This document shows positions 1 to 64,000 of a stretch of 64,000 bases of DNA, in pieces; positions within the stretch are counted from its first letter, which is position 1; each line of letters begins with the position of its first letter. The DNA lies in IMG/VR virus record IMGVR_UViG_3300032167_007466, positions 1 to 64,000 of that record; one strand, given 5' to 3'. A program made the position numbers and the translations under genes. Source of the stretch: a virus. Taxonomy: Duplodnaviria; Caudoviricetes. A model generated the notes under the pieces. It did no database searches. It was given only the letters and a program-made list of their open reading frames with translations, and was not told the origin of the DNA.

Positions 1-237
1 ATGGATAAATGTCATGATAACTCAAACTGCTGTGGAACAAACTTCAGAGAAGCAGTTTGTATACATACTGATAAGGTTTTGGACAGTTGTAGAGACAAGG
101 ATTGCTTAGAAAATATAAGAGTTTACCTTACTGCTTGCGGTCAGGAAATTGTTGATAGAGCAATCAATGTAAAATGTACTAAGGCAGAAATTATATGGGT
201 ATTTTCAGATATAGAGCTTTCGAAGTACAATCTATAA
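1..237 (+). pseudogene. 5' part of a Cys-rich host gene interrupted by the prophage (last ~6 codons probably phage-derived)
   Basis: EAVCIHTDKVLDSCRDKDC resembles the N-terminus of a longer conserved Clostridia protein (from recall, not searched). The ORF ends abruptly 6 nt from the recombinase stop. Confidence 0.6.
191..237. other. probable prophage attachment junction (serine-integrase type, crossover ~213-216)
   Basis: Imperfect inverted repeat TTATA..GTA..TTC / GAA..TAC..TATAA centred near 214, directly beside the recombinase 3' end. Confidence 0.5.
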
Positions 238-243
238 AAAAAA

Positions 244-1830
244 TTAATCCCATGCCCAAAATATTTTCAATATCGGCAGGTTGGTTTGTGGGTTTATTTC
301 TCCGAATACAATTTTATCTATAACATTATCAATGATTTTTCTGTCAATGGACTGTGTTTTTAAAAAATCTTTAATAATCTGTTCAATATCCTCATTAGAA
401 GGTTTGTCCTCATTTGATAGTTCCTTTTCAATTCCAGATATTTTAAAGTTTAAATCGTTCAATTTTTTGTTATAATTTTTATTGTATTGGATGTACTGCT
501 CCAAAGAAATAATCTCATTAAGTCTGTCGCTGTATAGATGCTCCAAAGTTTTTTCTGTTTTTTGTGCTTCGTTTTTAAGTTTTTCAAGTTCAGTTATCTT
601 AAAATCTCGCCTGTCAGTTTTCTTTGTTATTTTATCCAGTATTAAATCCTCGTTAATATCATTGATAATTGCATCTTCAAATTTTTCAAATAGCTGACTC
701 TTGATTGCTTCCAATATAGTATCAATCCTTATGTTAGGCGTAATACATCTGTCTTTTGTTGCATATGCATACTTGTCTCGACATCTAAGATAGTCAATTC
801 TACCATTGACTGTTTTAGAGTGATTTTTTTGCATAGGCTTACCGCAATACGCACAAAAAACTTTACCTGATAAGATATGTACCTTTCCCGTACCAGTAGC
901 CTTTCGTTTTTTAGACAATCTTAACTGAGTTTCCTTAAACATCTCCCGGCTTATTATGGCTTCGTGCATATCATGTATAATAATTCTTTCCTCTTGTTTT
1001 ACATGCCTTACAACTTTTGATTTATAACTAACTTTTTCTTTTAAATGCTGTACTACATCACCACAATATGATTGATTATTTAAAATATCGCCAACCGTGG
1101 TAGTACTCCATGTACCATTTTCTTCTGGTTTATAAAAAAATGTTTTTCTTAAACCGTCTATTTCTTGTTGTTTTCGTGGATTTGGAATACCTCTATCATT
1201 AAGTATACGAGCTATCTTTGCTGCTCCATATCCTTGTAGATGCAATTCATATATTTCCCTTACAACAGGAGCTGTAGCGGGGTTAATCACAAGATGATTC
1301 TTACAATTTTTATCTTTTGAGTATCCATACGGCGGAAATGTTGCTAAATATTCACCTCTCTTCATTTTGTCTTTAAAAACAGCTTTAATGTTTTCAGATA
1401 AATCTTCTAAAAACCATTCATTAATAAGACTATTAATTTGTCGTGCTTTCTTATTGCCCTTGACTTCTGTATCGGCGTTGTCAATTAGGCTGACAAAACG
1501 TATTCCCCATTCTGTAAACCGTCCATGAATATACTGTTCAATCACTTCCATATTACGACTAAATCTAGACTGCGTTTTGCATAAAACAATGTTGAATTTA
1601 CCCTTTCGGGCATCTTCAATCATTCGATTAAATTCAGGACGTGTATTTTCACTTCCCGAATAAGCGCCGCTATAATCCTCGTCGCAATAAATATCGTAAA
1701 TTGCCCAACTATTTTTTATAGCATAATTTAGAAGCATTGATTTTTGGTTTTGTATTGATTCACTCTCATTATCGCCGCTATCCAAGTCTTCTTTTGATAG
1801 TCTTACATATATTGCTGTTAAATTATTCAT
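244..1830 (-). CDS. large serine recombinase (prophage integrase)
   Basis: YVRLS catalytic Ser motif, SRFSRN, PPYGY recombinase domain, CAYC..C..C zinc ribbon, coiled coil. Confidence 0.95.
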   Translation of the reverse strand: MNNLTAIYVRLSKEDLDSGDNESESIQNQKSMLLNYAIKNSWAIYDIYCDEDYSGAYSGSENTRPEFNRMIEDARKGKFNIVLCKTQSRFSRNMEVIEQYIHGRFTEWGIRFVSLIDNADTEVKGNKKARQINSLINEWFLEDLSENIKAVFKDKMKRGEYLATFPPYGYSKDKNCKNHLVINPATAPVVREIYELHLQGYGAAKIARILNDRGIPNPRKQQEIDGLRKTFFYKPEENGTWSTTTVGDILNNQSYCGDVVQHLKEKVSYKSKVVRHVKQEERIIIHDMHEAIISREMFKETQLRLSKKRKATGTGKVHILSGKVFCAYCGKPMQKNHSKTVNGRIDYLRCRDKYAYATKDRCITPNIRIDTILEAIKSQLFEKFEDAIINDINEDLILDKITKKTDRRDFKITELEKLKNEAQKTEKTLEHLYSDRLNEIISLEQYIQYNKNYNKKLNDLNFKISGIEKELSNEDKPSNEDIEQIIKDFLKTQSIDRKIIDNVIDKIVFGEINPQTNLPILKIFWAWD

Positions 1831-1849
1831 AATGTGCCTCCTTTACAAA

Positions 1850-1918
1850 AGATACACATTACATTATCTATTATAATGTTAGTATAACATATTTCTTAAA
1901 ACAATGCAATGTGTATCT
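1850..1918. promoter_or_regulatory. 16-bp inverted repeat upstream of the integrase
   Basis: AGATACACATTACATT (1850-1865) vs AATGCAATGTGTATCT (1903-1918), one mismatch. Confidence 0.55.
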
Positions 1919-1942
1919 GTATTTTTATGTAACATTTTAACT

Positions 1943-2086
1943 TTAGGTTTCTTTTATAGTTCTTATAATTGTGTTGGATATGATATTTTTTATATGTTCC
2001 TCACTTGATTTAGAATTTATATCAATTTCTTCTTTTTTTCTATTATAATGTTGGATTTCGATATTTTCGGTTCTTGAACTAATCAT
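1943..2086 (-). CDS. 47-aa protein, candidate recombination directionality factor
   Basis: MISSRTENIEIQHYNRKKEEIDINSKSSEEHIKNIISNTIIRTIKET, read manually; position next to the integrase is the only support. Confidence 0.3.
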   Translation of the reverse strand: MISSRTENIEIQHYNRKKEEIDINSKSSEEHIKNIISNTIIRTIKET

Positions 2087-2207
2087 ATAGTATTAAGCAA
2101 CCCCCTCACTTTTATTCTACAATCAAAGCCTATGTAATTTCTTCCATAATCAAAATGGTTTATTTCCTTTATTTCCTATTCTTATGAAAATATATCTTTG
2201 ATTATTC

Positions 2208-2720
2208 TTACTTTCCGCTACTTCCTAAAGCACCGTCACCTCGTTCTGAAGGTATACCCTGTAGTTCTTCAAACGTAATTTCATTACTATTCATTTCAGG
2301 GACATTATGTACAATTAGTTGCGCAATAGCCTTTTCATACGGATAATATATACATTCGCTATAAGGATAAATGTTTGGCTTATCTGCGTTTTCTTTGATT
2401 ATACATACAGGTTTAAGATTAACATTTGTAATAGCGATGAATATTTCTCCTCTATATGAACTATCTATTACTCCTGCACTATATTTCATACCTTTACTGC
2501 CAGTAGAACCTCTTTCTTGCACTTGCAAATAATAGCCACTACCTACTGCACAAGCTATACCTGTTGGCATCAATTTGGTTTCATGAGGCGGTATTAAAAC
2601 ACAACCCTCATCAAAACAGGCATATATATCATATCCTGCATCTTCATCATTCTTTGTAGGGATGATAGCATTCTCTTTTACTTTCGCCCAATATAGGCTG
2701 TTGCTTGTAATTGCTTCCAT
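2208..2720 (-). CDS. dut: dUTPase (trimeric)
   Basis: AGYDI, RGS, GVIDSSYRGE, AQL, RGDGALGSSG motifs. Confidence 0.95.
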   Translation of the reverse strand: MEAITSNSLYWAKVKENAIIPTKNDEDAGYDIYACFDEGCVLIPPHETKLMPTGIACAVGSGYYLQVQERGSTGSKGMKYSAGVIDSSYRGEIFIAITNVNLKPVCIIKENADKPNIYPYSECIYYPYEKAIAQLIVHNVPEMNSNEITFEELQGIPSERGDGALGSSGK

Positions 2721-2740
2721 ATAATTTCCCCTTTCCTATT

Positions 2741-3301
2741 TTATTTTTTTAAATATTCTGTAACAATCTCCGCTGTCAAATTCATTATATCAACACCCTC
2801 ACTATTATCAACTACGAGATCAACTTCTTTCTCAAGTCCTAAAAACATACCAAAATCACGTTCTACTCTAGCAGCAATTTCATTTTTATCGTCGAAAGTA
2901 AACTTATCTACACCGCACCTATCGATATACCTTTTTACACGAGTTCCGAGATTTGCATTTACAAGAACAGTGAATATATCATCCTCTTTGCAGTTATTCT
3001 TCAACTGTCTAACTCCGTTGGGTGTAAGAACAACTACTTTATTGCCTATCTTATAATCTTGTTTTAACGTGCCATACAAGCGTCCTTGTGAATACTCATC
3101 GTATTCTGCCATTTCCCCGCTATTCATTAATTTTATGAAATCATCATTTGAAATGAAATGATAATCAACTCCATTTTTTTCGTGCTCTCTGGGTTTTCTT
3201 GTAGTGTATGATATAATTTTGTCAAATCCGTGATTAGTTGACAATTCTTGCTCAATTGTTGATTTGCCGGAGCCTGATGCTCCAATTAATGCAATAATCA
3301 T
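2741..3301 (-). CDS. gmk: guanylate kinase-like
   Basis: GASGSGKS P-loop, SYTTRKPR, E.NGVDYHF, YGT; start at MIIALIG. Confidence 0.9.
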   Translation of the reverse strand: MIIALIGASGSGKSTIEQELSTNHGFDKIISYTTRKPREHEKNGVDYHFISNDDFIKLMNSGEMAEYDEYSQGRLYGTLKQDYKIGNKVVVLTPNGVRQLKNNCKEDDIFTVLVNANLGTRVKRYIDRCGVDKFTFDDKNEIAARVERDFGMFLGLEKEVDLVVDNSEGVDIMNLTAEIVTEYLKK

Positions 3302-3392
3302 GTATTGTTCCTTTCTTTGTTTTGTTTGTAATAAGACAATAGCCATTTATATAGATTATTTAGTAAACAGCTATTATCTTATTAATTTTACT

Positions 3393-5549
3393 TTACATAC
3401 TTATTCTATCTTTGATTTCGGCATTTTTAGGCTCGTTATATCTTGTTTCCCCATGAACTCTCGTAAAGCCAAGGTATCCATTCATACGGTCTATCTTTGT
3501 TATTTTACTGCTGTTACACTTCGGACAAACATTCATTTCTACTTGCTGATATCCGCAATCTTCACAATAACACATTGCAAGATTTACACCTTCATAGAAA
3601 CCTTTATCCATAGCCCTTAATACCAGTGTTTTTATTGCCTCTTTATTATACCCTAAATTGTATCTACAATATTGGATTTTGCCACCATTAAAATAACCCC
3701 AGAAACGTTCTTCTTTATCTTGTTTTTCTATAGGCGACATATCTTCAGAAACATGACAATGGAAACTGTTACTCACATAAGGCTTATCTGATACATTTTC
3801 GATAATGCCGTACATCTTACGGAATTGTTCTACTTGCAATCCACAAAGTGATTCTGCCGGAGTTCCGTATATAGCATAAAGTATTTGGTCTTCTTCTTTA
3901 ATTCTGTCAACATAGTTTTGTATATATTGCATTACTTCTAAAGCAAATTCACCATCTTCTCTAATTGATTTACCATTATATAATCTTTGCAATTCGTTAA
4001 GAGCTGTGATGCCATAACTAATTGTCATGGGTGGAAGAATTGACTTAATTTTTTCTTCTGGCTTTAAATTACCGCCATATAAACCGCCTTCGCAGAACAT
4101 TACTGGGTTTGTAGATGCTCTTAATTCGCCCAAATAATCAATAGTTCTCTTGTGATGATTTCTAATAAGTTCAAGATAATAGTCCAATACTTCATAAAAA
4201 TCCCTACTTTCTTGTCTTGATTTAGCAAGTATCATAGGCAAGTTTAAAGAAATCACGCCACAATTAAATCTCCCTTCAAATACTGGAATATCATTCTCGT
4301 CTGCTGGATGCATACCACCTCTTTCATACCAAGGTGATAGAAATGCCCGGCAGCCCATGGGACTAACCACTTGACCATATCTCTTATACATTTCGGACAC
4401 ATATCCATTACCAGTTAAAGATAACCAGTCAGGATACATTGTCTTACTGCTACAATCAATACCTGCATTGAATACATCTGCGTTAGGAAATTCTTTAGAA
4501 CCATCACCATGAAGTTCTTTATCATACAAGAATACAATCTTTGGGAATAATACTGGTCGTTTAAATCCCTTTTTTCCTTGTCCTTTTCTATGAACATTTA
4601 ACAAAGTTATTGCTGCCATCTTGCCAAATTTATCGGTAGCTAAACCCAAAGTCATAGTAACGAATGGGTAATCACCTCTCGAAGAACCTACTGTATTCAG
4701 TTTGTATTCAATTCCTTGCCAACCCTGTTCAAAATCTCGTTTAATTTTTTTCATTGCATACTTACAAGCCTTGTCAGAATGTATTTCTACTGATTGTTCG
4801 TATTCAATTTCGTCAGCTATTTGTAAATACTCTTCAAAATATTTTTTATAAGATTTTTCTGCATATGGTGATAGAATTTTATCTACTTCAGGTATGGTGT
4901 AGCCACCATATTCTTGAGCAGCAGTGGAAAGAATAATGTCTCCCATAACGTCAAAAGCTGTATCAAGTGAATTTGGTTCGTTATACCAAACATTACCCAT
5001 TTCAAATCCATCTTTCATGATTTCACCAATCTTAGAAAGACAGCAATTCCAAGTATCGAGTCTTGCACTTTTGTCGTGTATGTATATATATCCATCCTTC
5101 ATAGCTTGTTTTTCATCAAGTGTTAAGAAAAACTTTTCATACAATTCGCTACTCAATTCATTGTATATAAGACTTCTTTTTGTAGCAACCAAGGCTGAAT
5201 CGGTGTTGGCATTGCTCTTGTCTCCGATATACCTAATCGTTTGGCTTCTTGCATATACCTTGTCCATCATATGTACAAAGTCTTTTTTATAGTTTCTATA
5301 TTCCTTATACATCTTTGCAACCAATGGGTAATGTTCTTCTAAGACAGCTTCAACGATGTTATGCATATCATAAATTTCCGTATCTTCTAAGTCATTTTCA
5401 ATTAATTTATCCCATACGGCATTGCAAATAATTTGGTAGTCTTTATCTAAAAGTTCAACCATTGCACGTCTTGCAGCCTTATTGCATGCATTTATTATTT
5501 TTTGTTCATCGTATTGCTCTAATGTTCCATCTTTTTTTATAATTTGCAA
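3393..5549 (-). CDS. nrdD: anaerobic (class III) ribonucleoside-triphosphate reductase
   Basis: ATP cone, MGCR, TPAESL, CxxC..CxxC, RMNGYLG glycyl-radical loop. Confidence 0.95.
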   Translation of the reverse strand: MQIIKKDGTLEQYDEQKIINACNKAARRAMVELLDKDYQIICNAVWDKLIENDLEDTEIYDMHNIVEAVLEEHYPLVAKMYKEYRNYKKDFVHMMDKVYARSQTIRYIGDKSNANTDSALVATKRSLIYNELSSELYEKFFLTLDEKQAMKDGYIYIHDKSARLDTWNCCLSKIGEIMKDGFEMGNVWYNEPNSLDTAFDVMGDIILSTAAQEYGGYTIPEVDKILSPYAEKSYKKYFEEYLQIADEIEYEQSVEIHSDKACKYAMKKIKRDFEQGWQGIEYKLNTVGSSRGDYPFVTMTLGLATDKFGKMAAITLLNVHRKGQGKKGFKRPVLFPKIVFLYDKELHGDGSKEFPNADVFNAGIDCSSKTMYPDWLSLTGNGYVSEMYKRYGQVVSPMGCRAFLSPWYERGGMHPADENDIPVFEGRFNCGVISLNLPMILAKSRQESRDFYEVLDYYLELIRNHHKRTIDYLGELRASTNPVMFCEGGLYGGNLKPEEKIKSILPPMTISYGITALNELQRLYNGKSIREDGEFALEVMQYIQNYVDRIKEEDQILYAIYGTPAESLCGLQVEQFRKMYGIIENVSDKPYVSNSFHCHVSEDMSPIEKQDKEERFWGYFNGGKIQYCRYNLGYNKEAIKTLVLRAMDKGFYEGVNLAMCYCEDCGYQQVEMNVCPKCNSSKITKIDRMNGYLGFTRVHGETRYNEPKNAEIKDRISM

Positions 5550-5704
5550 TAGTCATTCCCCTCTCTTTGTTTTATGATATTGGAGCAAAGTTCACATTCT
5601 TCACAGTCACCCAACTGCCAATCGTCACATAAGTCGCATAACTGCTTTTCATCTTCGGATAGATTATTGTAAAAATCTTCTCTGCTTATCATGTAAACTT
5701 CCCC

Positions 5705-6142
5705 TTACTTTAAATAGAAATCTTCTATGTAATCTAACATCTCATCAATGTTATTAAATATTCTCTCTGTCATACAAATCTGCCAAGGATGAATATTTTG
5801 TTTTTCTGTGTCAAGTCCAATAACCGGTATTCCTCTATCATAAGCTATAGCAAGCTCTGCCATCGAACCTAGAGAATACATATCATTGAAATTAATGATT
5901 ACTAAATCTGAGCTACGAAGTTTATACAAATCGAAATCCATAATTTCTCTTTCAGAAGCATACCTCGGAGGTTCGTCAACAAAATTGAAGTAGTCATTTG
6001 GATTTATAACGTTAACCTTATAATCACATTCGCAATTTTCCAAAGTTGATTTACAGTAATTTCTCCAATCATTTGCCTTATCAAATTCATCTTTGCCAAA
6101 CTTCCCCATTCCACCGGCAGTATAAATTTTAAATGTTTTCAT
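5705..6142 (-). CDS. nucleoside 2-deoxyribosyltransferase-like protein
   Basis: IYTAGGM, INPND, DL..L..SD, GSMAELAIA..GIPV pattern. Confidence 0.75.
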   Translation of the reverse strand: MKTFKIYTAGGMGKFGKDEFDKANDWRNYCKSTLENCECDYKVNVINPNDYFNFVDEPPRYASEREIMDFDLYKLRSSDLVIINFNDMYSLGSMAELAIAYDRGIPVIGLDTEKQNIHPWQICMTERIFNNIDEMLDYIEDFYLK

Positions 6143-6153
6143 ACAATCTCCTT

Positions 6154-6903
6154 CTAATTTTCTATCGATAACACGTATTCTCTTGTGATTTGGTTATGAA
6201 AATTAGAAATTTGACACATAACCGATTCAGCCCATTCCTTAACCTCTGGGTTCGCGCCGCCATCTTGGTTACGCTCCTTGAATACATGACCAAACTCAGT
6301 GATATTAATTTTAGAGATAAAATTGCTCGGAATACTAAGCATATATAAACCTCTCTTAACATCTTTGTTGTTTTTATATTCCTCTTTTATATATCCATTA
6401 GGTGCTTTAATATATTTGCAATCGTTATATATAATTTCTCCTGGCATATCAATTCCAAGAACACATTTAAGAGCTTTTGCATCTGTTATTATCTTGTCTT
6501 CATAGTATTTAGACATTTCTCCTTCTTCAAATTCAGCAAGTCGAGTACTGCTACGAATGATGCGATTGTCAAATCTTTTTGCGTGTGCATCCACATCATC
6601 TTGTCCTGCTCTATGAATCCCTTCAGTCATTATGGAAACATCTATATAACGTAGTAGTGTTATATGTTTTCTCCCCATTCGCAAAAGCATAGTCAACCAA
6701 TTATTGAACTTATCTTTCAACTCTTTAAATTCGGGTGAAATATCATATATATCTGACGATTTAATTCGCCCAGTTTTATCTAATACAGTTCTGCAAACCA
6801 TTCTAATTTCTTCATCAAGTTTAGGTGTCCAACTTCTCTTGCTTATATACATCGCTACAAAGGCATCTTCGAAACCTGTAATACTATTAATTTTAACCTT
6901 CAA
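6154..6903 (-). CDS. divergent ThyX (flavin-dependent thymidylate synthase)-like protein
   Basis: HITLLRY..V....EGIHRA, SSTR and N..EF.H....R...ANPEV track the ThyX layout; canonical RHR motif absent. Confidence 0.55.
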   Translation of the reverse strand: MKVKINSITGFEDAFVAMYISKRSWTPKLDEEIRMVCRTVLDKTGRIKSSDIYDISPEFKELKDKFNNWLTMLLRMGRKHITLLRYIDVSIMTEGIHRAGQDDVDAHAKRFDNRIIRSSTRLAEFEEGEMSKYYEDKIITDAKALKCVLGIDMPGEIIYNDCKYIKAPNGYIKEEYKNNKDVKRGLYMLSIPSNFISKINITEFGHVFKERNQDGGANPEVKEWAESVMCQISNFHNQITREYVLSIEN

Positions 6904-6913
6904 TATAACCCAC

Positions 6914-7144
6914 CTACTCTGCTATGTATTTTTTCATCTCTTCTTTTACTGTGTCTGGTATATCTCCGTCAAATTCCACTCTTATTGAATTTGATAAGTC
7001 CAAACTGTATATTCCCATTAACGATTTCCCGTCTATTATGTATCTGCCGCTATAAATGGTTACGTCACCAGTACACATATTTGTCAATCGAACGAAGTCA
7101 TTAATTTCAGTTACATTGCTCAGTTTTATAGCACTTTCTATCAT
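6914..7144 (-). CDS. HPr-family protein lacking His15
   Basis: FV......DVTIYSGRYIIDGKSLMGIYSLDL; Ser46-equivalent KS present. Confidence 0.85.
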   Translation of the reverse strand: MIESAIKLSNVTEINDFVRLTNMCTGDVTIYSGRYIIDGKSLMGIYSLDLSNSIRVEFDGDIPDTVKEEMKKYIAE

Positions 7145-7331
7145 TTTCGTCTTGTTCCTTTCTTTTCTTGAATCTATATAATATTTCCTTTAATTCCTGT
7201 TGCGAAGCTTTTCTTGTAATTACTTTTCCGCATTCTTCCTCATATCTTTCCACTTGATTAGTAACGTCACACGCTCCTAATCTTTGTCTTCTAGAATTTT
7301 GACTCAACAATTCACCTCCCTTACTATTCAC
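7107..7331 (-). CDS. hypothetical protein
   Basis: Co-oriented ORF with RBS. Confidence 0.55.
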   Translation of the reverse strand: MNSKGGELLSQNSRRQRLGACDVTNQVERYEEECGKVITRKASQQELKEILYRFKKRKEQDENDRKCYKTEQCN

Positions 7332-7549
7332 TTTAAAATTTCTGTAAGATATTTATTGAAATCTAAAGGATTGGGAGATTTTGTAATTTCTGTTCTGATA
7401 CCAGCATTAATTGATATTAAATAATACTTCTCTCTTAACTGATTCTTTGTTACTATTAAATATCTAAGGTTATCATTTTTATCAAATATTTTCACCCAAC
7501 AAATCTCCTTATGTTTCAAAAACTTCTTATAATCCTGCTTGTTCATCAA
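7328..7549 (-). CDS. hypothetical protein
   Basis: Co-oriented, tightly packed ORF. Confidence 0.6.
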   Translation of the reverse strand: MMNKQDYKKFLKHKEICWVKIFDKNDNLRYLIVTKNQLREKYYLISINAGIRTEITKSPNPLDFNKYLTEILK

Positions 7550-7560
7550 TAAACCCTCTT

Positions 7561-7785
7561 TTATTTCATGTGCTTGTTTATATAAGATTCAACATTTTTG
7601 AAGATTGTAATCAATAGCAATACGACAGAAGGCATAAAAAATATTTTTATCAAGCACTCTAATACTGAGGTTTCTTTCGATATAAGCATTGATAACGGCT
7701 GAATAAATAATTCGAATATGCCAAAATAAAGAGTAATTATCCAACCTATTGCCCTAATTATCTCACAAACAATAAATTTCTTCAT
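7561..7785 (-). CDS. small membrane protein
   Basis: Two hydrophobic segments. Confidence 0.6.
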   Translation of the reverse strand: MKKFIVCEIIRAIGWIITLYFGIFELFIQPLSMLISKETSVLECLIKIFFMPSVVLLLITIFKNVESYINKHMK

Positions 7786-7973
7786 TATTGTTTCTCCCTC
7801 TCTATGCAGTGTTCACAACCTACGTATTCGTCACGAATATCAGAATAATATAGATATTCTGGATTTTCAGTTTCACACACAGGACACTTTGTGCCTTCAT
7901 CTTCTATGTAATCTCTACCTAAACGGTCTCGTTCCATAATCTCGATTGCCCTTGGGTCATCTGCTCTTACCAT
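7785..7973 (-). CDS. small zinc-finger protein
   Basis: CPVC...CEHC; start MVRADD after GGAGG. Confidence 0.65.
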   Translation of the reverse strand: MVRADDPRAIEIMERDRLGRDYIEDEGTKCPVCETENPEYLYYSDIRDEYVGCEHCIEREKQ

Positions 7974-8157
7974 TGAGTTTATCCCTCCATTCTTTTTGCC
8001 TTTTTTTAGTTTCAAACCAGTCCTTAATACTGCTAAAAATGTTACTGATTTTTTCAGCAACAATACACACAATAATAAGTATTAGTATCATAAATAGCAA
8101 TTGTGCTCTTTCGAAATTCACAATCACACCTCCTTGAAAGACTTGTTTTATTGACAA
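7957..8157 (-). CDS. small single-TM protein
   Basis: Hydrophobic stretch then basic tail; real start probably a downstream GTG. Confidence 0.5.
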   Translation of the reverse strand: MSIKQVFQGGVIVNFERAQLLFMILILIIVCIVAEKISNIFSSIKDWFETKKRQKEWRDKLNGKSR

Positions 8158-8534
8158 ATTGTGCCGTTTTCAATAACATCATTGAAGAATTCTACGACCT
8201 CTTCCTCTCCGTTAAACACATATTTGCTATCCCAAAATTCCATATGTTTCTTTAAAAACTTAATAATATGCTTTTTAAAAAGATCTGTCGGATATTCATA
8301 CGTAAATTTTCGACGGACATCATTTAATAATTGCTCAACTCTCATAGCGGATGAAACAGCACCAAAATAATTAAATGTTACGTTAAGAACGCCCATCTTC
8401 TCAGTCTTAAATCTTGTTGTAAGGTTATAGTCCATCCAATCGTAATCATTAAGCTGAAGATATGTGTTAGTTCTGTCGTCTTCAATGTCATTGCTGAAAA
8501 TCAAATCTTCACTTTTTATTTTTTCTAAATTCAA
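8148..8534 (-). CDS. hypothetical protein bounded by two dyad sites
   Basis: RBS GAAAGGGG; sites at 8555-8570 and 8135-8150. Confidence 0.75.
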   Translation of the reverse strand: MNLEKIKSEDLIFSNDIEDDRTNTYLQLNDYDWMDYNLTTRFKTEKMGVLNVTFNYFGAVSSAMRVEQLLNDVRRKFTYEYPTDLFKKHIIKFLKKHMEFWDSKYVFNGEEEVVEFFNDVIENGTICQ

Positions 8535-8567
8535 GATTTACCCCTTTCTCACTTTAAAAGCGTGGTT

Positions 8568-9542
8568 TTATTGGCAAAATATCTGGCTCAAGATACAAGC
8601 AATAATATCAACAGTCCAGCCATTCCCGATACAACGGTATCTTGCTGTATCGCTAACACCTTCAGTATAATTATCTGGCAATGTCTGAAGTCTTTCACAT
8701 TCTAACGGAGTTACTTTGCGAATACAATTTTTAAAGTTCTCAAGAGTAAGTTCCTTTGCCTTTCCCTCAATCACAAGACTTGGAATATGACCTCCGCCTT
8801 TTGCTGTTCTAATAGTTACTGATTTGTTCAAATGAACTCTCGGTCTCTTCTCCTTAAATCCGCCATAAATATTAGACAATTCGATAGCTTTAAACACCAT
8901 TTGTCCCTGATATTTTTTAAAGTATTCACGATGAGTAGTTCTACCAATAGATGCAATAATAGCATGCGCCTTATCTCTATCTACAAGAGCATCAGGCAAT
9001 ACAACATCTTCAAGTAAAATACCTCTATCTTCAGGCAACTCGATTTCAATCTTACTGTATGTACCGTCGATATTTCTTTTACCAACCCAATATAATCTTT
9101 TTCTATCTTGTGCTGATACCAAATTACTATTTATTAATTGCGGTTCAAGTCCAAGGCACTGATTGATTATATCAATGTATTGTTTTTTCATTGGCGTGTT
9201 TTCGAATAAAAAGTATTTTGGTTGCACTTCCCTTAATGCTCTTACAAACTCAAAAAACAGTTTGCTACGTGGGTCTTCAAAGTTCAATTGCTTACCTGCA
9301 AATGAAAATCCTTGGCATGGACTGCCACCCATCAAGATATCAAATCCCACATATTGAGTGAAGTCCGCCGTTGTAACATCGCCATAGCGTTCTATATCAG
9401 ACCAATTATTTTGGCTGACCTTTATAGCATCTGGGTCAATTTCATAGGCGGCGTATCTCTTTAATGGAATTTTTGCTCTGTCAAAAGCAACTCTTCCACA
9501 AGACACTCCGTCAAATAAACTTACTGCATTTATTTCTTTCAA
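8568..9542 (-). CDS. dcm: DNA (cytosine-5) methyltransferase
   Basis: SLFDG, GGSPCQGFS, FEN, Q.R.R, ERLQ, GNGW motifs. Confidence 0.93.
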   Translation of the reverse strand: MKEINAVSLFDGVSCGRVAFDRAKIPLKRYAAYEIDPDAIKVSQNNWSDIERYGDVTTADFTQYVGFDILMGGSPCQGFSFAGKQLNFEDPRSKLFFEFVRALREVQPKYFLFENTPMKKQYIDIINQCLGLEPQLINSNLVSAQDRKRLYWVGKRNIDGTYSKIEIELPEDRGILLEDVVLPDALVDRDKAHAIIASIGRTTHREYFKKYQGQMVFKAIELSNIYGGFKEKRPRVHLNKSVTIRTAKGGGHIPSLVIEGKAKELTLENFKNCIRKVTPLECERLQTLPDNYTEGVSDTARYRCIGNGWTVDIIACILSQIFCQ

Positions 9543-9636
9543 TAATCACATTGGAGTAAACTATAGTTTGATGTCCGGACAAACCTCTTTCCTCCTTCTG
9601 TAATTTTGTTTACAATATATTATTCTCTCTTTGTTA

Positions 9637-9933
9637 TTAAATTTTGTTCCAAATTTCTGCGTTATCTATAATCATGCGAAACCTACTATAACAACTTGAA
9701 CACACTCGTTTCAGAATGTGTTCAGGAAAACCATCTCTCGAAATATCAATGCTATATGTCGGCTCAGTTTCTCTGATAGACAAATGACAACAATCACAGG
9801 TTGTATATTTGTAAATAGGTCTCATGTGAATATCGTGAGATCCACAAACAGGACAACACTCTTCACCATCATTATCTATTTCGGTCTCGTCTGAACGCCT
9901 ATGGCAATTCTTACATATATAATAGAAATCCAT
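9637..9933 (-). CDS. zinc-finger protein
   Basis: Four CxxC pairs. Confidence 0.7.
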   Translation of the reverse strand: MDFYYICKNCHRRSDETEIDNDGEECCPVCGSHDIHMRPIYKYTTCDCCHLSIRETEPTYSIDISRDGFPEHILKRVCSSCYSRFRMIIDNAEIWNKI

Positions 9934-9967
9934 TTTAGCCTCCTATTTCGTCAATAAAACGAGCGTT

Positions 9968-10492
9968 TTATCTGGCTATATCGACTGCTATCCCCTCGTA
10001 ATTATAAGACATAAAAGCTTCTATCTTATCCTTACAGTCCTTGCAGTAGATTTTCTTATTGCCAAATGCCTCTCTTAACCCCTTGCTTAAATTATGAGAA
10101 ACTGTTTCGCAACTTCCCCATGTACCTTCAGGATTCATGTCATGTCCAGTTATATCTATTGTGTAATATGTACCGTTTCCACATGGTTTCTTGCATCTGT
10201 CACAAGTGATTTTTGATAACATTAACAGAGAACTAATTTTATCAGCATCGAATCCGTCTTTAATTCCTGAGAATAGAGCGTCAAAAGTAATCATGCTTAA
10301 ATCTTCTATATCAGCACCATTTGACATCATATAGTCTTTAACTTCGTCATACAACTTGCATAGGTCTATAAATGCCTTTTCGGTTGAATACTTCTTTTTG
10401 TCTCTCTGTTTAACGTATTCACAGTAATTAACTATTGGCTCAAGTTCAGATGATTTTAAATCAGAATATGCTCTTCCGTTGCAATATTTCAT
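9968..10492 (-). CDS. hypothetical protein with C-terminal zinc finger
   Basis: CDRC...CKDC; RBS GGAGG. Confidence 0.7.
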   Translation of the reverse strand: MKYCNGRAYSDLKSSELEPIVNYCEYVKQRDKKKYSTEKAFIDLCKLYDEVKDYMMSNGADIEDLSMITFDALFSGIKDGFDADKISSLLMLSKITCDRCKKPCGNGTYYTIDITGHDMNPEGTWGSCETVSHNLSKGLREAFGNKKIYCKDCKDKIEAFMSYNYEGIAVDIAR

Positions 10493-10641
10493 TTACTACC
10501 TCCTAATAAAAAGAATTATCCTTTTTATTTATTTCTGTTGAAGAAGGCTTTAACTCCAACCCTTAATTCGCGGGAGGAGGACTCCCCCAAGTCTTATACT
10601 TACCTTTGATATTGGTGATGGCTCTAAAATGTAAGTGCCAT

Positions 10642-10718
10642 TGGCTGACCCTGTTGGATTCGAACCAACGGAATGCAGGAGTCAAAGTCCTGTGCCTTAC
10701 CGACTTGGCTAAGGGTCA
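10642..10718 (-). tRNA. tRNA-Gln (anticodon TTG)
   Basis: TGACCCT/AGGGTCA acceptor, CAGGA-CTTTGAC-TCCTG anticodon arm, GTTGG-TTCGAAT-CCAAC T arm, encoded CCA. Confidence 0.95.
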
Positions 10719-10721
10719 ATA

Positions 10722-10850
10722 TGGAGACAGGTAGGTCTGCCAACCACACATCTGACATTTAATCACAGCAACAATGGAGACGGCGTTGTCACCGCCTTAA
10801 TCCATGTCCACTGCCTTGCGGTAGTGTCGCATTTTGTTATCATATCTACC
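10722..10850 (-). ncRNA. candidate structured RNA between the two tRNA-type genes
   Basis: Terminal stem GGTAG/CTACC, hairpin CACTACC-GCAA-GGCAGTG, hairpin ATGGA..GGCG-GTGACAA-CGCC..TCCAT; no credible ORF. Confidence 0.45.
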
Positions 10851-10852
10851 AG

Positions 10853-10946
10853 TGGTGAGATAGGTCAGAGTCGAACTGACAACCAAGGGCATTCAACAGC
10901 AATATCCCTTCACGCTGTAAAGCTCTGCCGATTGAGCTACTATCCC
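10853..10946 (-). tRNA. tRNA-like RNA (94 nt) with a non-canonical expanded anticodon region
   Basis: Acceptor GGGATAG/CTATCTC+ACCA, D arm GCTC-AATCGGCA-GAGC, T arm GTCAG-TTCGACT-CTGAC; 41 nt between D and T arms with no canonical anticodon stem-loop. Confidence 0.8.
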
Positions 10947-10949
10947 GTG

Positions 10950-11114
10950 TTTATGGGCATCTCACCCATTTGGCATATATGGTTGTTAGTCATCTGTGTC
11001 GGTATATGCTTACCGCCGTTTACCACCATCCAACGGAAGGTTGACGGCTGTGACCCCTTAACTACTCACGATTTAATCTACGCCACAATCACTCTGGAGC
11101 TTAGCGGAACCGTC
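10950..11114 (-). ncRNA. candidate structured RNA at the head of the tRNA cluster
   Basis: GC-rich; stems GACGGT/GCCGTC, CCGTT/AACGG, CGGT/ACCG, ATGGG/CCCAT; begins just after the GAGAATAAT motif. Confidence 0.4.
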
Positions 11115-11134
11115 TATTATATTATTCTCTCTTT

Positions 11135-11374
11135 TTATTCAACAGAGATTAAACTTTCAACAACTTCTATTGCTTTGGCTTGTCCGGTCTTTAATAATTC
11201 TTCGCCATCCCACCAACTACTTTCAAAAGAAGATTCTGCTTTCTTTTTACTTGTGTAAGTTTTAATGGCTGTATCTCCAATATCATTTATTGGTTTAAAT
11301 TTATAATTACGAGCCAGTCCACAAAAGATTTTGTCCTCTTTGATAATTACCCAACGTTTTCTTGCTATTGTCAA
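11135..11374 (-). CDS. hypothetical protein
   Basis: RBS AAGGAG, TTG start. Confidence 0.65.
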   Translation of the reverse strand: MTIARKRWVIIKEDKIFCGLARNYKFKPINDIGDTAIKTYTSKKKAESSFESSWWDGEELLKTGQAKAIEVVESLISVE

Positions 11375-11386
11375 TTTAAAATCTCC

Positions 11387-12154
11387 TTATATAAATTCAT
11401 CTTCCAAAACCACTACATTGCATTCGCCTGTATGAGCAGTGCAACGGTCAATACCAATAATGCCTTCGGCATAACAAGGTTCCCAAACAGCGTCTTCATC
11501 AAACTCACTTTTGCAATGACCAAGCATTTTGTGACCTGTGCTACAATGCCAATGACCGAACAATATTGTCTTGCCGGTTTGATTTAGTCCTTGTGCTGCT
11601 ATTTCAAATGGATTTCCCCACATTGCTTCATCCCATTCTTTTTCTGTTGCGTTTCGCCAGTCCGGGTTAAAGCGATACTCCCTGTCTCTTGTGTAATATT
11701 TTGGGTAATCATCTTCAACTATTAAAGGAATCCAACTGTGTACAAAGATGTATTTCTCGGTTTCAAAATAGTTTACTAATAACTCCCTATATCTCGCTAA
11801 TTTATCCCAAGTTCTACAACAACACTCAGCGAAACTTCTTCTATAGACTGCACCTCCAAGGTCTTTAATTGTCTTAACAGTGCCATTAGATGAATCGTGA
11901 GAATAAGGGAACTCTCTCATACAACACTCTTCAAGCAAAGTATCGTGATTACCTTTTACAAGTATCTTTCTTTCAAGAGACATAAGGTAGTGCAATACTT
12001 CTTCGCTTTCTCCTCCACGATCAAAGCAATCGCCACAAACAATTAACCAATGTTCTTTGTTGTTTGGGTCAAATCCAGCTTCATCGAGTGCTTTCTTGAA
12101 TGGTGTATAAAAACTATGTATATCTGAAGTCACAAATAACTTTGGCATTTCCAC
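11387..12154 (-). CDS. calcineurin-like metallophosphoesterase
   Basis: SDIH, GDCFDRG, GNHD, FVH, GHWH motifs. Confidence 0.92.
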   Translation of the reverse strand: MEMPKLFVTSDIHSFYTPFKKALDEAGFDPNNKEHWLIVCGDCFDRGGESEEVLHYLMSLERKILVKGNHDTLLEECCMREFPYSHDSSNGTVKTIKDLGGAVYRRSFAECCCRTWDKLARYRELLVNYFETEKYIFVHSWIPLIVEDDYPKYYTRDREYRFNPDWRNATEKEWDEAMWGNPFEIAAQGLNQTGKTILFGHWHCSTGHKMLGHCKSEFDEDAVWEPCYAEGIIGIDRCTAHTGECNVVVLEDEFI

Positions 12155-12172
12155 TCTCCTTCCCTTTAAAAC

Positions 12173-12523
12173 TCAAATTTCATCTGCTTCAAAATATTCT
12201 TCAACTTCAGAAAACCCACCGTATGTTAAATCGCCTCGGATTGGCTTTAATGTGTGTCTACAAAGAAAATATAAAATCTTTTTGCAATCATCAAGTGATT
12301 TTACTTTATTTAGATTTAATTCATAATGCTTGTAAACTTCTGTAGCGATTATTCCTTCATTATAGTTCTGACTATTTTTTGACCAGTTGATCGTCTGTTG
12401 AACCGAGTCATTTGGATAAAACTTAGGCTCAGGCGGCAATTCATATCCCATACTATTATTCTCCTTTTTATGTAACATAATGTCTAAATTGTAAGGCTTA
12501 GTAGCCTCGCTTCTTACTACCAT
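12173..12523 (-). CDS. hypothetical protein
   Basis: Co-oriented ORF; alternative start at 12451. Confidence 0.6.
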   Translation of the reverse strand: MVVRSEATKPYNLDIMLHKKENNSMGYELPPEPKFYPNDSVQQTINWSKNSQNYNEGIIATEVYKHYELNLNKVKSLDDCKKILYFLCRHTLKPIRGDLTYGGFSEVEEYFEADEI

Positions 12524-12764
12524 ATTTACTTAACCCACTTTTAAAATTACTTGATTTCAAATAGTTGTTACGTCTTATGCCATGCAACATTTGACGATTC
12601 TTCTCTTGTTTTTTAATTTCTTCCTGTTTCAATTTTTCGGCTTCTTCTAAATCTTTTTGCATATTAGCAAGACATTCATCGCAAACAAGAATCGCCATAT
12701 AGTTTTCCGTTGTAACGGGCTGTAAAAACTTATGGCAACACCAACACGCTCCGCCACTTCCCAT
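12498..12764 (-). CDS. zinc-binding hypothetical protein
   Basis: CWCC...CDEC; RBS AAGGAGG. Confidence 0.65.
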   Translation of the reverse strand: MGSGGACWCCHKFLQPVTTENYMAILVCDECLANMQKDLEEAEKLKQEEIKKQEKNRQMLHGIRRNNYLKSSNFKSGLSKYGSKKRGY

Positions 12765-12793
12765 TTAAAAACCTCCTTAAAAGAGAAATTCTA

Positions 12794-12985
12794 TCAGTTT
12801 CCTAATATAATCTCTTTAGCAAAACTCATAGCTTTAGAGCCGCACATCTTACCAAAGAATTCACCTGCCGACTCCACAAGTTCCTTTTCTTCCTTAATAC
12901 AATACGGCATTCTTGTATTTGGGTCGTTGAGTTTTGTCTGGTTTTTAATAACAATACCCTCTTGCTTATTGCCATATTTCGAAAA
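12794..12985 (-). pseudogene. probable RNA ligase remnant
   Basis: Start-less frame SKYGNKQEGIVIKNQTKLNDPNTRMPYCIKEEKELVESAGEFFGKMC..; EGIVIK matches ligase motif IV. Confidence 0.55.
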
Positions 12986-13030
12986 ACTACTTGATTTTTA
13001 TATAGTTAGCTCCATTTTATAATAAAATTT

Positions 13031-13390
13031 TTATTTACCGATAATTTCTATCGCTTTAGCATTGGATCGTGATTTACTTTTATTTCTCGCAACAACTATT
13101 TCATAAAGCTCTTTAATGTCGTCATGATGTTTTTCCATTAGACGTTTTACAACTACATATTGTTGCATGATGATAACCCTATGATTATCATTTTTTAATA
13201 AGTCTAATAATTTATCAATCTCTGTTTCGGTACTAATAATATCACCCAATAATACTTCTACGGATTTGATAATATTTTCTGGTATCTCTTTTACATTAAC
13301 TCTCGGCAAAGTATCTATATCTGTCACATGGAGCTTTGCTACACCATTTTCAAATAAATCGTACACATCTTTTGTGTTTAAATAGTTCAT
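13031..13390 (-). CDS. hypothetical protein
   Basis: RBS GAGGA, ATG. Confidence 0.65.
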   Translation of the reverse strand: MNYLNTKDVYDLFENGVAKLHVTDIDTLPRVNVKEIPENIIKSVEVLLGDIISTETEIDKLLDLLKNDNHRVIIMQQYVVVKRLMEKHHDDIKELYEIVVARNKSKSRSNAKAIEIIGK

Positions 13391-13478
13391 ATTAAATCCT
13401 CACTTTCACAATAAATAAACATTTTATCTTTTTATTCATTATCATTCCATCCATTTTACAATAAAATGTGTATTTTAT

Positions 13479-13730
13479 TCACTCTATATGTTCTCCACTA
13501 TAAACGCCCGACCATTTTAATTTGCCATTGGTGGTCGTTTCTTTGCCATATACTTCTTCATACCTAAATTGTTTTGTCAGTTCGTAGATTCTTTGTTCTT
13601 TTGATTTCTTCATCTCCAATTGCTTAATTTTATTGTTAAGTTCCTCAATCTGTGAATAACAGTTTGCAATTTCTTTATCAATATCTGAACGAGTATCTAT
13701 CCAAGACATATAATCACCAACTTTCACCAT
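13479..13730 (-). CDS. hypothetical coiled-coil protein
   Basis: Bounded by dyad sites 13730 and 13462. Confidence 0.65.
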   Translation of the reverse strand: MVKVGDYMSWIDTRSDIDKEIANCYSQIEELNNKIKQLEMKKSKEQRIYELTKQFRYEEVYGKETTTNGKLKWSGVYSGEHIE

Positions 13731-13746
13731 AAAATAAATGTTTTAA

Positions 13747-14016
13747 CTACTTAGCAACTTTGTTATCCCAGTTGTCTTCTTCTGTAGTTGAAAAATATAT
13801 AGTAATACCGATTGTGTCATCATCAACAGTAAATTTTTCATGCCTATCATAAAAATAACCATCTTTGGCATCAATTTTAATATTGTCAAAAATAACATCT
13901 GTTTTGTTGTATATTTCTACGGTATCATGTTTATTGTTTTGGGCACACCCCACCATGCATAAACACAAACAAATCAAACTTAAAAATACAATTACTTTCT
14001 TTTTCAAAGCAATCAC
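13747..14016 (-). CDS. putative lipoprotein
   Basis: KKK + hydrophobic core + MVGC lipobox; bounded by dyad sites. Confidence 0.7.
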   Translation of the reverse strand: MIALKKKVIVFLSLICLCLCMVGCAQNNKHDTVEIYNKTDVIFDNIKIDAKDGYFYDRHEKFTVDDDTIGITIYFSTTEEDNWDNKVAK

Positions 14017-14094
14017 ACCTACCTTTCTTCCATAAAATGAGTGTTTAATTTGCTTCCTAATATATTATTCTCTTTTATTTTTTAAAAGAGATAT

Positions 14095-14121
14095 TAAAAG
14101 AGCCAACTTTGTGTCAGCTCC
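14095..14121 (-). terminator. intrinsic terminator
   Basis: GAGCTGAC-ACAAA-GTTGGCTC-TTTT on the minus strand. Confidence 0.7.
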
Positions 14122-14135
14122 TTTGAATGAAAATT

Positions 14136-14435
14136 TCATCGTGATTTTATCTTGAACTCCAGATTCTCAATTACTGTAACAAGTTCATTTATAATGTTTG
14201 CAGAGTCATCTTCCATATATGTATCATATAAAAACTCTAAGGCATTGCCACATTCGAGCAATTTGTTAATTAGTTTATTTGAGAGTTTATCAGCATTTTC
14301 TTCAATTAAACACACTATCTCTGCTTTAATTGCGGTCTCATATGACCTATCAAATATTTCTGTTGACTGAAGCTCAAGAATTTCACCCTCATAATCATCA
14401 AATTCTTTATTGAGTTTTTCTATCAGTTTATCCAT
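14136..14435 (-). CDS. DUF3848-like protein
   Basis: EI.D.SYE..IK.EI...L..LY..Y pattern recalled for DUF3848. Confidence 0.55.
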   Translation of the reverse strand: MDKLIEKLNKEFDDYEGEILELQSTEIFDRSYETAIKAEIVCLIEENADKLSNKLINKLLECGNALEFLYDTYMEDDSANIINELVTVIENLEFKIKSR

Positions 14436-14914
14436 TTGATTTTTGTATCTCCTTTATAACCCTTTTCAAACTCATACCAAGCATAAGCCACTGCACTACC
14501 ACCGCCAGCTCTCATGCCTTCAAAGTCGGCATTCTTAGCACAGAGGATCCTCGAAGACGAAACATACACAGTTTTCAAACAACCGCTATCAAAAAGTTTT
14601 CTTCTTGTTTTACCCTCAAGGAACTGTAATTTAAGGAACATAAATACTCGTCTACCTTCAGGAACGAGTTCAAGACCCTTTTCTACAAACTCTTTTGCGA
14701 ATTTATAAGGTGGATTTGTGATAATGTCGCCATCAAACTGCTCAGTGCAAGCAAGGAAATCTACATTACCTTCACCGTAACCTCTATCTACAAGGTCTGT
14801 TGAATACACATCGTATCCATATTCTTTAAGTTTTTCTGAAAGATGTCCTTGCCCGGTAGCACACTCCCAAACTCTTGGAGAGAGTTTAACACCACCGTTC
14901 TGATTTATTCTTAT
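14423..14914 (-). CDS. N6-adenine DNA methyltransferase, probably 5'-truncated
   Basis: Frame extends upstream to VWECATGQGHLS (SAM-binding) and has IITNPPY; no ATG, only ATA at 14914. Confidence 0.75.
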   Translation of the reverse strand: MRINQNGGVKLSPRVWECATGQGHLSEKLKEYGYDVYSTDLVDRGYGEGNVDFLACTEQFDGDIITNPPYKFAKEFVEKGLELVPEGRRVFMFLKLQFLEGKTRRKLFDSGCLKTVYVSSSRILCAKNADFEGMRAGGGSAVAYAWYEFEKGYKGDTKIKWIN

Positions 14915-14916
14915 GT

Positions 14917-15264
14917 TTAATTATTCTCCATATCATTGAGATGTTTTATCAAACATTTACGACATTCTTCAGTCTTATAGTTTTCGCAATCTTCTCTACG
15001 ACAACCGCAAAACAACTGACCGTCACAAGCAGTATCTTTTATGTAAAGGTCGGCAAGTTTATTGAAGTCGGCGTATTCTCGGCTATCCACACAAGCCAAT
15101 TCAACGAGTTCCAAGTCATAATTGCTCCAATATGGTCTTCGTTGATTATGTTTTGTAATAGCTTCTCTACAAGCATATTCTCTCATCCAAAATTTGTGTC
15201 GAGGACTTGTGAGGTCGCTTACATACTTGCCGGTATTTTTATCTCTTGCAGCATAAACTTTCAT
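14917..15264 (-). CDS. hypothetical Cys-rich protein
   Basis: Translationally coupled ORF. Confidence 0.65.
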   Translation of the reverse strand: MKVYAARDKNTGKYVSDLTSPRHKFWMREYACREAITKHNQRRPYWSNYDLELVELACVDSREYADFNKLADLYIKDTACDGQLFCGCRREDCENYKTEECRKCLIKHLNDMENN

Positions 15265-15878
15265 TATTCATCATCCTCATCTTCGTTTAACATATCTATT
15301 GCATAATCATAACCTTCCCAGTCATCAACACCAGCACCTTCTAAAGCAGACAACATTTCGTCTCTCTTCAGAAGTTTTTCGTATTCTTCTTGAGATATGG
15401 TGAAATTACCACCAGCAACTTTTACGCCAGTGCCACTAATTGAATTGAGAACACTATCAAGTTTATCTTTTATGTCGCTGCGAACAGATGAGTATAAATC
15501 TTTATATAATTCTTCAATTGCCTCGTGTTTAATTTGTTTTGTAAGACTTTCAAGCCTGTCCGGATTTTTAAGCAATTGTTCTTCTATGTAATGTTCAAAC
15601 TGAGTTAGATACTTTTCTTTCGTCTCTTTGAGGACTTCTTCGTAAACCTTCTCTTTGATTTCATCCTTAACTTCTCTTTTTACATCAGCTATATCACTAT
15701 ACGAAAGACGTATTTCTTTATTTAGTCCTGATTTTAAATCTCTAATAACGGTGTCTGCCGTTGCCTGAAAATCATATTCGGCAAGTTCTCTAATTACGCC
15801 CGCTTGAATGCCCTTAAAAACATCCTCAAAATCAAATTCAAACTTTAATTTTTTGCCAGCCAATATATCACTCCTCAA
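15264..15878 (-). CDS. hypothetical phage protein
   Basis: C-terminal L.ALE.AGVD.WEGY motif common in phages. Confidence 0.75.
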   Translation of the reverse strand: MRSDILAGKKLKFEFDFEDVFKGIQAGVIRELAEYDFQATADTVIRDLKSGLNKEIRLSYSDIADVKREVKDEIKEKVYEEVLKETKEKYLTQFEHYIEEQLLKNPDRLESLTKQIKHEAIEELYKDLYSSVRSDIKDKLDSVLNSISGTGVKVAGGNFTISQEEYEKLLKRDEMLSALEGAGVDDWEGYDYAIDMLNEDEDDE

Positions 15879-16149
15879 TCAATTTTACTTTACTTGCGTA
15901 ATTCACTATGTCGGCATTAGTTTCGTTTTCCTCTAAATATGCCTCATAAGCCTCTTCACAATAACTTCCTTCACAAGAGTAAAATCCTGTTGGTGTTACA
16001 TATGATTTATTTTCTCCATAATCTGTACGAGAACAGTACGCACACAACGATTCTTCATCACATAATTCTTGAAATGTTTTGAGCAAAATAACACCTCCGT
16101 TTTTCTCTTGTTTTCTCTGTTTTTCTCGCTTTTTCAAACCTATTTTCAC
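15868..16149 (-). CDS. hypothetical Cys-containing protein
   Basis: CAYC..CEGSYCE; real start probably ~16083. Confidence 0.6.
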   Translation of the reverse strand: MKIGLKKREKQRKQEKNGGVILLKTFQELCDEESLCAYCSRTDYGENKSYVTPTGFYSCEGSYCEEAYEAYLEENETNADIVNYASKVKLIEE

Positions 16150-16174
16150 TTTAAAATCTCAGTTTTATTGGGTG

Positions 16175-16564
16175 TCAAAGCCCTACCTTGTCTTTGCATG
16201 ATTTACAAACATTTTTCTTTAAAACTTGATTTCCTAAACCACCACTCAAATCGCAAGATTCAGTTGTCATATTGACCTTTCCGTTTTCAAACTCGACTTT
16301 AGGAAAAATAATATTTCCACAGACCGAGCAAATATATGTAGAATTTTTATATACTTTAAGCACACTTTTCAACTGCTCCCTATCAAAAACATTTTCTGCT
16401 GGTTGGGATTTAATGTCCTTATATGCTATTTTTAACCCTTTGTTGATATATTTGTTTTGTTCTTCTGTGACAAAGAATGTATCATAGTCGATTTCTTCTT
16501 GAATTTCTTTGAGTAAATTTCCTCGGTTAATATATTCATTCATTTGTACATTCTCCTTATCCAT
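16175..16564 (-). CDS. hypothetical protein with zinc finger
   Basis: EYI.R..L N-terminus; CSVC...CKSC. Confidence 0.65.
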   Translation of the reverse strand: MDKENVQMNEYINRGNLLKEIQEEIDYDTFFVTEEQNKYINKGLKIAYKDIKSQPAENVFDREQLKSVLKVYKNSTYICSVCGNIIFPKVEFENGKVNMTTESCDLSGGLGNQVLKKNVCKSCKDKVGL

Positions 16565-16773
16565 TCACAATAAATCCTATAGTAAAGCTTTTGATACCAA
16601 TGTAGATTGTTCCAAATATCACCCATAGTATATTTTGCAAGTTCATATGGTGATTTTCTATAGCGAGTTATTATTTGTTTCATTTGTTCTTCTCCTCGTT
16701 TGCTACGTTTTGATTCTTTAGCTGGCAATATTTCTATTTTTGAACCATTTTCAAAATGAATTACTCTACTCAT
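16540..16773 (-). CDS. hypothetical protein
   Basis: FENGSKI motif; coupled ORF. Confidence 0.6.
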   Translation of the reverse strand: MSRVIHFENGSKIEILPAKESKRSKRGEEQMKQIITRYRKSPYELAKYTMGDIWNNLHWYQKLYYRIYCEWIRRMYK

Positions 16774-17080
16774 CTATACTATCCTCCAACCAAGGTTTTA
16801 ATGTTTGTGCAAAATTTTGAAAAGCTTCGGACGCTTGTTTTGTCGAAATACTCATCCTACGGATAGCATCACTACATTTCCTGAAAGCTACAACCGACAA
16901 GATACTTTGTAATCTCATCGGGTCAAAATATAAAACTTTATATGTAATGCCTTTTACCCGAATTTGCTCGTCAAGATACATCTGATAATCTTTCTTCAAA
17001 TGGTTCTCGGCTATAATTTTGCATCTATATTTATATTCTCTTTTAGAAAGTTGATTTTTCATTTTTACAACGCTCCACAT
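16766..17080 (-). CDS. hypothetical protein
   Basis: Coupled ORF. Confidence 0.6.
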   Translation of the reverse strand: MWSVVKMKNQLSKREYKYRCKIIAENHLKKDYQMYLDEQIRVKGITYKVLYFDPMRLQSILSVVAFRKCSDAIRRMSISTKQASEAFQNFAQTLKPWLEDSIDE

Positions 17081-17246
17081 CTTCTCTTGTTAACAACATT
17101 GTTCTACCATCTACTTTGCTACGCCAGTGTTCATATCCCTTTGCTACTGCCGATGGTTTGTCTGGATAATATGCAAATTCTATTTCTTCGCCTTCTTCAA
17201 AGTCCATAATTGTATAAATTCGATTAGGGTCTTTTACAAATTTCAT
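17043..17246 (-). CDS. hypothetical protein
   Basis: Coupled ORF (ATGA overlap). Confidence 0.6.
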   Translation of the reverse strand: MKFVKDPNRIYTIMDFEEGEEIEFAYYPDKPSAVAKGYEHWRSKVDGRTMLLTREDVERCKNEKSTF

Positions 17247-17710
17247 CGTCGCACCTCTCTCTGCAACTGATATGGCTTGAATATGTACTCAATACTTTCG
17301 ATTTCAATATTGCACTCGCCAGTTTCTTTGTTGAACTCTCCGTATTTTGCTTTCATAATTGTTTTGACTTTATCTTCTTTGTAGCCATATCTCTTAAGCC
17401 ACTTCTTACGAATTCTTGCTTTCTTATGCCAACGAGCCTGAATGAGAATTGGCGTTTCTCCTTCTATGGTAAAGCCCAAAGAAGTTGACGGCTTACATAA
17501 TTCATTGAATAAATTTTGGTTAATATCCGCCTCACCATCCCAAGAAAGTGTTGCCGGAATAGTAAATCCTTTTATTGTCTTTTCGGGCTCTTCATTTGGA
17601 CTCCATATCTCTTGTTCTAATTCCATAGGAAAAATTTCACCCAAATCAAATGCCTCTCCTGTATCTCGGTCTGTCATAGTTAAAAATCCTGAACCTAATT
17701 CAATTCCCAT
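17243..17710 (-). CDS. hypothetical protein
   Basis: Start MGIELG after GAGGAG; HKKARIRKKWLKRYG motif. Confidence 0.7.
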   Translation of the reverse strand: MGIELGSGFLTMTDRDTGEAFDLGEIFPMELEQEIWSPNEEPEKTIKGFTIPATLSWDGEADINQNLFNELCKPSTSLGFTIEGETPILIQARWHKKARIRKKWLKRYGYKEDKVKTIMKAKYGEFNKETGECNIEIESIEYIFKPYQLQREVRR

Positions 17711-17948
17711 TTCGTTTCTCCTCAAATCTTTCGTTCCATTGCTCCCAAGGCAGTAAACTACGTCTATCGTCTTGATTGACAAACCTGTCTTGAACAAATC
17801 TAGCAGATAAACCACAAACACAATCAAAATGTGCCTCGATGCTTCCGTCGTAGTTTTGAATTACACTATCTATCGTAACCCTTCTACCGCAAAACGGACA
17901 TGGTTTCAGTATGCGATTAAGTCCCATCCAATCCATTTTTACCTCCAA
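17700..17948 (-). CDS. Lar-family (restriction alleviation) zinc ribbon protein
   Basis: LKPCPFCG...C.CG...WN.R. Confidence 0.75.
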   Translation of the reverse strand: MEVKMDWMGLNRILKPCPFCGRRVTIDSVIQNYDGSIEAHFDCVCGLSARFVQDRFVNQDDRRSLLPWEQWNERFEEKRNGN

Positions 17949-17986
17949 ATCAAAATCCTGATAAAAGTCCTATTCTATCACCAAAA

Positions 17987-18029
17987 TCAAGTCCTGAAAG
18001 CCCCTATTTATGTTAGTTTCAGGACTTGA
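17987..18029. repeat. 13-bp perfect inverted repeat after the replication module
   Basis: TCAAGTCCTGAAA-N17-TTTCAGGACTTGA. Confidence 0.7.
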
Positions 18030-18043
18030 GATTTTTGATTTTA

Positions 18044-18835
18044 TTAATAACTACTTTTCCTACGCTTAGATTTCATTCGTTTAATACTTATTCTCTCTTT
18101 AACATAATTCTTGGGACTTGTAATTACATCGAGCATTTCTGCACTTTCATCTAAACCTATCTCCATACCTCTGGCGACAAACTTAGGAATTCTTGTGAGA
18201 ATGCTTGCAACATCTCTTGCTCTCAATTTGTTGAATACAAGTTTATTGCTGTTAAGAAAATCCCAATCAACCAAGTTGTGCAACCCTTCAGAATCGTAGT
18301 AGAACATATTGTGTTTGAAATCAAACTTACCGACTTCTGTTTCTGCATCACCATACCATTTTGTAACAAACTGATATTTGCCGTATGTAATCGCATTTTC
18401 AGAGGTGTAATTACAAGAGTTTTCTTTAAAATACTGTTGTACTTTTGTAAGAGCAGCTTTGTTTTTGCAGAAAATGTCGTAATCTTTTGGTTTTTTATCG
18501 TTCCAAATACTATAAATACAGCCACCAGCAATGTAAAAATCATTAAAATTAAATACGCTTTTTGGTAATTTAAGTTCAATATCTTTTACAATCTCATCTA
18601 ATGTGATCTTAACTTTTTCAATATTATCCTCAAGAGAAACTTTGGGTTTTTCTTCTTCACTACTTTCCGCATCTGATTCATCAGGCGGTGCAAATCCCAC
18701 ATCCTGACATTTTTGACATAAGCCGCTTATAAAATATTCTCGTATACTCAGCTTATCTCTATATTCTTTTGTTAAATCAATTTCTTTGCCACACATGGGA
18801 CATTTGCCATTAAAATCTAAAATATTAACTCCCAT
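18044..18835 (-). CDS. poly(A) polymerase/CCA-adding-type nucleotidyltransferase with N-terminal Zn module
   Basis: IAGGCI....PKDYDIF, FDF motifs; CPMC..CQKC N-terminus. Confidence 0.75.
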   Translation of the reverse strand: MGVNILDFNGKCPMCGKEIDLTKEYRDKLSIREYFISGLCQKCQDVGFAPPDESDAESSEEEKPKVSLEDNIEKVKITLDEIVKDIELKLPKSVFNFNDFYIAGGCIYSIWNDKKPKDYDIFCKNKAALTKVQQYFKENSCNYTSENAITYGKYQFVTKWYGDAETEVGKFDFKHNMFYYDSEGLHNLVDWDFLNSNKLVFNKLRARDVASILTRIPKFVARGMEIGLDESAEMLDVITSPKNYVKERISIKRMKSKRRKSSY

Positions 18836-18845
18836 AATTCACATC

Positions 18846-21800
18846 CTAACATATCTTATATTGGTCAACCCACCATTCTTTTTCATCGGTCTTACTCCAA
18901 ACACCATTAATCATCTTTCGTTTAAAATCTTTATGTTGGTCTAAAACTTGAATGATGTCTCCTCGTTTCAAGGGATTCTGTCTAAACAAATCCTTTTTCA
19001 TCTTTACAGGAATCTCATTGCCATTAGCAAGAGCATATAATTTAATCTTTGGTGAGTAATCTACATTCAAATCTGTAACAACGCAGTAGCCGGAATACTT
19101 TTTATCAATAATGTCGATATATCCAAGACATTCCACTTGGTATTCAATAGTGGTTTTAAGACTTGTTTTAATACTCGGCAACTGCGATATCAGTTCTGTT
19201 ATAAGACCATTGCTGTCCAAATCGGAAAACATTTTTGGTGTTTCTTTGGTTGAATATTTGCGAATTAAATCATAATCTAACCCCAATTCATATGCCTTAT
19301 CTTTTTTAATCTGCTTTTTACCATCATACACATTAAATATCTCGTTATAGGCAAGCAAGTCGTCAATGCTGCCAAATTCTGAAAAGAAGTCAATTTTAAT
19401 TAAAATCTCTAATTGCCTACTATTAACAGATGTATTATCTTTTAAATATCTCAACACATCCACAAAACTATCAAATTTCATATCAGCCATACCATATAAC
19501 TCATTTGAAATTGCTTCGTTCATAAACTTAATTGAGCAAATACCTTTGTAGATTGTGTTATCACTCTTATTGTAAAAATATCCTGATTTTGAATATCTAA
19601 ACTTTGGAGACTTTACTGTGATGCCACGCTTTTTGGCATAGGCAGTCAACGCTTTTGTCTTGTCTTCTTTATCCTTGTTTATATTTAATGCTGTTGTCAA
19701 AAACTCCAAAGGATAATATGTTCTAAGCCATCCTGAAACATATCCTTCATAAGAATACGGCTGTGAATGATTAAGGCTGAAAAGATAATTGCTTGCGTCC
19801 TCGATTACCTGTATAAATGCAACAATATCTTGCTCCGCCTTTTCAACAGTGGAATTATATTTTGTTGTCATCGTCTCGGTAAATCCGCCTTTAATTCTCG
19901 GTATATGCTGTTCTGTACCTGTTTTCTTAGCAAAACCACGTCTTACAATATCGGCTTCACCCATCGTGTAGCCGCAATAGTGATGTAAGAAGTCGATAAT
20001 TTGGCACTGGAAAACCAGATAACCAAAGGTGTTAGATAGAAATTCGTCTATCGCAACTGAACCTGTTTTTCGTATAACACCATTAGCAAGGTCGTCTCTA
20101 TATGAAGCACCTGCCGGTCTTATAGCACTATTGCCGATACTCAGTAATGTCATACGATCTACATTTGGGTCAATCTTTTGGAATTTCTTTATATTTTCGT
20201 CAGATAGCAATCGTTTAATATAGTCTTGTCCAATCTGACCTTCCCATTGAAAAATCTGAGTAGTATCATCTCGTATCGCATTCCAAACCTTAATATCATT
20301 AACATCCACATTGTCAGGTGTTAGTCTTTCAATATTGGCAAGTTTACAAGTTTCATTGATAAGTTCAATAGTATCGAGTTTCAACAAGTCCAATTTTACA
20401 TAGTTTAAACTATCAATCTCTTTCATATTGATTTGACTGATTGGATATGCTGATGTTGATGTGGTAAACGTGCCGAGTTTGTCCGTTATACTGTGTGGCG
20501 AAGTAACTGTACCGCAAGGATGTGAACCGACAGAAACTATTGTGCCTTTTACTAAATCAACATATTTAAAAAGATCAGGATACGACTCTCTGCTTTTTGC
20601 ATATTCAATCTCATTGTCAACGGTATCACATATGTCTCCAACTATTTGCAACGGAAGTTCTAATGCTCTTCCCACATCACGGATTGCACCCTTGTCTGCA
20701 ATTGTGTTAAAAGTAATAATATCGCTACAATACAAACCTGTTTTAGAAAAGATATAATCCTTTACTTCGCCAATTCTTGATGGCGGGAAATCTGTATCAA
20801 TATCACTAAGCGAAACTCTCTCAACATTCATAAAACGCTGAAAATTTAGCTTGTGTTTTATGCTGTCCATTTCGGTGATTCCTAATAACCAAGCGATAAC
20901 GCTACCATTACAAGAGCCTCTACCATATCCCACATATATTTCATTATCTGTACACCATGCAATTATATCTTCCATTAAGAGCATAAAATCAATTGCGCCG
21001 TTATGACGATAGGCTTTTAATTCTTCTTCAATTCTGTCAAGATACTCTTGATAATTAGTATATTTATCAACACCACGCTTTGTAATGCCCTCTTGAATTT
21101 TTTCTTGAAATGTCTTTTCTGAATCCTCCCACAAATGCGGATATTTATATGACCTATCAATTTCAAACTCTTCGACCAAATCAGCAATTGTATTGGTGTT
21201 TTCTATGGCTTCCAACGCAACTTCCAATGGTAATGCCGACTGTTTTATATACGCCTCAACCAATTCGTCATAAGTTTTAAATGTTAAATCCCACGAATCT
21301 TCGTTTTCAAATCGTACATTTTTTGCTTTTTGCAAAATTTGTCTGCCCTCTAAATGAACAGAATTTAATGCGTGAGTATCAGTTCCGGCTACCAGTGGCA
21401 CACCAATATTTTTACTTAATTCCCAAAGGTATTGATTATACGACCTTTGTTCACCTTCAATGTCGTTATGATGCTGGATTTCAAGAAAACATCTGTGTTT
21501 ATTTTCAGACAAAAAAGATATAAAACTATCTTTAATGACATCATTGCCATTATGTAATATGCCGCCAAGACAAGCTGTTGTGATAATAATGTTGTCAGAT
21601 GTTTTTATCAATTCATCAAAGGTAATTCGTGGCATATAGTAAAAGTGTCCGTCTTCTCTATTAAATGAATTACTTGATAATTGGTTAAGCTCCAATATAC
21701 CATCATAGTTTTTTGCTATAAGAACACAGTGATAATTGTCTCTTACCTTTTCATTTGGGTTTTCAGTTATATATGCCTCCATGCAATGCAGATATTTCAT

Positions 21801-21995
21801 ACCCGCTTTTTCGATTTCTTCCTTTTTATGAAGCCATGAAAATATATTACCGTGTTCAGAAAATCCGAGCGATTTCATTCCACATTCTTTGGCTCTCTGT
21901 ATGTATTCTTTGTAATTTGTAATACTATCTATATTTGTTGTTCCATTTGAAAAATCGCTATGCAAATGAAACACTGTATAGTTCTTTTGAGACAA
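18846..21995 (-). CDS. dnaE: DNA polymerase III alpha subunit
   Basis: PHP domain HLHS, GYGRGS, SDIDTD, KLDLL, FSLNHS. Confidence 0.96.
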   Translation of the reverse strand: MSQKNYTVFHLHSDFSNGTTNIDSITNYKEYIQRAKECGMKSLGFSEHGNIFSWLHKKEEIEKAGMKYLHCMEAYITENPNEKVRDNYHCVLIAKNYDGILELNQLSSNSFNREDGHFYYMPRITFDELIKTSDNIIITTACLGGILHNGNDVIKDSFISFLSENKHRCFLEIQHHNDIEGEQRSYNQYLWELSKNIGVPLVAGTDTHALNSVHLEGRQILQKAKNVRFENEDSWDLTFKTYDELVEAYIKQSALPLEVALEAIENTNTIADLVEEFEIDRSYKYPHLWEDSEKTFQEKIQEGITKRGVDKYTNYQEYLDRIEEELKAYRHNGAIDFMLLMEDIIAWCTDNEIYVGYGRGSCNGSVIAWLLGITEMDSIKHKLNFQRFMNVERVSLSDIDTDFPPSRIGEVKDYIFSKTGLYCSDIITFNTIADKGAIRDVGRALELPLQIVGDICDTVDNEIEYAKSRESYPDLFKYVDLVKGTIVSVGSHPCGTVTSPHSITDKLGTFTTSTSAYPISQINMKEIDSLNYVKLDLLKLDTIELINETCKLANIERLTPDNVDVNDIKVWNAIRDDTTQIFQWEGQIGQDYIKRLLSDENIKKFQKIDPNVDRMTLLSIGNSAIRPAGASYRDDLANGVIRKTGSVAIDEFLSNTFGYLVFQCQIIDFLHHYCGYTMGEADIVRRGFAKKTGTEQHIPRIKGGFTETMTTKYNSTVEKAEQDIVAFIQVIEDASNYLFSLNHSQPYSYEGYVSGWLRTYYPLEFLTTALNINKDKEDKTKALTAYAKKRGITVKSPKFRYSKSGYFYNKSDNTIYKGICSIKFMNEAISNELYGMADMKFDSFVDVLRYLKDNTSVNSRQLEILIKIDFFSEFGSIDDLLAYNEIFNVYDGKKQIKKDKAYELGLDYDLIRKYSTKETPKMFSDLDSNGLITELISQLPSIKTSLKTTIEYQVECLGYIDIIDKKYSGYCVVTDLNVDYSPKIKLYALANGNEIPVKMKKDLFRQNPLKRGDIIQVLDQHKDFKRKMINGVWSKTDEKEWWVDQYKIC

Positions 21996-22012
21996 ATTAT
22001 CACTCCTGTTCT

Positions 22013-22801
22013 TTATGGCTTGTATTCACAAGCACAGTTTCTCATGTCGCATATATTGTGACAAAAATATTCTGATGGATTTGGCAGCCAAGCAGTTTCA
22101 TTTTCGATTGACTTTACTGTGTTTTCTGCCCATTTCTTTGCTTCTTCAAATTCATCGTCATTAAATTCGTATGTTAACCAGTTTCTATCCTTAAATAGAT
22201 TCCATCGCAAATACTTCGGTTTTACACCATATTCCTCTATAACAGCTATAGAATACAGATAAAGCTGTCGCTTAAATCCTAATACGTGCTCCTTTTCGGA
22301 ACCACATATTTCACCGTTCTTCTTAAATTTCACACTACCACTTTTATGGTCTAATACGATAATATCTCCCGTTTCTTTATCTCTTAAAAGCAGGTCGATA
22401 TATCCTATCATTTCATATCCGCCTATATTAAATTTAACTTCTTTCTCAATGCCGAGTATTTCATAGTTGTCCAAAATCAAATCTATATTATCAAGATAGT
22501 CTAATCCTTTATCGTAGTAAGATTGTTTGATATCAACATATTTATTTGGCGGTGCATCACAAGTCACTACCTCACAAAAATTATCTATGTAATATTGCGA
22601 TATATCAAACAATGACAACTCGCCCTTTTCGTATTTTTCAAGTATGGTGTGCATAAGAGAGCCATATTGAGCAAAGAAATTAGGCTCTCCCTCATTGCAC
22701 TGAACGTATTTCAACTTGAAACCATAAGGACATTGATGATAAGATGATAACCTTGAAAAACTCCAGCACATAGTATTGATTATAAAACTGTATTCGTTCA
22801 T
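22013..22801 (-). CDS. PD-(D/E)XK (RecB/AddB-like) exonuclease
   Basis: WSFSRL...CP, GYIDL, DHKS, QL.LY, C-terminal Cys cluster. Confidence 0.88.
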   Translation of the reverse strand: MNEYSFIINTMCWSFSRLSSYHQCPYGFKLKYVQCNEGEPNFFAQYGSLMHTILEKYEKGELSLFDISQYYIDNFCEVVTCDAPPNKYVDIKQSYYDKGLDYLDNIDLILDNYEILGIEKEVKFNIGGYEMIGYIDLLLRDKETGDIIVLDHKSGSVKFKKNGEICGSEKEHVLGFKRQLYLYSIAVIEEYGVKPKYLRWNLFKDRNWLTYEFNDDEFEEAKKWAENTVKSIENETAWLPNPSEYFCHNICDMRNCACEYKP

Positions 22802-22810
22802 ACTGCCTCC

Positions 22811-24727
22811 TTACTTATCAGGAAACTCATCTACGGCTGACCTATCTACATATGGTAACTTACTTGAATATACATTATCATCCCAAGCAAACTGAGCATC
22901 ATATTCATCGTAATCTGTGTAGAATCTTCTTGATGTTAGGTCATACCACAGTCCCATTTGAAAGTCCGCTTTACCCAAAAGCCTGTCTTTGATGACTGTT
23001 AAGACAACATCATATTTGCCCCACTTGGATTTCGGATCTTCCTTTTCTTTTTTTGACGTTCTTCTCAAACCTATGGAACGCATTGCCAAATTGATAATAT
23101 TTGAACTACCCGAAATATCATACATTTCGATATCAGAATTTGCATCCTGTGTTTTTCGTGGATGGGCGATAAGTACAACGGCAACGTTAAACTTACTTGC
23201 AAACTTTATAAGTGTGTTTATAAGGTTTGTCTGAGCCGTATTTTTATCGCTTTCGCTACATTTCAAATCAAGCATCATTAGGTTATCCAAAACAACCAAC
23301 TTTGTACCATATTTTCTAACACATTCCTCTGCTGATTTCATAACAGAATCAACATCGTTTGGCTCATCGTCTTTATAGATAAGAAGTTTTTCTTTATAGA
23401 AAGATTGCATTTTTCTTTGAATGGTAGAAGGAACTATATAATATTTTCTACCATCCTTTGTTGTTTTTTCTTCCATATTTCGTCTACCTGCGATTATGGT
23501 GTTAAACCAGTTAGCACTCATTCTCTCAGGCATTTCTTTTGAAAACAAGAATACTGGATTACCCATATCTATGGTTCTTGCAATAGTTTGGTCAATTATG
23601 CTGGTCTTTCCGCTTCCCGGTCTTCCAGATAACACAGTTAATGTACCATAAAAAAGTTTTAAAACTTCATTGTCCAATGGTTTAATGCCAGTAATAACAC
23701 CATCCATCTGTGATATATCAAGTTCTTCAATATCAGAATAATCTCTAACGCTTTTCACAGGCACATCTTTGGCATCCGAAATCAATTTCAATACATATTC
23801 TTTGCCACCAATTTGCAAGCAGTCATTTATATCATTCAAAGGAATTCTTTTGCCGTTTGGTTTCTCAAAATACTCAGGTGTATCTATATACTTTGTTCTC
23901 CAAGTACCAAGACGATAAACACAATCTTTTCGCATTGTTTGTCCCGGATTATCATTATCCGACCAAATAATTATTGATTCAAACTCATTAAGCCATTCCC
24001 AGTTCTCTTCTATCCAATGTAAATTACCCGCACCAAGAGGAACGCTAACTGTATTCAAATAACCTGCTTCAATAGCACTCGCACAATCTGTTTCTCCTTC
24101 GCATATAAGCAAAGGTTTTGATGTATTAACACGATTCATATTAAAAAGGAGCGGAGCTGTGTCCGCCCCCGATTGGCACCATGTCTTTGGAGTGTTTGAA
24201 GATTTAGTTATTGTTTTTGCTGGTCTATACTTGACCATCGTTAGCACATCGTTTGTGTCATAAAAATTAAACACTCCGTTCCCTTGTGCATCTTCTCTGA
24301 TGTCGAGGTAGTCAATTGTTCTTTTTGAAATACCACGCTTTCCCCAATATGCAATAACATTAGGTTTATCATTTATTGGCTCTTCGTGTGGGTACTTATA
24401 ATCTCTTTTGGTTTTAACATCCTGTTCACCAAAACTATATTGAATACCAGCCTTTTCAAAAAGGAACTTAACAGCGCCCAAAAAGGTTTCACCCTTTTCC
24501 ATCAAAATATCTATAATATCAACGGTCTTAGAACAACCGAAACAATGGTAGTTATGAGCTTTAGGGTTATATATGAAGCTTGCAGTGTCCTCATTATGAT
24601 AAGGGCAGCACGACTTTAGATTTTTGTCATCAAAATTATCTAAGTCAAGCAACTCAGCCATAATAATGGCATTCTCGTCACCTAATTTATCTTTGGCTTT
24701 TTCAATCAATTTTTTATCAACGAGCAA
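22811..24727 (-). CDS. DNA primase-helicase (T7 gp4-like)
   Basis: CPYH..CFGC zinc finger, TOPRIM CEGETD and D.D, Walker A GRPGSGKT, VLDNL, AHPRK. Confidence 0.93.
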   Translation of the reverse strand: MLVDKKLIEKAKDKLGDENAIIMAELLDLDNFDDKNLKSCCPYHNEDTASFIYNPKAHNYHCFGCSKTVDIIDILMEKGETFLGAVKFLFEKAGIQYSFGEQDVKTKRDYKYPHEEPINDKPNVIAYWGKRGISKRTIDYLDIREDAQGNGVFNFYDTNDVLTMVKYRPAKTITKSSNTPKTWCQSGADTAPLLFNMNRVNTSKPLLICEGETDCASAIEAGYLNTVSVPLGAGNLHWIEENWEWLNEFESIIIWSDNDNPGQTMRKDCVYRLGTWRTKYIDTPEYFEKPNGKRIPLNDINDCLQIGGKEYVLKLISDAKDVPVKSVRDYSDIEELDISQMDGVITGIKPLDNEVLKLFYGTLTVLSGRPGSGKTSIIDQTIARTIDMGNPVFLFSKEMPERMSANWFNTIIAGRRNMEEKTTKDGRKYYIVPSTIQRKMQSFYKEKLLIYKDDEPNDVDSVMKSAEECVRKYGTKLVVLDNLMMLDLKCSESDKNTAQTNLINTLIKFASKFNVAVVLIAHPRKTQDANSDIEMYDISGSSNIINLAMRSIGLRRTSKKEKEDPKSKWGKYDVVLTVIKDRLLGKADFQMGLWYDLTSRRFYTDYDEYDAQFAWDDNVYSSKLPYVDRSAVDEFPDK

Positions 24728-24737
24728 ATCTTCACCC

Positions 24738-25085
24738 CTATACTGTAAATTCTCTTGTCCAAAATAATGTTCTTAAACCATATAAAGCATACACAGGCTT
24801 GCCTTTATAATACTCAGGAGAGTTGCTAATCTGTCTGATTATGTAGTCTATTGGCACTCTGTATTTAAAAACAAGTGTATTTATTGTTTTCAAAACAACA
24901 GGATACTGTTTTTTGTCTTCAACATTTGCCATATACAGTTCAGCACATTCTTTAATTTTTTGCTTTCTTTCTGCACAATCCCAATGATAATGCTTCTTTG
25001 CAATCACAACGGACTCTAAGGAAGACACCTTTTGTCCGTTGTGTAAGCAATATTTATACGCACAATTGAATAACTTGTCTTTCAT
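24738..25085 (-). CDS. hypothetical zinc-binding replication-module protein
   Basis: C...C.H ... H..C; coupled to ssb. Confidence 0.7.
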   Translation of the reverse strand: MKDKLFNCAYKYCLHNGQKVSSLESVVIAKKHYHWDCAERKQKIKECAELYMANVEDKKQYPVVLKTINTLVFKYRVPIDYIIRQISNSPEYYKGKPVYALYGLRTLFWTREFTV

Positions 25086-25486
25086 TAATTGAAGGGTAAT
25101 TCTTCGTTGTTATCAGGAGTAAATGAGAAATCATTATTCGCTGTTTCTGTTGTTGCGCTTGTGTTACCACCCTTGCTTTCAACGAATTCAGCATCCTCTA
25201 CAACAACATCTGTGGTGTAAACCTTTGCACCGTCTTTATTGGTATAACTGCCCGTCTGAATTCTTCCTACAATGCCAATGGCAGAGCCTTTTGAAAAATA
25301 CTTGCCAATAAATTCGGCAGTTTTGTCATAGCAGATACAGTTGATAAAATCTGCATCGTAATTACCTTCGGCATTCTTAAATCTTCTGTTTACTGCCACT
25401 GAAAAACGAGCCATAGCCTTACCCGATTCAGTAGTGCGACTTTCAACGTCTCTTGTTAGTCTTCCAACCAATGTTACCTTATTCAT
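25085..25486 (-). CDS. ssb: single-stranded DNA-binding protein
   Basis: MNKV.LVGRLTRD, acidic tail ELPF. Confidence 0.96.
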   Translation of the reverse strand: MNKVTLVGRLTRDVESRTTESGKAMARFSVAVNRRFKNAEGNYDADFINCICYDKTAEFIGKYFSKGSAIGIVGRIQTGSYTNKDGAKVYTTDVVVEDAEFVESKGGNTSATTETANNDFSFTPDNNEELPFN

Positions 25487-25503
25487 TCAATAAATTCCTC
25501 CAT

Positions 25504-26424
25504 TTATTCTACGGGTTTAATACCCTTAATTTTTTCAAGACATTCCTTTGCAACCGCTACATCTTTCAGTGCCATTGGATTGCCACTTGCAACATAAGAT
25601 TTTAATGTGGTCATAAGTTCAGCGTTTTTAGTGCCACCAAGATTATTGCAATATGTAATAATCTCCTTCTTTACACTATCTAAGATGTCTTCGGCGTCGT
25701 ATTCTGTTTCTGAATATTTAGGAGTTTCCTTTTTGGGAGCAGGTGCTTCGCCTTTGTTTGCCCATTCATACAATCTAACACCATCTTTTTCTGTAAGCAC
25801 TTCAAACTTACCATCAAACAAATGAGTGTTGTCTTTATCAGCAGATGCAATATGTGTATCTTGTGCAATCATAAGCGACACGGTGTATTCATATGAAATA
25901 TCTTTGTCCTGTTGCTGTCCCATACCCACCTTTTTAGGAACCTGTTTGCCGTTTTTATCCTCAAGAACCCAGTCGTCCTTACCTCTTGCAGTCGCAATAA
26001 CGTGAATAGGACTATTTAACACCTTATCCATAAACTTGTTGTGACGAGGTTTGAGTTTTCCCCAGTTTGTAAAACTATTACCGGGCATCTTATCGTGAAC
26101 ATCATTGAGCCACTTCCATTCATGTGTCATTGAGTCAATGATGAGCACTTTATATCCAGCACTTACGGCTGCATCGATTGCTTCCATATATTTTTCACAC
26201 TCAAACGGCTCTTCAAGTTCAAGCAAATCGTAATCAAACTCATCTGCATAATACTTATTACGAGATCCTTCCGTTCCTATGTATGCAATACCACTACCAC
26301 ATTTTTGTGCAAGACCAGTTGCAACCTTTAACGCACTGTAGCTCTTACCACTACCAGATGCACCGCTAAGTAATACTTTAAGCCATACCTGTTCTCTTTT
26401 GGCTTTCTGAAAACCTACTGCCAT
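25504..26424 (-). CDS. Sak4-like AAA ATPase recombinase
   Basis: GASGSGKS, IIDS.THEW; adjacent to ssb. Confidence 0.85.
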   Translation of the reverse strand: MAVGFQKAKREQVWLKVLLSGASGSGKSYSALKVATGLAQKCGSGIAYIGTEGSRNKYYADEFDYDLLELEEPFECEKYMEAIDAAVSAGYKVLIIDSMTHEWKWLNDVHDKMPGNSFTNWGKLKPRHNKFMDKVLNSPIHVIATARGKDDWVLEDKNGKQVPKKVGMGQQQDKDISYEYTVSLMIAQDTHIASADKDNTHLFDGKFEVLTEKDGVRLYEWANKGEAPAPKKETPKYSETEYDAEDILDSVKKEIITYCNNLGGTKNAELMTTLKSYVASGNPMALKDVAVAKECLEKIKGIKPVE

Positions 26425-26549
26425 TAAATAAATGACCTCCTTGTAATTATAATTTTTTATTTTTATATATAAACGCCGTTGCCGACGGTAACAAAAATTA
26501 ATCTATGATTAACTTGTTTTCACAAGGTTGAAAAGAATGTTACATAGTA

Positions 26550-26879
26550 TTATTCTCCATCAGTTTGCAAACTTTCTAAATATTCATCCATTGTTATTTG
26601 ATGATATTTCTCTTTCTCGAAATAATAGATGCTATTTCTTGTTGTTACTATGATTTCGTTTTCGGTTTCTTTAAAACTCTCAACTGTGCTTGTCCTCAAC
26701 TGCCCGGACTTAGGGTTCCCTTGATTATCTTCTATGTAGTCAAGCAACATACATGCTCCGTTTGTTAAATAATATGCCAACTTCGCTTTGCTACCGATTC
26801 TCAACGGATATCTACCGTCTGTTCTCGTTATATCTTCTTTGTCTGTAATATCACAAATTGTCAATTCACAATCGTACAA
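26550..26879 (-). CDS. hypothetical protein
   Basis: RTS.V....T.NSIY motif; GGAGG RBS. Confidence 0.7.
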   Translation of the reverse strand: MYDCELTICDITDKEDITRTDGRYPLRIGSKAKLAYYLTNGACMLLDYIEDNQGNPKSGQLRTSTVESFKETENEIIVTTRNSIYYFEKEKYHQITMDEYLESLQTDGE

Positions 26880-26890
26880 TCAATCACCTC

Positions 26891-27133
26891 CTACAATCCA
26901 TTAATCGCATTGTACTGATATTCAACTTCCTCGTCGTTTAGATATTTATGTCTTACCATATATCTCTCAATCTCATGCTCTTTATAGTTTTTAATTGCAT
27001 TGTATGAGCGTACATAAACATCATAATTGTTAATCATTGAACCTGACCAACACTTAACAACGACGCCTATTTGAATATCGTCTACAACAACAATATCTCC
27101 AAAACAGAATTTCATTATTTCCCTCCGTTTCAA
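26891..27133 (-). CDS. hypothetical SH3-like protein
   Basis: FGDIVVV...IGVV; start probably MKFCFG. Confidence 0.65.
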   Translation of the reverse strand: MKRREIMKFCFGDIVVVDDIQIGVVVKCWSGSMINNYDVYVRSYNAIKNYKEHEIERYMVRHKYLNDEEVEYQYNAINGL

Positions 27134-27157
27134 AAGGCAATAAAAGTATAGTTCTAT

Positions 27158-27583
27158 TTACTTCAATAGACCACTAAGTTCTTCAAACAAATGCAATTCT
27201 GGCAATAATAAGCATTTACATAGCGTTTCTATATTCGCAACAATATCACAAATCGAACATATACCTAATATGCCAATAATTATTCCAGCTATAGGCATAA
27301 GCACATCTGTCCACACATAATAATTACGTTGATATGATGACTCTTGTTTTGCTTTTATGAGAAACTTAAATAATTTAATACCACCGAATACAAGACCTAC
27401 AATTATAGCAGCGTTAAATATTATCCACAAAATTGACATTATAATCTCATATCGTATGTATCTTTCGCATATTTGCTGTGCCACAGGCATAACATTTTGC
27501 GAAGTCCAATCAACCGCAATACCTATTCTTTCTCCAAGTGCATCTAACACCTGAATAATTTGTTCACTTACTGTCATACACAC
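27158..27583 (-). CDS. membrane protein
   Basis: Two TM segments; bounded by dyad sites. Confidence 0.7.
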   Translation of the reverse strand: MCMTVSEQIIQVLDALGERIGIAVDWTSQNVMPVAQQICERYIRYEIIMSILWIIFNAAIIVGLVFGGIKLFKFLIKAKQESSYQRNYYVWTDVLMPIAGIIIGILGICSICDIVANIETLCKCLLLPELHLFEELSGLLK

Positions 27584-27627
27584 ACACCTCTCTTTATTTA
27601 TCTTTAAAACAAAAATTCTATCAGCTT

Positions 27628-28284
27628 TTATTTGACCTCATCAAGAGAATCCATAACAGCCTTATAACTTGCACTATTGATATCTTTTGTGTTAAAGTCT
27701 GTGCTTCTTATGGTTGAAACTACATTGTTCATTGCCGTATAAACTGACTGAGTTCCCCAAGTATCGGCTGTGTATGTTCTTGCAAAGTCAGTGTTAATTC
27801 CAAGACTTGCAGCTTCGCCAACTGCGTCCATATTTGCACCAAGAAACATAAATGTCCAAGAATACTTTTCTTGCTGATGTTCAATCATTTCTTTTACTGT
27901 AGACTTTGAAAACTCTTTGCTTGCATTTTCAAAACCATCAGTTGTAATCACAAACATAACTTTGTCCGGTCTTTCGTCTTCAGGTGTAGCACTTAATCTA
28001 CTACCAATTGAATTAATTGTTTTGCCAATTGCATCAAGCAGAGCAGTACAACCTCTCGCATAATATTCTTTTGTTGTAATCGGATTAACCTTTTGAATGT
28101 CTACATGGTCGTGAAGAAGTTCATAGTTGTCATCAAACAGTACGGTTGTTACATAAGCTTCCCCGTCCTCTTTTTTCTGACCTTCAATCATAGAGTTAAA
28201 TCCGCCAATCGTATCATCGGTCAAACTCTGCATTGAACCACTTCTGTCCAAAATGAAGACAATTTCCGTTAAATTTTTCTTCAT
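27628..28284 (-). CDS. von Willebrand factor A domain protein
   Basis: MIDAS DRSGSM, TALLDA, ITTDG.EN, FLGAN. Confidence 0.9.
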   Translation of the reverse strand: MKKNLTEIVFILDRSGSMQSLTDDTIGGFNSMIEGQKKEDGEAYVTTVLFDDNYELLHDHVDIQKVNPITTKEYYARGCTALLDAIGKTINSIGSRLSATPEDERPDKVMFVITTDGFENASKEFSKSTVKEMIEHQQEKYSWTFMFLGANMDAVGEAASLGINTDFARTYTADTWGTQSVYTAMNNVVSTIRSTDFNTKDINSASYKAVMDSLDEVK

Positions 28285-28358
28285 AAATACACTCCTTTTG
28301 TATAATCTACTTAATTATTCTCTATAAATGCCTGATGAAATGTTGCTTTTATGGTAGG

Positions 28359-28769
28359 TTATTCTTTTACATACTTGGCATAGTCAATAGTTTCAAATCC
28401 ATCAAATACATCCGGGTAAAAAATACCTATCCAAAAATCGTCTTGTACATTTTGATAGTAAAGAACATCCTTGTTCCATTCCTGAACTTCATCTATAATT
28501 TCTTTACTAAGTAAACCCAATTCGTCTTTGCAAGCTTCGCTTTCAACTTTGTATGTAATTGCTTTGTATAACTCTTCGTTTTTAGCAATATTTGCATCAA
28601 CAGTTGAATATTCAACGCACAAACACAAAGACATAACTACTACCGCAATTCCTATAACAACAGAAAATAGTCCACTTGCAAACGCAAGACCATCTATGTT
28701 CTCTCTGCATCCTATAATCAACAAAACTATACTTACTACTAATGCAAATAAACATATCCAAAAAATCAT
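28359..28769 (-). CDS. membrane protein
   Basis: Two N-terminal TM segments; bounded by dyad sites. Confidence 0.7.
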   Translation of the reverse strand: MIFWICLFALVVSIVLLIIGCRENIDGLAFASGLFSVVIGIAVVVMSLCLCVEYSTVDANIAKNEELYKAITYKVESEACKDELGLLSKEIIDEVQEWNKDVLYYQNVQDDFWIGIFYPDVFDGFETIDYAKYVKE

Positions 28770-28824
28770 ATTTAATCATCCTTTCAACTAATTATTCTCC
28801 AAAAATCCACTTAAAACGTTGGTT

Positions 28825-29175
28825 TTATTTATTTTTTTCTCTAACTGAAAATATTTTACCCTCCTGATTTATAACATCGTATTTCTCGTAAAATTCCACC
28901 ATAGAAACATCGTCGGAAATTACAACTTGATATTCCGTTGTATATGTTTCTGGTGTGTCACAAGCTGCAACTGCACCAAACATTGCTCCTAAGATAGCAC
29001 CCATAATAACACCTGTTAATATGCCCGCCACTGTCTCACATTGGCAACCACCAATCAACCATCCAATCAAACCAGCAACAACCATTAGGGTAATTAGAAT
29101 GCCCCAAAAGGCTGACCACTCAAAATAAGTAGTTGCAACTACTTCGTACTGATTTAAAATTTCAACACCTACCAT
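28825..29175 (-). CDS. membrane protein
   Basis: Two TM segments; bounded by dyad sites. Confidence 0.7.
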   Translation of the reverse strand: MVGVEILNQYEVVATTYFEWSAFWGILITLMVVAGLIGWLIGGCQCETVAGILTGVIMGAILGAMFGAVAACDTPETYTTEYQVVISDDVSMVEFYEKYDVINQEGKIFSVREKNK

Positions 29176-29221
29176 AATTTCACCTCGCTTTTCTCAATGA
29201 AACACTTGTTTCATCAGGAAT

Positions 29222-29815
29222 TTAACCCCTTAAATACTCCTTAAATGCCTTATAAGTACCGAATTTTTCTTTCCAACCAGCAACAATCTCTGTTGGATTG
29301 AGGTTGAATTCTTTACAAACGTATGTAATATACTCGTTTTCATAAAGTTTCTTTCTTCTCTTGTTGAGTTGTTTTACTTCTGCAAAGACCACATCTCTTG
29401 AAACTTTATATTCCTTCAACAAGTATGCACTGAGGTCGTTTTCTGAATACTCGATAAACTGGCATATCGGACATATAAATTCGGGAACTTCATAGTATCC
29501 ACCATCACTACAGAAATCCTCCCATAAATCATCCTCACTCATTACAAGTAACTCTTCTTCCGTAAAATCTCTGCTATCTTTAATTTTTGAATCCCATCTA
29601 TCTTTGTTCCAAGCGTGTTCTAAAATGATCTTAACAAGTTCTTCTTTAGATGGTTTTTCTAATGCCTCATCACAACAGAAAATATGACCATTAACGCATT
29701 CCATCATATCTGCTTCACTCAGACCCATATCCCAGCCGCTTGCTGTCGCTCCGCAAATCTCACATACATAACTTGAACTACTGCTATTTGTTACAAAGTC
29801 TTTCCTAAATTTCAT
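29222..29815 (-). CDS. DFVTNSSSSS-motif protein with Cys clusters
   Basis: MKFRKDFVTNSSSSSY; CEIC, C..GH.FC, CPIC. Confidence 0.85.
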   Translation of the reverse strand: MKFRKDFVTNSSSSSYVCEICGATASGWDMGLSEADMMECVNGHIFCCDEALEKPSKEELVKIILEHAWNKDRWDSKIKDSRDFTEEELLVMSEDDLWEDFCSDGGYYEVPEFICPICQFIEYSENDLSAYLLKEYKVSRDVVFAEVKQLNKRRKKLYENEYITYVCKEFNLNPTEIVAGWKEKFGTYKAFKEYLRG

Positions 29816-30247
29816 TTATTCTCCCTCCAATATCACAAAGTTTTCTTTGTCTTCCGCAAGTTCTCTAAGCATATTTGAGCAATATGTATCACTATAATCT
29901 ACTCTTTTGTCAAGGATACTAAATCCTTTTTCTAAATGTTCAATAACCTTGTTGTAATTTTCAGTTAAATATTCATCATCTTCGAGAACCTTTTCAACTG
30001 TATCAGCATCACGCCAACCGTATTCATAAACAAAATGCTTGTCCCATTCTTCTTTGGTCTTATAAACTTTTCCAGCGTTTGTATCGTTGTCACCTTCGGT
30101 AAACAAAACCTTTTCAATTAAACTACCATAATTTTTGAGAAACGGATATTTTTCAATTGTTTCTTCATCGAATTCCGGTAGCGTTTTATACGCAATCACA
30201 TAACTACTACTACTTGAATTTGTCACAAAATCATTTCTTATCTTCAT
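29816..30247 (-). CDS. DFVTNSSSSS-motif protein
   Basis: MKIRNDFVTNSSSSSY. Confidence 0.85.
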   Translation of the reverse strand: MKIRNDFVTNSSSSSYVIAYKTLPEFDEETIEKYPFLKNYGSLIEKVLFTEGDNDTNAGKVYKTKEEWDKHFVYEYGWRDADTVEKVLEDDEYLTENYNKVIEHLEKGFSILDKRVDYSDTYCSNMLRELAEDKENFVILEGE

Positions 30248-30248
30248 A

Positions 30249-30629
30249 TTAAAACGTCCTTATCTTTATTTTTTCTGAGTTTACCCTATTGCCGTACTCA
30301 TATAGGAATGTTTCAAGTATATATCCGTCTTCACCAGAACATTCTCCACCAACAATAAACCAGTCTCCGAGTTCCATTTTGTAGTCTTCTCCCAAGATTT
30401 CATCGGCAATAAACTCTTTTAATGCCGTTTCTGCCTTGTTTTTATCAGGGTTCTGGAGTTCAAATTTTAATACGTCGTCTGGAATATAACCATATTCCAA
30501 AACATCATCAACCATTTGTTTCAACGACCCCATATTTTCAATTATGTCGTCTTTAGTACAATCATTTTTCTTTGCTATAACATAACTACTACTCGAAGAA
30601 TTAGTAACATAGTCTGTTCTTATTTTCAT
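30249..30629 (-). CDS. DFVTNSSSSS-motif protein
   Basis: MKIRTDYVTNSSSSSY. Confidence 0.85.
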   Translation of the reverse strand: MKIRTDYVTNSSSSSYVIAKKNDCTKDDIIENMGSLKQMVDDVLEYGYIPDDVLKFELQNPDKNKAETALKEFIADEILGEDYKMELGDWFIVGGECSGEDGYILETFLYEYGNRVNSEKIKIRTF

Positions 30630-30640
30630 TAAATTCCTCC

Positions 30641-30940
30641 TTAGTGATGTGATTCGCCAAATTCAACAGAGACCTCATCTGTGTTATACAGATAATCGTT
30701 ACCCCAACTGCCAAACTCAGAATGAATAAAGTTTTCAAATGCACCATCATCTCCATGGTCTCCGCATTCAAGGTCGATACTTTGTCCCGGCTCCAATACA
30801 AACCTATCTTTGGCATCTTCAATGATTCTCTCAAACATCTTACGAGCTACCTCTTCACTTGTAAGAATCTTGTCTGTGTTGTTTGTGATAATAAAGCTTG
30901 ATGAACTACTATTAGTCACAAAATCTTTGCGTGCTTTCAT
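30641..30940 (-). CDS. DFVTNSSSSS-motif protein
   Basis: MKARKDFVTNSSSSSF; RBS inside the rSAM 3' end. Confidence 0.85.
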   Translation of the reverse strand: MKARKDFVTNSSSSSFIITNNTDKILTSEEVARKMFERIIEDAKDRFVLEPGQSIDLECGDHGDDGAFENFIHSEFGSWGNDYLYNTDEVSVEFGESHH

Positions 30941-32012
30941 ATAAATCTTTCTCCTCTCTATTACATAAAACAATTTGTCTTCTTATAGGGCAACCGCCTC
31001 TACATTCGCATTGTCTACTACAACCGCTACAAGAATTTCTGAAATGGTCACGAAAATCTTCAAACTGTTTGCTATTCCAAGCGTTCTGTACCGTATCGTT
31101 TGAGATATCATAAGCCCATCTCATATCTTGATTATCAAAACTGCAAGGCAACATCTTCATATCAGATGTGATATAAGCAGACCATCTTCCGCCCTCACAA
31201 GTATCAAAACTATCCTCGTTGATATTAGATGTCATATTGATAAGAGCTGGAACTGTGCAAGAATCAAATCCAATCTTGAAATCAAACTGCTGAGTATCAA
31301 TAATATTGAAGAACTTCTTAACCCTTTCGTCGTTGATATCCAACACATTGCTTTCCTGACCTAATCCAACAGGCTTATGCAATAAGAAAATAATTGCATT
31401 GATTCCTTTCGGAAAATCATTGTTTTCAAGTCTCTCAATAGCTTCGTCTATAGAGTTATTCCCCAAAACATAATGAATGTTTGTCTTAATTCCTGCATCG
31501 AGTAGCATCTGAATTGCTCTATATGTATGCTCCTGACGATACCAACTGATTGCAACTGCACCACAAAGTTCTTTGCAAAGTGCTACAATTTCATCTGTAA
31601 ATCCTAATCCCGAAGATGTAAAATTGGGAACAATGCCATTCTCTCTACAATATCTAAGGATTTTCTCAAAATCTTCGTGCTGGTCAACATCACCTCTGCC
31701 ACCTAAAGCAAACTGAAATGTTTTACCTTTGCACTCATCAACAATTCTCTTGAAATTTTCAAAAGACATATTAGGGAATTTAGTCTTTAATCCGTTCTGA
31801 TAGCACTGAACACCCGACTTAATACATAGTCCTGATGCTCCGTGAACACAATGCCCCATAATTCCTATGTCCAAAAGTTCCGGAAATGAGGTCATAAAAG
31901 GGTCAACACCCGTGTCCTGACCATCTTCAATAACTCCACTTCTCATGTAAAACCCTGTTTTGGGATTGAACATAGAAACAAATTTGTTCTTTTTATCAAT
32001 CTTTTTAATCAT
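30912..32012 (-). CDS. radical SAM/SPASM-domain protein
   Basis: Cys triad CVHGASGLCIKSGVQCYQ, ALGGRGD, SPASM C..G, PC, CSGC.....CRGGC. Confidence 0.9.
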   Translation of the reverse strand: MIKKIDKKNKFVSMFNPKTGFYMRSGVIEDGQDTGVDPFMTSFPELLDIGIMGHCVHGASGLCIKSGVQCYQNGLKTKFPNMSFENFKRIVDECKGKTFQFALGGRGDVDQHEDFEKILRYCRENGIVPNFTSSGLGFTDEIVALCKELCGAVAISWYRQEHTYRAIQMLLDAGIKTNIHYVLGNNSIDEAIERLENNDFPKGINAIIFLLHKPVGLGQESNVLDINDERVKKFFNIIDTQQFDFKIGFDSCTVPALINMTSNINEDSFDTCEGGRWSAYITSDMKMLPCSFDNQDMRWAYDISNDTVQNAWNSKQFEDFRDHFRNSCSGCSRQCECRGGCPIRRQIVLCNREEKDLYESTQRFCD

Positions 32013-32143
32013 TTTTTACAACCTCACTTAATTATTCTCCGTAATTTTGCCAATAAAACCTTTCTTCTGTGGAGAGTTTTTTCAACTTTCTGATTAGAAA
32101 CCAGACTACTTAGGGGCTCCACATACCCATCTACTACTTTGGC

Positions 32144-33532
32144 TTACGCTATCCGTAGATACTTTAAATTTTTGTACCTTTCAATATGAATGTCTTTTCC
32201 ATTAAAGTTAAGTATATTCATAGCACCGACTAAATCACGATGTTGCTCATAACCACACTGACATATGTAGTTTCTGCCACTCGGCTTATGTCTTTCGCCA
32301 CAATGAGGGCAAGTTTGAGAACTGAACGCTTCCGAAACTTTAACAAGTTCAATACCATACCTGCTTAACTTATTCTCTAACTGTAATGTCAATAGACCAT
32401 AACACCAATCACGAAGTTTTTGATTAGTGTAACCATTAAATTTTCCGTGATGTCCTCTTGTGCAAGAGTCTAAATCACCATAATATACTTTTGATATGTT
32501 ATTCTCAATACAGTAATCAAGATACAATTTACTTATCTTATGAACACAGTCCAAAATCTGCCTATCTGTTTTTAACTTCAACTTATAGATGGCACGACTG
32601 TATTTCTTGTACTGCCTACTGCCTTTGGTTAACTTGTCTCTCTTGCTCCTTAGTTTTGCCTGTTCTTTGTTTTGAAGCCTCTTGATACTCCTAATCTTCC
32701 TACCCGTTATAATGACGGCATCGCCATTATTATCAATAGAAGATATACTATGTATTTCTCCAAAATCAATAGCAGCAACATTTTCCTCTTTGATGTCTGT
32801 ATTGGCTTTAGGTTCTTTGTATTTGACTGCAAAACAAAGCCCGTTGCGATATATTAACTCTATTTCTACAATGTGTTTTGGCATTGTTTTAAACCAACAT
32901 CTCACTTGTTTTTGAGGACGCCCGTTTTCGTCAACCTTTTTAGCAAGTTTAAGAATTTTGTTTTTATAATCGACAACAAAGCTAAAGACATTCCAACAAA
33001 CCACGAAATACTTTTTCTTTTTATATGGCAATTCGACTTTCTTGCTGTTGGTGTGGTCTGAAGTCATAGACTTATACATTGCATCTCTTGCGGTATAATA
33101 TTTTATAAACACACCCTGATTCCCAACTGCATGAAGTGGAGTTTTGTTTTTTACAAAAGACTGCAACTCTCCCTTTTTCATGTATCTACCGTTCTGATTA
33201 TGGAATTCTTTATCAGCATCAACTATCGCATTCCAACAGTCGCCAGCCCAACGGCTACACTGCATCAGATATTGGTAATCTTTACTGGAGCATTTCACAG
33301 GAATAATCATTGTTTTATAAAAATACCCATTCTCAAATCCCGGCAACGGATACTTATATATTTTGTTAATTTTAATGTGCCTGTTGTCCGTTCTTTCAAA
33401 TTCAAAATATCTTTCAAATTCTTCAAGTAATTCAACCTTTTTATTGGTTCCAGTCTCGCATTTAACTTCTAGTCGTTCACACAAAGTTCTATATTCGTAT
33501 ATTTCGCCAACCTGAATGTTCTCAATTTTCGT
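32144..33532 (-). CDS. tnpB: TnpB (IS200/IS605 OrfB) with N-terminal extension
   Basis: RuvC-I AIDFG, RuvC-II YGDL, SQTCPHC..CQCG, RuvC-III HRDLVGAMNI; frame open up to ACG 8 nt after GGAGG; no tnpA. Confidence 0.9.
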   Translation of the reverse strand, partial: TKIENIQVGEIYEYRTLCERLEVKCETGTNKKVELLEEFERYFEFERTDNRHIKINKIYKYPLPGFENGYFYKTMIIPVKCSSKDYQYLMQCSRWAGDCWNAIVDADKEFHNQNGRYMKKGELQSFVKNKTPLHAVGNQGVFIKYYTARDAMYKSMTSDHTNSKKVELPYKKKKYFVVCWNVFSFVVDYKNKILKLAKKVDENGRPQKQVRCWFKTMPKHIVEIELIYRNGLCFAVKYKEPKANTDIKEENVAAIDFGEIHSISSIDNNGDAVIITGRKIRSIKRLQNKEQAKLRSKRDKLTKGSRQYKKYSRAIYKLKLKTDRQILDCVHKISKLYLDYCIENNISKVYYGDLDSCTRGHHGKFNGYTNQKLRDWCYGLLTLQLENKLSRYGIELVKVSEAFSSQTCPHCGERHKPSGRNYICQCGYEQHRDLVGAMNILNFNGKDIHIERYKNLKYLRIA

Positions 33533-33597
33533 ATTTTACACCTCCCCTCAATACATTATTCTCCATAATTCCCTGATAAAATAAGAATTTCAACTAC

Positions 33598-33942
33598 TCA
33601 ACATCTCGATTTTGTTAATTCGCCATTAAAGTAATCATAACAGGTAGTTGTTCCATTATCGTATATCACCACAACCTCGCCTTCATAGTTTTGAATTTTA
33701 CTATGTAATTCTGTTGAATTGCCATATCTGTATCCTAATATTGTTGGATTATAACACTTTCTTTTATCAAACAACTCTTCTCTAATCTCGTGATTCAGCT
33801 CATCAAAATTTATCTCTGGGAACAAATCAGGGAATTCTTCCATAATTTTCTGACTTTCCCAATAAGTTACATCATCTTGTGTGCGTAAAAACATCATCAC
33901 AATAGATTTATATACGCTTTTCACTTTGTCTTTTTTGTTCAT
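33598..33942 (-). CDS. hypothetical protein
   Basis: RBS AAGGAGG; bounded by dyad sites. Confidence 0.7.
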   Translation of the reverse strand: MNKKDKVKSVYKSIVMMFLRTQDDVTYWESQKIMEEFPDLFPEINFDELNHEIREELFDKRKCYNPTILGYRYGNSTELHSKIQNYEGEVVVIYDNGTTTCYDYFNGELTKSRC

Positions 33943-33964
33943 AATTCCTCCTTAAAACAACGTT

Positions 33965-34213
33965 TTATTTGCTTTCAGCAGTTTTTACTTTTACAATCTT
34001 ACACTGTTCATTAAGCAACCAATTTAAACTCACATTTGATGGTTTTCTTATAAAGAAATTAGGGCTTTTGTTAGAATACTTTGCTTTTACTACTTGTGTA
34101 TTACTAAAATAATAATAGTCTCTCACATTAGATTGGTTTGAAAACCTAAACTTTTCCCATTTCTTTAAACCTAATTTTTTACGTATAAGAAATAATATTA
34201 TTTTATTCGTCAT
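33965..34213 (-). CDS. basic hypothetical protein
   Basis: Co-oriented ORF. Confidence 0.65.
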   Translation of the reverse strand: MTNKIILFLIRKKLGLKKWEKFRFSNQSNVRDYYYFSNTQVVKAKYSNKSPNFFIRKPSNVSLNWLLNEQCKIVKVKTAESK

Positions 34214-34215
34214 CT

Positions 34216-34707
34216 TTATTTACTCCTTTCTAATGCTCCATTACTGCAATAAGTTATAGAACAGTAGCTACCACCCATGTACACTTCTTTATTGCATTCT
34301 TTCTTAAATTCACAATCTTTACAGTACACAATTCTTTCTGTTGGCATAGTTTCAACAGTCTCTTTTGCCTGTTCTATTGCATCAAGAAAACCTTCTGAAT
34401 AATCATCTATACCTCCACCACATTTTGTAAACGGACTGGTGTTTAAAAGCTTTTTATTATTAATGTATTCAGCCCCTAAATCAAATTTAGTCCAATTCCC
34501 TTTGTGAACAGTTTTAGCTATATCGTCCATATCTGCTTCAGCTTCCTGTCTAGTTTGTTTGCTACCGCCATAATTTTGATTGTACCATGACATTTTTTTA
34601 AACGGAATTTCATTGCTATCTTTATTTTTTATGTACACTCCATATTCACCATCATCGTCTTTAAATACAGCCATAACTTGTCCCTTAAAACTTCTATAAG
34701 CCCTCAC
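34216..34707 (-). CDS. hypothetical protein
   Basis: C-terminal V.CKDC...C..G motif common in phages. Confidence 0.65.
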   Translation of the reverse strand: MRAYRSFKGQVMAVFKDDDGEYGVYIKNKDSNEIPFKKMSWYNQNYGGSKQTRQEAEADMDDIAKTVHKGNWTKFDLGAEYINNKKLLNTSPFTKCGGGIDDYSEGFLDAIEQAKETVETMPTERIVYCKDCEFKKECNKEVYMGGSYCSITYCSNGALERSK

Positions 34708-34729
34708 CTACATAACTCCTTTCCAATCA

Positions 34730-34963
34730 TTACATCAGTTCAGATGCAAATATAGGTTCAATCGGTTGTGACTTACTTAGCATAACAGTATTATTACCAT
34801 ATTTGATTCTTTGTTTTGGTTGTATTGCAGCAACAAAATCACGTGCCTCATTACCCCAATTCCATACGTCCTGCATACACCAACCGTCATCATTTGTACT
34901 TGCATCTTTTGATACTATATAATTATTTCTCTTCGGTCTATAAACTCTCTTTATTCTCAACAT
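34730..34963 (-). CDS. hypothetical protein
   Basis: RBS AAGGAG. Confidence 0.6.
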   Translation of the reverse strand: MLRIKRVYRPKRNNYIVSKDASTNDDGWCMQDVWNWGNEARDFVAAIQPKQRIKYGNNTVMLSKSQPIEPIFASELM

Positions 34964-34976
34964 AATATTATTCTCC

Positions 34977-35666
34977 TTATATATCGATATCTAAGTCATC
35001 ATTTTCGAATAAGCCGATTAGCACTCTTGGTATATATCGCCTATCTCGTATGATATTTATTGTCTTACAAATATCATTAACTTGAGCATTTAACTCAGCA
35101 TGATACTGGTTTATTTTATGCAATATTTCAAGCTGAGTTTTTATAGACCTACGCTCAAGCAATATCTTGCTTTCCAGTCTATCTCTTTTATAAGCATCAA
35201 CTGTTCCAAGTTTCTTTTTTAAATGATGATGTTCCAAATCTTCAAAAGCACATTCCAATGCTTGCAGTCTGTTTTTCAGAATTTCTTCGGTTTTTTTAGA
35301 GTTCTCCAATATATTTTGTATGTTTTCAAAAGCAGACACATATTTTTGTACGTTGTCGTCATTATTGAAATCATATAGGTCAAGGGTGTACAACTTCGTT
35401 TTATCAGTCGCAGTATTTTCTATTCTTTTTTGAATTTTTTCTGACTGCGAAAGCGTAGATTTCTCTAAAGCACCATTTTCAAGTTTCGATATAAAAAAGT
35501 TGGAACGCCATGCCTTTGGTACAGAGTTATCTAAAACAGCCTTAGCAACTTGGGCTTTGTCCCATACGTCAGCTAAAGATATGTTGCTTACTATACTGAA
35601 TTGTCCATTCATTGACTGTTTGATAAATTTATTTCCGTCGGTTATGTAATATTCTGCCTTTGCCAA
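34977..35666 (-). CDS. coiled-coil phage protein
   Basis: D.EH...RR.IK...Y.PR motif; operonic. Confidence 0.75.
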   Translation of the reverse strand: MAKAEYYITDGNKFIKQSMNGQFSIVSNISLADVWDKAQVAKAVLDNSVPKAWRSNFFISKLENGALEKSTLSQSEKIQKRIENTATDKTKLYTLDLYDFNNDDNVQKYVSAFENIQNILENSKKTEEILKNRLQALECAFEDLEHHHLKKKLGTVDAYKRDRLESKILLERRSIKTQLEILHKINQYHAELNAQVNDICKTINIIRDRRYIPRVLIGLFENDDLDIDI

Positions 35667-36494
35667 TTAACTCACCTTTGCCTTCTTGTTTCTTCTTGGT
35701 TTATTAATTGTATCTTCATACAACTCGTTTATTTGTTTTGCGATATGATAACACGCACCATCTGCACGTCCCGGTCTCAAAATGCCAAATTTCATAAACA
35801 GAGATGCACTTGCGATCAATTCATTAGGAGAAATGTGACCCAAAACATCAATTAAAACATTATCATCCACATCAGAATGTTCGTTAAAGAAGGTAGCCAT
35901 TCCAGTAATAATTGAACTTGTTAAAGAATCTTTGTCTCCAAGCCAAGCACCCCTTAGTACTTTAAGTACTCTTTCAGCCATGCTAAACCCATACTTTTTA
36001 CACATTTTATCGAATTTGCTTACGGCTCCGATAAGGTTGTTGTCTTTTGTAGAGCCATTCTTGTTATAGTCATATTTGTATTTCTTGAATAGACTCACTA
36101 AAGTGATAGCAATATCTTCTTTTTCTTCAACACGACAATGGAATACCTGATTTGCATTAAGTTGAGTTCTCCCTGTGTTGAGAATATTAAATCTCCTACA
36201 TTCCTGTTCGTATGTTAAGCCCGAAAGAACTATCGCCCAGATCTCTTTAAATCCCAGTCTTTTAAGAGCCTCGATTCGGTGCTGTGCATCTATGCACCAA
36301 AACTCTCCGTTTCTCCAACTCACCAAAGCAACACCCATAATATCAGGTATAAAATTTTCGATAATCTTTCTTACCTTTGACATCTTTAACTCTCTTTGAT
36401 AAGGGGCAAACTTGATACTATCTATCGGAATTCTTTTGAGGGTTAGTTCCGGCAACACCCTTGATTCTACGTTCTTTGCTTTAAATATTTTCAT
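35667..36494 (-). CDS. ParB-like (DUF6551-type) protein
   Basis: YQR, IDAQHR, F..LN. Confidence 0.8.
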   Translation of the reverse strand: MKIFKAKNVESRVLPELTLKRIPIDSIKFAPYQRELKMSKVRKIIENFIPDIMGVALVSWRNGEFWCIDAQHRIEALKRLGFKEIWAIVLSGLTYEQECRRFNILNTGRTQLNANQVFHCRVEEKEDIAITLVSLFKKYKYDYNKNGSTKDNNLIGAVSKFDKMCKKYGFSMAERVLKVLRGAWLGDKDSLTSSIITGMATFFNEHSDVDDNVLIDVLGHISPNELIASASLFMKFGILRPGRADGACYHIAKQINELYEDTINKPRRNKKAKVS

Positions 36495-38094
36495 ACTTCA
36501 TCATCTCCTTGCTTATATATTGATTTATATTTGAAATAATTTCTTGCTGCTTCATCACAATGGTACTATTAGAAGAGAAAGAGTTGTTCTCGTCAGCATC
36601 TATCTCTTTAAAGGCATTTCCCTTAAATGATAGCAACCACTCATCAATATCAATGTCAATATTATTATCAAAAATATATTTAACAGCATAAACATACATT
36701 GGTAAATTAACATCGTTTTCATCGACACCAACATCATCAAGATAAGATTTATAAGATAAACAATCATCTAACATTGATTTTTTCCCGTATTTCTTATACC
36801 ATCTAATAATACTTTTTAATGTGTCGGCTTCAAAATCATTATAAGAATGGTTATCTGTTGTCATCATAAGTGTTTCTAACGCAACACCTTCACTTTCAAA
36901 GTTTTCAGAGAATTCTACAAGTTCTTCATTCATATCATCAGATACACAATCGTCTTTTGGTACATCAACACCAAGATAATCGCACATAAGTTTTGTAAGA
37001 AAATCAATTCGTGTTTTTACAACATTTGTATCCTTAGTAGAAGTGTTTTTTAATAAACCTTCGAAACTAACACCATCTATTTCTTTTATACATAGACCCG
37101 ACATAGGTTCTTTTGTAAGAATTTTGCCCTTTTCATCTCTTGGAATCCCCTTATTTAACTCAAGCATAAATTCATTGAATTTATCATCATCTACACCAAG
37201 TTTAGTAAAACGAGCATACAATCCAAACCATAAGAAACTATATTTAGAATCAAACATTTGACCAACCGATGGGTCAACTAAGTCTTCAAGTGATTCTACA
37301 AGATTTCTAAATTCTTCAAAGTCTTCATTTGTTGCATTTTCTTTAATATATTCACATATTTCACCATAATCCTTAAACCACTTATCTAAGAATCTTGTTG
37401 TCATAACTGATTCAACAATGATACGATAGATTTTTCCGTTTTTGAATTGACTATTCGAATATGCACCAATACCATCTTCGAAAAATGCCATAGATGAAAT
37501 ATTTCTTACTACACTTGCAAAATGAGTTCCTATACGAGTAATACCTTTTTGTTCTGCATTCATTGCACGACCTTCATTATATCTCTTGATATGATACGCA
37601 AGATTTTCTTCTGAACAATCATAATACAAAACAATATCAAAACCGTAGTCAAGAATTCTTTCCTGTAGTTCTCTTGGCAAAGATTTAAACCTTTTACCAC
37701 GAATATCACACACCTCTGTTTTGTGTATTACAATGTTATCTTCATCACGCATCTGTATTCCATCTTCATCAAGAACTGGCACAGCATATTCAATCATATA
37801 TCTATCTATGTTTTTACTTATAGAATACCCATTATTAATGAAATCCTTTATGTTTGTACATCTTTGTTTCCCATCAATACCCCAAGTAACTGGAGCTTCG
37901 TGAATTTCCTGCTCTGCAAATACTAAATCGGGTATTGGATTTTCCTGTAATATATCAGATATTAAATTACCTTTCATTACAGATGACCATTGCTCTGATG
38001 CTCTTTGTAAAGGATGGTCAAAATTAATAGCATGTCTGTCCATCTTTTTTACAATAGAGCCAATATGTAAGCGTATTTTTTTACTGTCTTTCAT
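36481..38094 (-). CDS. DUF262/ParB-like domain protein
   Basis: LQR...QW, LISDIL..NPIP, IDGKQR, R.N.G..MN..Q. Confidence 0.8.
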   Translation of the reverse strand: MKDSKKIRLHIGSIVKKMDRHAINFDHPLQRASEQWSSVMKGNLISDILQENPIPDLVFAEQEIHEAPVTWGIDGKQRCTNIKDFINNGYSISKNIDRYMIEYAVPVLDEDGIQMRDEDNIVIHKTEVCDIRGKRFKSLPRELQERILDYGFDIVLYYDCSEENLAYHIKRYNEGRAMNAEQKGITRIGTHFASVVRNISSMAFFEDGIGAYSNSQFKNGKIYRIIVESVMTTRFLDKWFKDYGEICEYIKENATNEDFEEFRNLVESLEDLVDPSVGQMFDSKYSFLWFGLYARFTKLGVDDDKFNEFMLELNKGIPRDEKGKILTKEPMSGLCIKEIDGVSFEGLLKNTSTKDTNVVKTRIDFLTKLMCDYLGVDVPKDDCVSDDMNEELVEFSENFESEGVALETLMMTTDNHSYNDFEADTLKSIIRWYKKYGKKSMLDDCLSYKSYLDDVGVDENDVNLPMYVYAVKYIFDNNIDIDIDEWLLSFKGNAFKEIDADENNSFSSNSTIVMKQQEIISNINQYISKEMMKYENI

Positions 38095-38651
38095 TTTATC
38101 ACTCCTCTTAATTTGTTAAGCGGCTCCGTCTTTTCTTCGGAACGCATCCTTTGAATTATCATTTTAAACTTGTCATCACTAAGACCAAGCATTTTTTTTA
38201 TTGTATTAACATCATAACCCGCTATAATTAATTCTGCTATTTTTCTTTGTGTTTTTGTAAGTGAGTCGATGTATCTTTGAGCAAGATAGTTTAATTCATA
38301 CTCTTGTTCTGCAATAAGCATATTCTCAATAGTTATCTTGGATTCTTCATCAGTAACTTTATTTATACTTTCTGATTTTGAATTTCCTATCCTCTTATCT
38401 CTATAATAAAAAGTAAGTTCTGTTTTAGCTTTACGTTGTAATATATTTGTTGCATATGTAAGTAGGTTAGATTTTTGCGGGTTGAATGTTTTAATAGCTT
38501 TAGACAACTCAAACCCTGCAAGACTTTCAAAATCATCATAATCTAACTTGGCACTCTCATACATTTTTTTGAATTTCCTATTCCATAAGGGAAGAATAAC
38601 TTTCTTTTGTATATCTTTCCAGTTTTCCTCTAACACTATCAATGTCATCAA
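38091..38651 (-). CDS. sigma-70-family sigma factor
   Basis: Region 2-like D.DD..S.A...L.KAI.TFN; region 4-like LT..QRKIAEL...GY. Confidence 0.75.
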   Translation of the reverse strand: MMTLIVLEENWKDIQKKVILPLWNRKFKKMYESAKLDYDDFESLAGFELSKAIKTFNPQKSNLLTYATNILQRKAKTELTFYYRDKRIGNSKSESINKVTDEESKITIENMLIAEQEYELNYLAQRYIDSLTKTQRKIAELIIAGYDVNTIKKMLGLSDDKFKMIIQRMRSEEKTEPLNKLRGVIK

Positions 38652-38666
38652 CTCCTTGCATATGTA

Positions 38667-38957
38667 TTATTGACGATCATCTATAAATTGTGGACATTTT
38701 TTTATTTTAAAAGATTTAATATCTCCCATGCTGTCTTTAATTATTGTAGGAGTAGCATCCCAACCATCGACAGGTGTTAGACTCTTACTCCATGAGCAAC
38801 CACCACAAGCATTTTTACATCTCCAACATAGTTGTTCGTTTTCTTCCCGCCTTTGCTTTGCCATTCCACGAGTGCACTCATATGAACAATACTTTTTAAG
38901 ACTTGACCTACTAAGAAATTTCTTTTTACAAAATTCACAAGTTTTCTTATACTTCAT
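38667..38957 (-). CDS. Cys-rich zinc-finger protein
   Basis: CEFC..YCSYEC, LCWRC..ACG.CSWS..PV.GW. Confidence 0.75.
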   Translation of the reverse strand: MKYKKTCEFCKKKFLSRSSLKKYCSYECTRGMAKQRREENEQLCWRCKNACGGCSWSKSLTPVDGWDATPTIIKDSMGDIKSFKIKKCPQFIDDRQ

Positions 38958-38967
38958 TAGTATCACC

Positions 38968-39657
38968 TCATTTGTATAATCTTCTGTTGCTTGAATAACA
39001 AAAGTAAGTTGTGCCAAGCGTCTTGTCTCTTATTGCTTTATATGTACCGCTACCTTGTGTAAAATTCGCCTGAAATACCACGCTTGGAGGAGCAATACTA
39101 CCATTTATAAGCACTTGTAATGCAGAATTAATTGCCTTTTCAGACGGAATAAGGTTTTGAAAATATCCTGTCCGTACTGGTGCATATTGTCCTCTTTGGT
39201 ATATGACGTCATATATCGTATTTGGAAACTCAGGACTATTTACCCTGTTTATAACAACACTTGCCACAAGTTGTCTATGCTCTTCAGTGAGCCAATTACT
39301 GCCTGCTTCAGCTTGTACTATCTTAGCGAGGAGCATCAACTCGTCATAATTAAGATTATCATCAATTCCTATGTATTCTTTTTTTAGGTTTCTCAATCTC
39401 TCATACTCTTTGCCTGACACACTATTACCTTTACTGACCGCCTGAGCCATCAATAAAGAGTAATCTGTATTCATATCAAATTCTTTTGGTTCTTCTGTTA
39501 CTATTGGAATTTCTGTTTGAATAGTTTCATTATCATCTTCAGCAAACTTTCGCTCAAACTCTCCCGATGCAGTCAATGTCATTTTATAAGACAATATAAT
39601 TCCAAAGACTATAATAATTGTTGCACCTATAATAGACATAAATTTTTCTTTCTTCAT
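38968..39657 (-). CDS. SleB/Hydrolase_2 family cell wall hydrolase
   Basis: N-terminal TM; LAKIVQAEAG, V.SVVINRV.S.EFPNTI..VIYQ.GQY. Confidence 0.9.
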   Translation of the reverse strand: MKKEKFMSIIGATIIIVFGIILSYKMTLTASGEFERKFAEDDNETIQTEIPIVTEEPKEFDMNTDYSLLMAQAVSKGNSVSGKEYERLRNLKKEYIGIDDNLNYDELMLLAKIVQAEAGSNWLTEEHRQLVASVVINRVNSPEFPNTIYDVIYQRGQYAPVRTGYFQNLIPSEKAINSALQVLINGSIAPPSVVFQANFTQGSGTYKAIRDKTLGTTYFCYSSNRRLYK

Positions 39658-39706
39658 TTTTATTTTCTTCCTTTCATACTACCTATTCTCATTTTCTTAT
39701 CTAAAA

Positions 39707-39773
39707 GCATACTCTAAGTGGGCATCCGAGAACGTTGCAGCTCTGCCCACTTTTAAAAGGAGAATGAGTATGC
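39707..39773. promoter_or_regulatory. nested hairpin leader upstream of the hydrolase-sigma operon
   Basis: GCATACTC/GAGTATGC enclosing AAGTGGGCA/TGCCCACTT. Confidence 0.5.
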
Positions 39774-40065
39774 AAAATAGCAACTACTTCTTTATCTTGA
39801 CCTTCAGGAAGTATAGACTGTGTAGGTGGGTGTTTCATATCAGCGCCCAAATTTGTTCAACTTTTGCATTGACTTTTAGACATAATATATGCTAAAATAC
39901 TAAATAAGGCAATTGCATATCCAAACAATATATATAGCCCAAATATCAAATCTTATTTTCCACAATTAAGACTATTATGTTTAGTACAAAATTCAAAACA
40001 ATAATGATATTTAAACTTATATATTGGGAGTTGATACATAGTATCAACTATTTAGTAGTTGTCTT

Positions 40066-40097
40066 AAGAACGACTGGTCGCAACAGTCGTTCTTTTT
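40066..40097. terminator. strong hairpin/terminator
   Basis: AAGAACGACTG-GTCGCAA-CAGTCGTTCTT-TTT. Confidence 0.65.
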
Positions 40098-40304
40098 ATG
40101 TACAAAACTCATCTGCTACCGCGCTGAATTTGCTCCAAGGTTTTCAACAATTCTTTTTGTTCTTCTTTTGACAATGATTTGAATTGTTCTAAAAATTCTA
40201 AAACCTTTGAATTCATATTTTCACCCTCTTTCTTAAATATGTTGAATTTTCGTCCTATCTATGATATAATTGATTTAAGAATATTATAGATAGGAGGTTT
40301 TACT

Positions 40305-40484
40305 ATGGCATTTTGTCCTTTCGTAAATGACGAGTGTAGAAATGACTGCGTATTCAACAACGGAACTTGCAAAATATTAAGAGTTTGTGATGACATCGAC
40401 AGAATACAGAGTCAAACAACTGATTGTTCTTATACATACAGCATTTACACCAAACTTGATGATATTATTGAAAAGTTGAAATAA
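40305..40484 (+). CDS. 59-aa Cys-rich protein with its own sigmaA promoter (not in ORF track)
   Basis: TTGAAT-N17-TATAAT (40242-40270), RBS AGGAGG, MAFCPFVNDECRNDCVFNNGTCKIL... Confidence 0.7.
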   Translation: MAFCPFVNDECRNDCVFNNGTCKILRVCDDIDRIQSQTTDCSYTYSIYTKLDDIIEKLK

Positions 40485-40709
40485 TAATCATAATGCTACA
40501 TTTTTTCAATAAGGGTTATAGCATGCAATAATTGCTCTATAACTCTTATTTTTTGTTCATAAGATTTATAGTCGTCTTTTGTCGCATCATTGTTTAATTC
40601 CTTAGTGATTTCGCTAATTACTTCCTTAACTTTTTTGATTTTTTCTTTCATAATTTTAATTTCCTTTCTTTTTGTGTTATAACGTTCTTAGATTATTAAT
40701 CCATCGACC

Positions 40710-41024
40710 CTATCTATCAATTTCCTTAATAGACGAGAAAGTCTCCCAAAGCATAGTAGGTTCTGGTGGTTCAGGTAACGGACTTTCTCTATGTGTTTCT
40801 CTTGTGTCTTTATCGACACATAATGGTGTAAAAAAAATAACGTCTAAACTCTCGCCTAACAATATAGCGATCTGTTGCCCCTCACTAAGAGTAAAATCAT
40901 CTTTGCCAATAATCTTATCTACAATTTCATTAAAAGATAACTTTAATGAATTAGCTAAAGTCTGAAATGAAATATTTCGTGTGTCCATAAGATAAATCAA
41001 ATCATAATACGTCGGATGTTTCAT
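40710..41024 (-). CDS. Cro-like HTH regulator
   Basis: XRE-like HTH (LA..L.LS.....KI.G..DFTL.E); divergent from cI. Confidence 0.8.
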   Translation of the reverse strand: MKHPTYYDLIYLMDTRNISFQTLANSLKLSFNEIVDKIIGKDDFTLSEGQQIAILLGESLDVIFFTPLCVDKDTRETHRESPLPEPPEPTMLWETFSSIKEIDR

Positions 41025-41183
41025 AATATTTCTCACCCCTTTCGTGTGTTGTATTCGACACATCTATAATACACCCTTTTTGTGTCGCTGTCAACACATA
41101 TTCTCAATTTGTAATCTTTTTATAACTGTACCGTAATCTTTATGTAATATTTTATGCATTTTTATTGTTGCATTCTCGACACA
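40803..41183. promoter_or_regulatory. operator set TGTGTYG-N4-CRACACA at the lysis/lysogeny switch
   Basis: Copies at 41045-41062, 41081-41098, 40803-40820, degenerate 41166-41183. Confidence 0.75.
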
Positions 41184-41216
41184 TTTATGATATAATACAA
41201 ATACGAGGTGATAAAA

Positions 41217-41639
41217 ATGAGTATTCTTGGTGAAAACTTAAAAATAGCAAGAAATAGTTTAGGATTAACTCAACAAGAAGTAGTTGATAAAATTAATAAA
41301 ACATTTAATAGCAACATACAAAGAGAGATGCTTAGTAAATGGGAAACTGGTTTCCAAGAACCAACAATATATTATCTTTCATGCCTAAGCCGATTTTATG
41401 AAATCTCGTCAGATGAATTGTTGGGTAATACTCCTAAAAAATCATTAGAAAGTCATCGCAAAATAATCGCAGCCGACACCGCTTCTTTGCCTTCCGCAAT
41501 TTTTCATATGGACGAAGCCGATAAAACTCAACATCATAAAAATATGATTGCTGAAAGAATTATAAACTCCAATTATTCAGACGAAGAGCTAAATAAGATT
41601 GAACAAATGTTAGATATTATCGTACCAATAAAAAAGTAG
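41217..41639 (+). CDS. CI-like XRE repressor
   Basis: LK.AR...GLTQ.E....SKWE.G..EP. Confidence 0.88.
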   Translation: MSILGENLKIARNSLGLTQQEVVDKINKTFNSNIQREMLSKWETGFQEPTIYYLSCLSRFYEISSDELLGNTPKKSLESHRKIIAADTASLPSAIFHMDEADKTQHHKNMIAERIINSNYSDEELNKIEQMLDIIVPIKK

Positions 41640-41665
41640 CCATATTACAGGCTACTTTTATTTTA

Positions 41666-43495
41666 TTATTCAGAAATATATTTTATAAAATATTTTTTTT
41701 GATTTTCTAAGGCACTTCTTTCTTGTCTACCCAACCACTTTCCGATTAATTTGTCATCAATTTCGCTTTTTGTCATAGTTGAATAATCTACACCATTATC
41801 ATCTATGTAATCCCTTGCATACTCTTCAGTTATAGACTTGAAACTATTATATATTTCCTCAAAAGAATCTTTGTTTTCATACATAAACGATAGCTTCTTA
41901 TGTATTTGTTCCTTGTTTGATTTGTCAAGTTTTCGACCTATAAAGTCAACCATATAATACGGAATGCAATATCTATCTTTCCTTCCTTGTTCTAATCCGC
42001 CAGATTTTAAATATATTAAGTATATCCAAATCATACTATCTATAGTCAGCATTTTATCTATATTTAAAGAAAAATCTTTAAAATATTTGGGCGAATTCTT
42101 TTTAACGGTCTTACTTCCATGCTTAAATGCAATATATCCGTTTTGGCAAAATGCAATAAGTGCCTTTAAAAGCTTGTCTAACGGAATAAAAAGGTCTTCT
42201 TTTTTCTCATATCCAACCCCTACAATTTGACGAATCTGCTTTGACCTTTCTATCAATTTAGAAAAATCATCATTATAATTTTTCCTAAAAGTATTCTCAT
42301 CACTTTTTTTAACAAGCAACAAAAAACCTTTATTTTCAAATTCTTTTTGCAAATTCAAAAAATAATTTTCTTGTGCAACAAAATCATCCATTTTAATAGG
42401 AGTTTGACTATTGGTATATTTAACTATGTTATTGTATAACTCTTCTTCATCATTCCTATCTAATTCATAAAATTTAACTAAAACAAATATTTTACTAAAA
42501 TCAGCCAACGCTTTTTTGCCAATTTCCTTTTCAAGTTCATTTATCACCATACATATAGAATTGGTTGTTTGGCATCCGTTAACAATTTTAGGATTATCAA
42601 CATCAATAAACGAGTCCCCTTTATCCCTATATACTTCTCCTATTTTATCGCATATAATAGTAATTCCATTGTTAAATAAGAAAAAATTATTACGTTGTTC
42701 AGCATTCTTTAAAGTGGCGACCATAGATTTGTTAACACTTCCAATTCGCCCTTTTACACCTAAAAAATCTCTAACATTTTTGTCAAACAAATCATATCCA
42801 ATACTATCTGCTGCATTTTTCATATTATAAATTTCACTAAGAGGAAGGGCAACATATTTTGAATCTATAATATTATCCTGTTTTTCACCAAGAGAAATAA
42901 CTTTATTTTTTGTTCCAACTTTTAATTTATGTGGAAAGTTAATTTTCTTTTCATTTCTTACTCCAAAATATAATTCATATATCCTGTCAAGTGGAATAAA
43001 TTCAGCTGCATATTCACACTGTACATCACAAATGAAATCATTAAAAATATTCTTTATATCTAAATATTCACCAATATTTGCAGTATATAGCTGAATGTAA
43101 ATTTTATATTCTTTGTCTTGGACTGCACAAGCAAATATATTTTTTAATTCATTTGATTTTTTATACGTTCCGTTCAACAATTGTGATTTTATAATACTTA
43201 AAAAGTCTATGGCATCATTTCTTCTCAATCCCGAAGGGTAATACTTATTTTGAATAATATATAACTCTTTTGTATCTTCATAATGAATATAACAATCTAT
43301 TCCGTTACCAGACTTCTCAACGATATGATCTGGAATACACTCCATATCTATATTGAACAGATGGTTTAATACCCAATAATTAAAAGCGTATTGCTCATCC
43401 TTAATATTTTCGTCTATGACACCCCAATCCTGTTGTATGTGTGTAATATCTTCTTTTATTTGCAACAAGAAATTCTTCACAACCAAACACTCCAA
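41666..43495 (-). CDS. AIPR (abortive infection phage resistance) family protein
   Basis: GIDC, NVRDFLG, FFLFNNGITII, IVNGCQT, TNSQ. Confidence 0.88.
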   Translation of the reverse strand: MECLVVKNFLLQIKEDITHIQQDWGVIDENIKDEQYAFNYWVLNHLFNIDMECIPDHIVEKSGNGIDCYIHYEDTKELYIIQNKYYPSGLRRNDAIDFLSIIKSQLLNGTYKKSNELKNIFACAVQDKEYKIYIQLYTANIGEYLDIKNIFNDFICDVQCEYAAEFIPLDRIYELYFGVRNEKKINFPHKLKVGTKNKVISLGEKQDNIIDSKYVALPLSEIYNMKNAADSIGYDLFDKNVRDFLGVKGRIGSVNKSMVATLKNAEQRNNFFLFNNGITIICDKIGEVYRDKGDSFIDVDNPKIVNGCQTTNSICMVINELEKEIGKKALADFSKIFVLVKFYELDRNDEEELYNNIVKYTNSQTPIKMDDFVAQENYFLNLQKEFENKGFLLLVKKSDENTFRKNYNDDFSKLIERSKQIRQIVGVGYEKKEDLFIPLDKLLKALIAFCQNGYIAFKHGSKTVKKNSPKYFKDFSLNIDKMLTIDSMIWIYLIYLKSGGLEQGRKDRYCIPYYMVDFIGRKLDKSNKEQIHKKLSFMYENKDSFEEIYNSFKSITEEYARDYIDDNGVDYSTMTKSEIDDKLIGKWLGRQERSALENQKKYFIKYISE

Positions 43496-43643
43496 TCAAC
43501 TTTTTCTACATTATACCACAATCACTCCTAAAAATCAACCTAAATATATCGAAATTTCGACATATTTATGACAAAAGAATACATCTGTTGATTTTTGTTA
43601 TAATAATGTATAATAACATTAAATAACAAAGGAGTTTTATATA

Positions 43644-43976
43644 ATGGAGGATATTTGCGTGACAGAACATATCAAGGAAATATGTAAGCAACGTGGGTGG
43701 AGCTACTATAAATTAGCAAAGGAATCAGGCATATCACATTCATCCTTGAATTATATGATGAAACATCAACACGTTCCAACAATAAATACCTTAATTAAGA
43801 TTTGTAATGGATTGGGAATAACGCTATCTCAATTTTTTATTAGTCTATCTAATGAAAAAACAGTGGGACAAGATGAAATTATTAAACTTTGGAATTTGCT
43901 TAATAATCAAGAAAAAGAATTAGTTCTTACTTATGTGTATGGATTACTTCACAAAATGCCACAACAAAAGGAGTAA
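43644..43976 (+). CDS. XRE-family regulator
   Basis: GWSYYKLAKESGI...PTINTLIKICNGLGITLSQFF. Confidence 0.9.
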   Translation: MEDICVTEHIKEICKQRGWSYYKLAKESGISHSSLNYMMKHQHVPTINTLIKICNGLGITLSQFFISLSNEKTVGQDEIIKLWNLLNNQEKELVLTYVYGLLHKMPQQKE

Positions 43977-43982
43977 TAAATT

Positions 43983-44795
43983 TTGAATTTTGAACAGTTA
44001 GAAAGAATTGCAGAAAGGCATATTACAAAAAACACGAATAAAATTCCTGCAAATGCTTTTGAGTTAGCACAAAAGTTAAATCTACGTGTTAAAAATAGCA
44101 TAGAATGTAAACAAGATTTTAAAGAACAATATCCACTATACAAGTGCAATGCTGCCTATACATTAGTAAATGGTGAATATACAATTTATCACGACGAGAA
44201 ATATGCTTATAAGAATTTTTCTGTCGCTCACGAAATAGCACACCACTTGTTAGAGCATTATTCAGACGGAATAAGAGAACACCATGATGCAAATTTACTT
44301 GCGGCTATTATCCTATTATCACCTGAAGGTATAAAAAAGAATAAAATAAAAAATGCCACCGAGTTATCAGAAAAATGTCTCATTCCTTATGATGTTGCTA
44401 TCGAATATTGGTCAAACATAAAAAATATTTCCAAACCACCTAAGAAACGCATAAAATACAGAGATGCAATTGACATAGCACTAATTGTTGCATTATTTGC
44501 AACGCTTTGTTTCATAGGATTTGCAAACAAAACTGAAGATAAACAAACTAATATTCAAAAACAAATAACCACAACCGCCGCCCCCGATGTTACATATACT
44601 CCTGTTCCAAAACTTTCCCCTGCCCCACAAATAGAAGCAACAAACACAACTACAGTATATGCAACTTCATCAGGCAAAAAATATCATATAGCCGGATGCA
44701 GATACATAAAGAATAAAACCAATATTACACCATTGACACCGGACGAAGCTGTAACTCGCAATTTACAGCCGTGTTCAATTTGTATTGGTCAGTAA
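43983..44795 (+). CDS. ImmA/IrrE metallopeptidase fused to TM and a C-terminal metal-binding domain
   Basis: F..AHEIAH..E..AN, TM helix, T/P-rich linker, SGKKYH..GC..PCSIC. Confidence 0.85.
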   Translation: MNFEQLERIAERHITKNTNKIPANAFELAQKLNLRVKNSIECKQDFKEQYPLYKCNAAYTLVNGEYTIYHDEKYAYKNFSVAHEIAHHLLEHYSDGIREHHDANLLAAIILLSPEGIKKNKIKNATELSEKCLIPYDVAIEYWSNIKNISKPPKKRIKYRDAIDIALIVALFATLCFIGFANKTEDKQTNIQKQITTTAAPDVTYTPVPKLSPAPQIEATNTTTVYATSSGKKYHIAGCRYIKNKTNITPLTPDEAVTRNLQPCSICIGQ

Positions 44796-45082
44796 ATCAT
44801 TCATCTGATTTGTTAAGTATTCGTTCTGCTTTAATACAACCGTCAGCATACCAATTATCATAGCCAAAATCGTCCATACAAGGCGAATCTTCGTTGCTGA
44901 CGGTAATTTTATTGCATTGTTTACTGTTTGTTTTACAGGGCGTTTCTGAGCCTGTGACAACTTTATTTATATTATCCATATTGTACATTTTACTTTCTCC
45001 ATGTTCTTTAAATAAGATTATATTATATATGTTAACAAAACTCAATATTAGTATAACATAATATTTTACAAATTTCAATAGC

Positions 45083-45107
45083 AAAAGACCGCCCAAATAG
45101 ACGGTCT
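45083..45107 (-). terminator. intrinsic terminator
   Basis: AGACCGTC-TATTT-GGGCGGTCT-TTT on the minus strand. Confidence 0.65.
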
Positions 45108-45119
45108 AACTTGTTAGCA

Positions 45120-45504
45120 CTCTCAAACAAATTTTCCATATTGCTCGCATTTTGCCAATACCTATGTTATACTCATTATGTGCCTTATGGCAAAGAAAGG
45201 AGTTGGTTTTTATGTCCGACTTTTTGAATTTGCCTTGTTCTTGTGGTAACGGCGATGCGTAAGGCAAGCAAAACTTACATAGCAGAACTCGTACTGCTGA
45301 AGTGAGCCGCATACCAAGATAACACGTAGTAGCATTGCGTTTAGGCGTTGGCATTGTGCTCGTGGCAACCGAAGTCTCGACAGAGTTGCCGTGGATTTTC
45401 CCTAAAGGAATTGTACCCGTGAAGGATTTATCAGTGCTCTTGCAATATGTACAAGTAAACAAATTTGAGAGAAAAAGAGTCTGTGATGCTACCATAGACT
45501 CTTT
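45120..45504. ncRNA. candidate ~350-nt structured RNA containing a 16-codon ORF
   Basis: GC-elevated; closing stems CTCTCAAA/TTTGAGAG and CATATTGC/GCAATATG; hairpin GGCAAC/GTTGCC; bidirectional terminator ~45473-45504. Confidence 0.5.
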
Positions 45505-45562
45505 TGTCTTTGTGCCTACATTATATTATTCTCCATTCGAAAAGAACAATATTAAAAAATCA

Positions 45563-46543
45563 TCACATCATTCTCAATAAATCCCCAACACCAAATGCAG
45601 CATTGACATAATTTCCAACAGTTGTTTCTATATCCTTATGCCCCAAATTCTGTGCCACAAACTGGATGTCTGCTCTTTTTGCCATAACAGTAGAATAATA
45701 ATGTCTTATCTGATGTGGAGTAATTCCATTGCCATAATTCTTAAAGATAGCAATAACTGTATCAGCCGAAATACTCGTGTTGTTTTTTGTTATAAATACA
45801 GCATTGATATTTTCCACTCCGTCAATTTCTTGTCTTATCTCAAGCCATTTTTCAAGAGCAGACAACGCTGTTCCTGTTATAAATACCTTTCGTTTATCAT
45901 CTTCTTCATAATAACCTTTACCAAGCACAGTAATATAAGGTATATCTTCCTCAAAATGAAGGTCTGATATTTCCAATCCCGCAAGCTCGCTCTCTCTTAT
46001 TCCTGAACCTAAAAGTGTTTGAAGCATAGCAATATTCCGCTCTCTCACTATTTTATCCTTTTTCCATTGTATGCGTTCAAACATTTCATCTATTTGTTTT
46101 TTATCAGGCAATTTAGCATAGATATTTTCAACATTATTTTTCTTGCCTTTATAACCACATGTTTTTACCGGATTCTTTTCCAGTTTACTATTTGGAGACT
46201 CAACTAAATTTGAAAAGAAGGATGACAATATATTTTTTCGTGTTGTTAAAGTTGTACGACTCATTCCTTCTGTTTGTCTCTGTTTTAAATATAGAAATAC
46301 ATCTGCCGGCTCCAGTGTGTTAAATGAATTTGGAGTTAGTTCAGAGATTCCTTTCTCCGTAATTAAAGCATTTTCCACAAGCCACAAAAGAAAATCCTTA
46401 ATGGCAATATAGTAATTTCTCGCACTAGCTTTACTATATAATTTATATAAGTACTTCCGTATAAATAATGGTGTTTTATCTTTGTCAAATTCTGCAAACA
46501 ATTTATCCTCATTGTGTCTTTGAACATTGTCTTTATAACACAT
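45563..46543 (-). CDS. tyrosine recombinase (XerC/D-like), catalytic residues intact
   Basis: GIRESEL (R), GKG (K), HQIRH (HxxR), LGH (H), GNY (Y); SAM-like N-terminal domain. Confidence 0.93.
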   Translation of the reverse strand: MCYKDNVQRHNEDKLFAEFDKDKTPLFIRKYLYKLYSKASARNYYIAIKDFLLWLVENALITEKGISELTPNSFNTLEPADVFLYLKQRQTEGMSRTTLTTRKNILSSFFSNLVESPNSKLEKNPVKTCGYKGKKNNVENIYAKLPDKKQIDEMFERIQWKKDKIVRERNIAMLQTLLGSGIRESELAGLEISDLHFEEDIPYITVLGKGYYEEDDKRKVFITGTALSALEKWLEIRQEIDGVENINAVFITKNNTSISADTVIAIFKNYGNGITPHQIRHYYSTVMAKRADIQFVAQNLGHKDIETTVGNYVNAAFGVGDLLRMM

Positions 46544-46608
46544 TTTAATCCTTCCTTTCTGTAATTTAAGTATAAAAAACAACAGCCAACCGAAATCGGC
46601 TGTTTAAA

Positions 46609-46637
46609 TTGACAAATATTTTCCGTTGTGATATAAT
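46609..46637 (+). promoter_or_regulatory. consensus sigmaA promoter
   Basis: TTGACA-N17-TATAAT. Confidence 0.85.
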
Positions 46638-46737
46638 ATTGAAGACAACAACTTCAATATATAAAATGATTCAGCAAAATAAATGCTTGACCCCGTAATG
46701 GTCGTAGGGGCATTTTATATATTTGGAGGTGATAGAC

Positions 46738-46827
46738 ATATCTAAGATTTTAATAATCTTGGGTGTATCAGCCGACATAGCCACTTTGGTTATGTTTACT
46801 GATTACATCCTTGCAAAAATCGGATAA
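46738..46827 (+). CDS. putative type I toxin peptide (29 aa, ATA start)
   Basis: GGAGG RBS; (M)SKILIILGVSADIATLVMFTDYILAKIG; terminator 46845-46872; 12-nt anti-RBS at 46878-46889. Confidence 0.6.
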   Translation: MSKILIILGVSADIATLVMFTDYILAKIG

Positions 46828-46931
46828 TGTCGCAGTTGTCTGATAAAAGCACTTGTGAAAGCAGGTGCTTTTGTTTTGTCTATCACCTCTGGTATATTAT
46901 TCTCCATAAATTTCAAGTTGAAACTATTATT

Positions 46932-47156
46932 CTATTGTGGTTTTATAACCTGAACATCTGCAATTTCATAGAAGAAAGCATCAAGCTCTCCTATATCGCC
47001 TATTAGGTCACATGAAATATGGGTTTCTGATATATCAGTAACCATACCAACATAGTTCTTTTCATCATTGTTTAATTTAATTTCAACTTTGTCACCTTGA
47101 ACAACTTGAACTCCGTTAGATAATACATAACAAAATCTTGCGTTTTCCATAAACAA
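46932..47156 (-). CDS. hypothetical SH3-like protein
   Basis: Bounded by dyad sites. Confidence 0.65.
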   Translation of the reverse strand: MFMENARFCYVLSNGVQVVQGDKVEIKLNNDEKNYVGMVTDISETHISCDLIGDIGELDAFFYEIADVQVIKPQ

Positions 47157-47184
47157 ACCTCTCTTTCACTTTTGAACAATCATT

Positions 47185-47643
47185 TCATTGATATAATATT
47201 CTTTCAATATCAGAGATTATTTCTTCCATTCCCATAATATAAGCATCCTCAAATTCTTGGTCTTCCCAGTGGTTAGTGGATTTTGACTTTTTAATCTCTT
47301 CTTTCCATTGTTTTAATTTATCTTCAATTTGATTGCAAATCCAAGTATCATTATTTACTCGCTTATAACCATCTTCGCCTGTTTCTTTCCAAAACTCGCC
47401 GTCGAGCCATTTCTTTGCTTCTACTAAATCCCCTGAATTAACATACATAGTTGATAATGCCGTGTCGATTATCTTTCTACATACTTCTCTTTCGCATCCG
47501 GGAGCGCAAGTCTTCGCTAAAACAACAGGCGCTTTCATTCCGTCATACACAATAGTCAGTTTATATTTGTCGCTCAATTCTCTATCGTTTTCGATAGTCA
47601 TACCCTCTTTTAATTCCTGTTTGAGAATATCTATCATTTTCAT
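47185..47643 (-). CDS. hypothetical protein
   Basis: Bounded by dyad sites. Confidence 0.7.
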   Translation of the reverse strand: MKMIDILKQELKEGMTIENDRELSDKYKLTIVYDGMKAPVVLAKTCAPGCEREVCRKIIDTALSTMYVNSGDLVEAKKWLDGEFWKETGEDGYKRVNNDTWICNQIEDKLKQWKEEIKKSKSTNHWEDQEFEDAYIMGMEEIISDIERILYQ

Positions 47644-47679
47644 ATTATCACATCCTTTTTAGGTGTTAAAACAGTAGTT

Positions 47680-47973
47680 CTATTGGCAATCTATAAAGTT
47701 TATATCGCAATCACAACCAATAAATTGACCTCCACAAACAGGGCATCTTTCTACATCACAACCATAATGATGATAATGCCCTTTTAATACGTTACAATCA
47801 TGGCATCTTTCCCCTGTATCAAAATCATCTTCTCCGTATAGGATTCTTTTATAAATTTTTCCATTACATTCAATTTCTGAACAGCTACATCCGTCACTTT
47901 TTAACATGCGCTGACCGCAAATTTCACATTTAGCTCCGCCTTCAGCAATAATTTCTTCTATGGTTTTATTCAT
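47680..47973 (-). CDS. Cys/His-rich zinc-binding protein
   Basis: [24 protein letters not shown]; bounded by dyad sites. Confidence 0.75.
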
Positions 47974-48009
47974 TGTATTCCCTCCTAAATTCTATATAAA
48001 ATACACGAT

Positions 48010-48204
48010 TTATTTATTCTTATCGTAATATCCGTTACCGTATCTTCTTCTGATTTCGGACTGTGAAACACCGTTACAGATGTCTCTTGTCATTTTTGAA
48101 TTGTCAACATCCAGAGGATTTTTATTTTCCACTTTCTGATTAGTTGAATAACTGCAACATGCCCAAATAACCGCTATGATAATAATTCCAATTAAAGTTC
48201 CCAT
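48010..48204 (-). CDS. small membrane-anchored protein
   Basis: N-terminal TM; C-terminal RRR..G.YD. Confidence 0.65.
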   Translation of the reverse strand: MGTLIGIIIIAVIWACCSYSTNQKVENKNPLDVDNSKMTRDICNGVSQSEIRRRYGNGYYDKNK

Positions 48205-48219
48205 AACTCATATTCTCCT

Positions 48220-48459
48220 TTACTTTTTACTTATATCAACATTTTCGCCATCATAATATCCTAATGCTCTTCTTCTATCTCTTTCCTCTCTCGGAACAGT
48301 ATCTAAATCAGCCATCATTCTCTCAAAACCAATATCCTTTTTGGTCTTTTGGGTAAAATACTTTTCCGCTTGAGGCGAACTGTATTTTACATGATTTCTG
48401 TCATAACCTTCCTTTGCCCAAGATCCTAACCCTGCCAATATTCCAAACCATCCAAACAT
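48220..48459 (-). CDS. small protein paralogous in C-terminus to 48010-48204
   Basis: M..D...V...E..RR...GYYD shared. Confidence 0.65.
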   Translation of the reverse strand: MFGWFGILAGLGSWAKEGYDRNHVKYSSPQAEKYFTQKTKKDIGFERMMADLDTVPREERDRRRALGYYDGENVDISKK

Positions 48460-48500
48460 GATTTATTCCTCCTAAATTCTTTTCCTATATTATACCACAA

Positions 48501-48692
48501 TTAACATCCTCTTGCAATGCTTTTGTAGTAAATTTGTGCCACTTGCTGCCGTGATTTTCCAATGATATTTCCAATCTCAGCAAAAGACTTTTTCTCCGCT
48601 TTGAGTTGCTTAACTTTATCTACCGTTCCATCTACTACAAGTTTACTTCTGTACTGATGTGGTCTTTTATATCTATGTTCATATTCGTTCAA
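48501..48692 (-). CDS. small HTH protein
   Basis: KSFAEIGNIIGKSRQQVAQI. Confidence 0.7.
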   Translation of the reverse strand: MNEYEHRYKRPHQYRSKLVVDGTVDKVKQLKAEKKSFAEIGNIIGKSRQQVAQIYYKSIARGC

Positions 48693-48871
48693 GCTGACAC
48701 CTTCTCTCTGATATTTTCCATATGATTTTCAGTTCTCGCTTCCGCTACCAACATATCAACTAAGTCATTATAACATTCATCCCAAGTATCACCGCTTAAT
48801 ACGAAATTTCCGTTGCTATCATGTACTTCATAATGTTCTTTAACTTGTACGATCCTATGTGTATTATCCAT
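48689..48871 (-). CDS. hypothetical protein
   Basis: Coupled ORF. Confidence 0.6.
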   Translation of the reverse strand: MDNTHRIVQVKEHYEVHDSNGNFVLSGDTWDECYNDLVDMLVAEARTENHMENIREKVSA

Positions 48872-48873
48872 AA

Positions 48874-49083
48874 TTAAATAGCTCCCATTCTTAATTTAAT
48901 CTTTATCTCTGTTAAGTCTGCAAGAGTATTCATAACTTCTAATTCATGTTCAAAATCAATGGGTTTATCAGATGTTTTCCCATAATCTCTTGCTATGATA
49001 CTTCTTTGCAAGTTAGATATTTCGCCAATCGTCATATTTGATACTTTCATATTTGCCTCCTGTTGAAATGCGACTTCTATCAA
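48874..49083 (-). CDS. hypothetical protein
   Basis: RBS GGAGG before MKVSN. Confidence 0.55.
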   Translation of the reverse strand: MIEVAFQQEANMKVSNMTIGEISNLQRSIIARDYGKTSDKPIDFEHELEVMNTLADLTEIKIKLRMGAI

Positions 49084-49379
49084 GAAATTACCTCAAAATT
49101 GCTCTTGAAAATTTCCTCTGATATTACTTTAAACATTCTTCTATCTGATACCCTTCTGATAATATAATCAGTAGGTTTTACAACTGATTCATAATTATGA
49201 TGTTCCAAATTACAAATATGTAAATCTGGCACAATTACTCTTACACATAAATCCAACTTCTCTGTTATAAACTTCTTGCATTTTTCCACTTGTTCTGAAG
49301 TGTATTTTTCATATCTGATTGCTTCATATTCATTTTCCGTAAAAAGATTTCTAATCTTTAACATATCCTCTACCTCCAA
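49080..49379 (-). CDS. hypothetical protein
   Basis: DYII......F..IS.EIF...FE. Confidence 0.6.
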   Translation of the reverse strand: MEVEDMLKIRNLFTENEYEAIRYEKYTSEQVEKCKKFITEKLDLCVRVIVPDLHICNLEHHNYESVVKPTDYIIRRVSDRRMFKVISEEIFKSNFEVIS

Positions 49380-49405
49380 TCCGATTGAATACGAGATTTA
49401 TTGCT

Positions 49406-50137
49406 TTATGCAATCTTTAATTTGCTCTGCTTCTGTTCCGTTTTATTAAGACTTCTGATATATTTTCCACCATCTTTTTCAAAGTATTTCAGATATCCTT
49501 CCTCAATCATTTCATCTGCCACTTTCAAGATATAATCAATGGTCTGTCCACCAGTATAATTCTTTCCATCATTAAGTCCTAAACGATTTAATCTAACAAT
49601 TCCTGCAATATTTCTTGCTATGTCAAAAGCAGAATAATATTTTGTTGTTCTTGTTGTGGCTGCTTTTTCAAATAATACCTTGCGAATTTCCTCTTTTCTT
49701 TCGTTTAAGTATTCCTCATATTCGCTATCAGAAATAACATAAACTGTATCATGCAAGTTCACCCAACGAATAGAAGATAATTCCATTCTGTCAATGGCTT
49801 CTGCAACTTTCTTAACATCATTCTTTAAAATAACTCCGCTAATCTGTTGTGGATGTGCGTGTAAATAAGCACGTTTTTCCTTACTATGTTCCACTTTCCA
49901 TCCGCTATCTTCCATAATTCCAAAAGATTCTATCAGGTTAATTGCTTCCGTTCTCCATGCCTCTCTATCTTCTGTCGTTTCAAATCTGCAATTACGGTCA
50001 TATGATGGTGTATCAATATTAAAATGTACTTCTACATATTCATTTCCATAATCCATATCTGGATTCCAATTATTTGTAAGTGTATGGTCTTCTCCATAGT
50101 CATTTCCAATTCCATACTGATGATATTTAATACTCAT
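49406..50137 (-). CDS. hypothetical protein
   Basis: 243 aa, RBS, bounded by dyad sites. Confidence 0.75.
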   Translation of the reverse strand: MSIKYHQYGIGNDYGEDHTLTNNWNPDMDYGNEYVEVHFNIDTPSYDRNCRFETTEDREAWRTEAINLIESFGIMEDSGWKVEHSKEKRAYLHAHPQQISGVILKNDVKKVAEAIDRMELSSIRWVNLHDTVYVISDSEYEEYLNERKEEIRKVLFEKAATTRTTKYYSAFDIARNIAGIVRLNRLGLNDGKNYTGGQTIDYILKVADEMIEEGYLKYFEKDGGKYIRSLNKTEQKQSKLKIA

Positions 50138-50181
50138 ATAATCAACCTTCCTCTCTGTAAAATAGACTTAAAATTCCGATT

Positions 50182-50430
50182 TCATTGCCTATTAATTCCT
50201 AAAATTCGTTCACAAGCACTATATACAGTTTCAGTATCATCTGTATGTCCATTACACTCTTCAACAATTCTAACAATCATATCCATTGATATATCATCAA
50301 ATTTAGTGTTAAATGGATATACTTTAGATGTTTCACTTTCAAATGCAATAAAGTCAATTATATTCCATTCTTCTGTTGTCATTGGAATATTTAATTTTTC
50401 ATTGCTTGTTTTTGCCCAAGTCTGTTTCAT
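50182..50430 (-). CDS. hypothetical protein
   Basis: AGGAGG RBS; bounded by dyad sites. Confidence 0.7.
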   Translation of the reverse strand: MKQTWAKTSNEKLNIPMTTEEWNIIDFIAFESETSKVYPFNTKFDDISMDMIVRIVEECNGHTDDTETVYSACERILGINRQ

Positions 50431-50464
50431 ATTTTACCTCCTAATAAAATCACTCATTTATTGC

Positions 50465-51022
50465 TTAATTTCCACCTGCAAACTCACCATAATATTTTTG
50501 TCTCATTTCCTCTGCGAATTTTCCGGCTTGTTCTAATTCTTCATAAGAAAATTTTCCAAGTACAGTGTTTTTCTTATTTATCTGAAGCTGTACTATCCAC
50601 ATTTTCTCTGTGTTACTCCAAGAAACATTTCTGTAACCTGACTTATTATTACTGTTTCTACCCCTTCTGTTTTTAGAATTATTAGTATCTAAAACAATCC
50701 TTAAATTCTCTTTTCTGTTATCCAAGCAATTATTGTTTTTATGATCTACCGTCTTTCCGTTTGCTTCCATAATAAACTGATGTAAAAATATCGGTCTTGC
50801 TCTTTTTAGTTCAGGTATGTATTCACTTGCATAAGCATAATATTTACCCATACTTTTATTAAGTTTTGCATACCAAGTATAAGGAAAATTTATCAATACT
50901 CTTTCCAAATCGTCTAAATCAATAACCGTCCATATACTTTCTGCATTTGTTCTGTTTAATTCAACCCTTACAATATTATTTACTTCATCAACAATATAAT
51001 TGTTTCCCTTTTTCTTTGCCAT
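50465..51022 (-). CDS. HNH-AP2 homing endonuclease-like protein
   Basis: LHQFIM...VDHKNNNCLDNRKENLR; NKSGYRNVSW...LGKF AP2 domain. Confidence 0.88.
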   Translation of the reverse strand: MAKKKGNNYIVDEVNNIVRVELNRTNAESIWTVIDLDDLERVLINFPYTWYAKLNKSMGKYYAYASEYIPELKRARPIFLHQFIMEANGKTVDHKNNNCLDNRKENLRIVLDTNNSKNRRGRNSNNKSGYRNVSWSNTEKMWIVQLQINKKNTVLGKFSYEELEQAGKFAEEMRQKYYGEFAGGN

Positions 51023-51057
51023 CCCAACTCTCCCTCTTTAATGCCCTTTCATCTGCT

Positions 51058-51417
51058 TTATTCTTCAACATCTAATAGTGTTACATTTCCGTTTTCAACA
51101 AGATAAATTTCATCAGCCGAAACATCCTCAATGTTGTATATCCTCTCAATAGGTAAGTATTCAAAATCAATCTTTTGAACACCACCGCTCCAAAAGATAT
51201 AATCCGGATTGTGATAATACTGTTGTGCAACCAAATCAGCTTTTACAAAATCCTCAACTGTTCCAACATATTCAAAGGCTTTTATAATTTCATTCCAATC
51301 CTTGTCACAATATCCATGCATGCCCCTCTGTTCAAAATCGTGCTTATCTCCGTTGTATTCCTCTGTCGCATACATTCTGCCTTTGTTATCCGTAAAAATT
51401 ATCCTTCTGCGTGTCAT
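51058..51417 (-). CDS. hypothetical protein
   Basis: AGGAGG RBS. Confidence 0.7.
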   Translation of the reverse strand: MTRRRIIFTDNKGRMYATEEYNGDKHDFEQRGMHGYCDKDWNEIIKAFEYVGTVEDFVKADLVAQQYYHNPDYIFWSGGVQKIDFEYLPIERIYNIEDVSADEIYLVENGNVTLLDVEE

Positions 51418-51648
51418 ATTCGTTTCCTCCTAAAATCTATACTTAAACCCCTAATTCTATCGTGTTATTTCCGCTTACGATATATGCCTTCTGTGTACTA
51501 ATGCACATTTGTTGCAGACACAAACCGTTTTTAATCCTTCGTTTTTTACCAAAGTTAAAACTTCATACTTTACACTTCTTGTTTCACCGCAAAAATGGCA
51601 TTTTAAGTTTTTGTCTTTCCAATTCTCAATAAGTTTCATAATAGCCTC

Positions 51649-52041
51649 CTAACAAGCAGGACAACCGCATTTTCCGTATAACGCTCCATGCTTCAAAAAC
51701 ATTCCTATATTCATAATTTCGTGTCTGTCAAGCTCTCTGCCCTTGTTTTCTCCAGCGATGTAGACAAAGCATCTTTTGACAATTTCCTTCGGCAATAATA
51801 CCGCTTCTTTTGTGATAACCTTTATTCCAATACCCAAAGACAACATCACATCTCCGGCACCGCCATCAACTATATATCGTCTTATTTCCTCTGTTGCTCT
51901 GTTTAAATGATCTTGTGTTAAGGCTACACCAAAGAATAATTTTTCCGTCAAGTCTCTATATTCAAAGTAATTACAAGTCATATTAAATCCCTCCGTGTAA
52001 AGCAATTTGTTTAAAACTGTATTTCCGCTTCTTCTCTCCAT
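51649..52041 (-). CDS. hypothetical protein
   Basis: Start probably MTCNYF after GGAGG. Confidence 0.65.
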   Translation of the reverse strand: MERRSGNTVLNKLLYTEGFNMTCNYFEYRDLTEKLFFGVALTQDHLNRATEEIRRYIVDGGAGDVMLSLGIGIKVITKEAVLLPKEIVKRCFVYIAGENKGRELDRHEIMNIGMFLKHGALYGKCGCPAC

Positions 52042-52256
52042 CCAATAGGCTTATAACCCAACGCGGAAAGAAAACTCTGATAAATAGTGTTTAACCACTC
52101 CACTCTTGTTTTATCATTGCCTTTGATCCTGTCAAAAACATTCATATCAATAAAACGCTTCTGTTCTTCTTCCGTTAGCTTCTGCCAAGTCCACGACTTT
52201 TTAATAACATTCTGAAAGTAATTTTCCACCGTCATTGTGTGTTTTGCCATTTTCAA
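52011..52256 (-). CDS. hypothetical protein
   Basis: SWTW..LT..E...ALGY....WRE phage motif. Confidence 0.7.
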   Translation of the reverse strand: MKMAKHTMTVENYFQNVIKKSWTWQKLTEEEQKRFIDMNVFDRIKGNDKTRVEWLNTIYQSFLSALGYKPIGWREEAEIQF

Positions 52257-52419
52257 AACCTCCTACTCTACATCAAATTCTTCTATGTCAAAATTTCCGT
52301 CATACTTATTGCATCCAATATCATAAGCCTTTGTATATTCATCATAAATGCCTATGATTTCTCCATCTACACTTAATACATAAACCGTCATAGCAAACTC
52401 CCCTTTTAAAATCCTTGTT

Positions 52420-52671
52420 TCATCGTGTCTCGTCATTGAATACATCAATAAAATAATCCGCTTTTGGAAATTCTGAAAGGTATTTTCCACCCTCTCCGTA
52501 TTCCTTGTTATATTCACTAACCACCGCCCATGCCTTATCGTGATCTTCTGTTTCCAAAACAGTTTTTACTGTTCTTCCGCTTTTCTTTTCCCTTATATCA
52601 ACACAATACAACATTGCTTTATTCCTCGCTTTCCGTTGCTTCAAACCTTGCACAAACAAAATTTTCCGCAT
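52420..52671 (-). CDS. hypothetical protein
   Basis: Start probably MLYCVD; stop codon lies in dyad site 52407. Confidence 0.55.
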   Translation of the reverse strand: MRKILFVQGLKQRKARNKAMLYCVDIREKKSGRTVKTVLETEDHDKAWAVVSEYNKEYGEGGKYLSEFPKADYFIDVFNDETR

Positions 52672-53146
52672 CTAAAATGTATTCTGAATTATTCCAATTT
52701 TCCTCTGCTACTGCTTCTGCTTCAATCCGGCTATCAGCTTCAATATAAACAACTTTTTCCAATGTTTCTGTTATCTTAACTGCATACTGTCTTGTTGTCT
52801 TTTCCTCTGTTTCATTTTCCATAAGCTGACATCCCTCTGTGTTAAACATACAATCATAAGAATTTTTATTATAGCATCCTTTGACACCACAAGTTAAATC
52901 CTGATGATGATTTCCAAAAGTTATTCCGTTGTATTCCGTTTCTGCAATTTCCTTTTCGGTTTCCTCTTTGAAAACTCCACACTCTGCATATAACCCATAT
53001 TTCTTGATGCAGTGCGGACAAACATATACATTCGCACTATCAAATCCGTCAAGAGATTTTGAGTTATAATCTCCATAATCGTTTGTTTCTCCGTTGTATA
53101 GCTGAAAATCATCAAATTCAATACCTTTGTAAAGTAATTTCTTCAT
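52619..53146 (-). CDS. protein with C-terminal DpnD/PcfM-like domain
   Basis: Y.V.ITETL.KVV.IEA.S..EA......W....YILDAE.F. Confidence 0.7.
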   Translation of the reverse strand: MKKLLYKGIEFDDFQLYNGETNDYGDYNSKSLDGFDSANVYVCPHCIKKYGLYAECGVFKEETEKEIAETEYNGITFGNHHQDLTCGVKGCYNKNSYDCMFNTEGCQLMENETEEKTTRQYAVKITETLEKVVYIEADSRIEAEAVAEENWNNSEYILDAENFVCARFEATESEE

Positions 53147-53161
53147 ATCTAAAACCCCTTA

Positions 53162-53629
53162 TTATAAAGAACATTTTCCGCATCCGTTACCATCACATAA
53201 ACTGCATGCAAGAATAACACTTCCGCAACTTTGACAAACCACAATCTTTTTTCCGTCCTTATAGTCCTTTGCTTCTGATAACTTGTATTCGTTTATATGG
53301 TCGCAATGCGGACAAGTCTCCTCTAAAATTTCATCTTCAACAATTCTCTCTGTAATATTGTTTCTTTCCTCATATTTTTTGACACTCGCTCTAATCGTTT
53401 CTACACAATCCTCTATGTAGTTTTTATTGCTTTCATCTTTCCAAAGTGTTGCTCCGTAAACATAGTCAACAAAATTTGTATCTACATTATAGTTAGCATC
53501 CATAAGTATTATAAAGACAATATCACTTGTATATTGTTTATCTGCTCCTATTGATACACCCTCTAAAAGTTCATATTCAATCCCTAAATCACTAATAAAC
53601 ACATAACCATCTGATTTTAATTTGATCAT
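53162..53629 (-). CDS. hypothetical protein with C-terminal zinc ribbons
   Basis: CPHC, CQSC, CSLC, CGKC. Confidence 0.7.
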   Translation of the reverse strand: MIKLKSDGYVFISDLGIEYELLEGVSIGADKQYTSDIVFIILMDANYNVDTNFVDYVYGATLWKDESNKNYIEDCVETIRASVKKYEERNNITERIVEDEILEETCPHCDHINEYKLSEAKDYKDGKKIVVCQSCGSVILACSLCDGNGCGKCSL

Positions 53630-53799
53630 CTGTTTTTACTCTCCCATTCTTCAAACTCTTTCCATACAGATTCTCTGTAATATACATCACTTAAAAAATA
53701 GTGTGGATGTGCTTCTAAAAATGCTTCGATATGTGAAAACTTTTCTTCTCCAAGTTGTTTTCTTATCTGTTCATATTCTTGTAAAATGCTCATTAACAA

Positions 53800-54054
53800 T
53801 CACTCCTCATAATTCCATAATTCAAGCTCGTCAAAAATCCATGTATTGTCTTTGTATTCCTCTGCAAGTTCTGCTCCAATACTTCGCCAATTTGACGGAC
53901 AATTTATAGTTAGTGCCATCTGTTCAATAAGTTGTGCTGCAAACTGCAATAACTCTCTTGATTCGTCATAAAGGCTTAAATTTTCCTTGTAATATATAGC
54001 TTTTTCAATCATGCTTTTTATGATATTTTCCATCTGTTTTATTCTCCTTTGCAA
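53800..54054 (-). CDS. hypothetical protein
   Basis: Co-oriented with RBS. Confidence 0.6.
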   Translation of the reverse strand: MQRRIKQMENIIKSMIEKAIYYKENLSLYDESRELLQFAAQLIEQMALTINCPSNWRSIGAELAEEYKDNTWIFDELELWNYEE

Positions 54055-54260
54055 TACTTCTTTACATATCGTCTGAAAGTCGCTTCTGCTTTCTTTTTAT
54101 CATTGATTGAATATGTCATTTTTTGAAGAGGATAACCGCACATATTATTGTCATAACAGGGACAAACCTCTACAATATAAATGTCATTTCCCCATACATT
54201 TTTAACTTCCATAGTCACATAATAATTATTTTCCTTGTGTTGCCTTATTACTGTTGACAT
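54039..54260 (-). CDS. hypothetical protein
   Basis: GGAGG RBS. Confidence 0.65.
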   Translation of the reverse strand: MSTVIRQHKENNYYVTMEVKNVWGNDIYIVEVCPCYDNNMCGYPLQKMTYSINDKKKAEATFRRYVKKYCKGE

Positions 54261-54373
54261 ATTAAAACATCCCTCCGCTTTAAAATCTTGCTTTCAAAGT
54301 GTTTTTTCCATAAAAATAGAGTGACCTATGTATTAAACACATAAATCACTCTGTAAATGTTTTTTAATATCAA

Positions 54374-54595
54374 TCAATTTTCTGTAAAAACTCCGCTATT
54401 GATGCAAACAGTAATTAACACATGCCCATTATTGCCCGGGGCTATAGCCGTAAGTGTTGCCTCTTTATATCTACTCATCTTTTTTTTATCCTCTAAAGAA
54501 AAATCGTCAACATAACTATATTCTTCATTTGTTGCATCTTCAACCAATATATCGCAATCTACAACCATATATCCACTAATATCTTTTAATTTCAT
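54374..54595 (-). CDS. hypothetical protein with its own sigmaA promoter and terminator (moron-like)
   Basis: TTGAAT-N17-TATAAT upstream, AAGGAGG RBS, hairpin ~54318-54352. Confidence 0.65.
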   Translation of the reverse strand: MKLKDISGYMVVDCDILVEDATNEEYSYVDDFSLEDKKKMSRYKEATLTAIAPGNNGHVLITVCINSGVFTEN

Positions 54596-54712
54596 AACAA
54601 AACCCTCCTTTCATATGTTATTATACCAAATTAATCTTGAAAATTCAAGTCTGTATGAGTGATTTATGTATTTAATTGTCAAGGTTCAAATTAATATTTT
54701 TCAAAAACCGCT

Positions 54713-54943
54713 TTATTTTCCGTTTACTTGATTATAAATGTAATGTAATTTGTCTTGTGCTTCTGTTTCCGTTTCTGCCTCTGCAAGTGCAAAATTACCG
54801 CATAAATTAATACTTGCATATATGATAAAATTCTTCTGTTCGTGTTCCGGCTCTGATATATAAATACTTGTTATTTGTGCCGTGTTCAATAGTCTTTTAT
54901 TGTCATGTGTTTTCATCGTGTCCGTGCTCCTACTGTCAAGCAA
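54713..54943 (-). CDS. hypothetical protein
   Basis: Co-oriented ORF. Confidence 0.55.
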   Translation of the reverse strand: MLDSRSTDTMKTHDNKRLLNTAQITSIYISEPEHEQKNFIIYASINLCGNFALAEAETETEAQDKLHYIYNQVNGK

Positions 54944-54951
54944 TTTAAAAA

Positions 54952-55353
54952 TTAATCAATATAGCAGTTAATAACCGTTGCAAACTGTCTCATATTTTCC
55001 GCTATTGTCTGCCGTTCCTCTGCTCTTTTTTGATCTGATTCCCAACCGTCAACACCTTTAAAAAGTTTGTTGTATGTTTCTATTGGTTTTAAGTTGTGCA
55101 GATAATAAAGGCGATTTTCTGCAATAATAACCGCATCTATAATATCAGCAATACCACTACCCCAAAGTCCAGCACTTCTCAAAGATTTAAAATGTTCTAT
55201 TTGTTTATTTGGCTGCAAATCCTTAAATTTGCAGATATTCCGCACAACTCCGCATGTTTTGTTGTTTTCCGTGTTTACAACTGTAATTGATGTTTTACCT
55301 ATTTTTATATGCTTGTTTTCAAGTTCTGAAATGTGCATTTTGACAACCTCCAA
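54952..55353 (-). CDS. hypothetical protein
   Basis: GGAGG before MHISEL. Confidence 0.65.
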   Translation of the reverse strand: MEVVKMHISELENKHIKIGKTSITVVNTENNKTCGVVRNICKFKDLQPNKQIEHFKSLRSAGLWGSGIADIIDAVIIAENRLYYLHNLKPIETYNKLFKGVDGWESDQKRAEERQTIAENMRQFATVINCYID

Positions 55354-55378
55354 AATTTACTATAAAATCATTATTCAA

Positions 55379-55666
55379 TTACCAAGCAATATGTAAAAAT
55401 CTATCCCCATGCACATTATAAAAATTATCTTCTTTTGTTTCCCATACTCTAAAACCCTTTGCAATGAAATAGTTTTTTACTTCGTTGTATTCCTCAATCC
55501 ATCTAATTTTAGTCATAAAGGATGTAACGCCCTTTTTAGCTGATTTTTTAACATCTGCTTTTAATGTTCTGATAATGCTTTTGACTTCCTTTTTATAGCT
55601 CTTTTGTGCTTTTCTTGTTTCCTTTTGTGCTAAACCTCTAACCGCTTTAATATTAAATACCATCAT
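55379..55666 (-). CDS. basic hypothetical protein
   Basis: AAGGAG RBS; F...GF.V...I.W. Confidence 0.65.
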   Translation of the reverse strand: MMVFNIKAVRGLAQKETRKAQKSYKKEVKSIIRTLKADVKKSAKKGVTSFMTKIRWIEEYNEVKNYFIAKGFRVWETKEDNFYNVHGDRFLHIAW

Positions 55667-55713
55667 TTTTTTATTCTCCTTTTAATTTGATTTTTTAGTG
55701 TAAAGTAATTTAA

Positions 55714-55977
55714 TTATTTAATAACTAATTTAATAAAATTAAGTATGTAAGCAATACCACAACACAAAAAGCCTTGTAAAAGTTGTGTGATAATTTGTGT
55801 AAATGGTATGTTGTTGTTGTCTGATGTTCCTGCCGTGCCTATAATCCATATAACACCGCAAAAAGCACATAGAAAAGTTAATATTTTTAAAATGGTTATA
55901 ACTGCACTTTTAAAGCGACTTTTTAACAAGTCTATATTGATATATATAGTCTGTTTTTCTGTTGTTATAGTTAGCAT
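55714..55977 (-). CDS. small membrane protein
   Basis: Two TM; IIGTAG.SD motif. Confidence 0.65.
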   Translation of the reverse strand: MLTITTEKQTIYINIDLLKSRFKSAVITILKILTFLCAFCGVIWIIGTAGTSDNNNIPFTQIITQLLQGFLCCGIAYILNFIKLVIK

Positions 55978-56363
55978 TATTGCACCGCCTTTTTTAATTC
56001 TCTATAAATTAAATTTGTCAAAAGTTTTTCTGCATCCGCTTCTGAATATTTGCTTTTTTCTGCTTCTGTTTCTTCTAATATAACCGCTAAATCATTAACC
56101 GCACTTCTGTTGTAAAAATAACATGTATCAATTACAGAAGGTAAACCGCTACACCAATCAAAAAATATTTCTTGTTCTGAGTAATTTTTGTAGCCGTCAT
56201 TATATCGCTTTTCAGTAAGAAAACAATTATAAATAAATTTTGCTATTGCTTCAAATGTTTTTGGCTCTTCTGTTGTGCCGTCATCATAATTACAGAAGTC
56301 AAAGTTGTTGATTATGTAATTTTTAATATTTTCTATTGCTTTTTTGCTATTTGTTTTTAACAT
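55977..56363 (-). CDS. hypothetical phage protein
   Basis: F.DWCSGLPS motif. Confidence 0.75.
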   Translation of the reverse strand: MLKTNSKKAIENIKNYIINNFDFCNYDDGTTEEPKTFEAIAKFIYNCFLTEKRYNDGYKNYSEQEIFFDWCSGLPSVIDTCYFYNRSAVNDLAVILEETEAEKSKYSEADAEKLLTNLIYRELKKAVQ

Positions 56364-56381
56364 AGTTATTCCCTCCGCTTT

Positions 56382-56741
56382 TTATTTCTGTATTTCTTCA
56401 ATAAACTTTTCAACAAGTTTTTCAAGCTTCTTTTGTTGTTCTTCGTATTTGATAGAATAATCTTTAAAAAGTGCTTCTGCTTTTGCTTCGTATTTTTCAG
56501 TTATTCTATAATCAATTCTAATTCCCGGCATGCTTCTGTAACCTGTGCAAATTGCTATATTGCCGTTGTCAAGTGAAAATACATCGTAATTCCAACCATA
56601 AACACCGCTATTATAACCGACTTTGTTTGACCTTCTTAAAAGACATTGTAATTCACAATAACCAATACAATATATTTTTTTGTAACCGTTCTGTATTTCT
56701 TTTCTTGTCATTTTCATTTTTAATACCTCCAAATATTTCAT
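56382..56741 (-). CDS. hypothetical phage protein
   Basis: GYC.LQ.LL..Y..GVYGWN.D..TGYR motif. Confidence 0.75.
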   Translation of the reverse strand: MKYLEVLKMKMTRKEIQNGYKKIYCIGYCELQCLLRRSNKVGYNSGVYGWNYDVFSLDNGNIAICTGYRSMPGIRIDYRITEKYEAKAEALFKDYSIKYEEQQKKLEKLVEKFIEEIQK

Positions 56742-56788
56742 AGAATTACTGTTTTATAGTGTTTCTGCCCTCTGTTATGCCCTCTGTA

Positions 56789-57133
56789 TTAATTAATATA
56801 ATCGTTGTAATCACTCTGTAATTCGCCTTTTATAATCTCATTATGCAGGCACTTAAGCTCCCATTTTAAATAATTTATAGATTGCTTCAGCATTGCATCA
56901 AGTTCTTTTTTGCTGATGCCTTTAAAGTTATCATTTACGGCTTTAAAGTAGTTATATGCTTCGCTGCTAAACTCATAATCGAATAATATACAAGATGTCA
57001 TATCATAACAGAAATCAAACGCTTTTTTAACCTGATACCATAAATATTGATGATCTGCTTTTTTGGATGCCGTTGTGTTTAGTGCCTTTACAGTTTCAAT
57101 ACATTTTAAAACATTGTTATAATTGTATGTCAT
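56789..57133 (-). CDS. hypothetical protein
   Basis: AAGGAGG RBS. Confidence 0.7.
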   Translation of the reverse strand: MTYNYNNVLKCIETVKALNTTASKKADHQYLWYQVKKAFDFCYDMTSCILFDYEFSSEAYNYFKAVNDNFKGISKKELDAMLKQSINYLKWELKCLHNEIIKGELQSDYNDYIN

Positions 57134-57139
57134 GATGTT

Positions 57140-57343
57140 TTATGCCTCCTTGCTAAAAATTAAATCACCTTTATTTATAAAGCCTTTAAAGGTTTTAATT
57201 GCATCGTCTGCATCATAGCTTGTATCTGTAATATTATAGTAATTGATTATTACATTAATAATACTGTCGGTTGTTGCTGCATCGTATTTGGTCTGATTAG
57301 ATGCTATGTTTTTTAAAGTGTTTTTTAATTCGATAGTATTCAT
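57140..57343 (-). CDS. hypothetical protein (first gene of leftward arm)
   Basis: Start MNTIELK. Confidence 0.6.
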   Translation of the reverse strand: MNTIELKNTLKNIASNQTKYDAATTDSIINVIINYYNITDTSYDADDAIKTFKGFINKGDLIFSKEA

Positions 57344-57429
57344 TTTTTGTACCGTCCTTTTTTTAGTTTGGGTCTCAGGTCGCTGCAAAGTAATTTGTAT
57401 TAACTACCCTTGACACTTACTATTATAGC

Positions 57430-57483
57430 AAATAGAGTACACTATTTCAATAGGCAAAATAACAAAAATAGAGTACACTATTT
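57430..57483. promoter_or_regulatory. duplicated palindromic operator AAATAGAGTACACTATTT
   Basis: Exact copies at 57430-57447 and 57466-57483 between divergent genes. Confidence 0.75.
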
Positions 57484-57628
57484 TGTGCATATTTACTAAC
57501 AATATATTGCGTTTTATAGCACATTAAAACATATTAAACACTACATATTGTATATAGGAATGATGTTTGACTTTTTTAAAAAAATATGATAAAATATTTT
57601 AAAGTTTTTATTGTTTGAGGTCTGAAGA

Positions 57629-57814
57629 ATGGAAGAAAAGAAAAGTACATACAATGCAACCGCACAAAAAAAGTACAATGAAAAAAGAAAAAAGATAGCC
57701 TGCACTGTATACAATGATTTATATGACAAGATAAAGCTGCACGCAAGCAAAAAAGGATTTACAAGTATTAATTCATATGTATTAGATTTAATAAAAAAAG
57801 ATATGGAATTGTAA
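57629..57814 (+). CDS. ribbon-helix-helix (Arc-like) regulator
   Basis: A.KKY......I...V....YDKIK.HA...G..SINSYV..LI.KDM. Confidence 0.8.
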   Translation: MEEKKSTYNATAQKKYNEKRKKIACTVYNDLYDKIKLHASKKGFTSINSYVLDLIKKDMEL

Positions 57815-58934
57815 ACCGTTCCCGGCTTTATGTTTTGAACTGATGAAGGATAGTTATGTTATAAAATTTAGGATATTTTTATAGGTATAATTTATAGGAT
57901 ATTTTATACCTATTGTTTATAGTTAAAATTTTAAGTATATAAAATTCAAGTCTATTTTTACGAACCCGTAACCGTTCAGAATTTCAGCAGATGCAAAACT
58001 AAAAAAGCAAGTTAAAAACTTATACAGATAAAACATACTATAATAGTAATAATATTATGGTATGTTTTTTTTAATATCCCGGCTGGGTTTACATTTTAGA
58101 AACCGCATAACAGAGCCATTTTGAGCCTATCTGTTCCATCCACACGTAGACTCCCATTTCAAAACTCAATACACAAAAATAAGAGTATCAAATTCGATAC
58201 TCTTTTTCTTTTACCTAAAATCCATCAAATTCATTCGATATCAACTTCGATAAAACCTCACAACAAAGCCATTTAAGGCTCTTTTTTTATACTCAAAAAT
58301 TAATTTAATTTATCAAATCTTTTAAAAATCTCAGAAAAATCAGTATCTTTTACGAAAACAGTCAATTTATATTAAATATCTTAGTCTTCTCAAAACAGAA
58401 ATCTCACACAATTCCTTAAAATCTTAGTAATAATCACACTTTTATATCTAAAATATATTTAATCATCGAAGTCTGTTATTTCCATATGTGCAAAATTATT
58501 TCACAATATATTTTTATCTCATCACATTTTAGTGATCATTACAATTCAAAGCAGAAACTTAACCCTTATATCAAACCAACAGAGAATATATGATGTAGGG
58601 GTATATTTTACATCTAAAGCAAACTTATGACTATATAACTACCCCCCCACTCAAAAAAATGATAGACAAAAATTTTAAAACAGATATAAGATTAAAAAGA
58701 GAATAATATCTTGAGAGCAAAATTTTAACAAGAAGATTTTAAGGTGAGCGAAGCGAAACTGAATGAGCAGATTTATCTGCGAATGAATATGTCTGTTTTA
58801 TTATATAGGTGTCTATATTATTTCAGTTCCGTAAACGAGGTCTGAACCTCGTCAAAATTCTCAGATTTAAAAATTAAGTGAGGGTAAAACCTCGTTTGCC
58901 GTACGCAGGTGAATTTATAAAGGGAGGAATTTTT

Positions 58935-59741
58935 ATTACAAAATACATAACAAAAGAATATTTTACAAGATTTCCTAATGAGTATATACGATGCAATATC
59001 AAGAAAGATTATGGCGTGAGTAGGAAATTTTACATCATTTATATCTTAATCGACAAGTACCGTTCTTATGAAAACTACAGTTGGATAACTATTCGTAAGA
59101 TATTAAACTTTTACGGATATAAGACAAATAAACATAAACCTAAAGCGGTATATGAAATTTTAGATGTACTGGAATATATGATTAATAATAAAATGATTAA
59201 AGTATCGCAAGATTTAGATTCTCTTTCTTATGATACTGGCATTGAAATTGAAATCATCCCTGAAAACTTTGATTGTGCTGAAAAGTTTACAATGATAACT
59301 ACATCTCAACTAAACACAATAATGATGGCTGACAGTTCTTTAAACAAAGAGAATATATTATTGGCATTCCTTTATATCAATTCCTATATTGGTTGTCGTA
59401 GCAAAAAAGATGACGGCACCGAGTACGAGAATGCAAAAGATAATCCTGAAGCTTTCTTTAAAAGCCTTGAATCTATGGCAAAAGAAATATCAATGTCTAA
59501 AGAAACTATAAATCAAACTCTTGATTATCTTGTTTCTGATGAAAATCATCCTGCTTTACTTATAAGAAAAAATATTGGCAGTATTCCTGCCACAAAATCA
59601 CATCCGCCTAAAAATGTTCCTAACATATATGTTTTGAATGAAAATGGATATCAACGAGAAATTAAATGGGCTTTAGATAAAATGTTAGAGGCGTATGGAG
59701 TTGAAAATTTTAACAAAGCTTCTCAAACAAACAGAGAATAA
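58935..59741 (+). CDS. phage DNA-binding/replication-associated protein
   Basis: FTRFPN, two winged-helix-like segments, PNIYV; ATT start after GGGAGG. Confidence 0.6.
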   Translation: MTKYITKEYFTRFPNEYIRCNIKKDYGVSRKFYIIYILIDKYRSYENYSWITIRKILNFYGYKTNKHKPKAVYEILDVLEYMINNKMIKVSQDLDSLSYDTGIEIEIIPENFDCAEKFTMITTSQLNTIMMADSSLNKENILLAFLYINSYIGCRSKKDDGTEYENAKDNPEAFFKSLESMAKEISMSKETINQTLDYLVSDENHPALLIRKNIGSIPATKSHPPKNVPNIYVLNENGYQREIKWALDKMLEAYGVENFNKASQTNRE

Positions 59742-59793
59742 TATATTAGAATCACCCACTTTATAAATAACAAAAGGAGACTTTAAATAAATA

Positions 59794-60006
59794 ATGCAAA
59801 ATGGAGATTACATAAATGACCCTTCAAGATTTGGAGGCAGGATATATTTATCGGATTTTGAAACAGATTATAGAGGTAAAGACAATACCGCCGGTTCCAT
59901 TATCGCTTCTCGTATCATTTCAGACTGGCGTTTTGATGAAATGTGTAGGAAAAATTCGATTATTAGAGATAAAAAGAGCAAGAATGATGGCAAAGGAGGA
60001 AATTGA
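59794..60006 (+). CDS. hypothetical protein
   Basis: AAAGGAG RBS; its stop is immediately followed by the probable RNAP start. Confidence 0.6.
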   Translation: MQNGDYINDPSRFGGRIYLSDFETDYRGKDNTAGSIIASRIISDWRFDEMCRKNSIIRDKKSKNDGKGGN

Positions 60007-62635
60007 CATAGAAGCAACACAATATACACTTGTAAAGATTCCTATTAAAGAACTTATATCTCAGAATTATGAAGTAAACTTAACTCAAGAGCAGGAAATA
60101 AACAATGAATATTTGATAAAACAAGGATCTTCCCCTTTATTTGACCAAATAGAAAGACTTCGTGGGGAATTTTCAACTCACATAAATGAAATAATCCTAG
60201 TGGTTGCAAAGAAGAATCCAAGGCAGGAAAAGGATTTAAGTTATATTTTAGATAAAGGTTTTGTATATAATGGCGTGCATTATAAGCGTTTTGGAAAATC
60301 TGCCTCTCAAGGGAAAGACGGGATTACCGCATTTGTATGTGATGATATCTTTGACGAGTTATATATGGTTACACAAATGGATATTGAGATTGAAGAGTGT
60401 GTAATATCAAAATATGAAGCACAAAGATGTCTTGTATTTAGTTCCTGTACACTCATTCAGGATTATATGCCTAACATTGTTATTATAGGAGAATATGAAA
60501 AAACACTACGAAATCAGCTAATAAAATATGTTGTTGAAAGGGAACGTGAGTTTGTCGACAAGGAAACAGGTAAAACAAAAAAATATAATTCAAGGGAAAT
60601 TGAAGAGGGTTATAAAGATTTAAAACTTATACCATTTGATGGTTGTGGATGTCACGAAAAAGAGTTTATGGAAATTACCAGCGCCCAGCTTGGACTAGAT
60701 TACAATGCTATAGGCAGCCAGATAAGGCTTCCGTTTGTTAAGGGGTATTCTGTTTATGTACCATTCCGAGAAATCCTTAAAGAATGGGGATATGAATACA
60801 TAACCGATATATATGGACATAAGCATCGTATTGATACAATTGATTGTATTTGGAATACGTCTATGTTTAAAGGACATAAAATCTTCAAAGAAAAATATGG
60901 CAACGATGCTTGGATAGAATATATGAATACACTTCGTAAGTATAACTTTAAACTTGGAATAAGCAAATACAGTCATCATATAAAAAACCTTAATAAGTAT
61001 ACCCGTATGAATTTTCAATATTTACAGTGTTTAGATTTGTGGAATCCTAAATATATTGATTATTGCGAAAATCAAATCGTTGGAGATTATGATATTCTTA
61101 ATAACAAAAATAATGGTAAAATAATTTCGTTAGCTAAGTATACCACTTCACTTTTTGAAAAAATAATCAAAGGTGATAAGTTCTATACATACAAATTCAT
61201 GGGTATATTAGACACCGAAAGTTATGAGCCTGAAAGCAAATATCTTGAAGCTGCACTTGTCAACGATGTAATGTTAAAAGACCCTGCCGTTAAGCAGTTT
61301 ATATATCGTAAACTGAAAAAGTCAATTGACGAAGCTAAAGTTGGAAAAATATATTGTTCAGGCTTTTATCATACTGGCGTTGGGGATATGATTGGTTATT
61401 TACAATATGCGGTTGGTGAAGATCCTGTTGGATGTTTAAATGAAAGAGAGTTGTATAGTGCCAATTTTGAGTCTGGTGATATTATTTCTTTTCGCTCTCC
61501 ACTTGTTGATCCTTCGGAAGTGAATAAGATACGGATTGTGCGTAATGACATCTCAAATAAATGGTTTAAACATTTTAAAGACCAAGATGTTGTTATGTTT
61601 AATATGTACGATGTGTCAGCTCCACAACAAGGCGGTGCAGATTTTGACGGAGATATATTTTTACTCTGTAATGAGCCAATAATTATTGATTCTAAAATCG
61701 ATAAGAAAATAATTATTGACATAGATGACAAAACAACTGCAAAAGCAAAACCCTACACAAAAGAAAATATTATTGAGTATGAGGTTATGACCAGAGATAA
61801 TCGTATAGGCGAGATTACAAATTCGGCAACCAGTATTGAAAATAGGTACACTACAAACGAAGATATTAAAGCCTTATATGACAATTATTCTTCCCTACTA
61901 CGTGTGTACCAAGGACATGAAATCGACTTTATCAAGACCGGCACTCGATGGCAAATGACAAAGGGATTAAGAAAACATCTAAATCAACTGCCTTACTTTT
62001 TGTTGTTTAATTATCCAAAAAAGATGAAAACCTATATCAAATTAAAAGAAAAAAATAAGTATATCGAAAACCCTCAAGATAAAATCAAATTAAACGCATA
62101 TCACTCCCCTTCTCCCATGAACGAGTTGTGTGACTACGTTTGCGCTTGGGAAAAGAAAAATATATTATGGGACAACCAGTTGCAAGATTTAATTGATACA
62201 AGATGTCTTATTATAAATAACGATTTAGACTTAAACAACAAAAACGCCCTAAAAATTGCACGTAGATATGTAAATTCATACGCTGACGAATTAAGAAAAC
62301 ATCTTAATATGAATAAGGACAAGGACAAATCTAATAGCGGAGACTATAAATTCGCAATGGAGAAACTTGTAGAAAAATATAAACAAAATTTAAAACGAGA
62401 TATAAGTTTAAGAGAAGAATTGGTAGCTAATTATGTAATAAAAGCATCTTATGGTAACTTTTCTATCAGCAAGTCGCTTGCTTGGTCGGCTTATGGAGAT
62501 TATATAATCAAAAATTTAAAAGCAAATTCAAACCCACAAAGAAACATCTCTATAACTGAAGTCCCCTATCAAACAAATAACTCATATGGGTATCTTGGAA
62601 AGTTTTATGAGTTTAAGGAGGTTGATGTATTATAG
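59816..62635 (+). CDS. YonO-like single-subunit RNA polymerase (RdRP-like double-psi barrel)
   Basis: DGCG, QIRLPFVKG, FRSPL, GGADFDGD catalytic motif; likely real start ~60008. Confidence 0.9.
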   Translation: MTLQDLEAGYIYRILKQIIEVKTIPPVPLSLLVSFQTGVLMKCVGKIRLLEIKRARMMAKEEIDIEATQYTLVKIPIKELISQNYEVNLTQEQEINNEYLIKQGSSPLFDQIERLRGEFSTHINEIILVVAKKNPRQEKDLSYILDKGFVYNGVHYKRFGKSASQGKDGITAFVCDDIFDELYMVTQMDIEIEECVISKYEAQRCLVFSSCTLIQDYMPNIVIIGEYEKTLRNQLIKYVVEREREFVDKETGKTKKYNSREIEEGYKDLKLIPFDGCGCHEKEFMEITSAQLGLDYNAIGSQIRLPFVKGYSVYVPFREILKEWGYEYITDIYGHKHRIDTIDCIWNTSMFKGHKIFKEKYGNDAWIEYMNTLRKYNFKLGISKYSHHIKNLNKYTRMNFQYLQCLDLWNPKYIDYCENQIVGDYDILNNKNNGKIISLAKYTTSLFEKIIKGDKFYTYKFMGILDTESYEPESKYLEAALVNDVMLKDPAVKQFIYRKLKKSIDEAKVGKIYCSGFYHTGVGDMIGYLQYAVGEDPVGCLNERELYSANFESGDIISFRSPLVDPSEVNKIRIVRNDISNKWFKHFKDQDVVMFNMYDVSAPQQGGADFDGDIFLLCNEPIIIDSKIDKKIIIDIDDKTTAKAKPYTKENIIEYEVMTRDNRIGEITNSATSIENRYTTNEDIKALYDNYSSLLRVYQGHEIDFIKTGTRWQMTKGLRKHLNQLPYFLLFNYPKKMKTYIKLKEKNKYIENPQDKIKLNAYHSPSPMNELCDYVCAWEKKNILWDNQLQDLIDTRCLIINNDLDLNNKNALKIARRYVNSYADELRKHLNMNKDKDKSNSGDYKFAMEKLVEKYKQNLKRDISLREELVANYVIKASYGNFSISKSLAWSAYGDYIIKNLKANSNPQRNISITEVPYQTNNSYGYLGKFYEFKEVDVL

Positions 62636-63450
62636 AGCAGTATTTGTATGAAATAATTGAAGATTATAAATCTTGTGAAAATAAAGATAATATTTTTAAT
62701 TCTTTCTGTCGCATAATTTGGCAAAGTGATAATAAGAGGAAAGTGTTTACAAAAACAATTCATTACACCGTTAGAAAAGATTTGTTAAACACAGATGTTG
62801 GTAAAGTGTTTGATTGTTGGTCTGATGTGGAGTATAAAGGCTATAAGGCTATGTCAACTGAAAATGATTGGTGCAGTCTTATACGACAGAAAATAAACAA
62901 TCTTTATACTCGATATTTTGATAAAGAAGTAATTCTTAATAAAGATTATATGCATTTATTGAACACACCAAAAAGATTATATTACAGATGGATTGACGGA
63001 GACGAAATGGATGCTGATGAGTTGACTGTTATCATTGATGACGCGATTGACAAGGCAATTAAATTAAAACCCATATATCAAAAACAAAAGATGTCGCTAT
63101 CTTGGCAGGAATATAAAACCTTGATAGAGGTGTTCCTAAGGAAGATTTTTGACAGATGCAAGACAATCAACGAGTATGAAGATAGAAACATTAAAATTCG
63201 GTTGTATGATTTTGCAAACGAAGATAATTTTTACATACGATATTTTTGTAAATGTCTTGAGGGTGAAATGTTGAAATATCAAAAGCAATACTATGGTGTA
63301 AGGGATCATAAAAAATACAAAAGGTGTAAAACTTGTGGTTCTTTAATTGAAAATGACGCAAAAAATCGCCAATATTGTGATAGTTGTAAAAAGAAAAAAA
63401 GAAAAGAAATAAATCACAATTACTACATTAAGACTGTTTTAAAATCATAG
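62629..63450 (+). CDS. hypothetical protein with C-terminal zinc finger, coupled to RNAP
   Basis: CKTC..YCDSC; GGAGG then ATT/ATA. Confidence 0.7.
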   Translation: MIEQYLYEIIEDYKSCENKDNIFNSFCRIIWQSDNKRKVFTKTIHYTVRKDLLNTDVGKVFDCWSDVEYKGYKAMSTENDWCSLIRQKINNLYTRYFDKEVILNKDYMHLLNTPKRLYYRWIDGDEMDADELTVIIDDAIDKAIKLKPIYQKQKMSLSWQEYKTLIEVFLRKIFDRCKTINEYEDRNIKIRLYDFANEDNFYIRYFCKCLEGEMLKYQKQYYGVRDHKKYKRCKTCGSLIENDAKNRQYCDSCKKKKRKEINHNYYIKTVLKS

Positions 63451-63529
63451 TTTTAGGCTTAGTTATGCCGTTCATAAAGATTTTCAACTTCGTATATATA
63501 CAGTATAGGATAAAGAAACAATTAGCTAT

Positions 63530-63557
63530 AAAGCATCGTTTAAAGACGGTGCTTTTT
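63530..63557 (+). terminator. intrinsic terminator
   Basis: AAAGCATCGTT-TAAA-GACGGTGCTTTTT. Confidence 0.7.
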
Positions 63558-63584
63558 ATATTACAAAAAATAATTTAAGAAAGA

Positions 63585-63806
63585 GTGATAATTATAATTC
63601 CTATAACAAAGGACGAGGCACAAAAATTGAATAAGGTTTATAAGATACAGTTTCATAGAGATAATGGTATATCTTCTACTTATTCAAAACCTAAGAAATT
63701 TTATCTTACGCCTGTTAAACGCAATATTAACGCACTTAACGAAATCAGAGGTGTAAAAACTTACAAAAATAAACCTAATTTTGAGAATAAGAGAGTTGGT
63801 GTATAA
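63585..63806 (+). CDS. small basic protein
   Basis: Co-oriented ORF. Confidence 0.6.
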   Translation: MIIIIPITKDEAQKLNKVYKIQFHRDNGISSTYSKPKKFYLTPVKRNINALNEIRGVKTYKNKPNFENKRVGV

Positions 63807-64000
63807 TTGTACGATTTTGAACAAGAGATTGCAAAATATGGTTTGACAATCGAAGAATATGAAAATGCACTTAAAGAGTGTGCCGACAAACAGAATCATA
63901 AGATTGATTGCGAATGGCTTGATATAATTTCTAAATACAACATTAAGAATCCGAATGGCAGAGATGCCAATATTCATTACGATAGTCTCAGGAAATCGCA
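63807..64000 (+). CDS. partial CDS running off the window
   Basis: Open frame TTG-YDFEQEIAKYGLTIEEYE...HYDSLRKS. Confidence 0.6.
   Translation, partial: MYDFEQEIAKYGLTIEEYENALKECADKQNHKIDCEWLDIISKYNIKNPNGRDANIHYDSLRKS

Follow-up and report, generated by a model that had tools for sequence, protein, structure and literature searches.

The sequence examined here, referred to as the window, is a stretch of 64,000 nucleotides from an SPbeta-like gut prophage in which short dyads lie between the small early genes. On the coding (minus) strand the dyads have the consensus TRRAA-N6-TTTYA, a 16-base palindrome, and usually start at or just past a stop codon and end just short of the next ribosome-binding site, the placement given in the preliminary description of this DNA. 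The sites, the cassettes between some of them and a recombinase gene are as follows.

8135-8150, minus strand: dyad, coding strand TAAAACAAGTCTTTCA; TAA is the stop codon of gene 8148-8534
8555-8570, minus strand: dyad; TAA is the stop codon of gene 8568-9542
9955-9970, minus strand: dyad; TAA is the stop codon of gene 9968-10492
12167-12182, minus strand: dyad; the centre contains the stop codon of gene 12173-12523
12778-12793, minus strand: dyad, left arm TAGAA; AGGAGG immediately after
13462-13477, minus strand: dyad, 4 nt from the first stop base of gene 13479-13730
13730-13745, minus strand: dyad between gene 13747-14016 and gene 13479-13709
16152-16167, minus strand: dyad, 10 nt from the first stop base of gene 16175-16564
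17962-17977, minus strand: dyad within the 216-nt gap after gene 18044-18835
27141-27156, minus strand: dyad, centre CTATAC; identical 16-mer in relative L145, both flanks non-homologous
27605-27620, minus strand: dyad after gene 27628-28284
28336-28351, minus strand: dyad, centre GCAACA; L146, L151, L152 and L153 carry this centre on the downstream side of an unrelated 167-aa gene
28359-28769, minus strand: 136-aa gene, cassette between anchors 28812 and 28336; relatives have the unrelated 167-aa gene there
28812-28827, minus strand: dyad, centre CCAACG, which also precedes the 167-aa gene in about six neighbourhoods
28825-29175, minus strand: 116-aa gene, cassette between anchors 29198 and 28812
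29198-29213, minus strand: dyad, centre CAAGTG; same centre with unrelated flanks in L151 and L153
33577-33592, minus strand: dyad, then TCAGG...GGAGAATAAT
33952-33966, minus strand: variant, 5-base centre (TAAAACGTTGTTTTA), at the stop codon of gene 33965-34213
45563-46543, minus strand: Xer-like tyrosine recombinase (326 aa), a candidate enzyme only
46919-46934, minus strand: dyad; TAG is the stop codon of gene 46932-47150
47667-47682, minus strand: dyad; TAG is the stop codon of gene 47680-47973
47997-48012, minus strand: one-off variant, left arm TAAAT, at the stop codon of gene 48010-48204
49064-49079, minus strand: dyad, 3 nt from the first stop base of gene 49080-49364
50169-50184, minus strand: dyad; TGA is the stop codon of gene 50182-50430
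52407-52422, minus strand: dyad; TGA is the stop codon of ORF 52420-52671
54281-54296, minus strand: dyad upstream of gene 54039-54260
63440-63455, plus strand: strict palindrome overlapping the stop codon of plus-strand gene 62743-63450; adjoins the YonO-like RNA polymerase gene

Over both strands of the window, TRAAA-N6-TTYYA was matched 42 times compared to 10.6 ± 4.2 (maximum 22) in dinucleotide shuffles, and the 53 intergenic stretches include 19 exact sites compared to 0.33 ± 0.58 when each spacer was shuffled. When the spacer of TRRAA-Nk-TTTYA was varied from 0 to 15 on the coding strand, k=6 gave 25 matches and any other length 0-6, and an unguided EM search of the same 53 stretches returned the dyad as its top motif, present in approximately 62 % of them. 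Spacer length, the intergenic shuffles and the EM search each pick out this motif, and the dyads described earlier are real. Though about 30 sites had been claimed, exact sites in the early arm number about 21-24, and one-mismatch matches are mostly noise (38 with N6, 31 with N7). Twelve stop codons had also been placed within dyad arms; eight of these (8148, 8568, 9968, 28825, 46932, 47680, 50182 and 52420) do lie in exact sites, but the other four are in one-off variants with a TTCAA arm (14136 and 47185), an N5 spacer (33965) or a TAAAT arm (48010). As described before, no sites were found among the replication-core genes, between 17977 and 27141, but the RNAP arm, said to have none, includes the strict palindrome at 63440-63455. 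Window matches at 42479, 52213 and 52474 are intragenic and look like chance occurrences.

The dyad is a trait of the phage family. Strict copies number 34 in SPbeta, 57, 50, 51, 36, 20, 19 and 18 in relatives and 0-3 in controls, and a sister clade has none; up to 57 are present in prophages with nearest named relatives in Paenibacillus. The fixed arms are R-TAAAA-B and V-TTTTA-Y, relaxed in the window phage to TRRAA and TTTYA. In 189 pooled sites the base before the site is A (61 %) or G (30 %) and the base after it T (58 %) or C (27 %), with position 6 'not A' and position 11 'not T'. These preferences are mirror-symmetric, flanks included, and when covariation was examined at five mirror pairs in the pooled sites, pairing was clearly above chance at none; nor are there extra pairs. 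Mirror symmetry with no co-variation suggests that the site is read as double-stranded DNA, by two protein subunits in a symmetric arrangement, and is not a hairpin. Hence, an element acting in the RNA, either a weakly paired A-U hairpin or a site for a protein on the polycistronic mRNA, with a role in termination/re-initiation coupling or processing, is extremely unlikely, though the location between a stop codon, often included, and the next ribosome-binding site would suit it; strict palindromes are also present between convergent and divergent genes.

Symmetric preferences without covariation are also what would be seen if the dyads were dispersed operators or roadblocks for a protein that binds DNA symmetrically, such as a helix-turn-helix dimer of the Xre type, and silences or times transcription of the early genes. 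The half-site centres are 11 bp apart, which is typical of such dimers, dozens of copies lie in short gaps between co-oriented genes and often overlap the stop codons, and an Xre-type family is common to six of the seven motif-bearing genomes. The model would be the stoperators of mycobacteriophage L5, reportedly described by Brown et al. in 1997 as asymmetric 13-bp sites in one orientation that are bound by the immunity repressor gp71. They too are dispersed, about 20-30 in number, in short intergenic gaps and often over stop codons, but unlike them the phage dyads have symmetry. The master repressor of SPbeta binds elsewhere, its box being different, asymmetric and found at about ten promoters rather than at the 34 dyads (PMC10516654; bioRxiv 10.1101/2025.11.27.690993). 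If the dyads were operators, gene swaps would stop at them only because they occupy the entire intergenic gap. This explanation, offered as the alternative in the preliminary description and considered rather unlikely by us, may account for the arms but does not account for the properties of the dyad centres, namely their identity across phages despite replacement of both flanks, their uniqueness in each genome and the scarcity of palindromic ones.

Pairs among the prophages G014, G015 and G018 have 34, 36 and 30 identical 16-mers in common, and the order of these is perfectly colinear. Both 150-nt flanks are homologous at only 6-8 of the shared sites per pair and neither flank is homologous, protein level included, at 12-17; as these three genomes are related, their counts are not independent. 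In the window's own lineage, the sites at 29198, 28812, 28336 and 27141 are found again, centre unchanged, next to unrelated genes, and L151 has the first three in the same order as the window. The 116-aa gene 28825-29175 is replaced by 108- and 133-aa genes (L151, L154) or by a 171-aa gene (L153). About six neighbourhoods have an identical 167-aa gene with a CCAACG site on one side and a GCAACA site on the other. Around it the centres are constant and the outer arm varies with the neighbour (TAAAA, TGAAA or TAAAT upstream, and TTTCA, TTTTA or TTCAA downstream).

The proposal that the genes between sites are mobile cassettes holds insofar as the sites mark gene exchange, the centre being kept while one or both flanks are unrelated in relatives, but insertion and excision of single cassettes as in an integron is unsupported, as neither attC-type folding nor an attI/Pc platform was found. 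In integrons, attC sites work in a folded, single-stranded form that has extrahelical bases, and their partner in recombination is a single attI. The dyads resemble them in lying at gene 3′ ends, often over stop codons, in bounding promoterless gene units and in having a tyrosine recombinase gene nearby, next to one of the arrays. However, they behave as positional anchors and not as cassette-linked sites, the centres are unique in each genome and matched between exchange partners, site order is conserved, and the nearest solved relatives of the recombinase are Xer proteins, not IntI. A true integron-like system, with cassettes excised as circles and reinserted anywhere by a recombinase tolerant of differing centres, is thus very unlikely.

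Homology blocks end at site positions 16-18 in 29 of 60 cases and start at -1 to +1 of the site in 21 of 43, and the joints are almost never within the site. A contig from one bovine-gut run has 29 other letters in place of 9634-9954, with the joint at the first base of site 9955. Gene boundaries are junctions in 93 % of cases with a site and 52 % of site-less cases at equal gap size (p=1e-6), and boundaries are mosaic in 88 % of comparisons with a site and 68 % without. Junctions at boundaries lacking a site are numerous (52-68 %), and one own-lineage junction, at 26604, is inside a gene. With a stop codon hard against one end of the site and a ribosome-binding site against the other, a joint could scarcely fall elsewhere, and the sharpness of the joints is, alone, weak evidence.

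Some conserved islands in the window's own lineage are approximately 50 bp and include the GAGAATAAT element, so ordinary short-homology recombination could use them. The exchange might, then, be real but due to general or phage single-strand-annealing recombination on 16-50 bp islands of identity, with the dyads as small regulatory cassettes providing portable homology and no dedicated site-specific enzyme. Downstream of 28336 and 28812 the islands do run on for about 12-14 nt to a GAGAATAAT element that is also shared, and annealing proteins are encoded (SSAP_Sak in L151 and a Sak4-like protein in SPbeta). A precedent for shuffling of this kind is documented in T4-type phages, where PeSLs consist of a promoter and a terminator stem-loop and homology between copies within a genome leads to mini-circles (PMC2839356). 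PeSLs likewise recur as small elements between the small early genes of hyperplastic regions, and gene gain, loss and replacement end at them. The dyads differ in being 16 bp long, in not folding and in that no two copies in one genome have the same centre. Moreover, the island in G014, G015 and G018 is exactly the 16-mer, which is very short for homology-driven exchange, and neither invariant arms around a variable centre nor the paucity of palindromic centres is expected from homology alone. We regard this route, too, as rather unlikely.

No centre is duplicated within any genome (0 compared to 6.3 expected, P=0.0013; 0 compared to 3.9 in non-redundant genomes, P=0.02), and palindromic centres are depleted (1 compared to 6.1 expected, P=0.019). 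A Tn916-like tolerance of non-matching centres had been invoked, but exchange partners share the centre. With shared centres that are unique in each genome, cassettes could be neither excised nor shuffled inside a single genome, and in-register exchange from one genome to another would be favoured.

Since relatives keep the centre of each copy while the neighbouring genes are swapped, the copies are most likely numbered crossover points. Our preferred explanation, to which we assign a probability of about one half on sequence comparison, is that phages exchange cassettes in register through the dyads, which would serve as addressed crossover sites. The fixed inverted arms would be read on double-stranded DNA by a symmetric pair of protein subunits, and the six-base centre, different at each junction, would be the address. 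Only sites with the same centre would recombine; in practice, the partner would be the corresponding junction in a relative that co-infects or in a prophage already resident. A single crossover would swap genome arms and two at neighbouring sites would swap the intervening gene or genes, leaving gene order and reading frames intact, and unique, non-palindromic centres would prevent deletions and inversions within one genome.

We infer that exchange at the dyads is most likely catalysed by a phage-encoded Xer-like tyrosine recombinase, with the centre as the overlap region tested for homology. The 45563-46543 product is perhaps the enzyme; it retains the aligned Arg, Lys, His-x-x-Arg and His motifs, and the alignment ends short of the likely catalytic Tyr. 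A YomM-like paralogue (68297-69304 of the record) is another candidate. YomM-like recombinases track the motif imperfectly, as G017, with 20 sites, lacks a detectable homologue and G011 has a homologue and zero strict sites, and the association may reflect shared ancestry only. Characterised tyrosine-recombinase sites have arms of 10-13 bp, longer than the 5-7 bp conserved in the dyads. At the single-recombinase Xer sites difH and difSL the arms end in GAAAA beside the central region (PMC5357621).

Among known systems, exchange by Cre and FLP needs spacer identity, and heterospecific lox or FRT sites are used for recombinase-mediated cassette exchange. As proposed for the dyads, such sites have identical arms and differing spacers, so that only like-spacer sites recombine, and two different sites flank a replaceable cassette, fixing its position and orientation; whereas those are engineered, the dyads would be a natural arrangement in which one genome has 20-57 addresses. 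Dyad sites for XerC/XerD also flank the gene modules of pdif/dif systems in Acinetobacter plasmids (PMC6449649). As with pdif and the Xer/dif sites (difH, difSL), the phage dyads are short, have a central region of roughly 6 bp and flank discrete gene modules; as with pdif modules, the same module is found in different neighbourhoods, and an Xer-family recombinase is encoded in the window. They differ in that the conserved arm is 5-7 bp rather than 11 bp, in their number, with dozens in a genome that all differ in centre and stand in an order conserved between phages, and in their phage location, wedged between stop codons and ribosome-binding sites.

Within the same phage family, SPBRE (MrpR/YopR/SroF) is also a repeated element, and its reader has a tyrosine-recombinase fold. 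It is an asymmetric 15-26-bp box bound by a monomer at about ten promoters (PMC10516654; bioRxiv 10.1101/2025.11.27.690993) and differs in sequence from the dyad, which is in 34 places in SPbeta. The SPbeta dyad sometimes adjoins SPBRE, two such places being upstream of aimR and yosX.

Sites of the form TRAAA-N6-TTYYA, 16-bp dyads with inverted arms around a six-base centre, were found 42 times on the two strands of the window against 10.6 expected, bearing out the motif of the preliminary description. On the coding strand, where the form here is TRRAA-N6-TTTYA, 25 matches were counted at N6 and 0-6 at every other spacer; 19 exact intergenic sites compare with 0.33 in shuffled sequence. When 53 stretches of intergenic DNA were searched by EM with no guidance, the dyad came out first; it was present in approximately 62%, an A preceding its first T and A or T following its last A. 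Typically a stop codon comes first and frequently supplies the opening three bases of the site; beyond the site come a short stretch, a Shine-Dalgarno sequence and a start codon. Against the approximately 30 sites first proposed, 21-24 exact ones were counted in the early arm, and of 12 proposed overlaps with stop codons eight match the pattern exactly, the other four being one-off variants. Calls with one mismatch were too noisy and were dropped. There is indeed no exact site over the replication genes (17977-27141), but the RNA polymerase arm, which was said to have none, carries one strict copy (TAAAA-N6-TTTTA) at 63440, in the + strand arm.

The provirus record is 109 kb long, the window covering its first 64 kb, and by predicted gene content the window has the hallmarks of the SPbeta family:

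244-1830, left end of the window: large serine recombinase
18846-21995: DnaE-type polymerase
59816-62635: YonO-type single-subunit RNA polymerase
within the window: anaerobic ribonucleotide reductase
within the window: primase-helicase

Nearly every gene across 244-57750 lies on the - strand, and protein similarity between SPbeta itself and the window is confined to about 12 genes. Near-identical copies of the phage are present in animal faecal and gut metagenomes, no close DNA relative was found among GenBank phages, and scanning IMG/VR, GTDB genomes and metagenomes with the DnaE-like polymerase yielded relatives of ≤74% identity. The nearest of these come from Clostridia metagenome bins, and more distant ones, in which the motif is present, from Paenibacillus. 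Look-ups of the 128-aa (8148-8534), 174-aa (9968-10492) and 97-aa (47680-47973) proteins returned same-phage copies only.

Further genes lie in or near the accessory arrays. A tRNA-Gln (anticodon TTG) at 10642-10718 lies inside the first array; metagenome contigs cover it 20-50 times as deeply as its neighbours, which means that many other organisms match it. Genes for a Gad2-family protein (Pfam Gad2 match) and a Lar-like restriction-alleviation protein lie 3' of the polymerase gene (window 18044-18835; 17551-17787 of locus L140), and are replaced in the related contig L145 by an HTH gene and others. The second array includes a TnpB/Cas12f-like (IS605 OrfB) gene (32144-33484), of which a related 473-aa copy stands in another neighbourhood in the relative L152. 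Genes for a GmrSD-like nuclease (36481-38094) and an AIPR abortive-infection protein (41666-43495) are also on the prophage, and the 39.7-44.8 kb region, with mixed strands and a G+C content of only 28-30%, resembles a defence or lysogeny island.

The dyad is a family trait. In SPbeta (NC_001884), 34 strict copies were counted, mostly at early-gene stops, against 0-4 at other spacers, and whole records of relatives have 57, 50, 51, 36, 20, 19 and 18, the reversed control giving 0-3. A sister clade, closer by polymerase, had zero strict copies in the whole-record count. The closest clade from the polymerase scans lacked the motif, no 16-mer was held in common with this phage among the scanned relatives, and a search of that clade for an analogous dyad with different arms gave no clear candidate. 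Across seven genomes most sites lie between genes of like orientation. Their most frequent offset is zero, the site's TAA then serving as the stop codon itself, and the next start is most often 14-29 nt away; where gaps are long, many sites remain on the stop codon. The searchable literature was queried for the motif and for SPbeta mosaic breakpoints, and no description of the motif turned up there.

The centres behave like addresses. Within each of the seven genomes every centre is unique, in both orientations (0 repeats versus 6.3 expected, P=0.0013; 0 versus 3.9, P=0.02, in non-redundant genomes), and self-complementary centres are depleted (1 versus 6.1 expected, P=0.019). In this record all 38 of 38 stop-proximal candidate sites differ in centre, a count that includes noisy one-mismatch calls and is uninformative for the record alone. 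Unique, non-palindromic centres suit a recombination site that requires a match, because duplicates would delete or invert DNA and palindromes lose direction. The dyads might instead be purely the operators of a regulator, the alternative allowed for at the outset, and for the arms this may hold; however, a pure operator needs neither unique centres nor a scarcity of palindromic ones.

Three related prophages (G014, G015 and G018) have 34, 36 and 30 identical 16-mers in common in perfectly colinear order, the sites standing as anchors between swapped genes. Homologous DNA lies on both sides at only 6-8 sites per pair, whereas at 12-17 sites per pair both 150-nt flanks and the adjacent proteins are unrelated and identity is limited to the 16 bases. 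It had been proposed to look for breakpoints within the N6 core; homologous blocks stop at site positions 16-18 or begin between -1 and +1, and almost never break inside the site. Gene boundaries with a site carry junctions in 93% of cases, against 52% at equal-gap boundaries without one, and are mosaic in 88% of comparisons against 68%. Joints this sharp are in part unavoidable, since the site takes up the gap from one gene to the next; the 16-base islands between two replaced flanks are not forced by gap geometry. A serious rival is exchange by short homology on islands of 16-50 bp, with the arms retained for a regulatory protein. We nevertheless assign a probability of roughly one half to the reading that the dyads are addressed crossover sites, at which related phages exchange genes in register.

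Within the lineage of this phage, contigs of close relatives were gathered through exact-protein look-ups (98.7% identity across the replication genes for L145 and L146). The proposal that the sites are exchange points held for those at 29198, 28812, 28336 and 27141, which recur with their own centres beside unrelated sequence, and the contig L151 keeps the first three in window order. The interval between the CAAGTG and CCAACG centres holds a 116-aa gene in the window and 108- and 133-aa genes or a 171-aa gene in relatives, and that between CCAACG and GCAACA a 136-aa gene in the window and an unrelated 167-aa gene in relatives. The latter, sequence-identical, stands between CCAACG and GCAACA sites in approximately six neighbourhoods, so a given gene does keep the same cores in different surroundings. 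At its sites the outer arm varies with the neighbour while the centre and inner arm are constant, which places the joints at the arm-centre boundary. Not every joint lies at a site: one is at the polymerase stop and one inside the 109-aa gene 26550-26879. Only the C-terminal part of that gene is common to L145 and L146, and its intragenic breakpoint (26604) implies a chimeric protein made elsewhere than at a dyad. Contigs of four public runs were also compared with window positions 8001-28000. One bovine-gut run contains a 98-99% relative of the replication genes, and its joints beside sites (from 9633 to 9955 across 29 letters, and from 8153/8155 to 8550/8543) are hints only, because their sides are short (21-29 letters) and the contigs are metagenomic. 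A joint that runs backwards, 13745 to 13459, may stem from a circle, from a duplication or from a different organism.

Base preferences were examined in 189 pooled sites oriented by transcription. The preceding base is A or G (61 and 30%) and the following base T or C (58 and 27%), A is avoided at position 6 and T at position 11, and these preferences are exact mirror images although the surroundings are unlike, with a stop on the upstream side and a ribosome-binding site on the downstream side. Pairing was not clearly above the composition-predicted level in any of the five mirror pairs, and the centre is fully self-complementary in only one of the 189 sites. Mirror symmetry with no excess pairing is the signature of double-stranded DNA predicted to be read by two identical subunits. 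A reading as RNA or a single-strand hairpin was rejected, there being no covariation between mirror pairs.

The likeness to integrons drawn in the preliminary description, which itself allowed for no attC hairpins, does not extend to attC sites, whose single strands form imperfect hairpins: pairing in the 189 sites is not clearly above chance. An integron has an IntI-type integrase beside an attI site, with a Pc promoter heading the array. The only array-adjacent recombinase here is, among solved structures, most like XerC, XerA, XerD and XerH; there are three arrays, and sites flank the recombinase gene on both sides. Xer/dif sites are 28 bp, with two 11-bp arms and a 6-8-bp central region; the 5-6-5 core of the dyad agrees in layout, its mirror preferences extend one base past each arm, and the outer arm positions are unconserved. 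In published single-recombinase Xer sites the arms end in GAAAA beside the central region (PMC5357621). Dif modules recur, flanked by the same sites, in different neighbourhoods, as does the 167-aa gene between its CCAACG and GCAACA sites. Stoperators of the L5 type are asymmetric, in one orientation to transcription and bound by the immunity repressor, whereas the dyad is symmetric. In PeSL cassettes a sigma-70-like promoter precedes a terminator stem-loop, and the dyads differ because the typical 33-45-nt gap is too small for a promoter and there is no stable stem; a GAGAATAAT element follows a few of them. The SPBRE/MrpR-SroF operator was also rejected as the identity of the dyad. ChAP-seq peaks of the SPbeta repressor correspond to ten SPBRE promoters (PMC10516654), whose common words resemble AAAAATATGTATA and differ from the dyad, and the published phi3T box of MrpR/SroF is asymmetric and 26 bp long (bioRxiv 10.1101/2025.11.27.690993).

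Fixed arms around a variable, matched centre are the design of tyrosine-recombinase sites, as of the dyads. Heterospecific lox or FRT sites, as engineered for cassette exchange, likewise have fixed arms and a variable matched spacer. By analogy, the system appears to be like dif modules, PeSL shuffling and, above all, heterospecific-site cassette exchange. Somewhat less probable than crossover at the dyads as such is that recombinase-mediated cassette exchange occurs naturally in SPbeta-like phages: dozens of heterospecific sites would have the same arms and each its own six-base address, and a phage tyrosine recombinase would swap genes in register with related phages. The candidate enzyme, 326 aa and Xer-like (45563-46543, - strand), has Pfam Phage_integrase and SAM-like N-terminal domains; aligned to the XerC-like 4a8e it shows the Arg, GKG, H-x-x-R-H and LGH motifs, and a C-terminal Tyr was spotted by eye. 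It may act on the dyads. Its similarity to SPbeta YomM is weak (24% identity, E 3e-5), and orthology to YopR or YopP was unsupported (E 0.1). A second tyrosine recombinase, a YomM-like paralogue, lies past the window in the late-gene arm (68297-69304 of the provirus record), with YomM as best match (30% identity, E 3e-16). The YomM-like family is common to SPbeta and several motif-bearing relatives; the distributions of recombinase family and motif are imperfectly matched, and their association may reflect kinship alone.

Phage genomes are mosaics, and it has long been asked whether their joints arise at random, selection then sorting them, or at dedicated linker sequences. Here the joints are a defined site of 16 bases whose centre is specific to its position. 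As the motif occurs in the model phage SPbeta, the question is directly testable by Bacillus subtilis genetics. Should an enzyme be involved, the dyads would supply orthogonal recombination sites ready for use; otherwise they still mark the exchange points of accessory, defence and anti-defence genes. The prophage family concerned is large, with hosts in Bacillus, Paenibacillus and gut Clostridia, and the mosaic evolution of SPbeta-like genomes would, were the cassette-exchange reading true, be programmed and not accidental.

Other elements lie beside the dyads. A GGAGAATAAT / GAGAATAAT element, which does not in every case serve the following gene as ribosome-binding site, is found at a fixed 12-14 nt 3' of several dyads, in these regions of the window:

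28285-28335: element region
28770-28811: element region
33540-33576: element region
46880-46918: element region
45500-45562: further element region

In relatives the element is conserved jointly with the dyad, as islands of approximately 50 bp. The longer intergenic regions 54297-54373 and 54596-54712 have a common box (…TAATACATAGGTCACTC and …TAAATACATAAATCACT), preceded in one case by TTGACA. Its AATACATA core resembles the words of MrpR-bound SPbeta promoters (ATATGTAT), and the box may be the operator of the repressor in this phage. In Paenibacillus-type relatives an SPBRE-like AATACATAT followed directly by the dyad forms a conserved unit of 38 bp with both flanks differing, at these loci:

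L019, 5773-5810: SPBRE-like sequence and dyad
L020, 4040-4077: SPBRE-like sequence and dyad
L023, near 3711: SPBRE-like sequence and dyad

What the first reader, a model, noticed from the sequence alone, without database searches (positions are those of the whole stretch)
29222..32012. Radical SAM/SPASM enzyme followed by four unrelated proteins sharing the N-terminal tag MKxRxD(F/Y)VTNSSSSS(Y/F)
SEEN: four tandem genes whose products share only the first 16 residues. The Ser runs use different codons (AGCAGTAGTTCAAGT, TCAAGTAGTAGTAGT, TCTTCGAGTAGTAGT, AGTAGTTCATCAAGC), so the tag is conserved at protein level. The fourth gene overlaps the rSAM stop. The five-gene block has its own GAGAATAAT motif (32031) and is bracketed by dyad sites 29198 and 32054. 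KNOWN: SPASM enzymes modify peptides or proteins (e.g. anSME Ser/Cys to formylglycine, RiPP cross-links). INFERENCE: a phage-borne protein-maturation system in which one enzyme installs a modification or cofactor on a portable tag of several client proteins. I know of no characterised function for it.
Basis: partly seen in the sequence, partly recalled or inferred. Interest (0 to 1): 0.82.

Follow-up and report, generated by a model that had tools for sequence, protein, structure and literature searches.

The report
Phage radical-SAM enzyme with tagged proteins
A large phage of an anaerobic bacterium encodes an iron-sulfur "radical SAM" enzyme followed by four otherwise unrelated small acidic proteins that start with the same 16 residues; the same enzyme-plus-tag pair recurs in many phages and inside bacterial and archaeal immune operons, and no paper I found says what it does.

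Summary
On the minus strand, a 366-aa radical SAM/SPASM gene (30912-32012) is followed by four genes (99, 126, 143 and 197 aa). All four products begin MK-x-R-x-D-[FY]-VTNSSSSS-[FY], and about half of the identical residues use different codons. Past residue 20 they show no BLAST similarity to each other.

Enzyme and tag travel together:
- 16 of 16 viral loci found through the enzyme carry 2-6 tagged genes directly downstream.
- 44 of 50 viral contigs found through the tag carry the enzyme, including 14 of 14 near-complete genomes.
- 80 of 80 bacterial and archaeal loci found through the enzyme have one tagged ~133-aa gene directly upstream, in an operon with an Avs2-like STAND NTPase.

Adjacency is not absolute. 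In metagenome loci with enough flank, 11 of 17 have the enzyme nearby. T4-like phage GAP161 keeps two tagged genes 20-24 kb from its enzyme.

AlphaFold models of two tagged proteins have different architectures. In both, residues 1 to about 10 form a low-confidence free tail and the Ser-[FY]-[IV] end of the tag is strand 1.

My reading is that the tail docks in the enzyme and is probably modified; no modification has been shown. Earlier reports of this scan describe the same system on other DNA. The nearest published case is KpAvs2-Avap1-Avap2, which is uncharacterised.

The parts
30912..32012 (-). Radical SAM/SPASM enzyme, 366 aa. Cluster motif is C55-X7-C63-X6-C70, and the SPASM cysteines are present.
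   Evidence: Pfam SPASM PF13186 scores 26 bits against a cut-off of 21.5. NCBIfam gives partial hits to rSAM/SPASM maturases. phrog_7293 hits at 2e-30. A family profile hits SkfB, SuiB, PqqE and anSME in the PDB. The family alignment shows the three Cys aligned with the canonical CX3CX2C of cellular relatives.
30641..30940 (-). Tagged protein A, 99 aa, pI 4.5. Its start overlaps the rSAM end by 29 nt.
   Evidence: It falls in its own body cluster of 6 members.
30249..30629 (-). Tagged protein B, 126 aa, pI 4.4.
   Evidence: Body cluster of 8 members.
29816..30247 (-). Tagged protein C, 143 aa, pI 4.5. Its body is weakly similar to the cellular tagged family.
   Evidence: It has 427 relatives in the protein collection, none with a Pfam domain. 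Body-only hhalign to the cellular family gives 35% probability, E 4e-4.
29222..29815 (-). Tagged protein D, 197 aa, pI 4.7. The tag is followed at once by CxxC...CxNGH and a second CPxC, probably zinc-binding, then a helical domain.
   Evidence: invariant C18, C21, C40, H44, C115, C118. The AlphaFold model has pLDDT 90, with residues 1-11 below 50 and strand 13-17. No PDB match.
32031..32039 (-). GAGAATAAT, the promoter-like motif ahead of the rSAM start.
   Evidence: 15 copies in the window against 1.7 expected, all co-oriented with the genes. A promoter function is inferred, not shown.
29198..29213 (.). Palindrome TGAAACAAGTGTTTCA just after the last tagged gene.
   Evidence: Read. No intrinsic terminator is predicted in 28700-33700. 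Function unknown.

Best explanation
This is a two-part module. One part is a conserved radical SAM/SPASM enzyme. The other is a set of small acidic proteins that carry a 16-residue N-terminal handle (M-K-[IVF]-[RK]-x-[DG]-[FY]-V-[TS]-N-S-S-S-[ST]-S-[FY]). The first ten or so residues hang free from the folded body. I infer that they insert into the enzyme, which has no separate leader-binding domain but has a family-specific conserved 45-residue N-terminus. The enzyme then most likely performs radical chemistry on the handle. Candidate sites are the invariant N-S-S-S stretch or the F-V-T triplet. The modified proteins are the working parts. In bacteria and archaea a single tagged protein serves an Avs2-like STAND immune NTPase. 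In phages, an array of 1-7 fast-changing tagged proteins probably acts on host functions, plausibly counter-defence. Shown here: the gene linkage, the portability of the tag, and the predicted free tail. Inferred: physical docking (about 0.8), covalent modification (about 0.5), and a role in phage-host conflict (about 0.6).
For: Linkage from the enzyme side:
- 16 of 16 viral loci have 2-6 tagged genes directly downstream.
- 80 of 80 cellular loci from many phyla, plus Methanoregula and a Micrarchaeota archaeon, have a tagged gene directly upstream.

Linkage from the tag side:
- 44 of 50 viral contigs carry the enzyme, including 14 of 14 records at least 90% complete. Tags lie on the enzyme's strand, and the reversed-pattern control gives 0.
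- At least 3 of the 6 contigs without the enzyme have the tag at a contig end.

Conservation and portability:
- N10, S11, S12, T14 and S15 are invariant in an alignment of 32 of the 80 cellular proteins, which were retrieved without reference to the tag.
- The aspartate sits at position 6 from the start Met in 207 of 212 phage proteins.
- Bodies are diverse, with 34 BLAST clusters and two different predicted architectures.
- In both models the most conserved residues (1-9 and 1-11) have pLDDT below 50. This is the usual picture for a peptide that folds only on a partner.

Enzyme:
- Its nearest solved relatives all act on peptides or proteins: SkfB, SuiB, PqqE and anSME.

Arms-race pattern and cellular context:
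- Arrays differ (2, 4, 5 or 6 genes) beside enzymes that are 94-95% identical.
- Median pI of the tagged proteins is 4.6.
- 70 of 73 cellular loci with enough upstream sequence have a homologous STAND NTPase. The three scanned match PADLOC Avs2 models at 1e-21 to 1e-24.
- In the KpAvs2 operon, the radical SAM protein Avap1 is needed for defence against T2, and Avap2 binds Avs2 (PMC11564622).
Against: - No chemistry is shown.
- The window's enzyme lacks the canonical CX3CX2C spacing and is not matched by Pfam Radical_SAM. A few family members have lost the cluster cysteines (P0141, P0135).
- Adjacency fails in about a third of well-flanked metagenome loci (11 of 17 have the enzyme).
- Two large phage contigs carry tag arrays but no enzyme: G016 at 78% and G013 at 84% estimated completeness.
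- The FVSNSSSSS form of the tag had the enzyme in its locus in only 1 of 10 metagenome loci, most of them short.
- T4-like phages keep the tagged genes 20-24 kb from the enzyme.
- Avap1 was dispensable for defence against one phage (PMC11564622).
- No complex could be modelled with the tools at hand.
Confidence: 0.55

Rival explanations
1. Docking without modification. The tag is only a handle that holds each protein on the enzyme. The tagged proteins act as adaptors: each brings a different third party, such as a host defence protein or the STAND NTPase in cells, to the enzyme. The radical chemistry falls on that third party or on a small molecule.
For: The evidence is the same linkage, portability and free tail. 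Diverse bodies on one constant handle is the layout of adaptor families. Avap2 binds KpAvs2 physically (PMC11564622).
Against: The run N-S-S-S-[ST]-S is invariant across bacteria, archaea and phages. That is more constraint than docking peptides usually show. The nearest solved relatives of the enzyme modify the very peptide they bind. I could not show that Avap2 is a tagged protein.
Confidence: 0.25
2. The tag has its own job unrelated to the enzyme, and the enzyme is merely co-inherited in the same variable region. Examples would be a capsid-targeting or ejection signal like that of T4 internal proteins, a degron, or a translation-start element.
For: T4 internal proteins are unrelated small proteins with a shared N-terminal targeting peptide (from my own knowledge of T4, not tested here). 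Tagged genes can lie far from the enzyme. Some contigs lack the enzyme.
Against: The same tag sits next to the enzyme in 80 of 80 cellular STAND operons, which have no capsid genes. All 14 near-complete tag-bearing phage genomes have the enzyme. Conservation is at the protein level, with diverged codons. That excludes an RNA or DNA element.
Confidence: 0.08
3. All tagged proteins are diverged members of one fold, and the tag is simply its best-kept first strand. Under this reading there is no portable tag.
For: The last residues of the tag form strand 1 in both models. A few phage bodies are true relatives of the cellular family when searched with the body only, at E 2e-7 and 6e-6. Protein C's cluster gives 35% hhalign probability.
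Against: The cellular protein is a four-strand, five-helix alpha/beta domain. Protein D is a zinc-ribbon-like sheet followed by a helical domain. Eleven of the 12 larger phage clusters give 35% probability or less on bodies, most below 5%. No second motif is shared beyond chance. Residues 1-10, the most conserved part, lie outside the fold in both models.
Confidence: 0.07

Closest known systems
KpAvs2-Avap1-Avap2 operon of Klebsiella pneumoniae (Bechon et al. 2024, Nat Commun 15:9860, PMC11564622)
   Same: [quoted passage not shown] The cellular relatives of the window's enzyme sit in exactly such operons. The paper finds Avap1 needed against some phages, and finds that Avap2 binds Avs2.
   Different: The window has no STAND gene next to the module; it is a phage array of four tagged proteins. 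The cellular operons found here have four genes and shorter NTPases (630-1090 aa, against Avs2 profiles of about 1400-1600 positions). The paper links Avap2 to DUF6375 by HHpred. I found no DUF6375 match in any tagged protein or host genome tested. Identity of Avap2 with the tagged family is therefore unproven. The paper does not mention the N-terminal tag or phage homologs.
Anaerobic sulfatase-maturating enzymes (anSME/AtsB, PDB 4K36-4K39) acting on sulfatases
   Same: This is a SPASM radical SAM enzyme with no leader-binding domain. It modifies a short motif near the N-terminus of whole folded proteins, including Ser, and serves several client proteins. It is detectable by profile at E 2e-11.
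   Different: The TIGR03942 score is 13.9 against a cut-off of 349. The tag has no (C/S)xPxR motif. The clients are small acidic proteins, not sulfatases.
RiPP radical SAM SPASM/twitch maturases with several precursors sharing a leader (SkfB, SuiB, PqqE)
   Same: These are the best sequence matches among solved structures, at E 8e-15 to 8e-12. One enzyme serves many substrates that share a constant recognition peptide.
   Different: The window's enzyme has no RRE/PqqD-like domain: only about 50 residues precede the cluster, where SkfB and SuiB have 110-125. The substrates would be folded proteins of 100-260 aa that keep the tag, not short peptides that are cleaved and exported.
FxsA/FxsB-type peptide systems in NTPase conflict systems (Kaur, Burroughs, Iyer, Aravind 2020, PMC7159879)
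   Same: A radical SAM-SPASM gene sits beside variable proteins with one conserved short piece, inside STAND-type conflict systems.
   Different: There the conserved piece is a C-terminal FxSxx peptide released by a peptidase. Here it is an N-terminal tag with no peptidase gene. NCBIfam gives no match to the FxsB family.

Membership tests
Radical SAM superfamily | Three-cysteine motif, canonically CX3CX2C, that holds the [4Fe-4S] cluster | tested here: inconclusive
   The window has C55-X7-C63-X6-C70. These three Cys align with the canonical CX3CX2C of cellular relatives. Pfam PF04055 does not hit the window protein but hits its Vibrio homolog at 6e-15. Whether the widened motif binds a cluster cannot be tested here.
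Radical SAM superfamily | Homology of the core barrel to known members | tested here: met
   The family profile hits SkfB, SuiB, PqqE and anSME at 8e-15 to 2e-11. NCBIfam gives partial hits to several rSAM maturases.
SPASM domain (PF13186 / TIGR04085) | C-terminal cysteine-rich domain for auxiliary Fe-S clusters | tested here: met
   PF13186 scores 26 bits, above its cut-off of 21.5. TIGR04085 scores 26.3 against a cut-off of 27. C252, C272 and C290 are invariant and C328, C331 and C341 are conserved in at least 90% of the family alignment.
Anaerobic sulfatase maturase (TIGR03942) | Score above the family cut-off, and a substrate motif (C/S)xPxR | tested here: not met
   The score is 13.9 bits against a cut-off of 349. 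No tag contains the motif.
RRE-dependent RiPP maturases | N-terminal PqqD-like recognition element | tested here: not met
   No such Pfam or NCBIfam hit was found. Only about 50 residues precede the cluster motif. The profile alignment starts at residue 111-125 of SkfB and SuiB.
Avs2-Avap1-Avap2 defence operon | Radical SAM gene beside an Avs2-type STAND NTPase | tested here: not met
   In the window the neighbours are a TnpB gene and ORFans, and no PADLOC model hits the module. The feature is met in the cellular homologs: 70 of 73 loci, with Avs2 models at 1e-21 to 1e-24 in the three scanned.
Avs2-Avap1-Avap2 defence operon | Avap2 partner related to DUF6375 (PF19902) | tested here: inconclusive
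   PF19902 finds nothing in the phage record, nothing in 5 genomes that hold the cellular operon and nothing in 400 Gammaproteobacteria. Relatives of the cellular tagged protein carry no Pfam domain.
T4-type capsid-targeting sequence proteins | Shared N-terminal peptide on proteins packaged into the head; a phage-only context | tested here: not met
   The same tag occurs in 80 of 80 cellular operons that have no phage structural genes. Packaging itself cannot be tested here.
Three-residue cyclophane (triceptide) maturases | Aromatic-X-X substrate motif and membership of the XyeB/FxsB-type enzyme families | tested here: inconclusive
   F7-V8-T9 fits the motif by eye, which is a recollection of the family and not a test. 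No NCBIfam hit to those enzyme families was found.

The most novel reading that the evidence does not exclude
A protein-tagging system not yet described and shared by phages, bacteria and archaea. A dedicated radical SAM/SPASM enzyme recognises a portable 16-residue N-terminal peptide and installs a radical-derived modification on whole folded proteins. Immune STAND NTPases use one such modified protein. Phages have copied the enzyme-tag pair to arm a changing set of counter-defence effectors.
Probability: 0.35. Interest if true: 0.9.

Novelty: new variant of a known kind. Interest (0 to 1): 0.8.

Why it matters
If the enzyme modifies the tag, this would be a new post-translational modification of whole proteins. 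It would come with a short transferable tag, which is useful as a tool. It would also give a first handle on what the radical SAM accessory genes of Avs2-type immune operons do, which the only published study left open.

The phage arrays of fast-changing acidic tagged proteins are a ready list of candidate anti-defence proteins.

The system is testable now. Cultured T4-like phages carry both parts: GAP161 directly, and RB16 and KP15 by the record's own annotation.

Tried and rejected
- Pfam, NCBIfam, PHROGs and PADLOC give no named family for any of the four tagged proteins. The only hits are weak N-terminal ones to phrog_7397 and NF041591.
- tblastn of tagged proteins B and D against cultured phages found nothing, probably in part because the Ser run is masked.
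- A second shared motif seen by eye, of the type [CS][SG][DE]G...E.F, did not hold. An HMM of the cellular C-terminal motif scores 0 or more in 17 of 212 phage bodies against 2 shuffled, and regex counts equal the shuffles.
- Body-only hhalign to the cellular family is weak.
- Fold searches of both models against the PDB found nothing: Foldseek gave no hit at E<=0.001 for either, and VIA-align, run on the cellular model only, gave a best Z of 3.6. This does not show that the folds are new.
- The ESM Atlas gave only unnamed, mostly viral clusters.
- DUF6375 could not be tied to the tag, and the paper's supplements are not held.
A blastn of the cellular pair against E. coli genomes found nothing.
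- The radical SAM-SPASM system of Kaur et al. 2020 concerns C-terminal FxSxx peptides and is a different system.
- My first scan of T4-like phages for T-N-S5 was negative because their tag reads S-N-S5. A tag HMM then found two genes.
- The untagged small partner of the cellular operon has no homolog in the window.
- Literature searches for the motif, DUF6375, Avs2 with radical SAM, and RB43 with radical SAM gave only the Bechon paper.
Full report
**What is in the window.**
Five co-directional genes lie on the minus strand:
- a 366-aa radical SAM/SPASM protein (30912-32012);
- four ORFs of 99, 126, 143 and 197 aa (30641-30940, 30249-30629, 29816-30247, 29222-29815).

The first small gene overlaps the enzyme's end by 29 nt, and the last two abut. 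Each small protein begins M-K-x-R-x-D-[FY]-V-T-N-S-S-S-S-S-[FY].

Over these 16 codons the copies are 75-88% identical as protein but only 56-77% as DNA. About half of the identical residues use different codons, so selection acts on the peptide.

The tag occurs four times in the 109-kb phage record and nowhere else. The reversed pattern gives zero matches.

Past residue 20 the four proteins have no BLASTP similarity to each other. All are acidic, with pI 4.4-4.7.

The record is classed as a provirus, 79% complete. The window holds NrdD, a DNA polymerase, a primase/helicase and integrases. A TnpB gene sits just upstream of the module. The NrdD anaerobic reductase fits an anaerobic host, which suits an oxygen-sensitive enzyme.

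**The enzyme.**
- Pfam sees only the SPASM domain. NCBIfam gives partial, far sub-threshold hits to many rSAM/SPASM maturases.
- The family is large: 1804 representatives at E<=1e-3 and 205 at E<=1e-30.
- In the alignment, distant (cellular) members have the canonical CX3CX2C. The window's clade has loops inserted, giving C55-X7-C63-X6-C70. T4-like phages have CX7CX2C. Two members have lost the cysteines.
- The SPASM cysteines are kept.
- By profile, the nearest solved structures are SkfB, SuiB, PqqE and anSME. All of these act on peptides or proteins.
- There is no room for an RRE-type leader-binding domain. Instead there is a family-specific N-terminus of about 45 residues with conserved G20, R24 and P44.

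**Linkage, tested from both sides.**

*From the enzyme:*
- 16 of 16 viral loci (61-95% identity) have 2-6 tagged genes directly downstream.
- The arrays differ in number and content beside enzymes that are 94-95% identical.

*From the tag, in viral contigs:*
- A strict DNA pattern found more than 114 stretches of IMG/VR.
- Of the first 50 distinct contigs, 44 hold an enzyme homolog (39-95% identity), including all 14 records at least 90% complete.
- Tags number 1-7 per contig, lie on the enzyme's strand, and mostly start 0-3 kb downstream. The control pattern gave zero in all 50.
- At least three of the six contigs without the enzyme have the tag at a contig end.
- G016 (78% complete) and G013 (84% complete) carry arrays with no enzyme anywhere in the contig.

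*From the tag, in metagenomes:*
- A scan gave 79 tagged loci. Among the 17 with at least 3 kb upstream and 2 kb downstream, 11 hold the enzyme.
- The FVSNSSSSS variant had the enzyme in 1 of 10 loci, most of them short.

Co-occurrence at genome level is therefore strong. Adjacency is common but not obligatory.

**Cultured phages.**
The enzyme has 29%-identical homologs in 171 T4-like phage records of Klebsiella, Enterobacter, Cronobacter, Citrobacter and Escherichia. Their neighbouring genes are untagged.

A tag HMM run over the whole GAP161 genome found two genes, GAP161_106 and GAP161_111. Both begin MKIRSGFVSNSSSSSF and lie 20-24 kb from the enzyme GAP161_155. The record's notes name RB16 and KP15 homologs. 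This gives laboratory models.

**Cellular relatives.**
A scan of one genome per prokaryotic species found 186 loci with an enzyme homolog; 80 were kept. They come from many bacterial phyla, Methanoregula, Methanosarcinales and a Micrarchaeota archaeon.

In 80 of 80 loci, a protein of about 133 aa beginning MKI[KR]x[DG]FV[ST]NSSSTSF is encoded directly upstream on the same strand. These loci were found without reference to the tag, so this count is unbiased.

The operon order is: STAND NTPase, small untagged protein, tagged protein, enzyme.
- 70 of 73 loci with enough flank have the homologous NTPase.
- The three NTPases scanned match PADLOC Avs2 models on the core at 1e-21 to 1e-24. They carry variable N-terminal effector domains such as SMEK/REase-like or trypsin-like.
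- The cellular tagged proteins form one orthologous family, with invariant N10, S11, S12, T14, S15, G34 and C113.
- RefSeq calls them hypothetical.
- The untagged partner has no homolog in the window.

**Is the tag a strand of one fold?**

| Model | Mean pLDDT | Low-confidence tail (below 50) | First strand | Architecture |
|---|---|---|---|---|
| Cellular tagged protein | 88 | residues 1-9 | 13-20 | four-strand, five-helix domain |
| Window protein D | 90 | residues 1-11 | 13-17 | zinc-ribbon-like sheet, then a helical domain |

The two architectures differ. In both, the most conserved residues lie outside the fold.

Some phage bodies are true relatives of the cellular family: body-only HMM hits at 2e-7 and 6e-6, and protein C's cluster at 35% hhalign probability. 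Most are not, and no second motif is shared beyond chance.

The tag is therefore portable.

**Mechanism.**
The evidence fits a free N-terminal tail that docks into the enzyme. I think covalent modification of the tail is the most likely outcome, at about even odds, for two reasons:
- The N-S-S-S-[ST]-S run is invariant across three domains of hosts.
- The nearest solved relatives modify the peptide they bind.

The main rival is docking only, with the tagged proteins serving as adaptors. Nothing here decides between the two.

A conflict role is inferred from the cellular immune context, the rapid turnover of phage arrays and their acidity. It is also consistent with the published finding that Avap1 is needed for defence against T2 and that Avap2 binds Avs2 (PMC11564622).

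**Known or new.**
The only paper found is Bechon et al. 2024. It names the accessory genes and leaves their roles open. It does not mention the tag or phage homologs. I could not show that Avap2 is a tagged protein.

The radical SAM-SPASM system of Kaur et al. 2020 uses C-terminal FxSxx peptides and is a different system.

Earlier reports of this scan describe the same enzyme-tag pair on other DNA. Their leads to Avs2 and to RB43-like phages were tested here and hold in part.

**Limits.**
- Many viral contigs in the sample are close kin, so the counts are not independent events.
- The tag logo from pattern-found loci is biased by the pattern.
- No complex could be modelled.

Noticed in passing
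window 32144-33484 (-): A TnpB / IS605 OrfB gene (446 aa; Cas12f1-like TNB and OrfB_IS605 domains) lies directly upstream of the rSAM module, between two GAGAATAAT motifs (33555 and 32031).
   Followed up: partly
window, 15 sites (e.g. 28314, 28791, 32031, 33555, 46896): GAGAATAAT occurs 15 times against 1.7 expected. It is always co-oriented with the local genes and switches strand at about 58 kb, where the genes switch. It is probably part of a phage promoter.
   Followed up: partly
alignment A1 (proteins P0141, P0135; window rSAM residues 55-70): The spacing of the Fe-S cluster cysteines varies widely within one rSAM family: CX3CX2C, CX5CX3C, CX7CX2C and CX7CX6C. Two members lack the cysteines altogether and may be inactive.
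   Followed up: no
P0122, P0132, P0134, P0181, P0182; G026 and G043: Some enzyme homologs are 450-790 aa and match in two or three stretches. In two viral contigs the enzyme is in two pieces. These may hold inserted elements (intein or homing endonuclease) or be split genes.
   Followed up: no
L225 (G016:C1:29000-38500) and L226 (G013:C1:47000-55500): Two large phage contigs (121 kb and 198 kb) carry arrays of 4 and 2 tagged genes but no enzyme homolog anywhere in the contig. Either the enzyme lies in the missing part, or it is supplied by the host or another element.
   Followed up: partly
NC_019398.1 66014-66481 and 69916-70428 (L358): Cronobacter phage GAP161 genes GAP161_106 and GAP161_111, annotated hypothetical, begin MKIRSGFVSNSSSSSF. 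The record's notes list homologs in RB16 and KP15.
   Followed up: partly
window 29198-29213: The perfect palindrome TGAAACAAGTGTTTCA lies right after the last tagged gene. Related CCTGATGAAA sequences sit next to GAGAATAAT at 28325-28340 and 33566-33577. No intrinsic terminator is predicted in 28700-33700.
   Followed up: no
window 27628-28284 (-): A 218-aa protein has a DRSGSM motif that looks like a vWA MIDAS site (from memory). Pfam gives no hit; phrog_7371 (unknown function) hits at 1e-61.
   Followed up: no
window 41666-43495 (-), 244-1830 (-), 45563-46582 (-): The same phage window holds an Abi-alpha-like protein (phrog_1841), a large serine recombinase and a tyrosine integrase.
   Followed up: no
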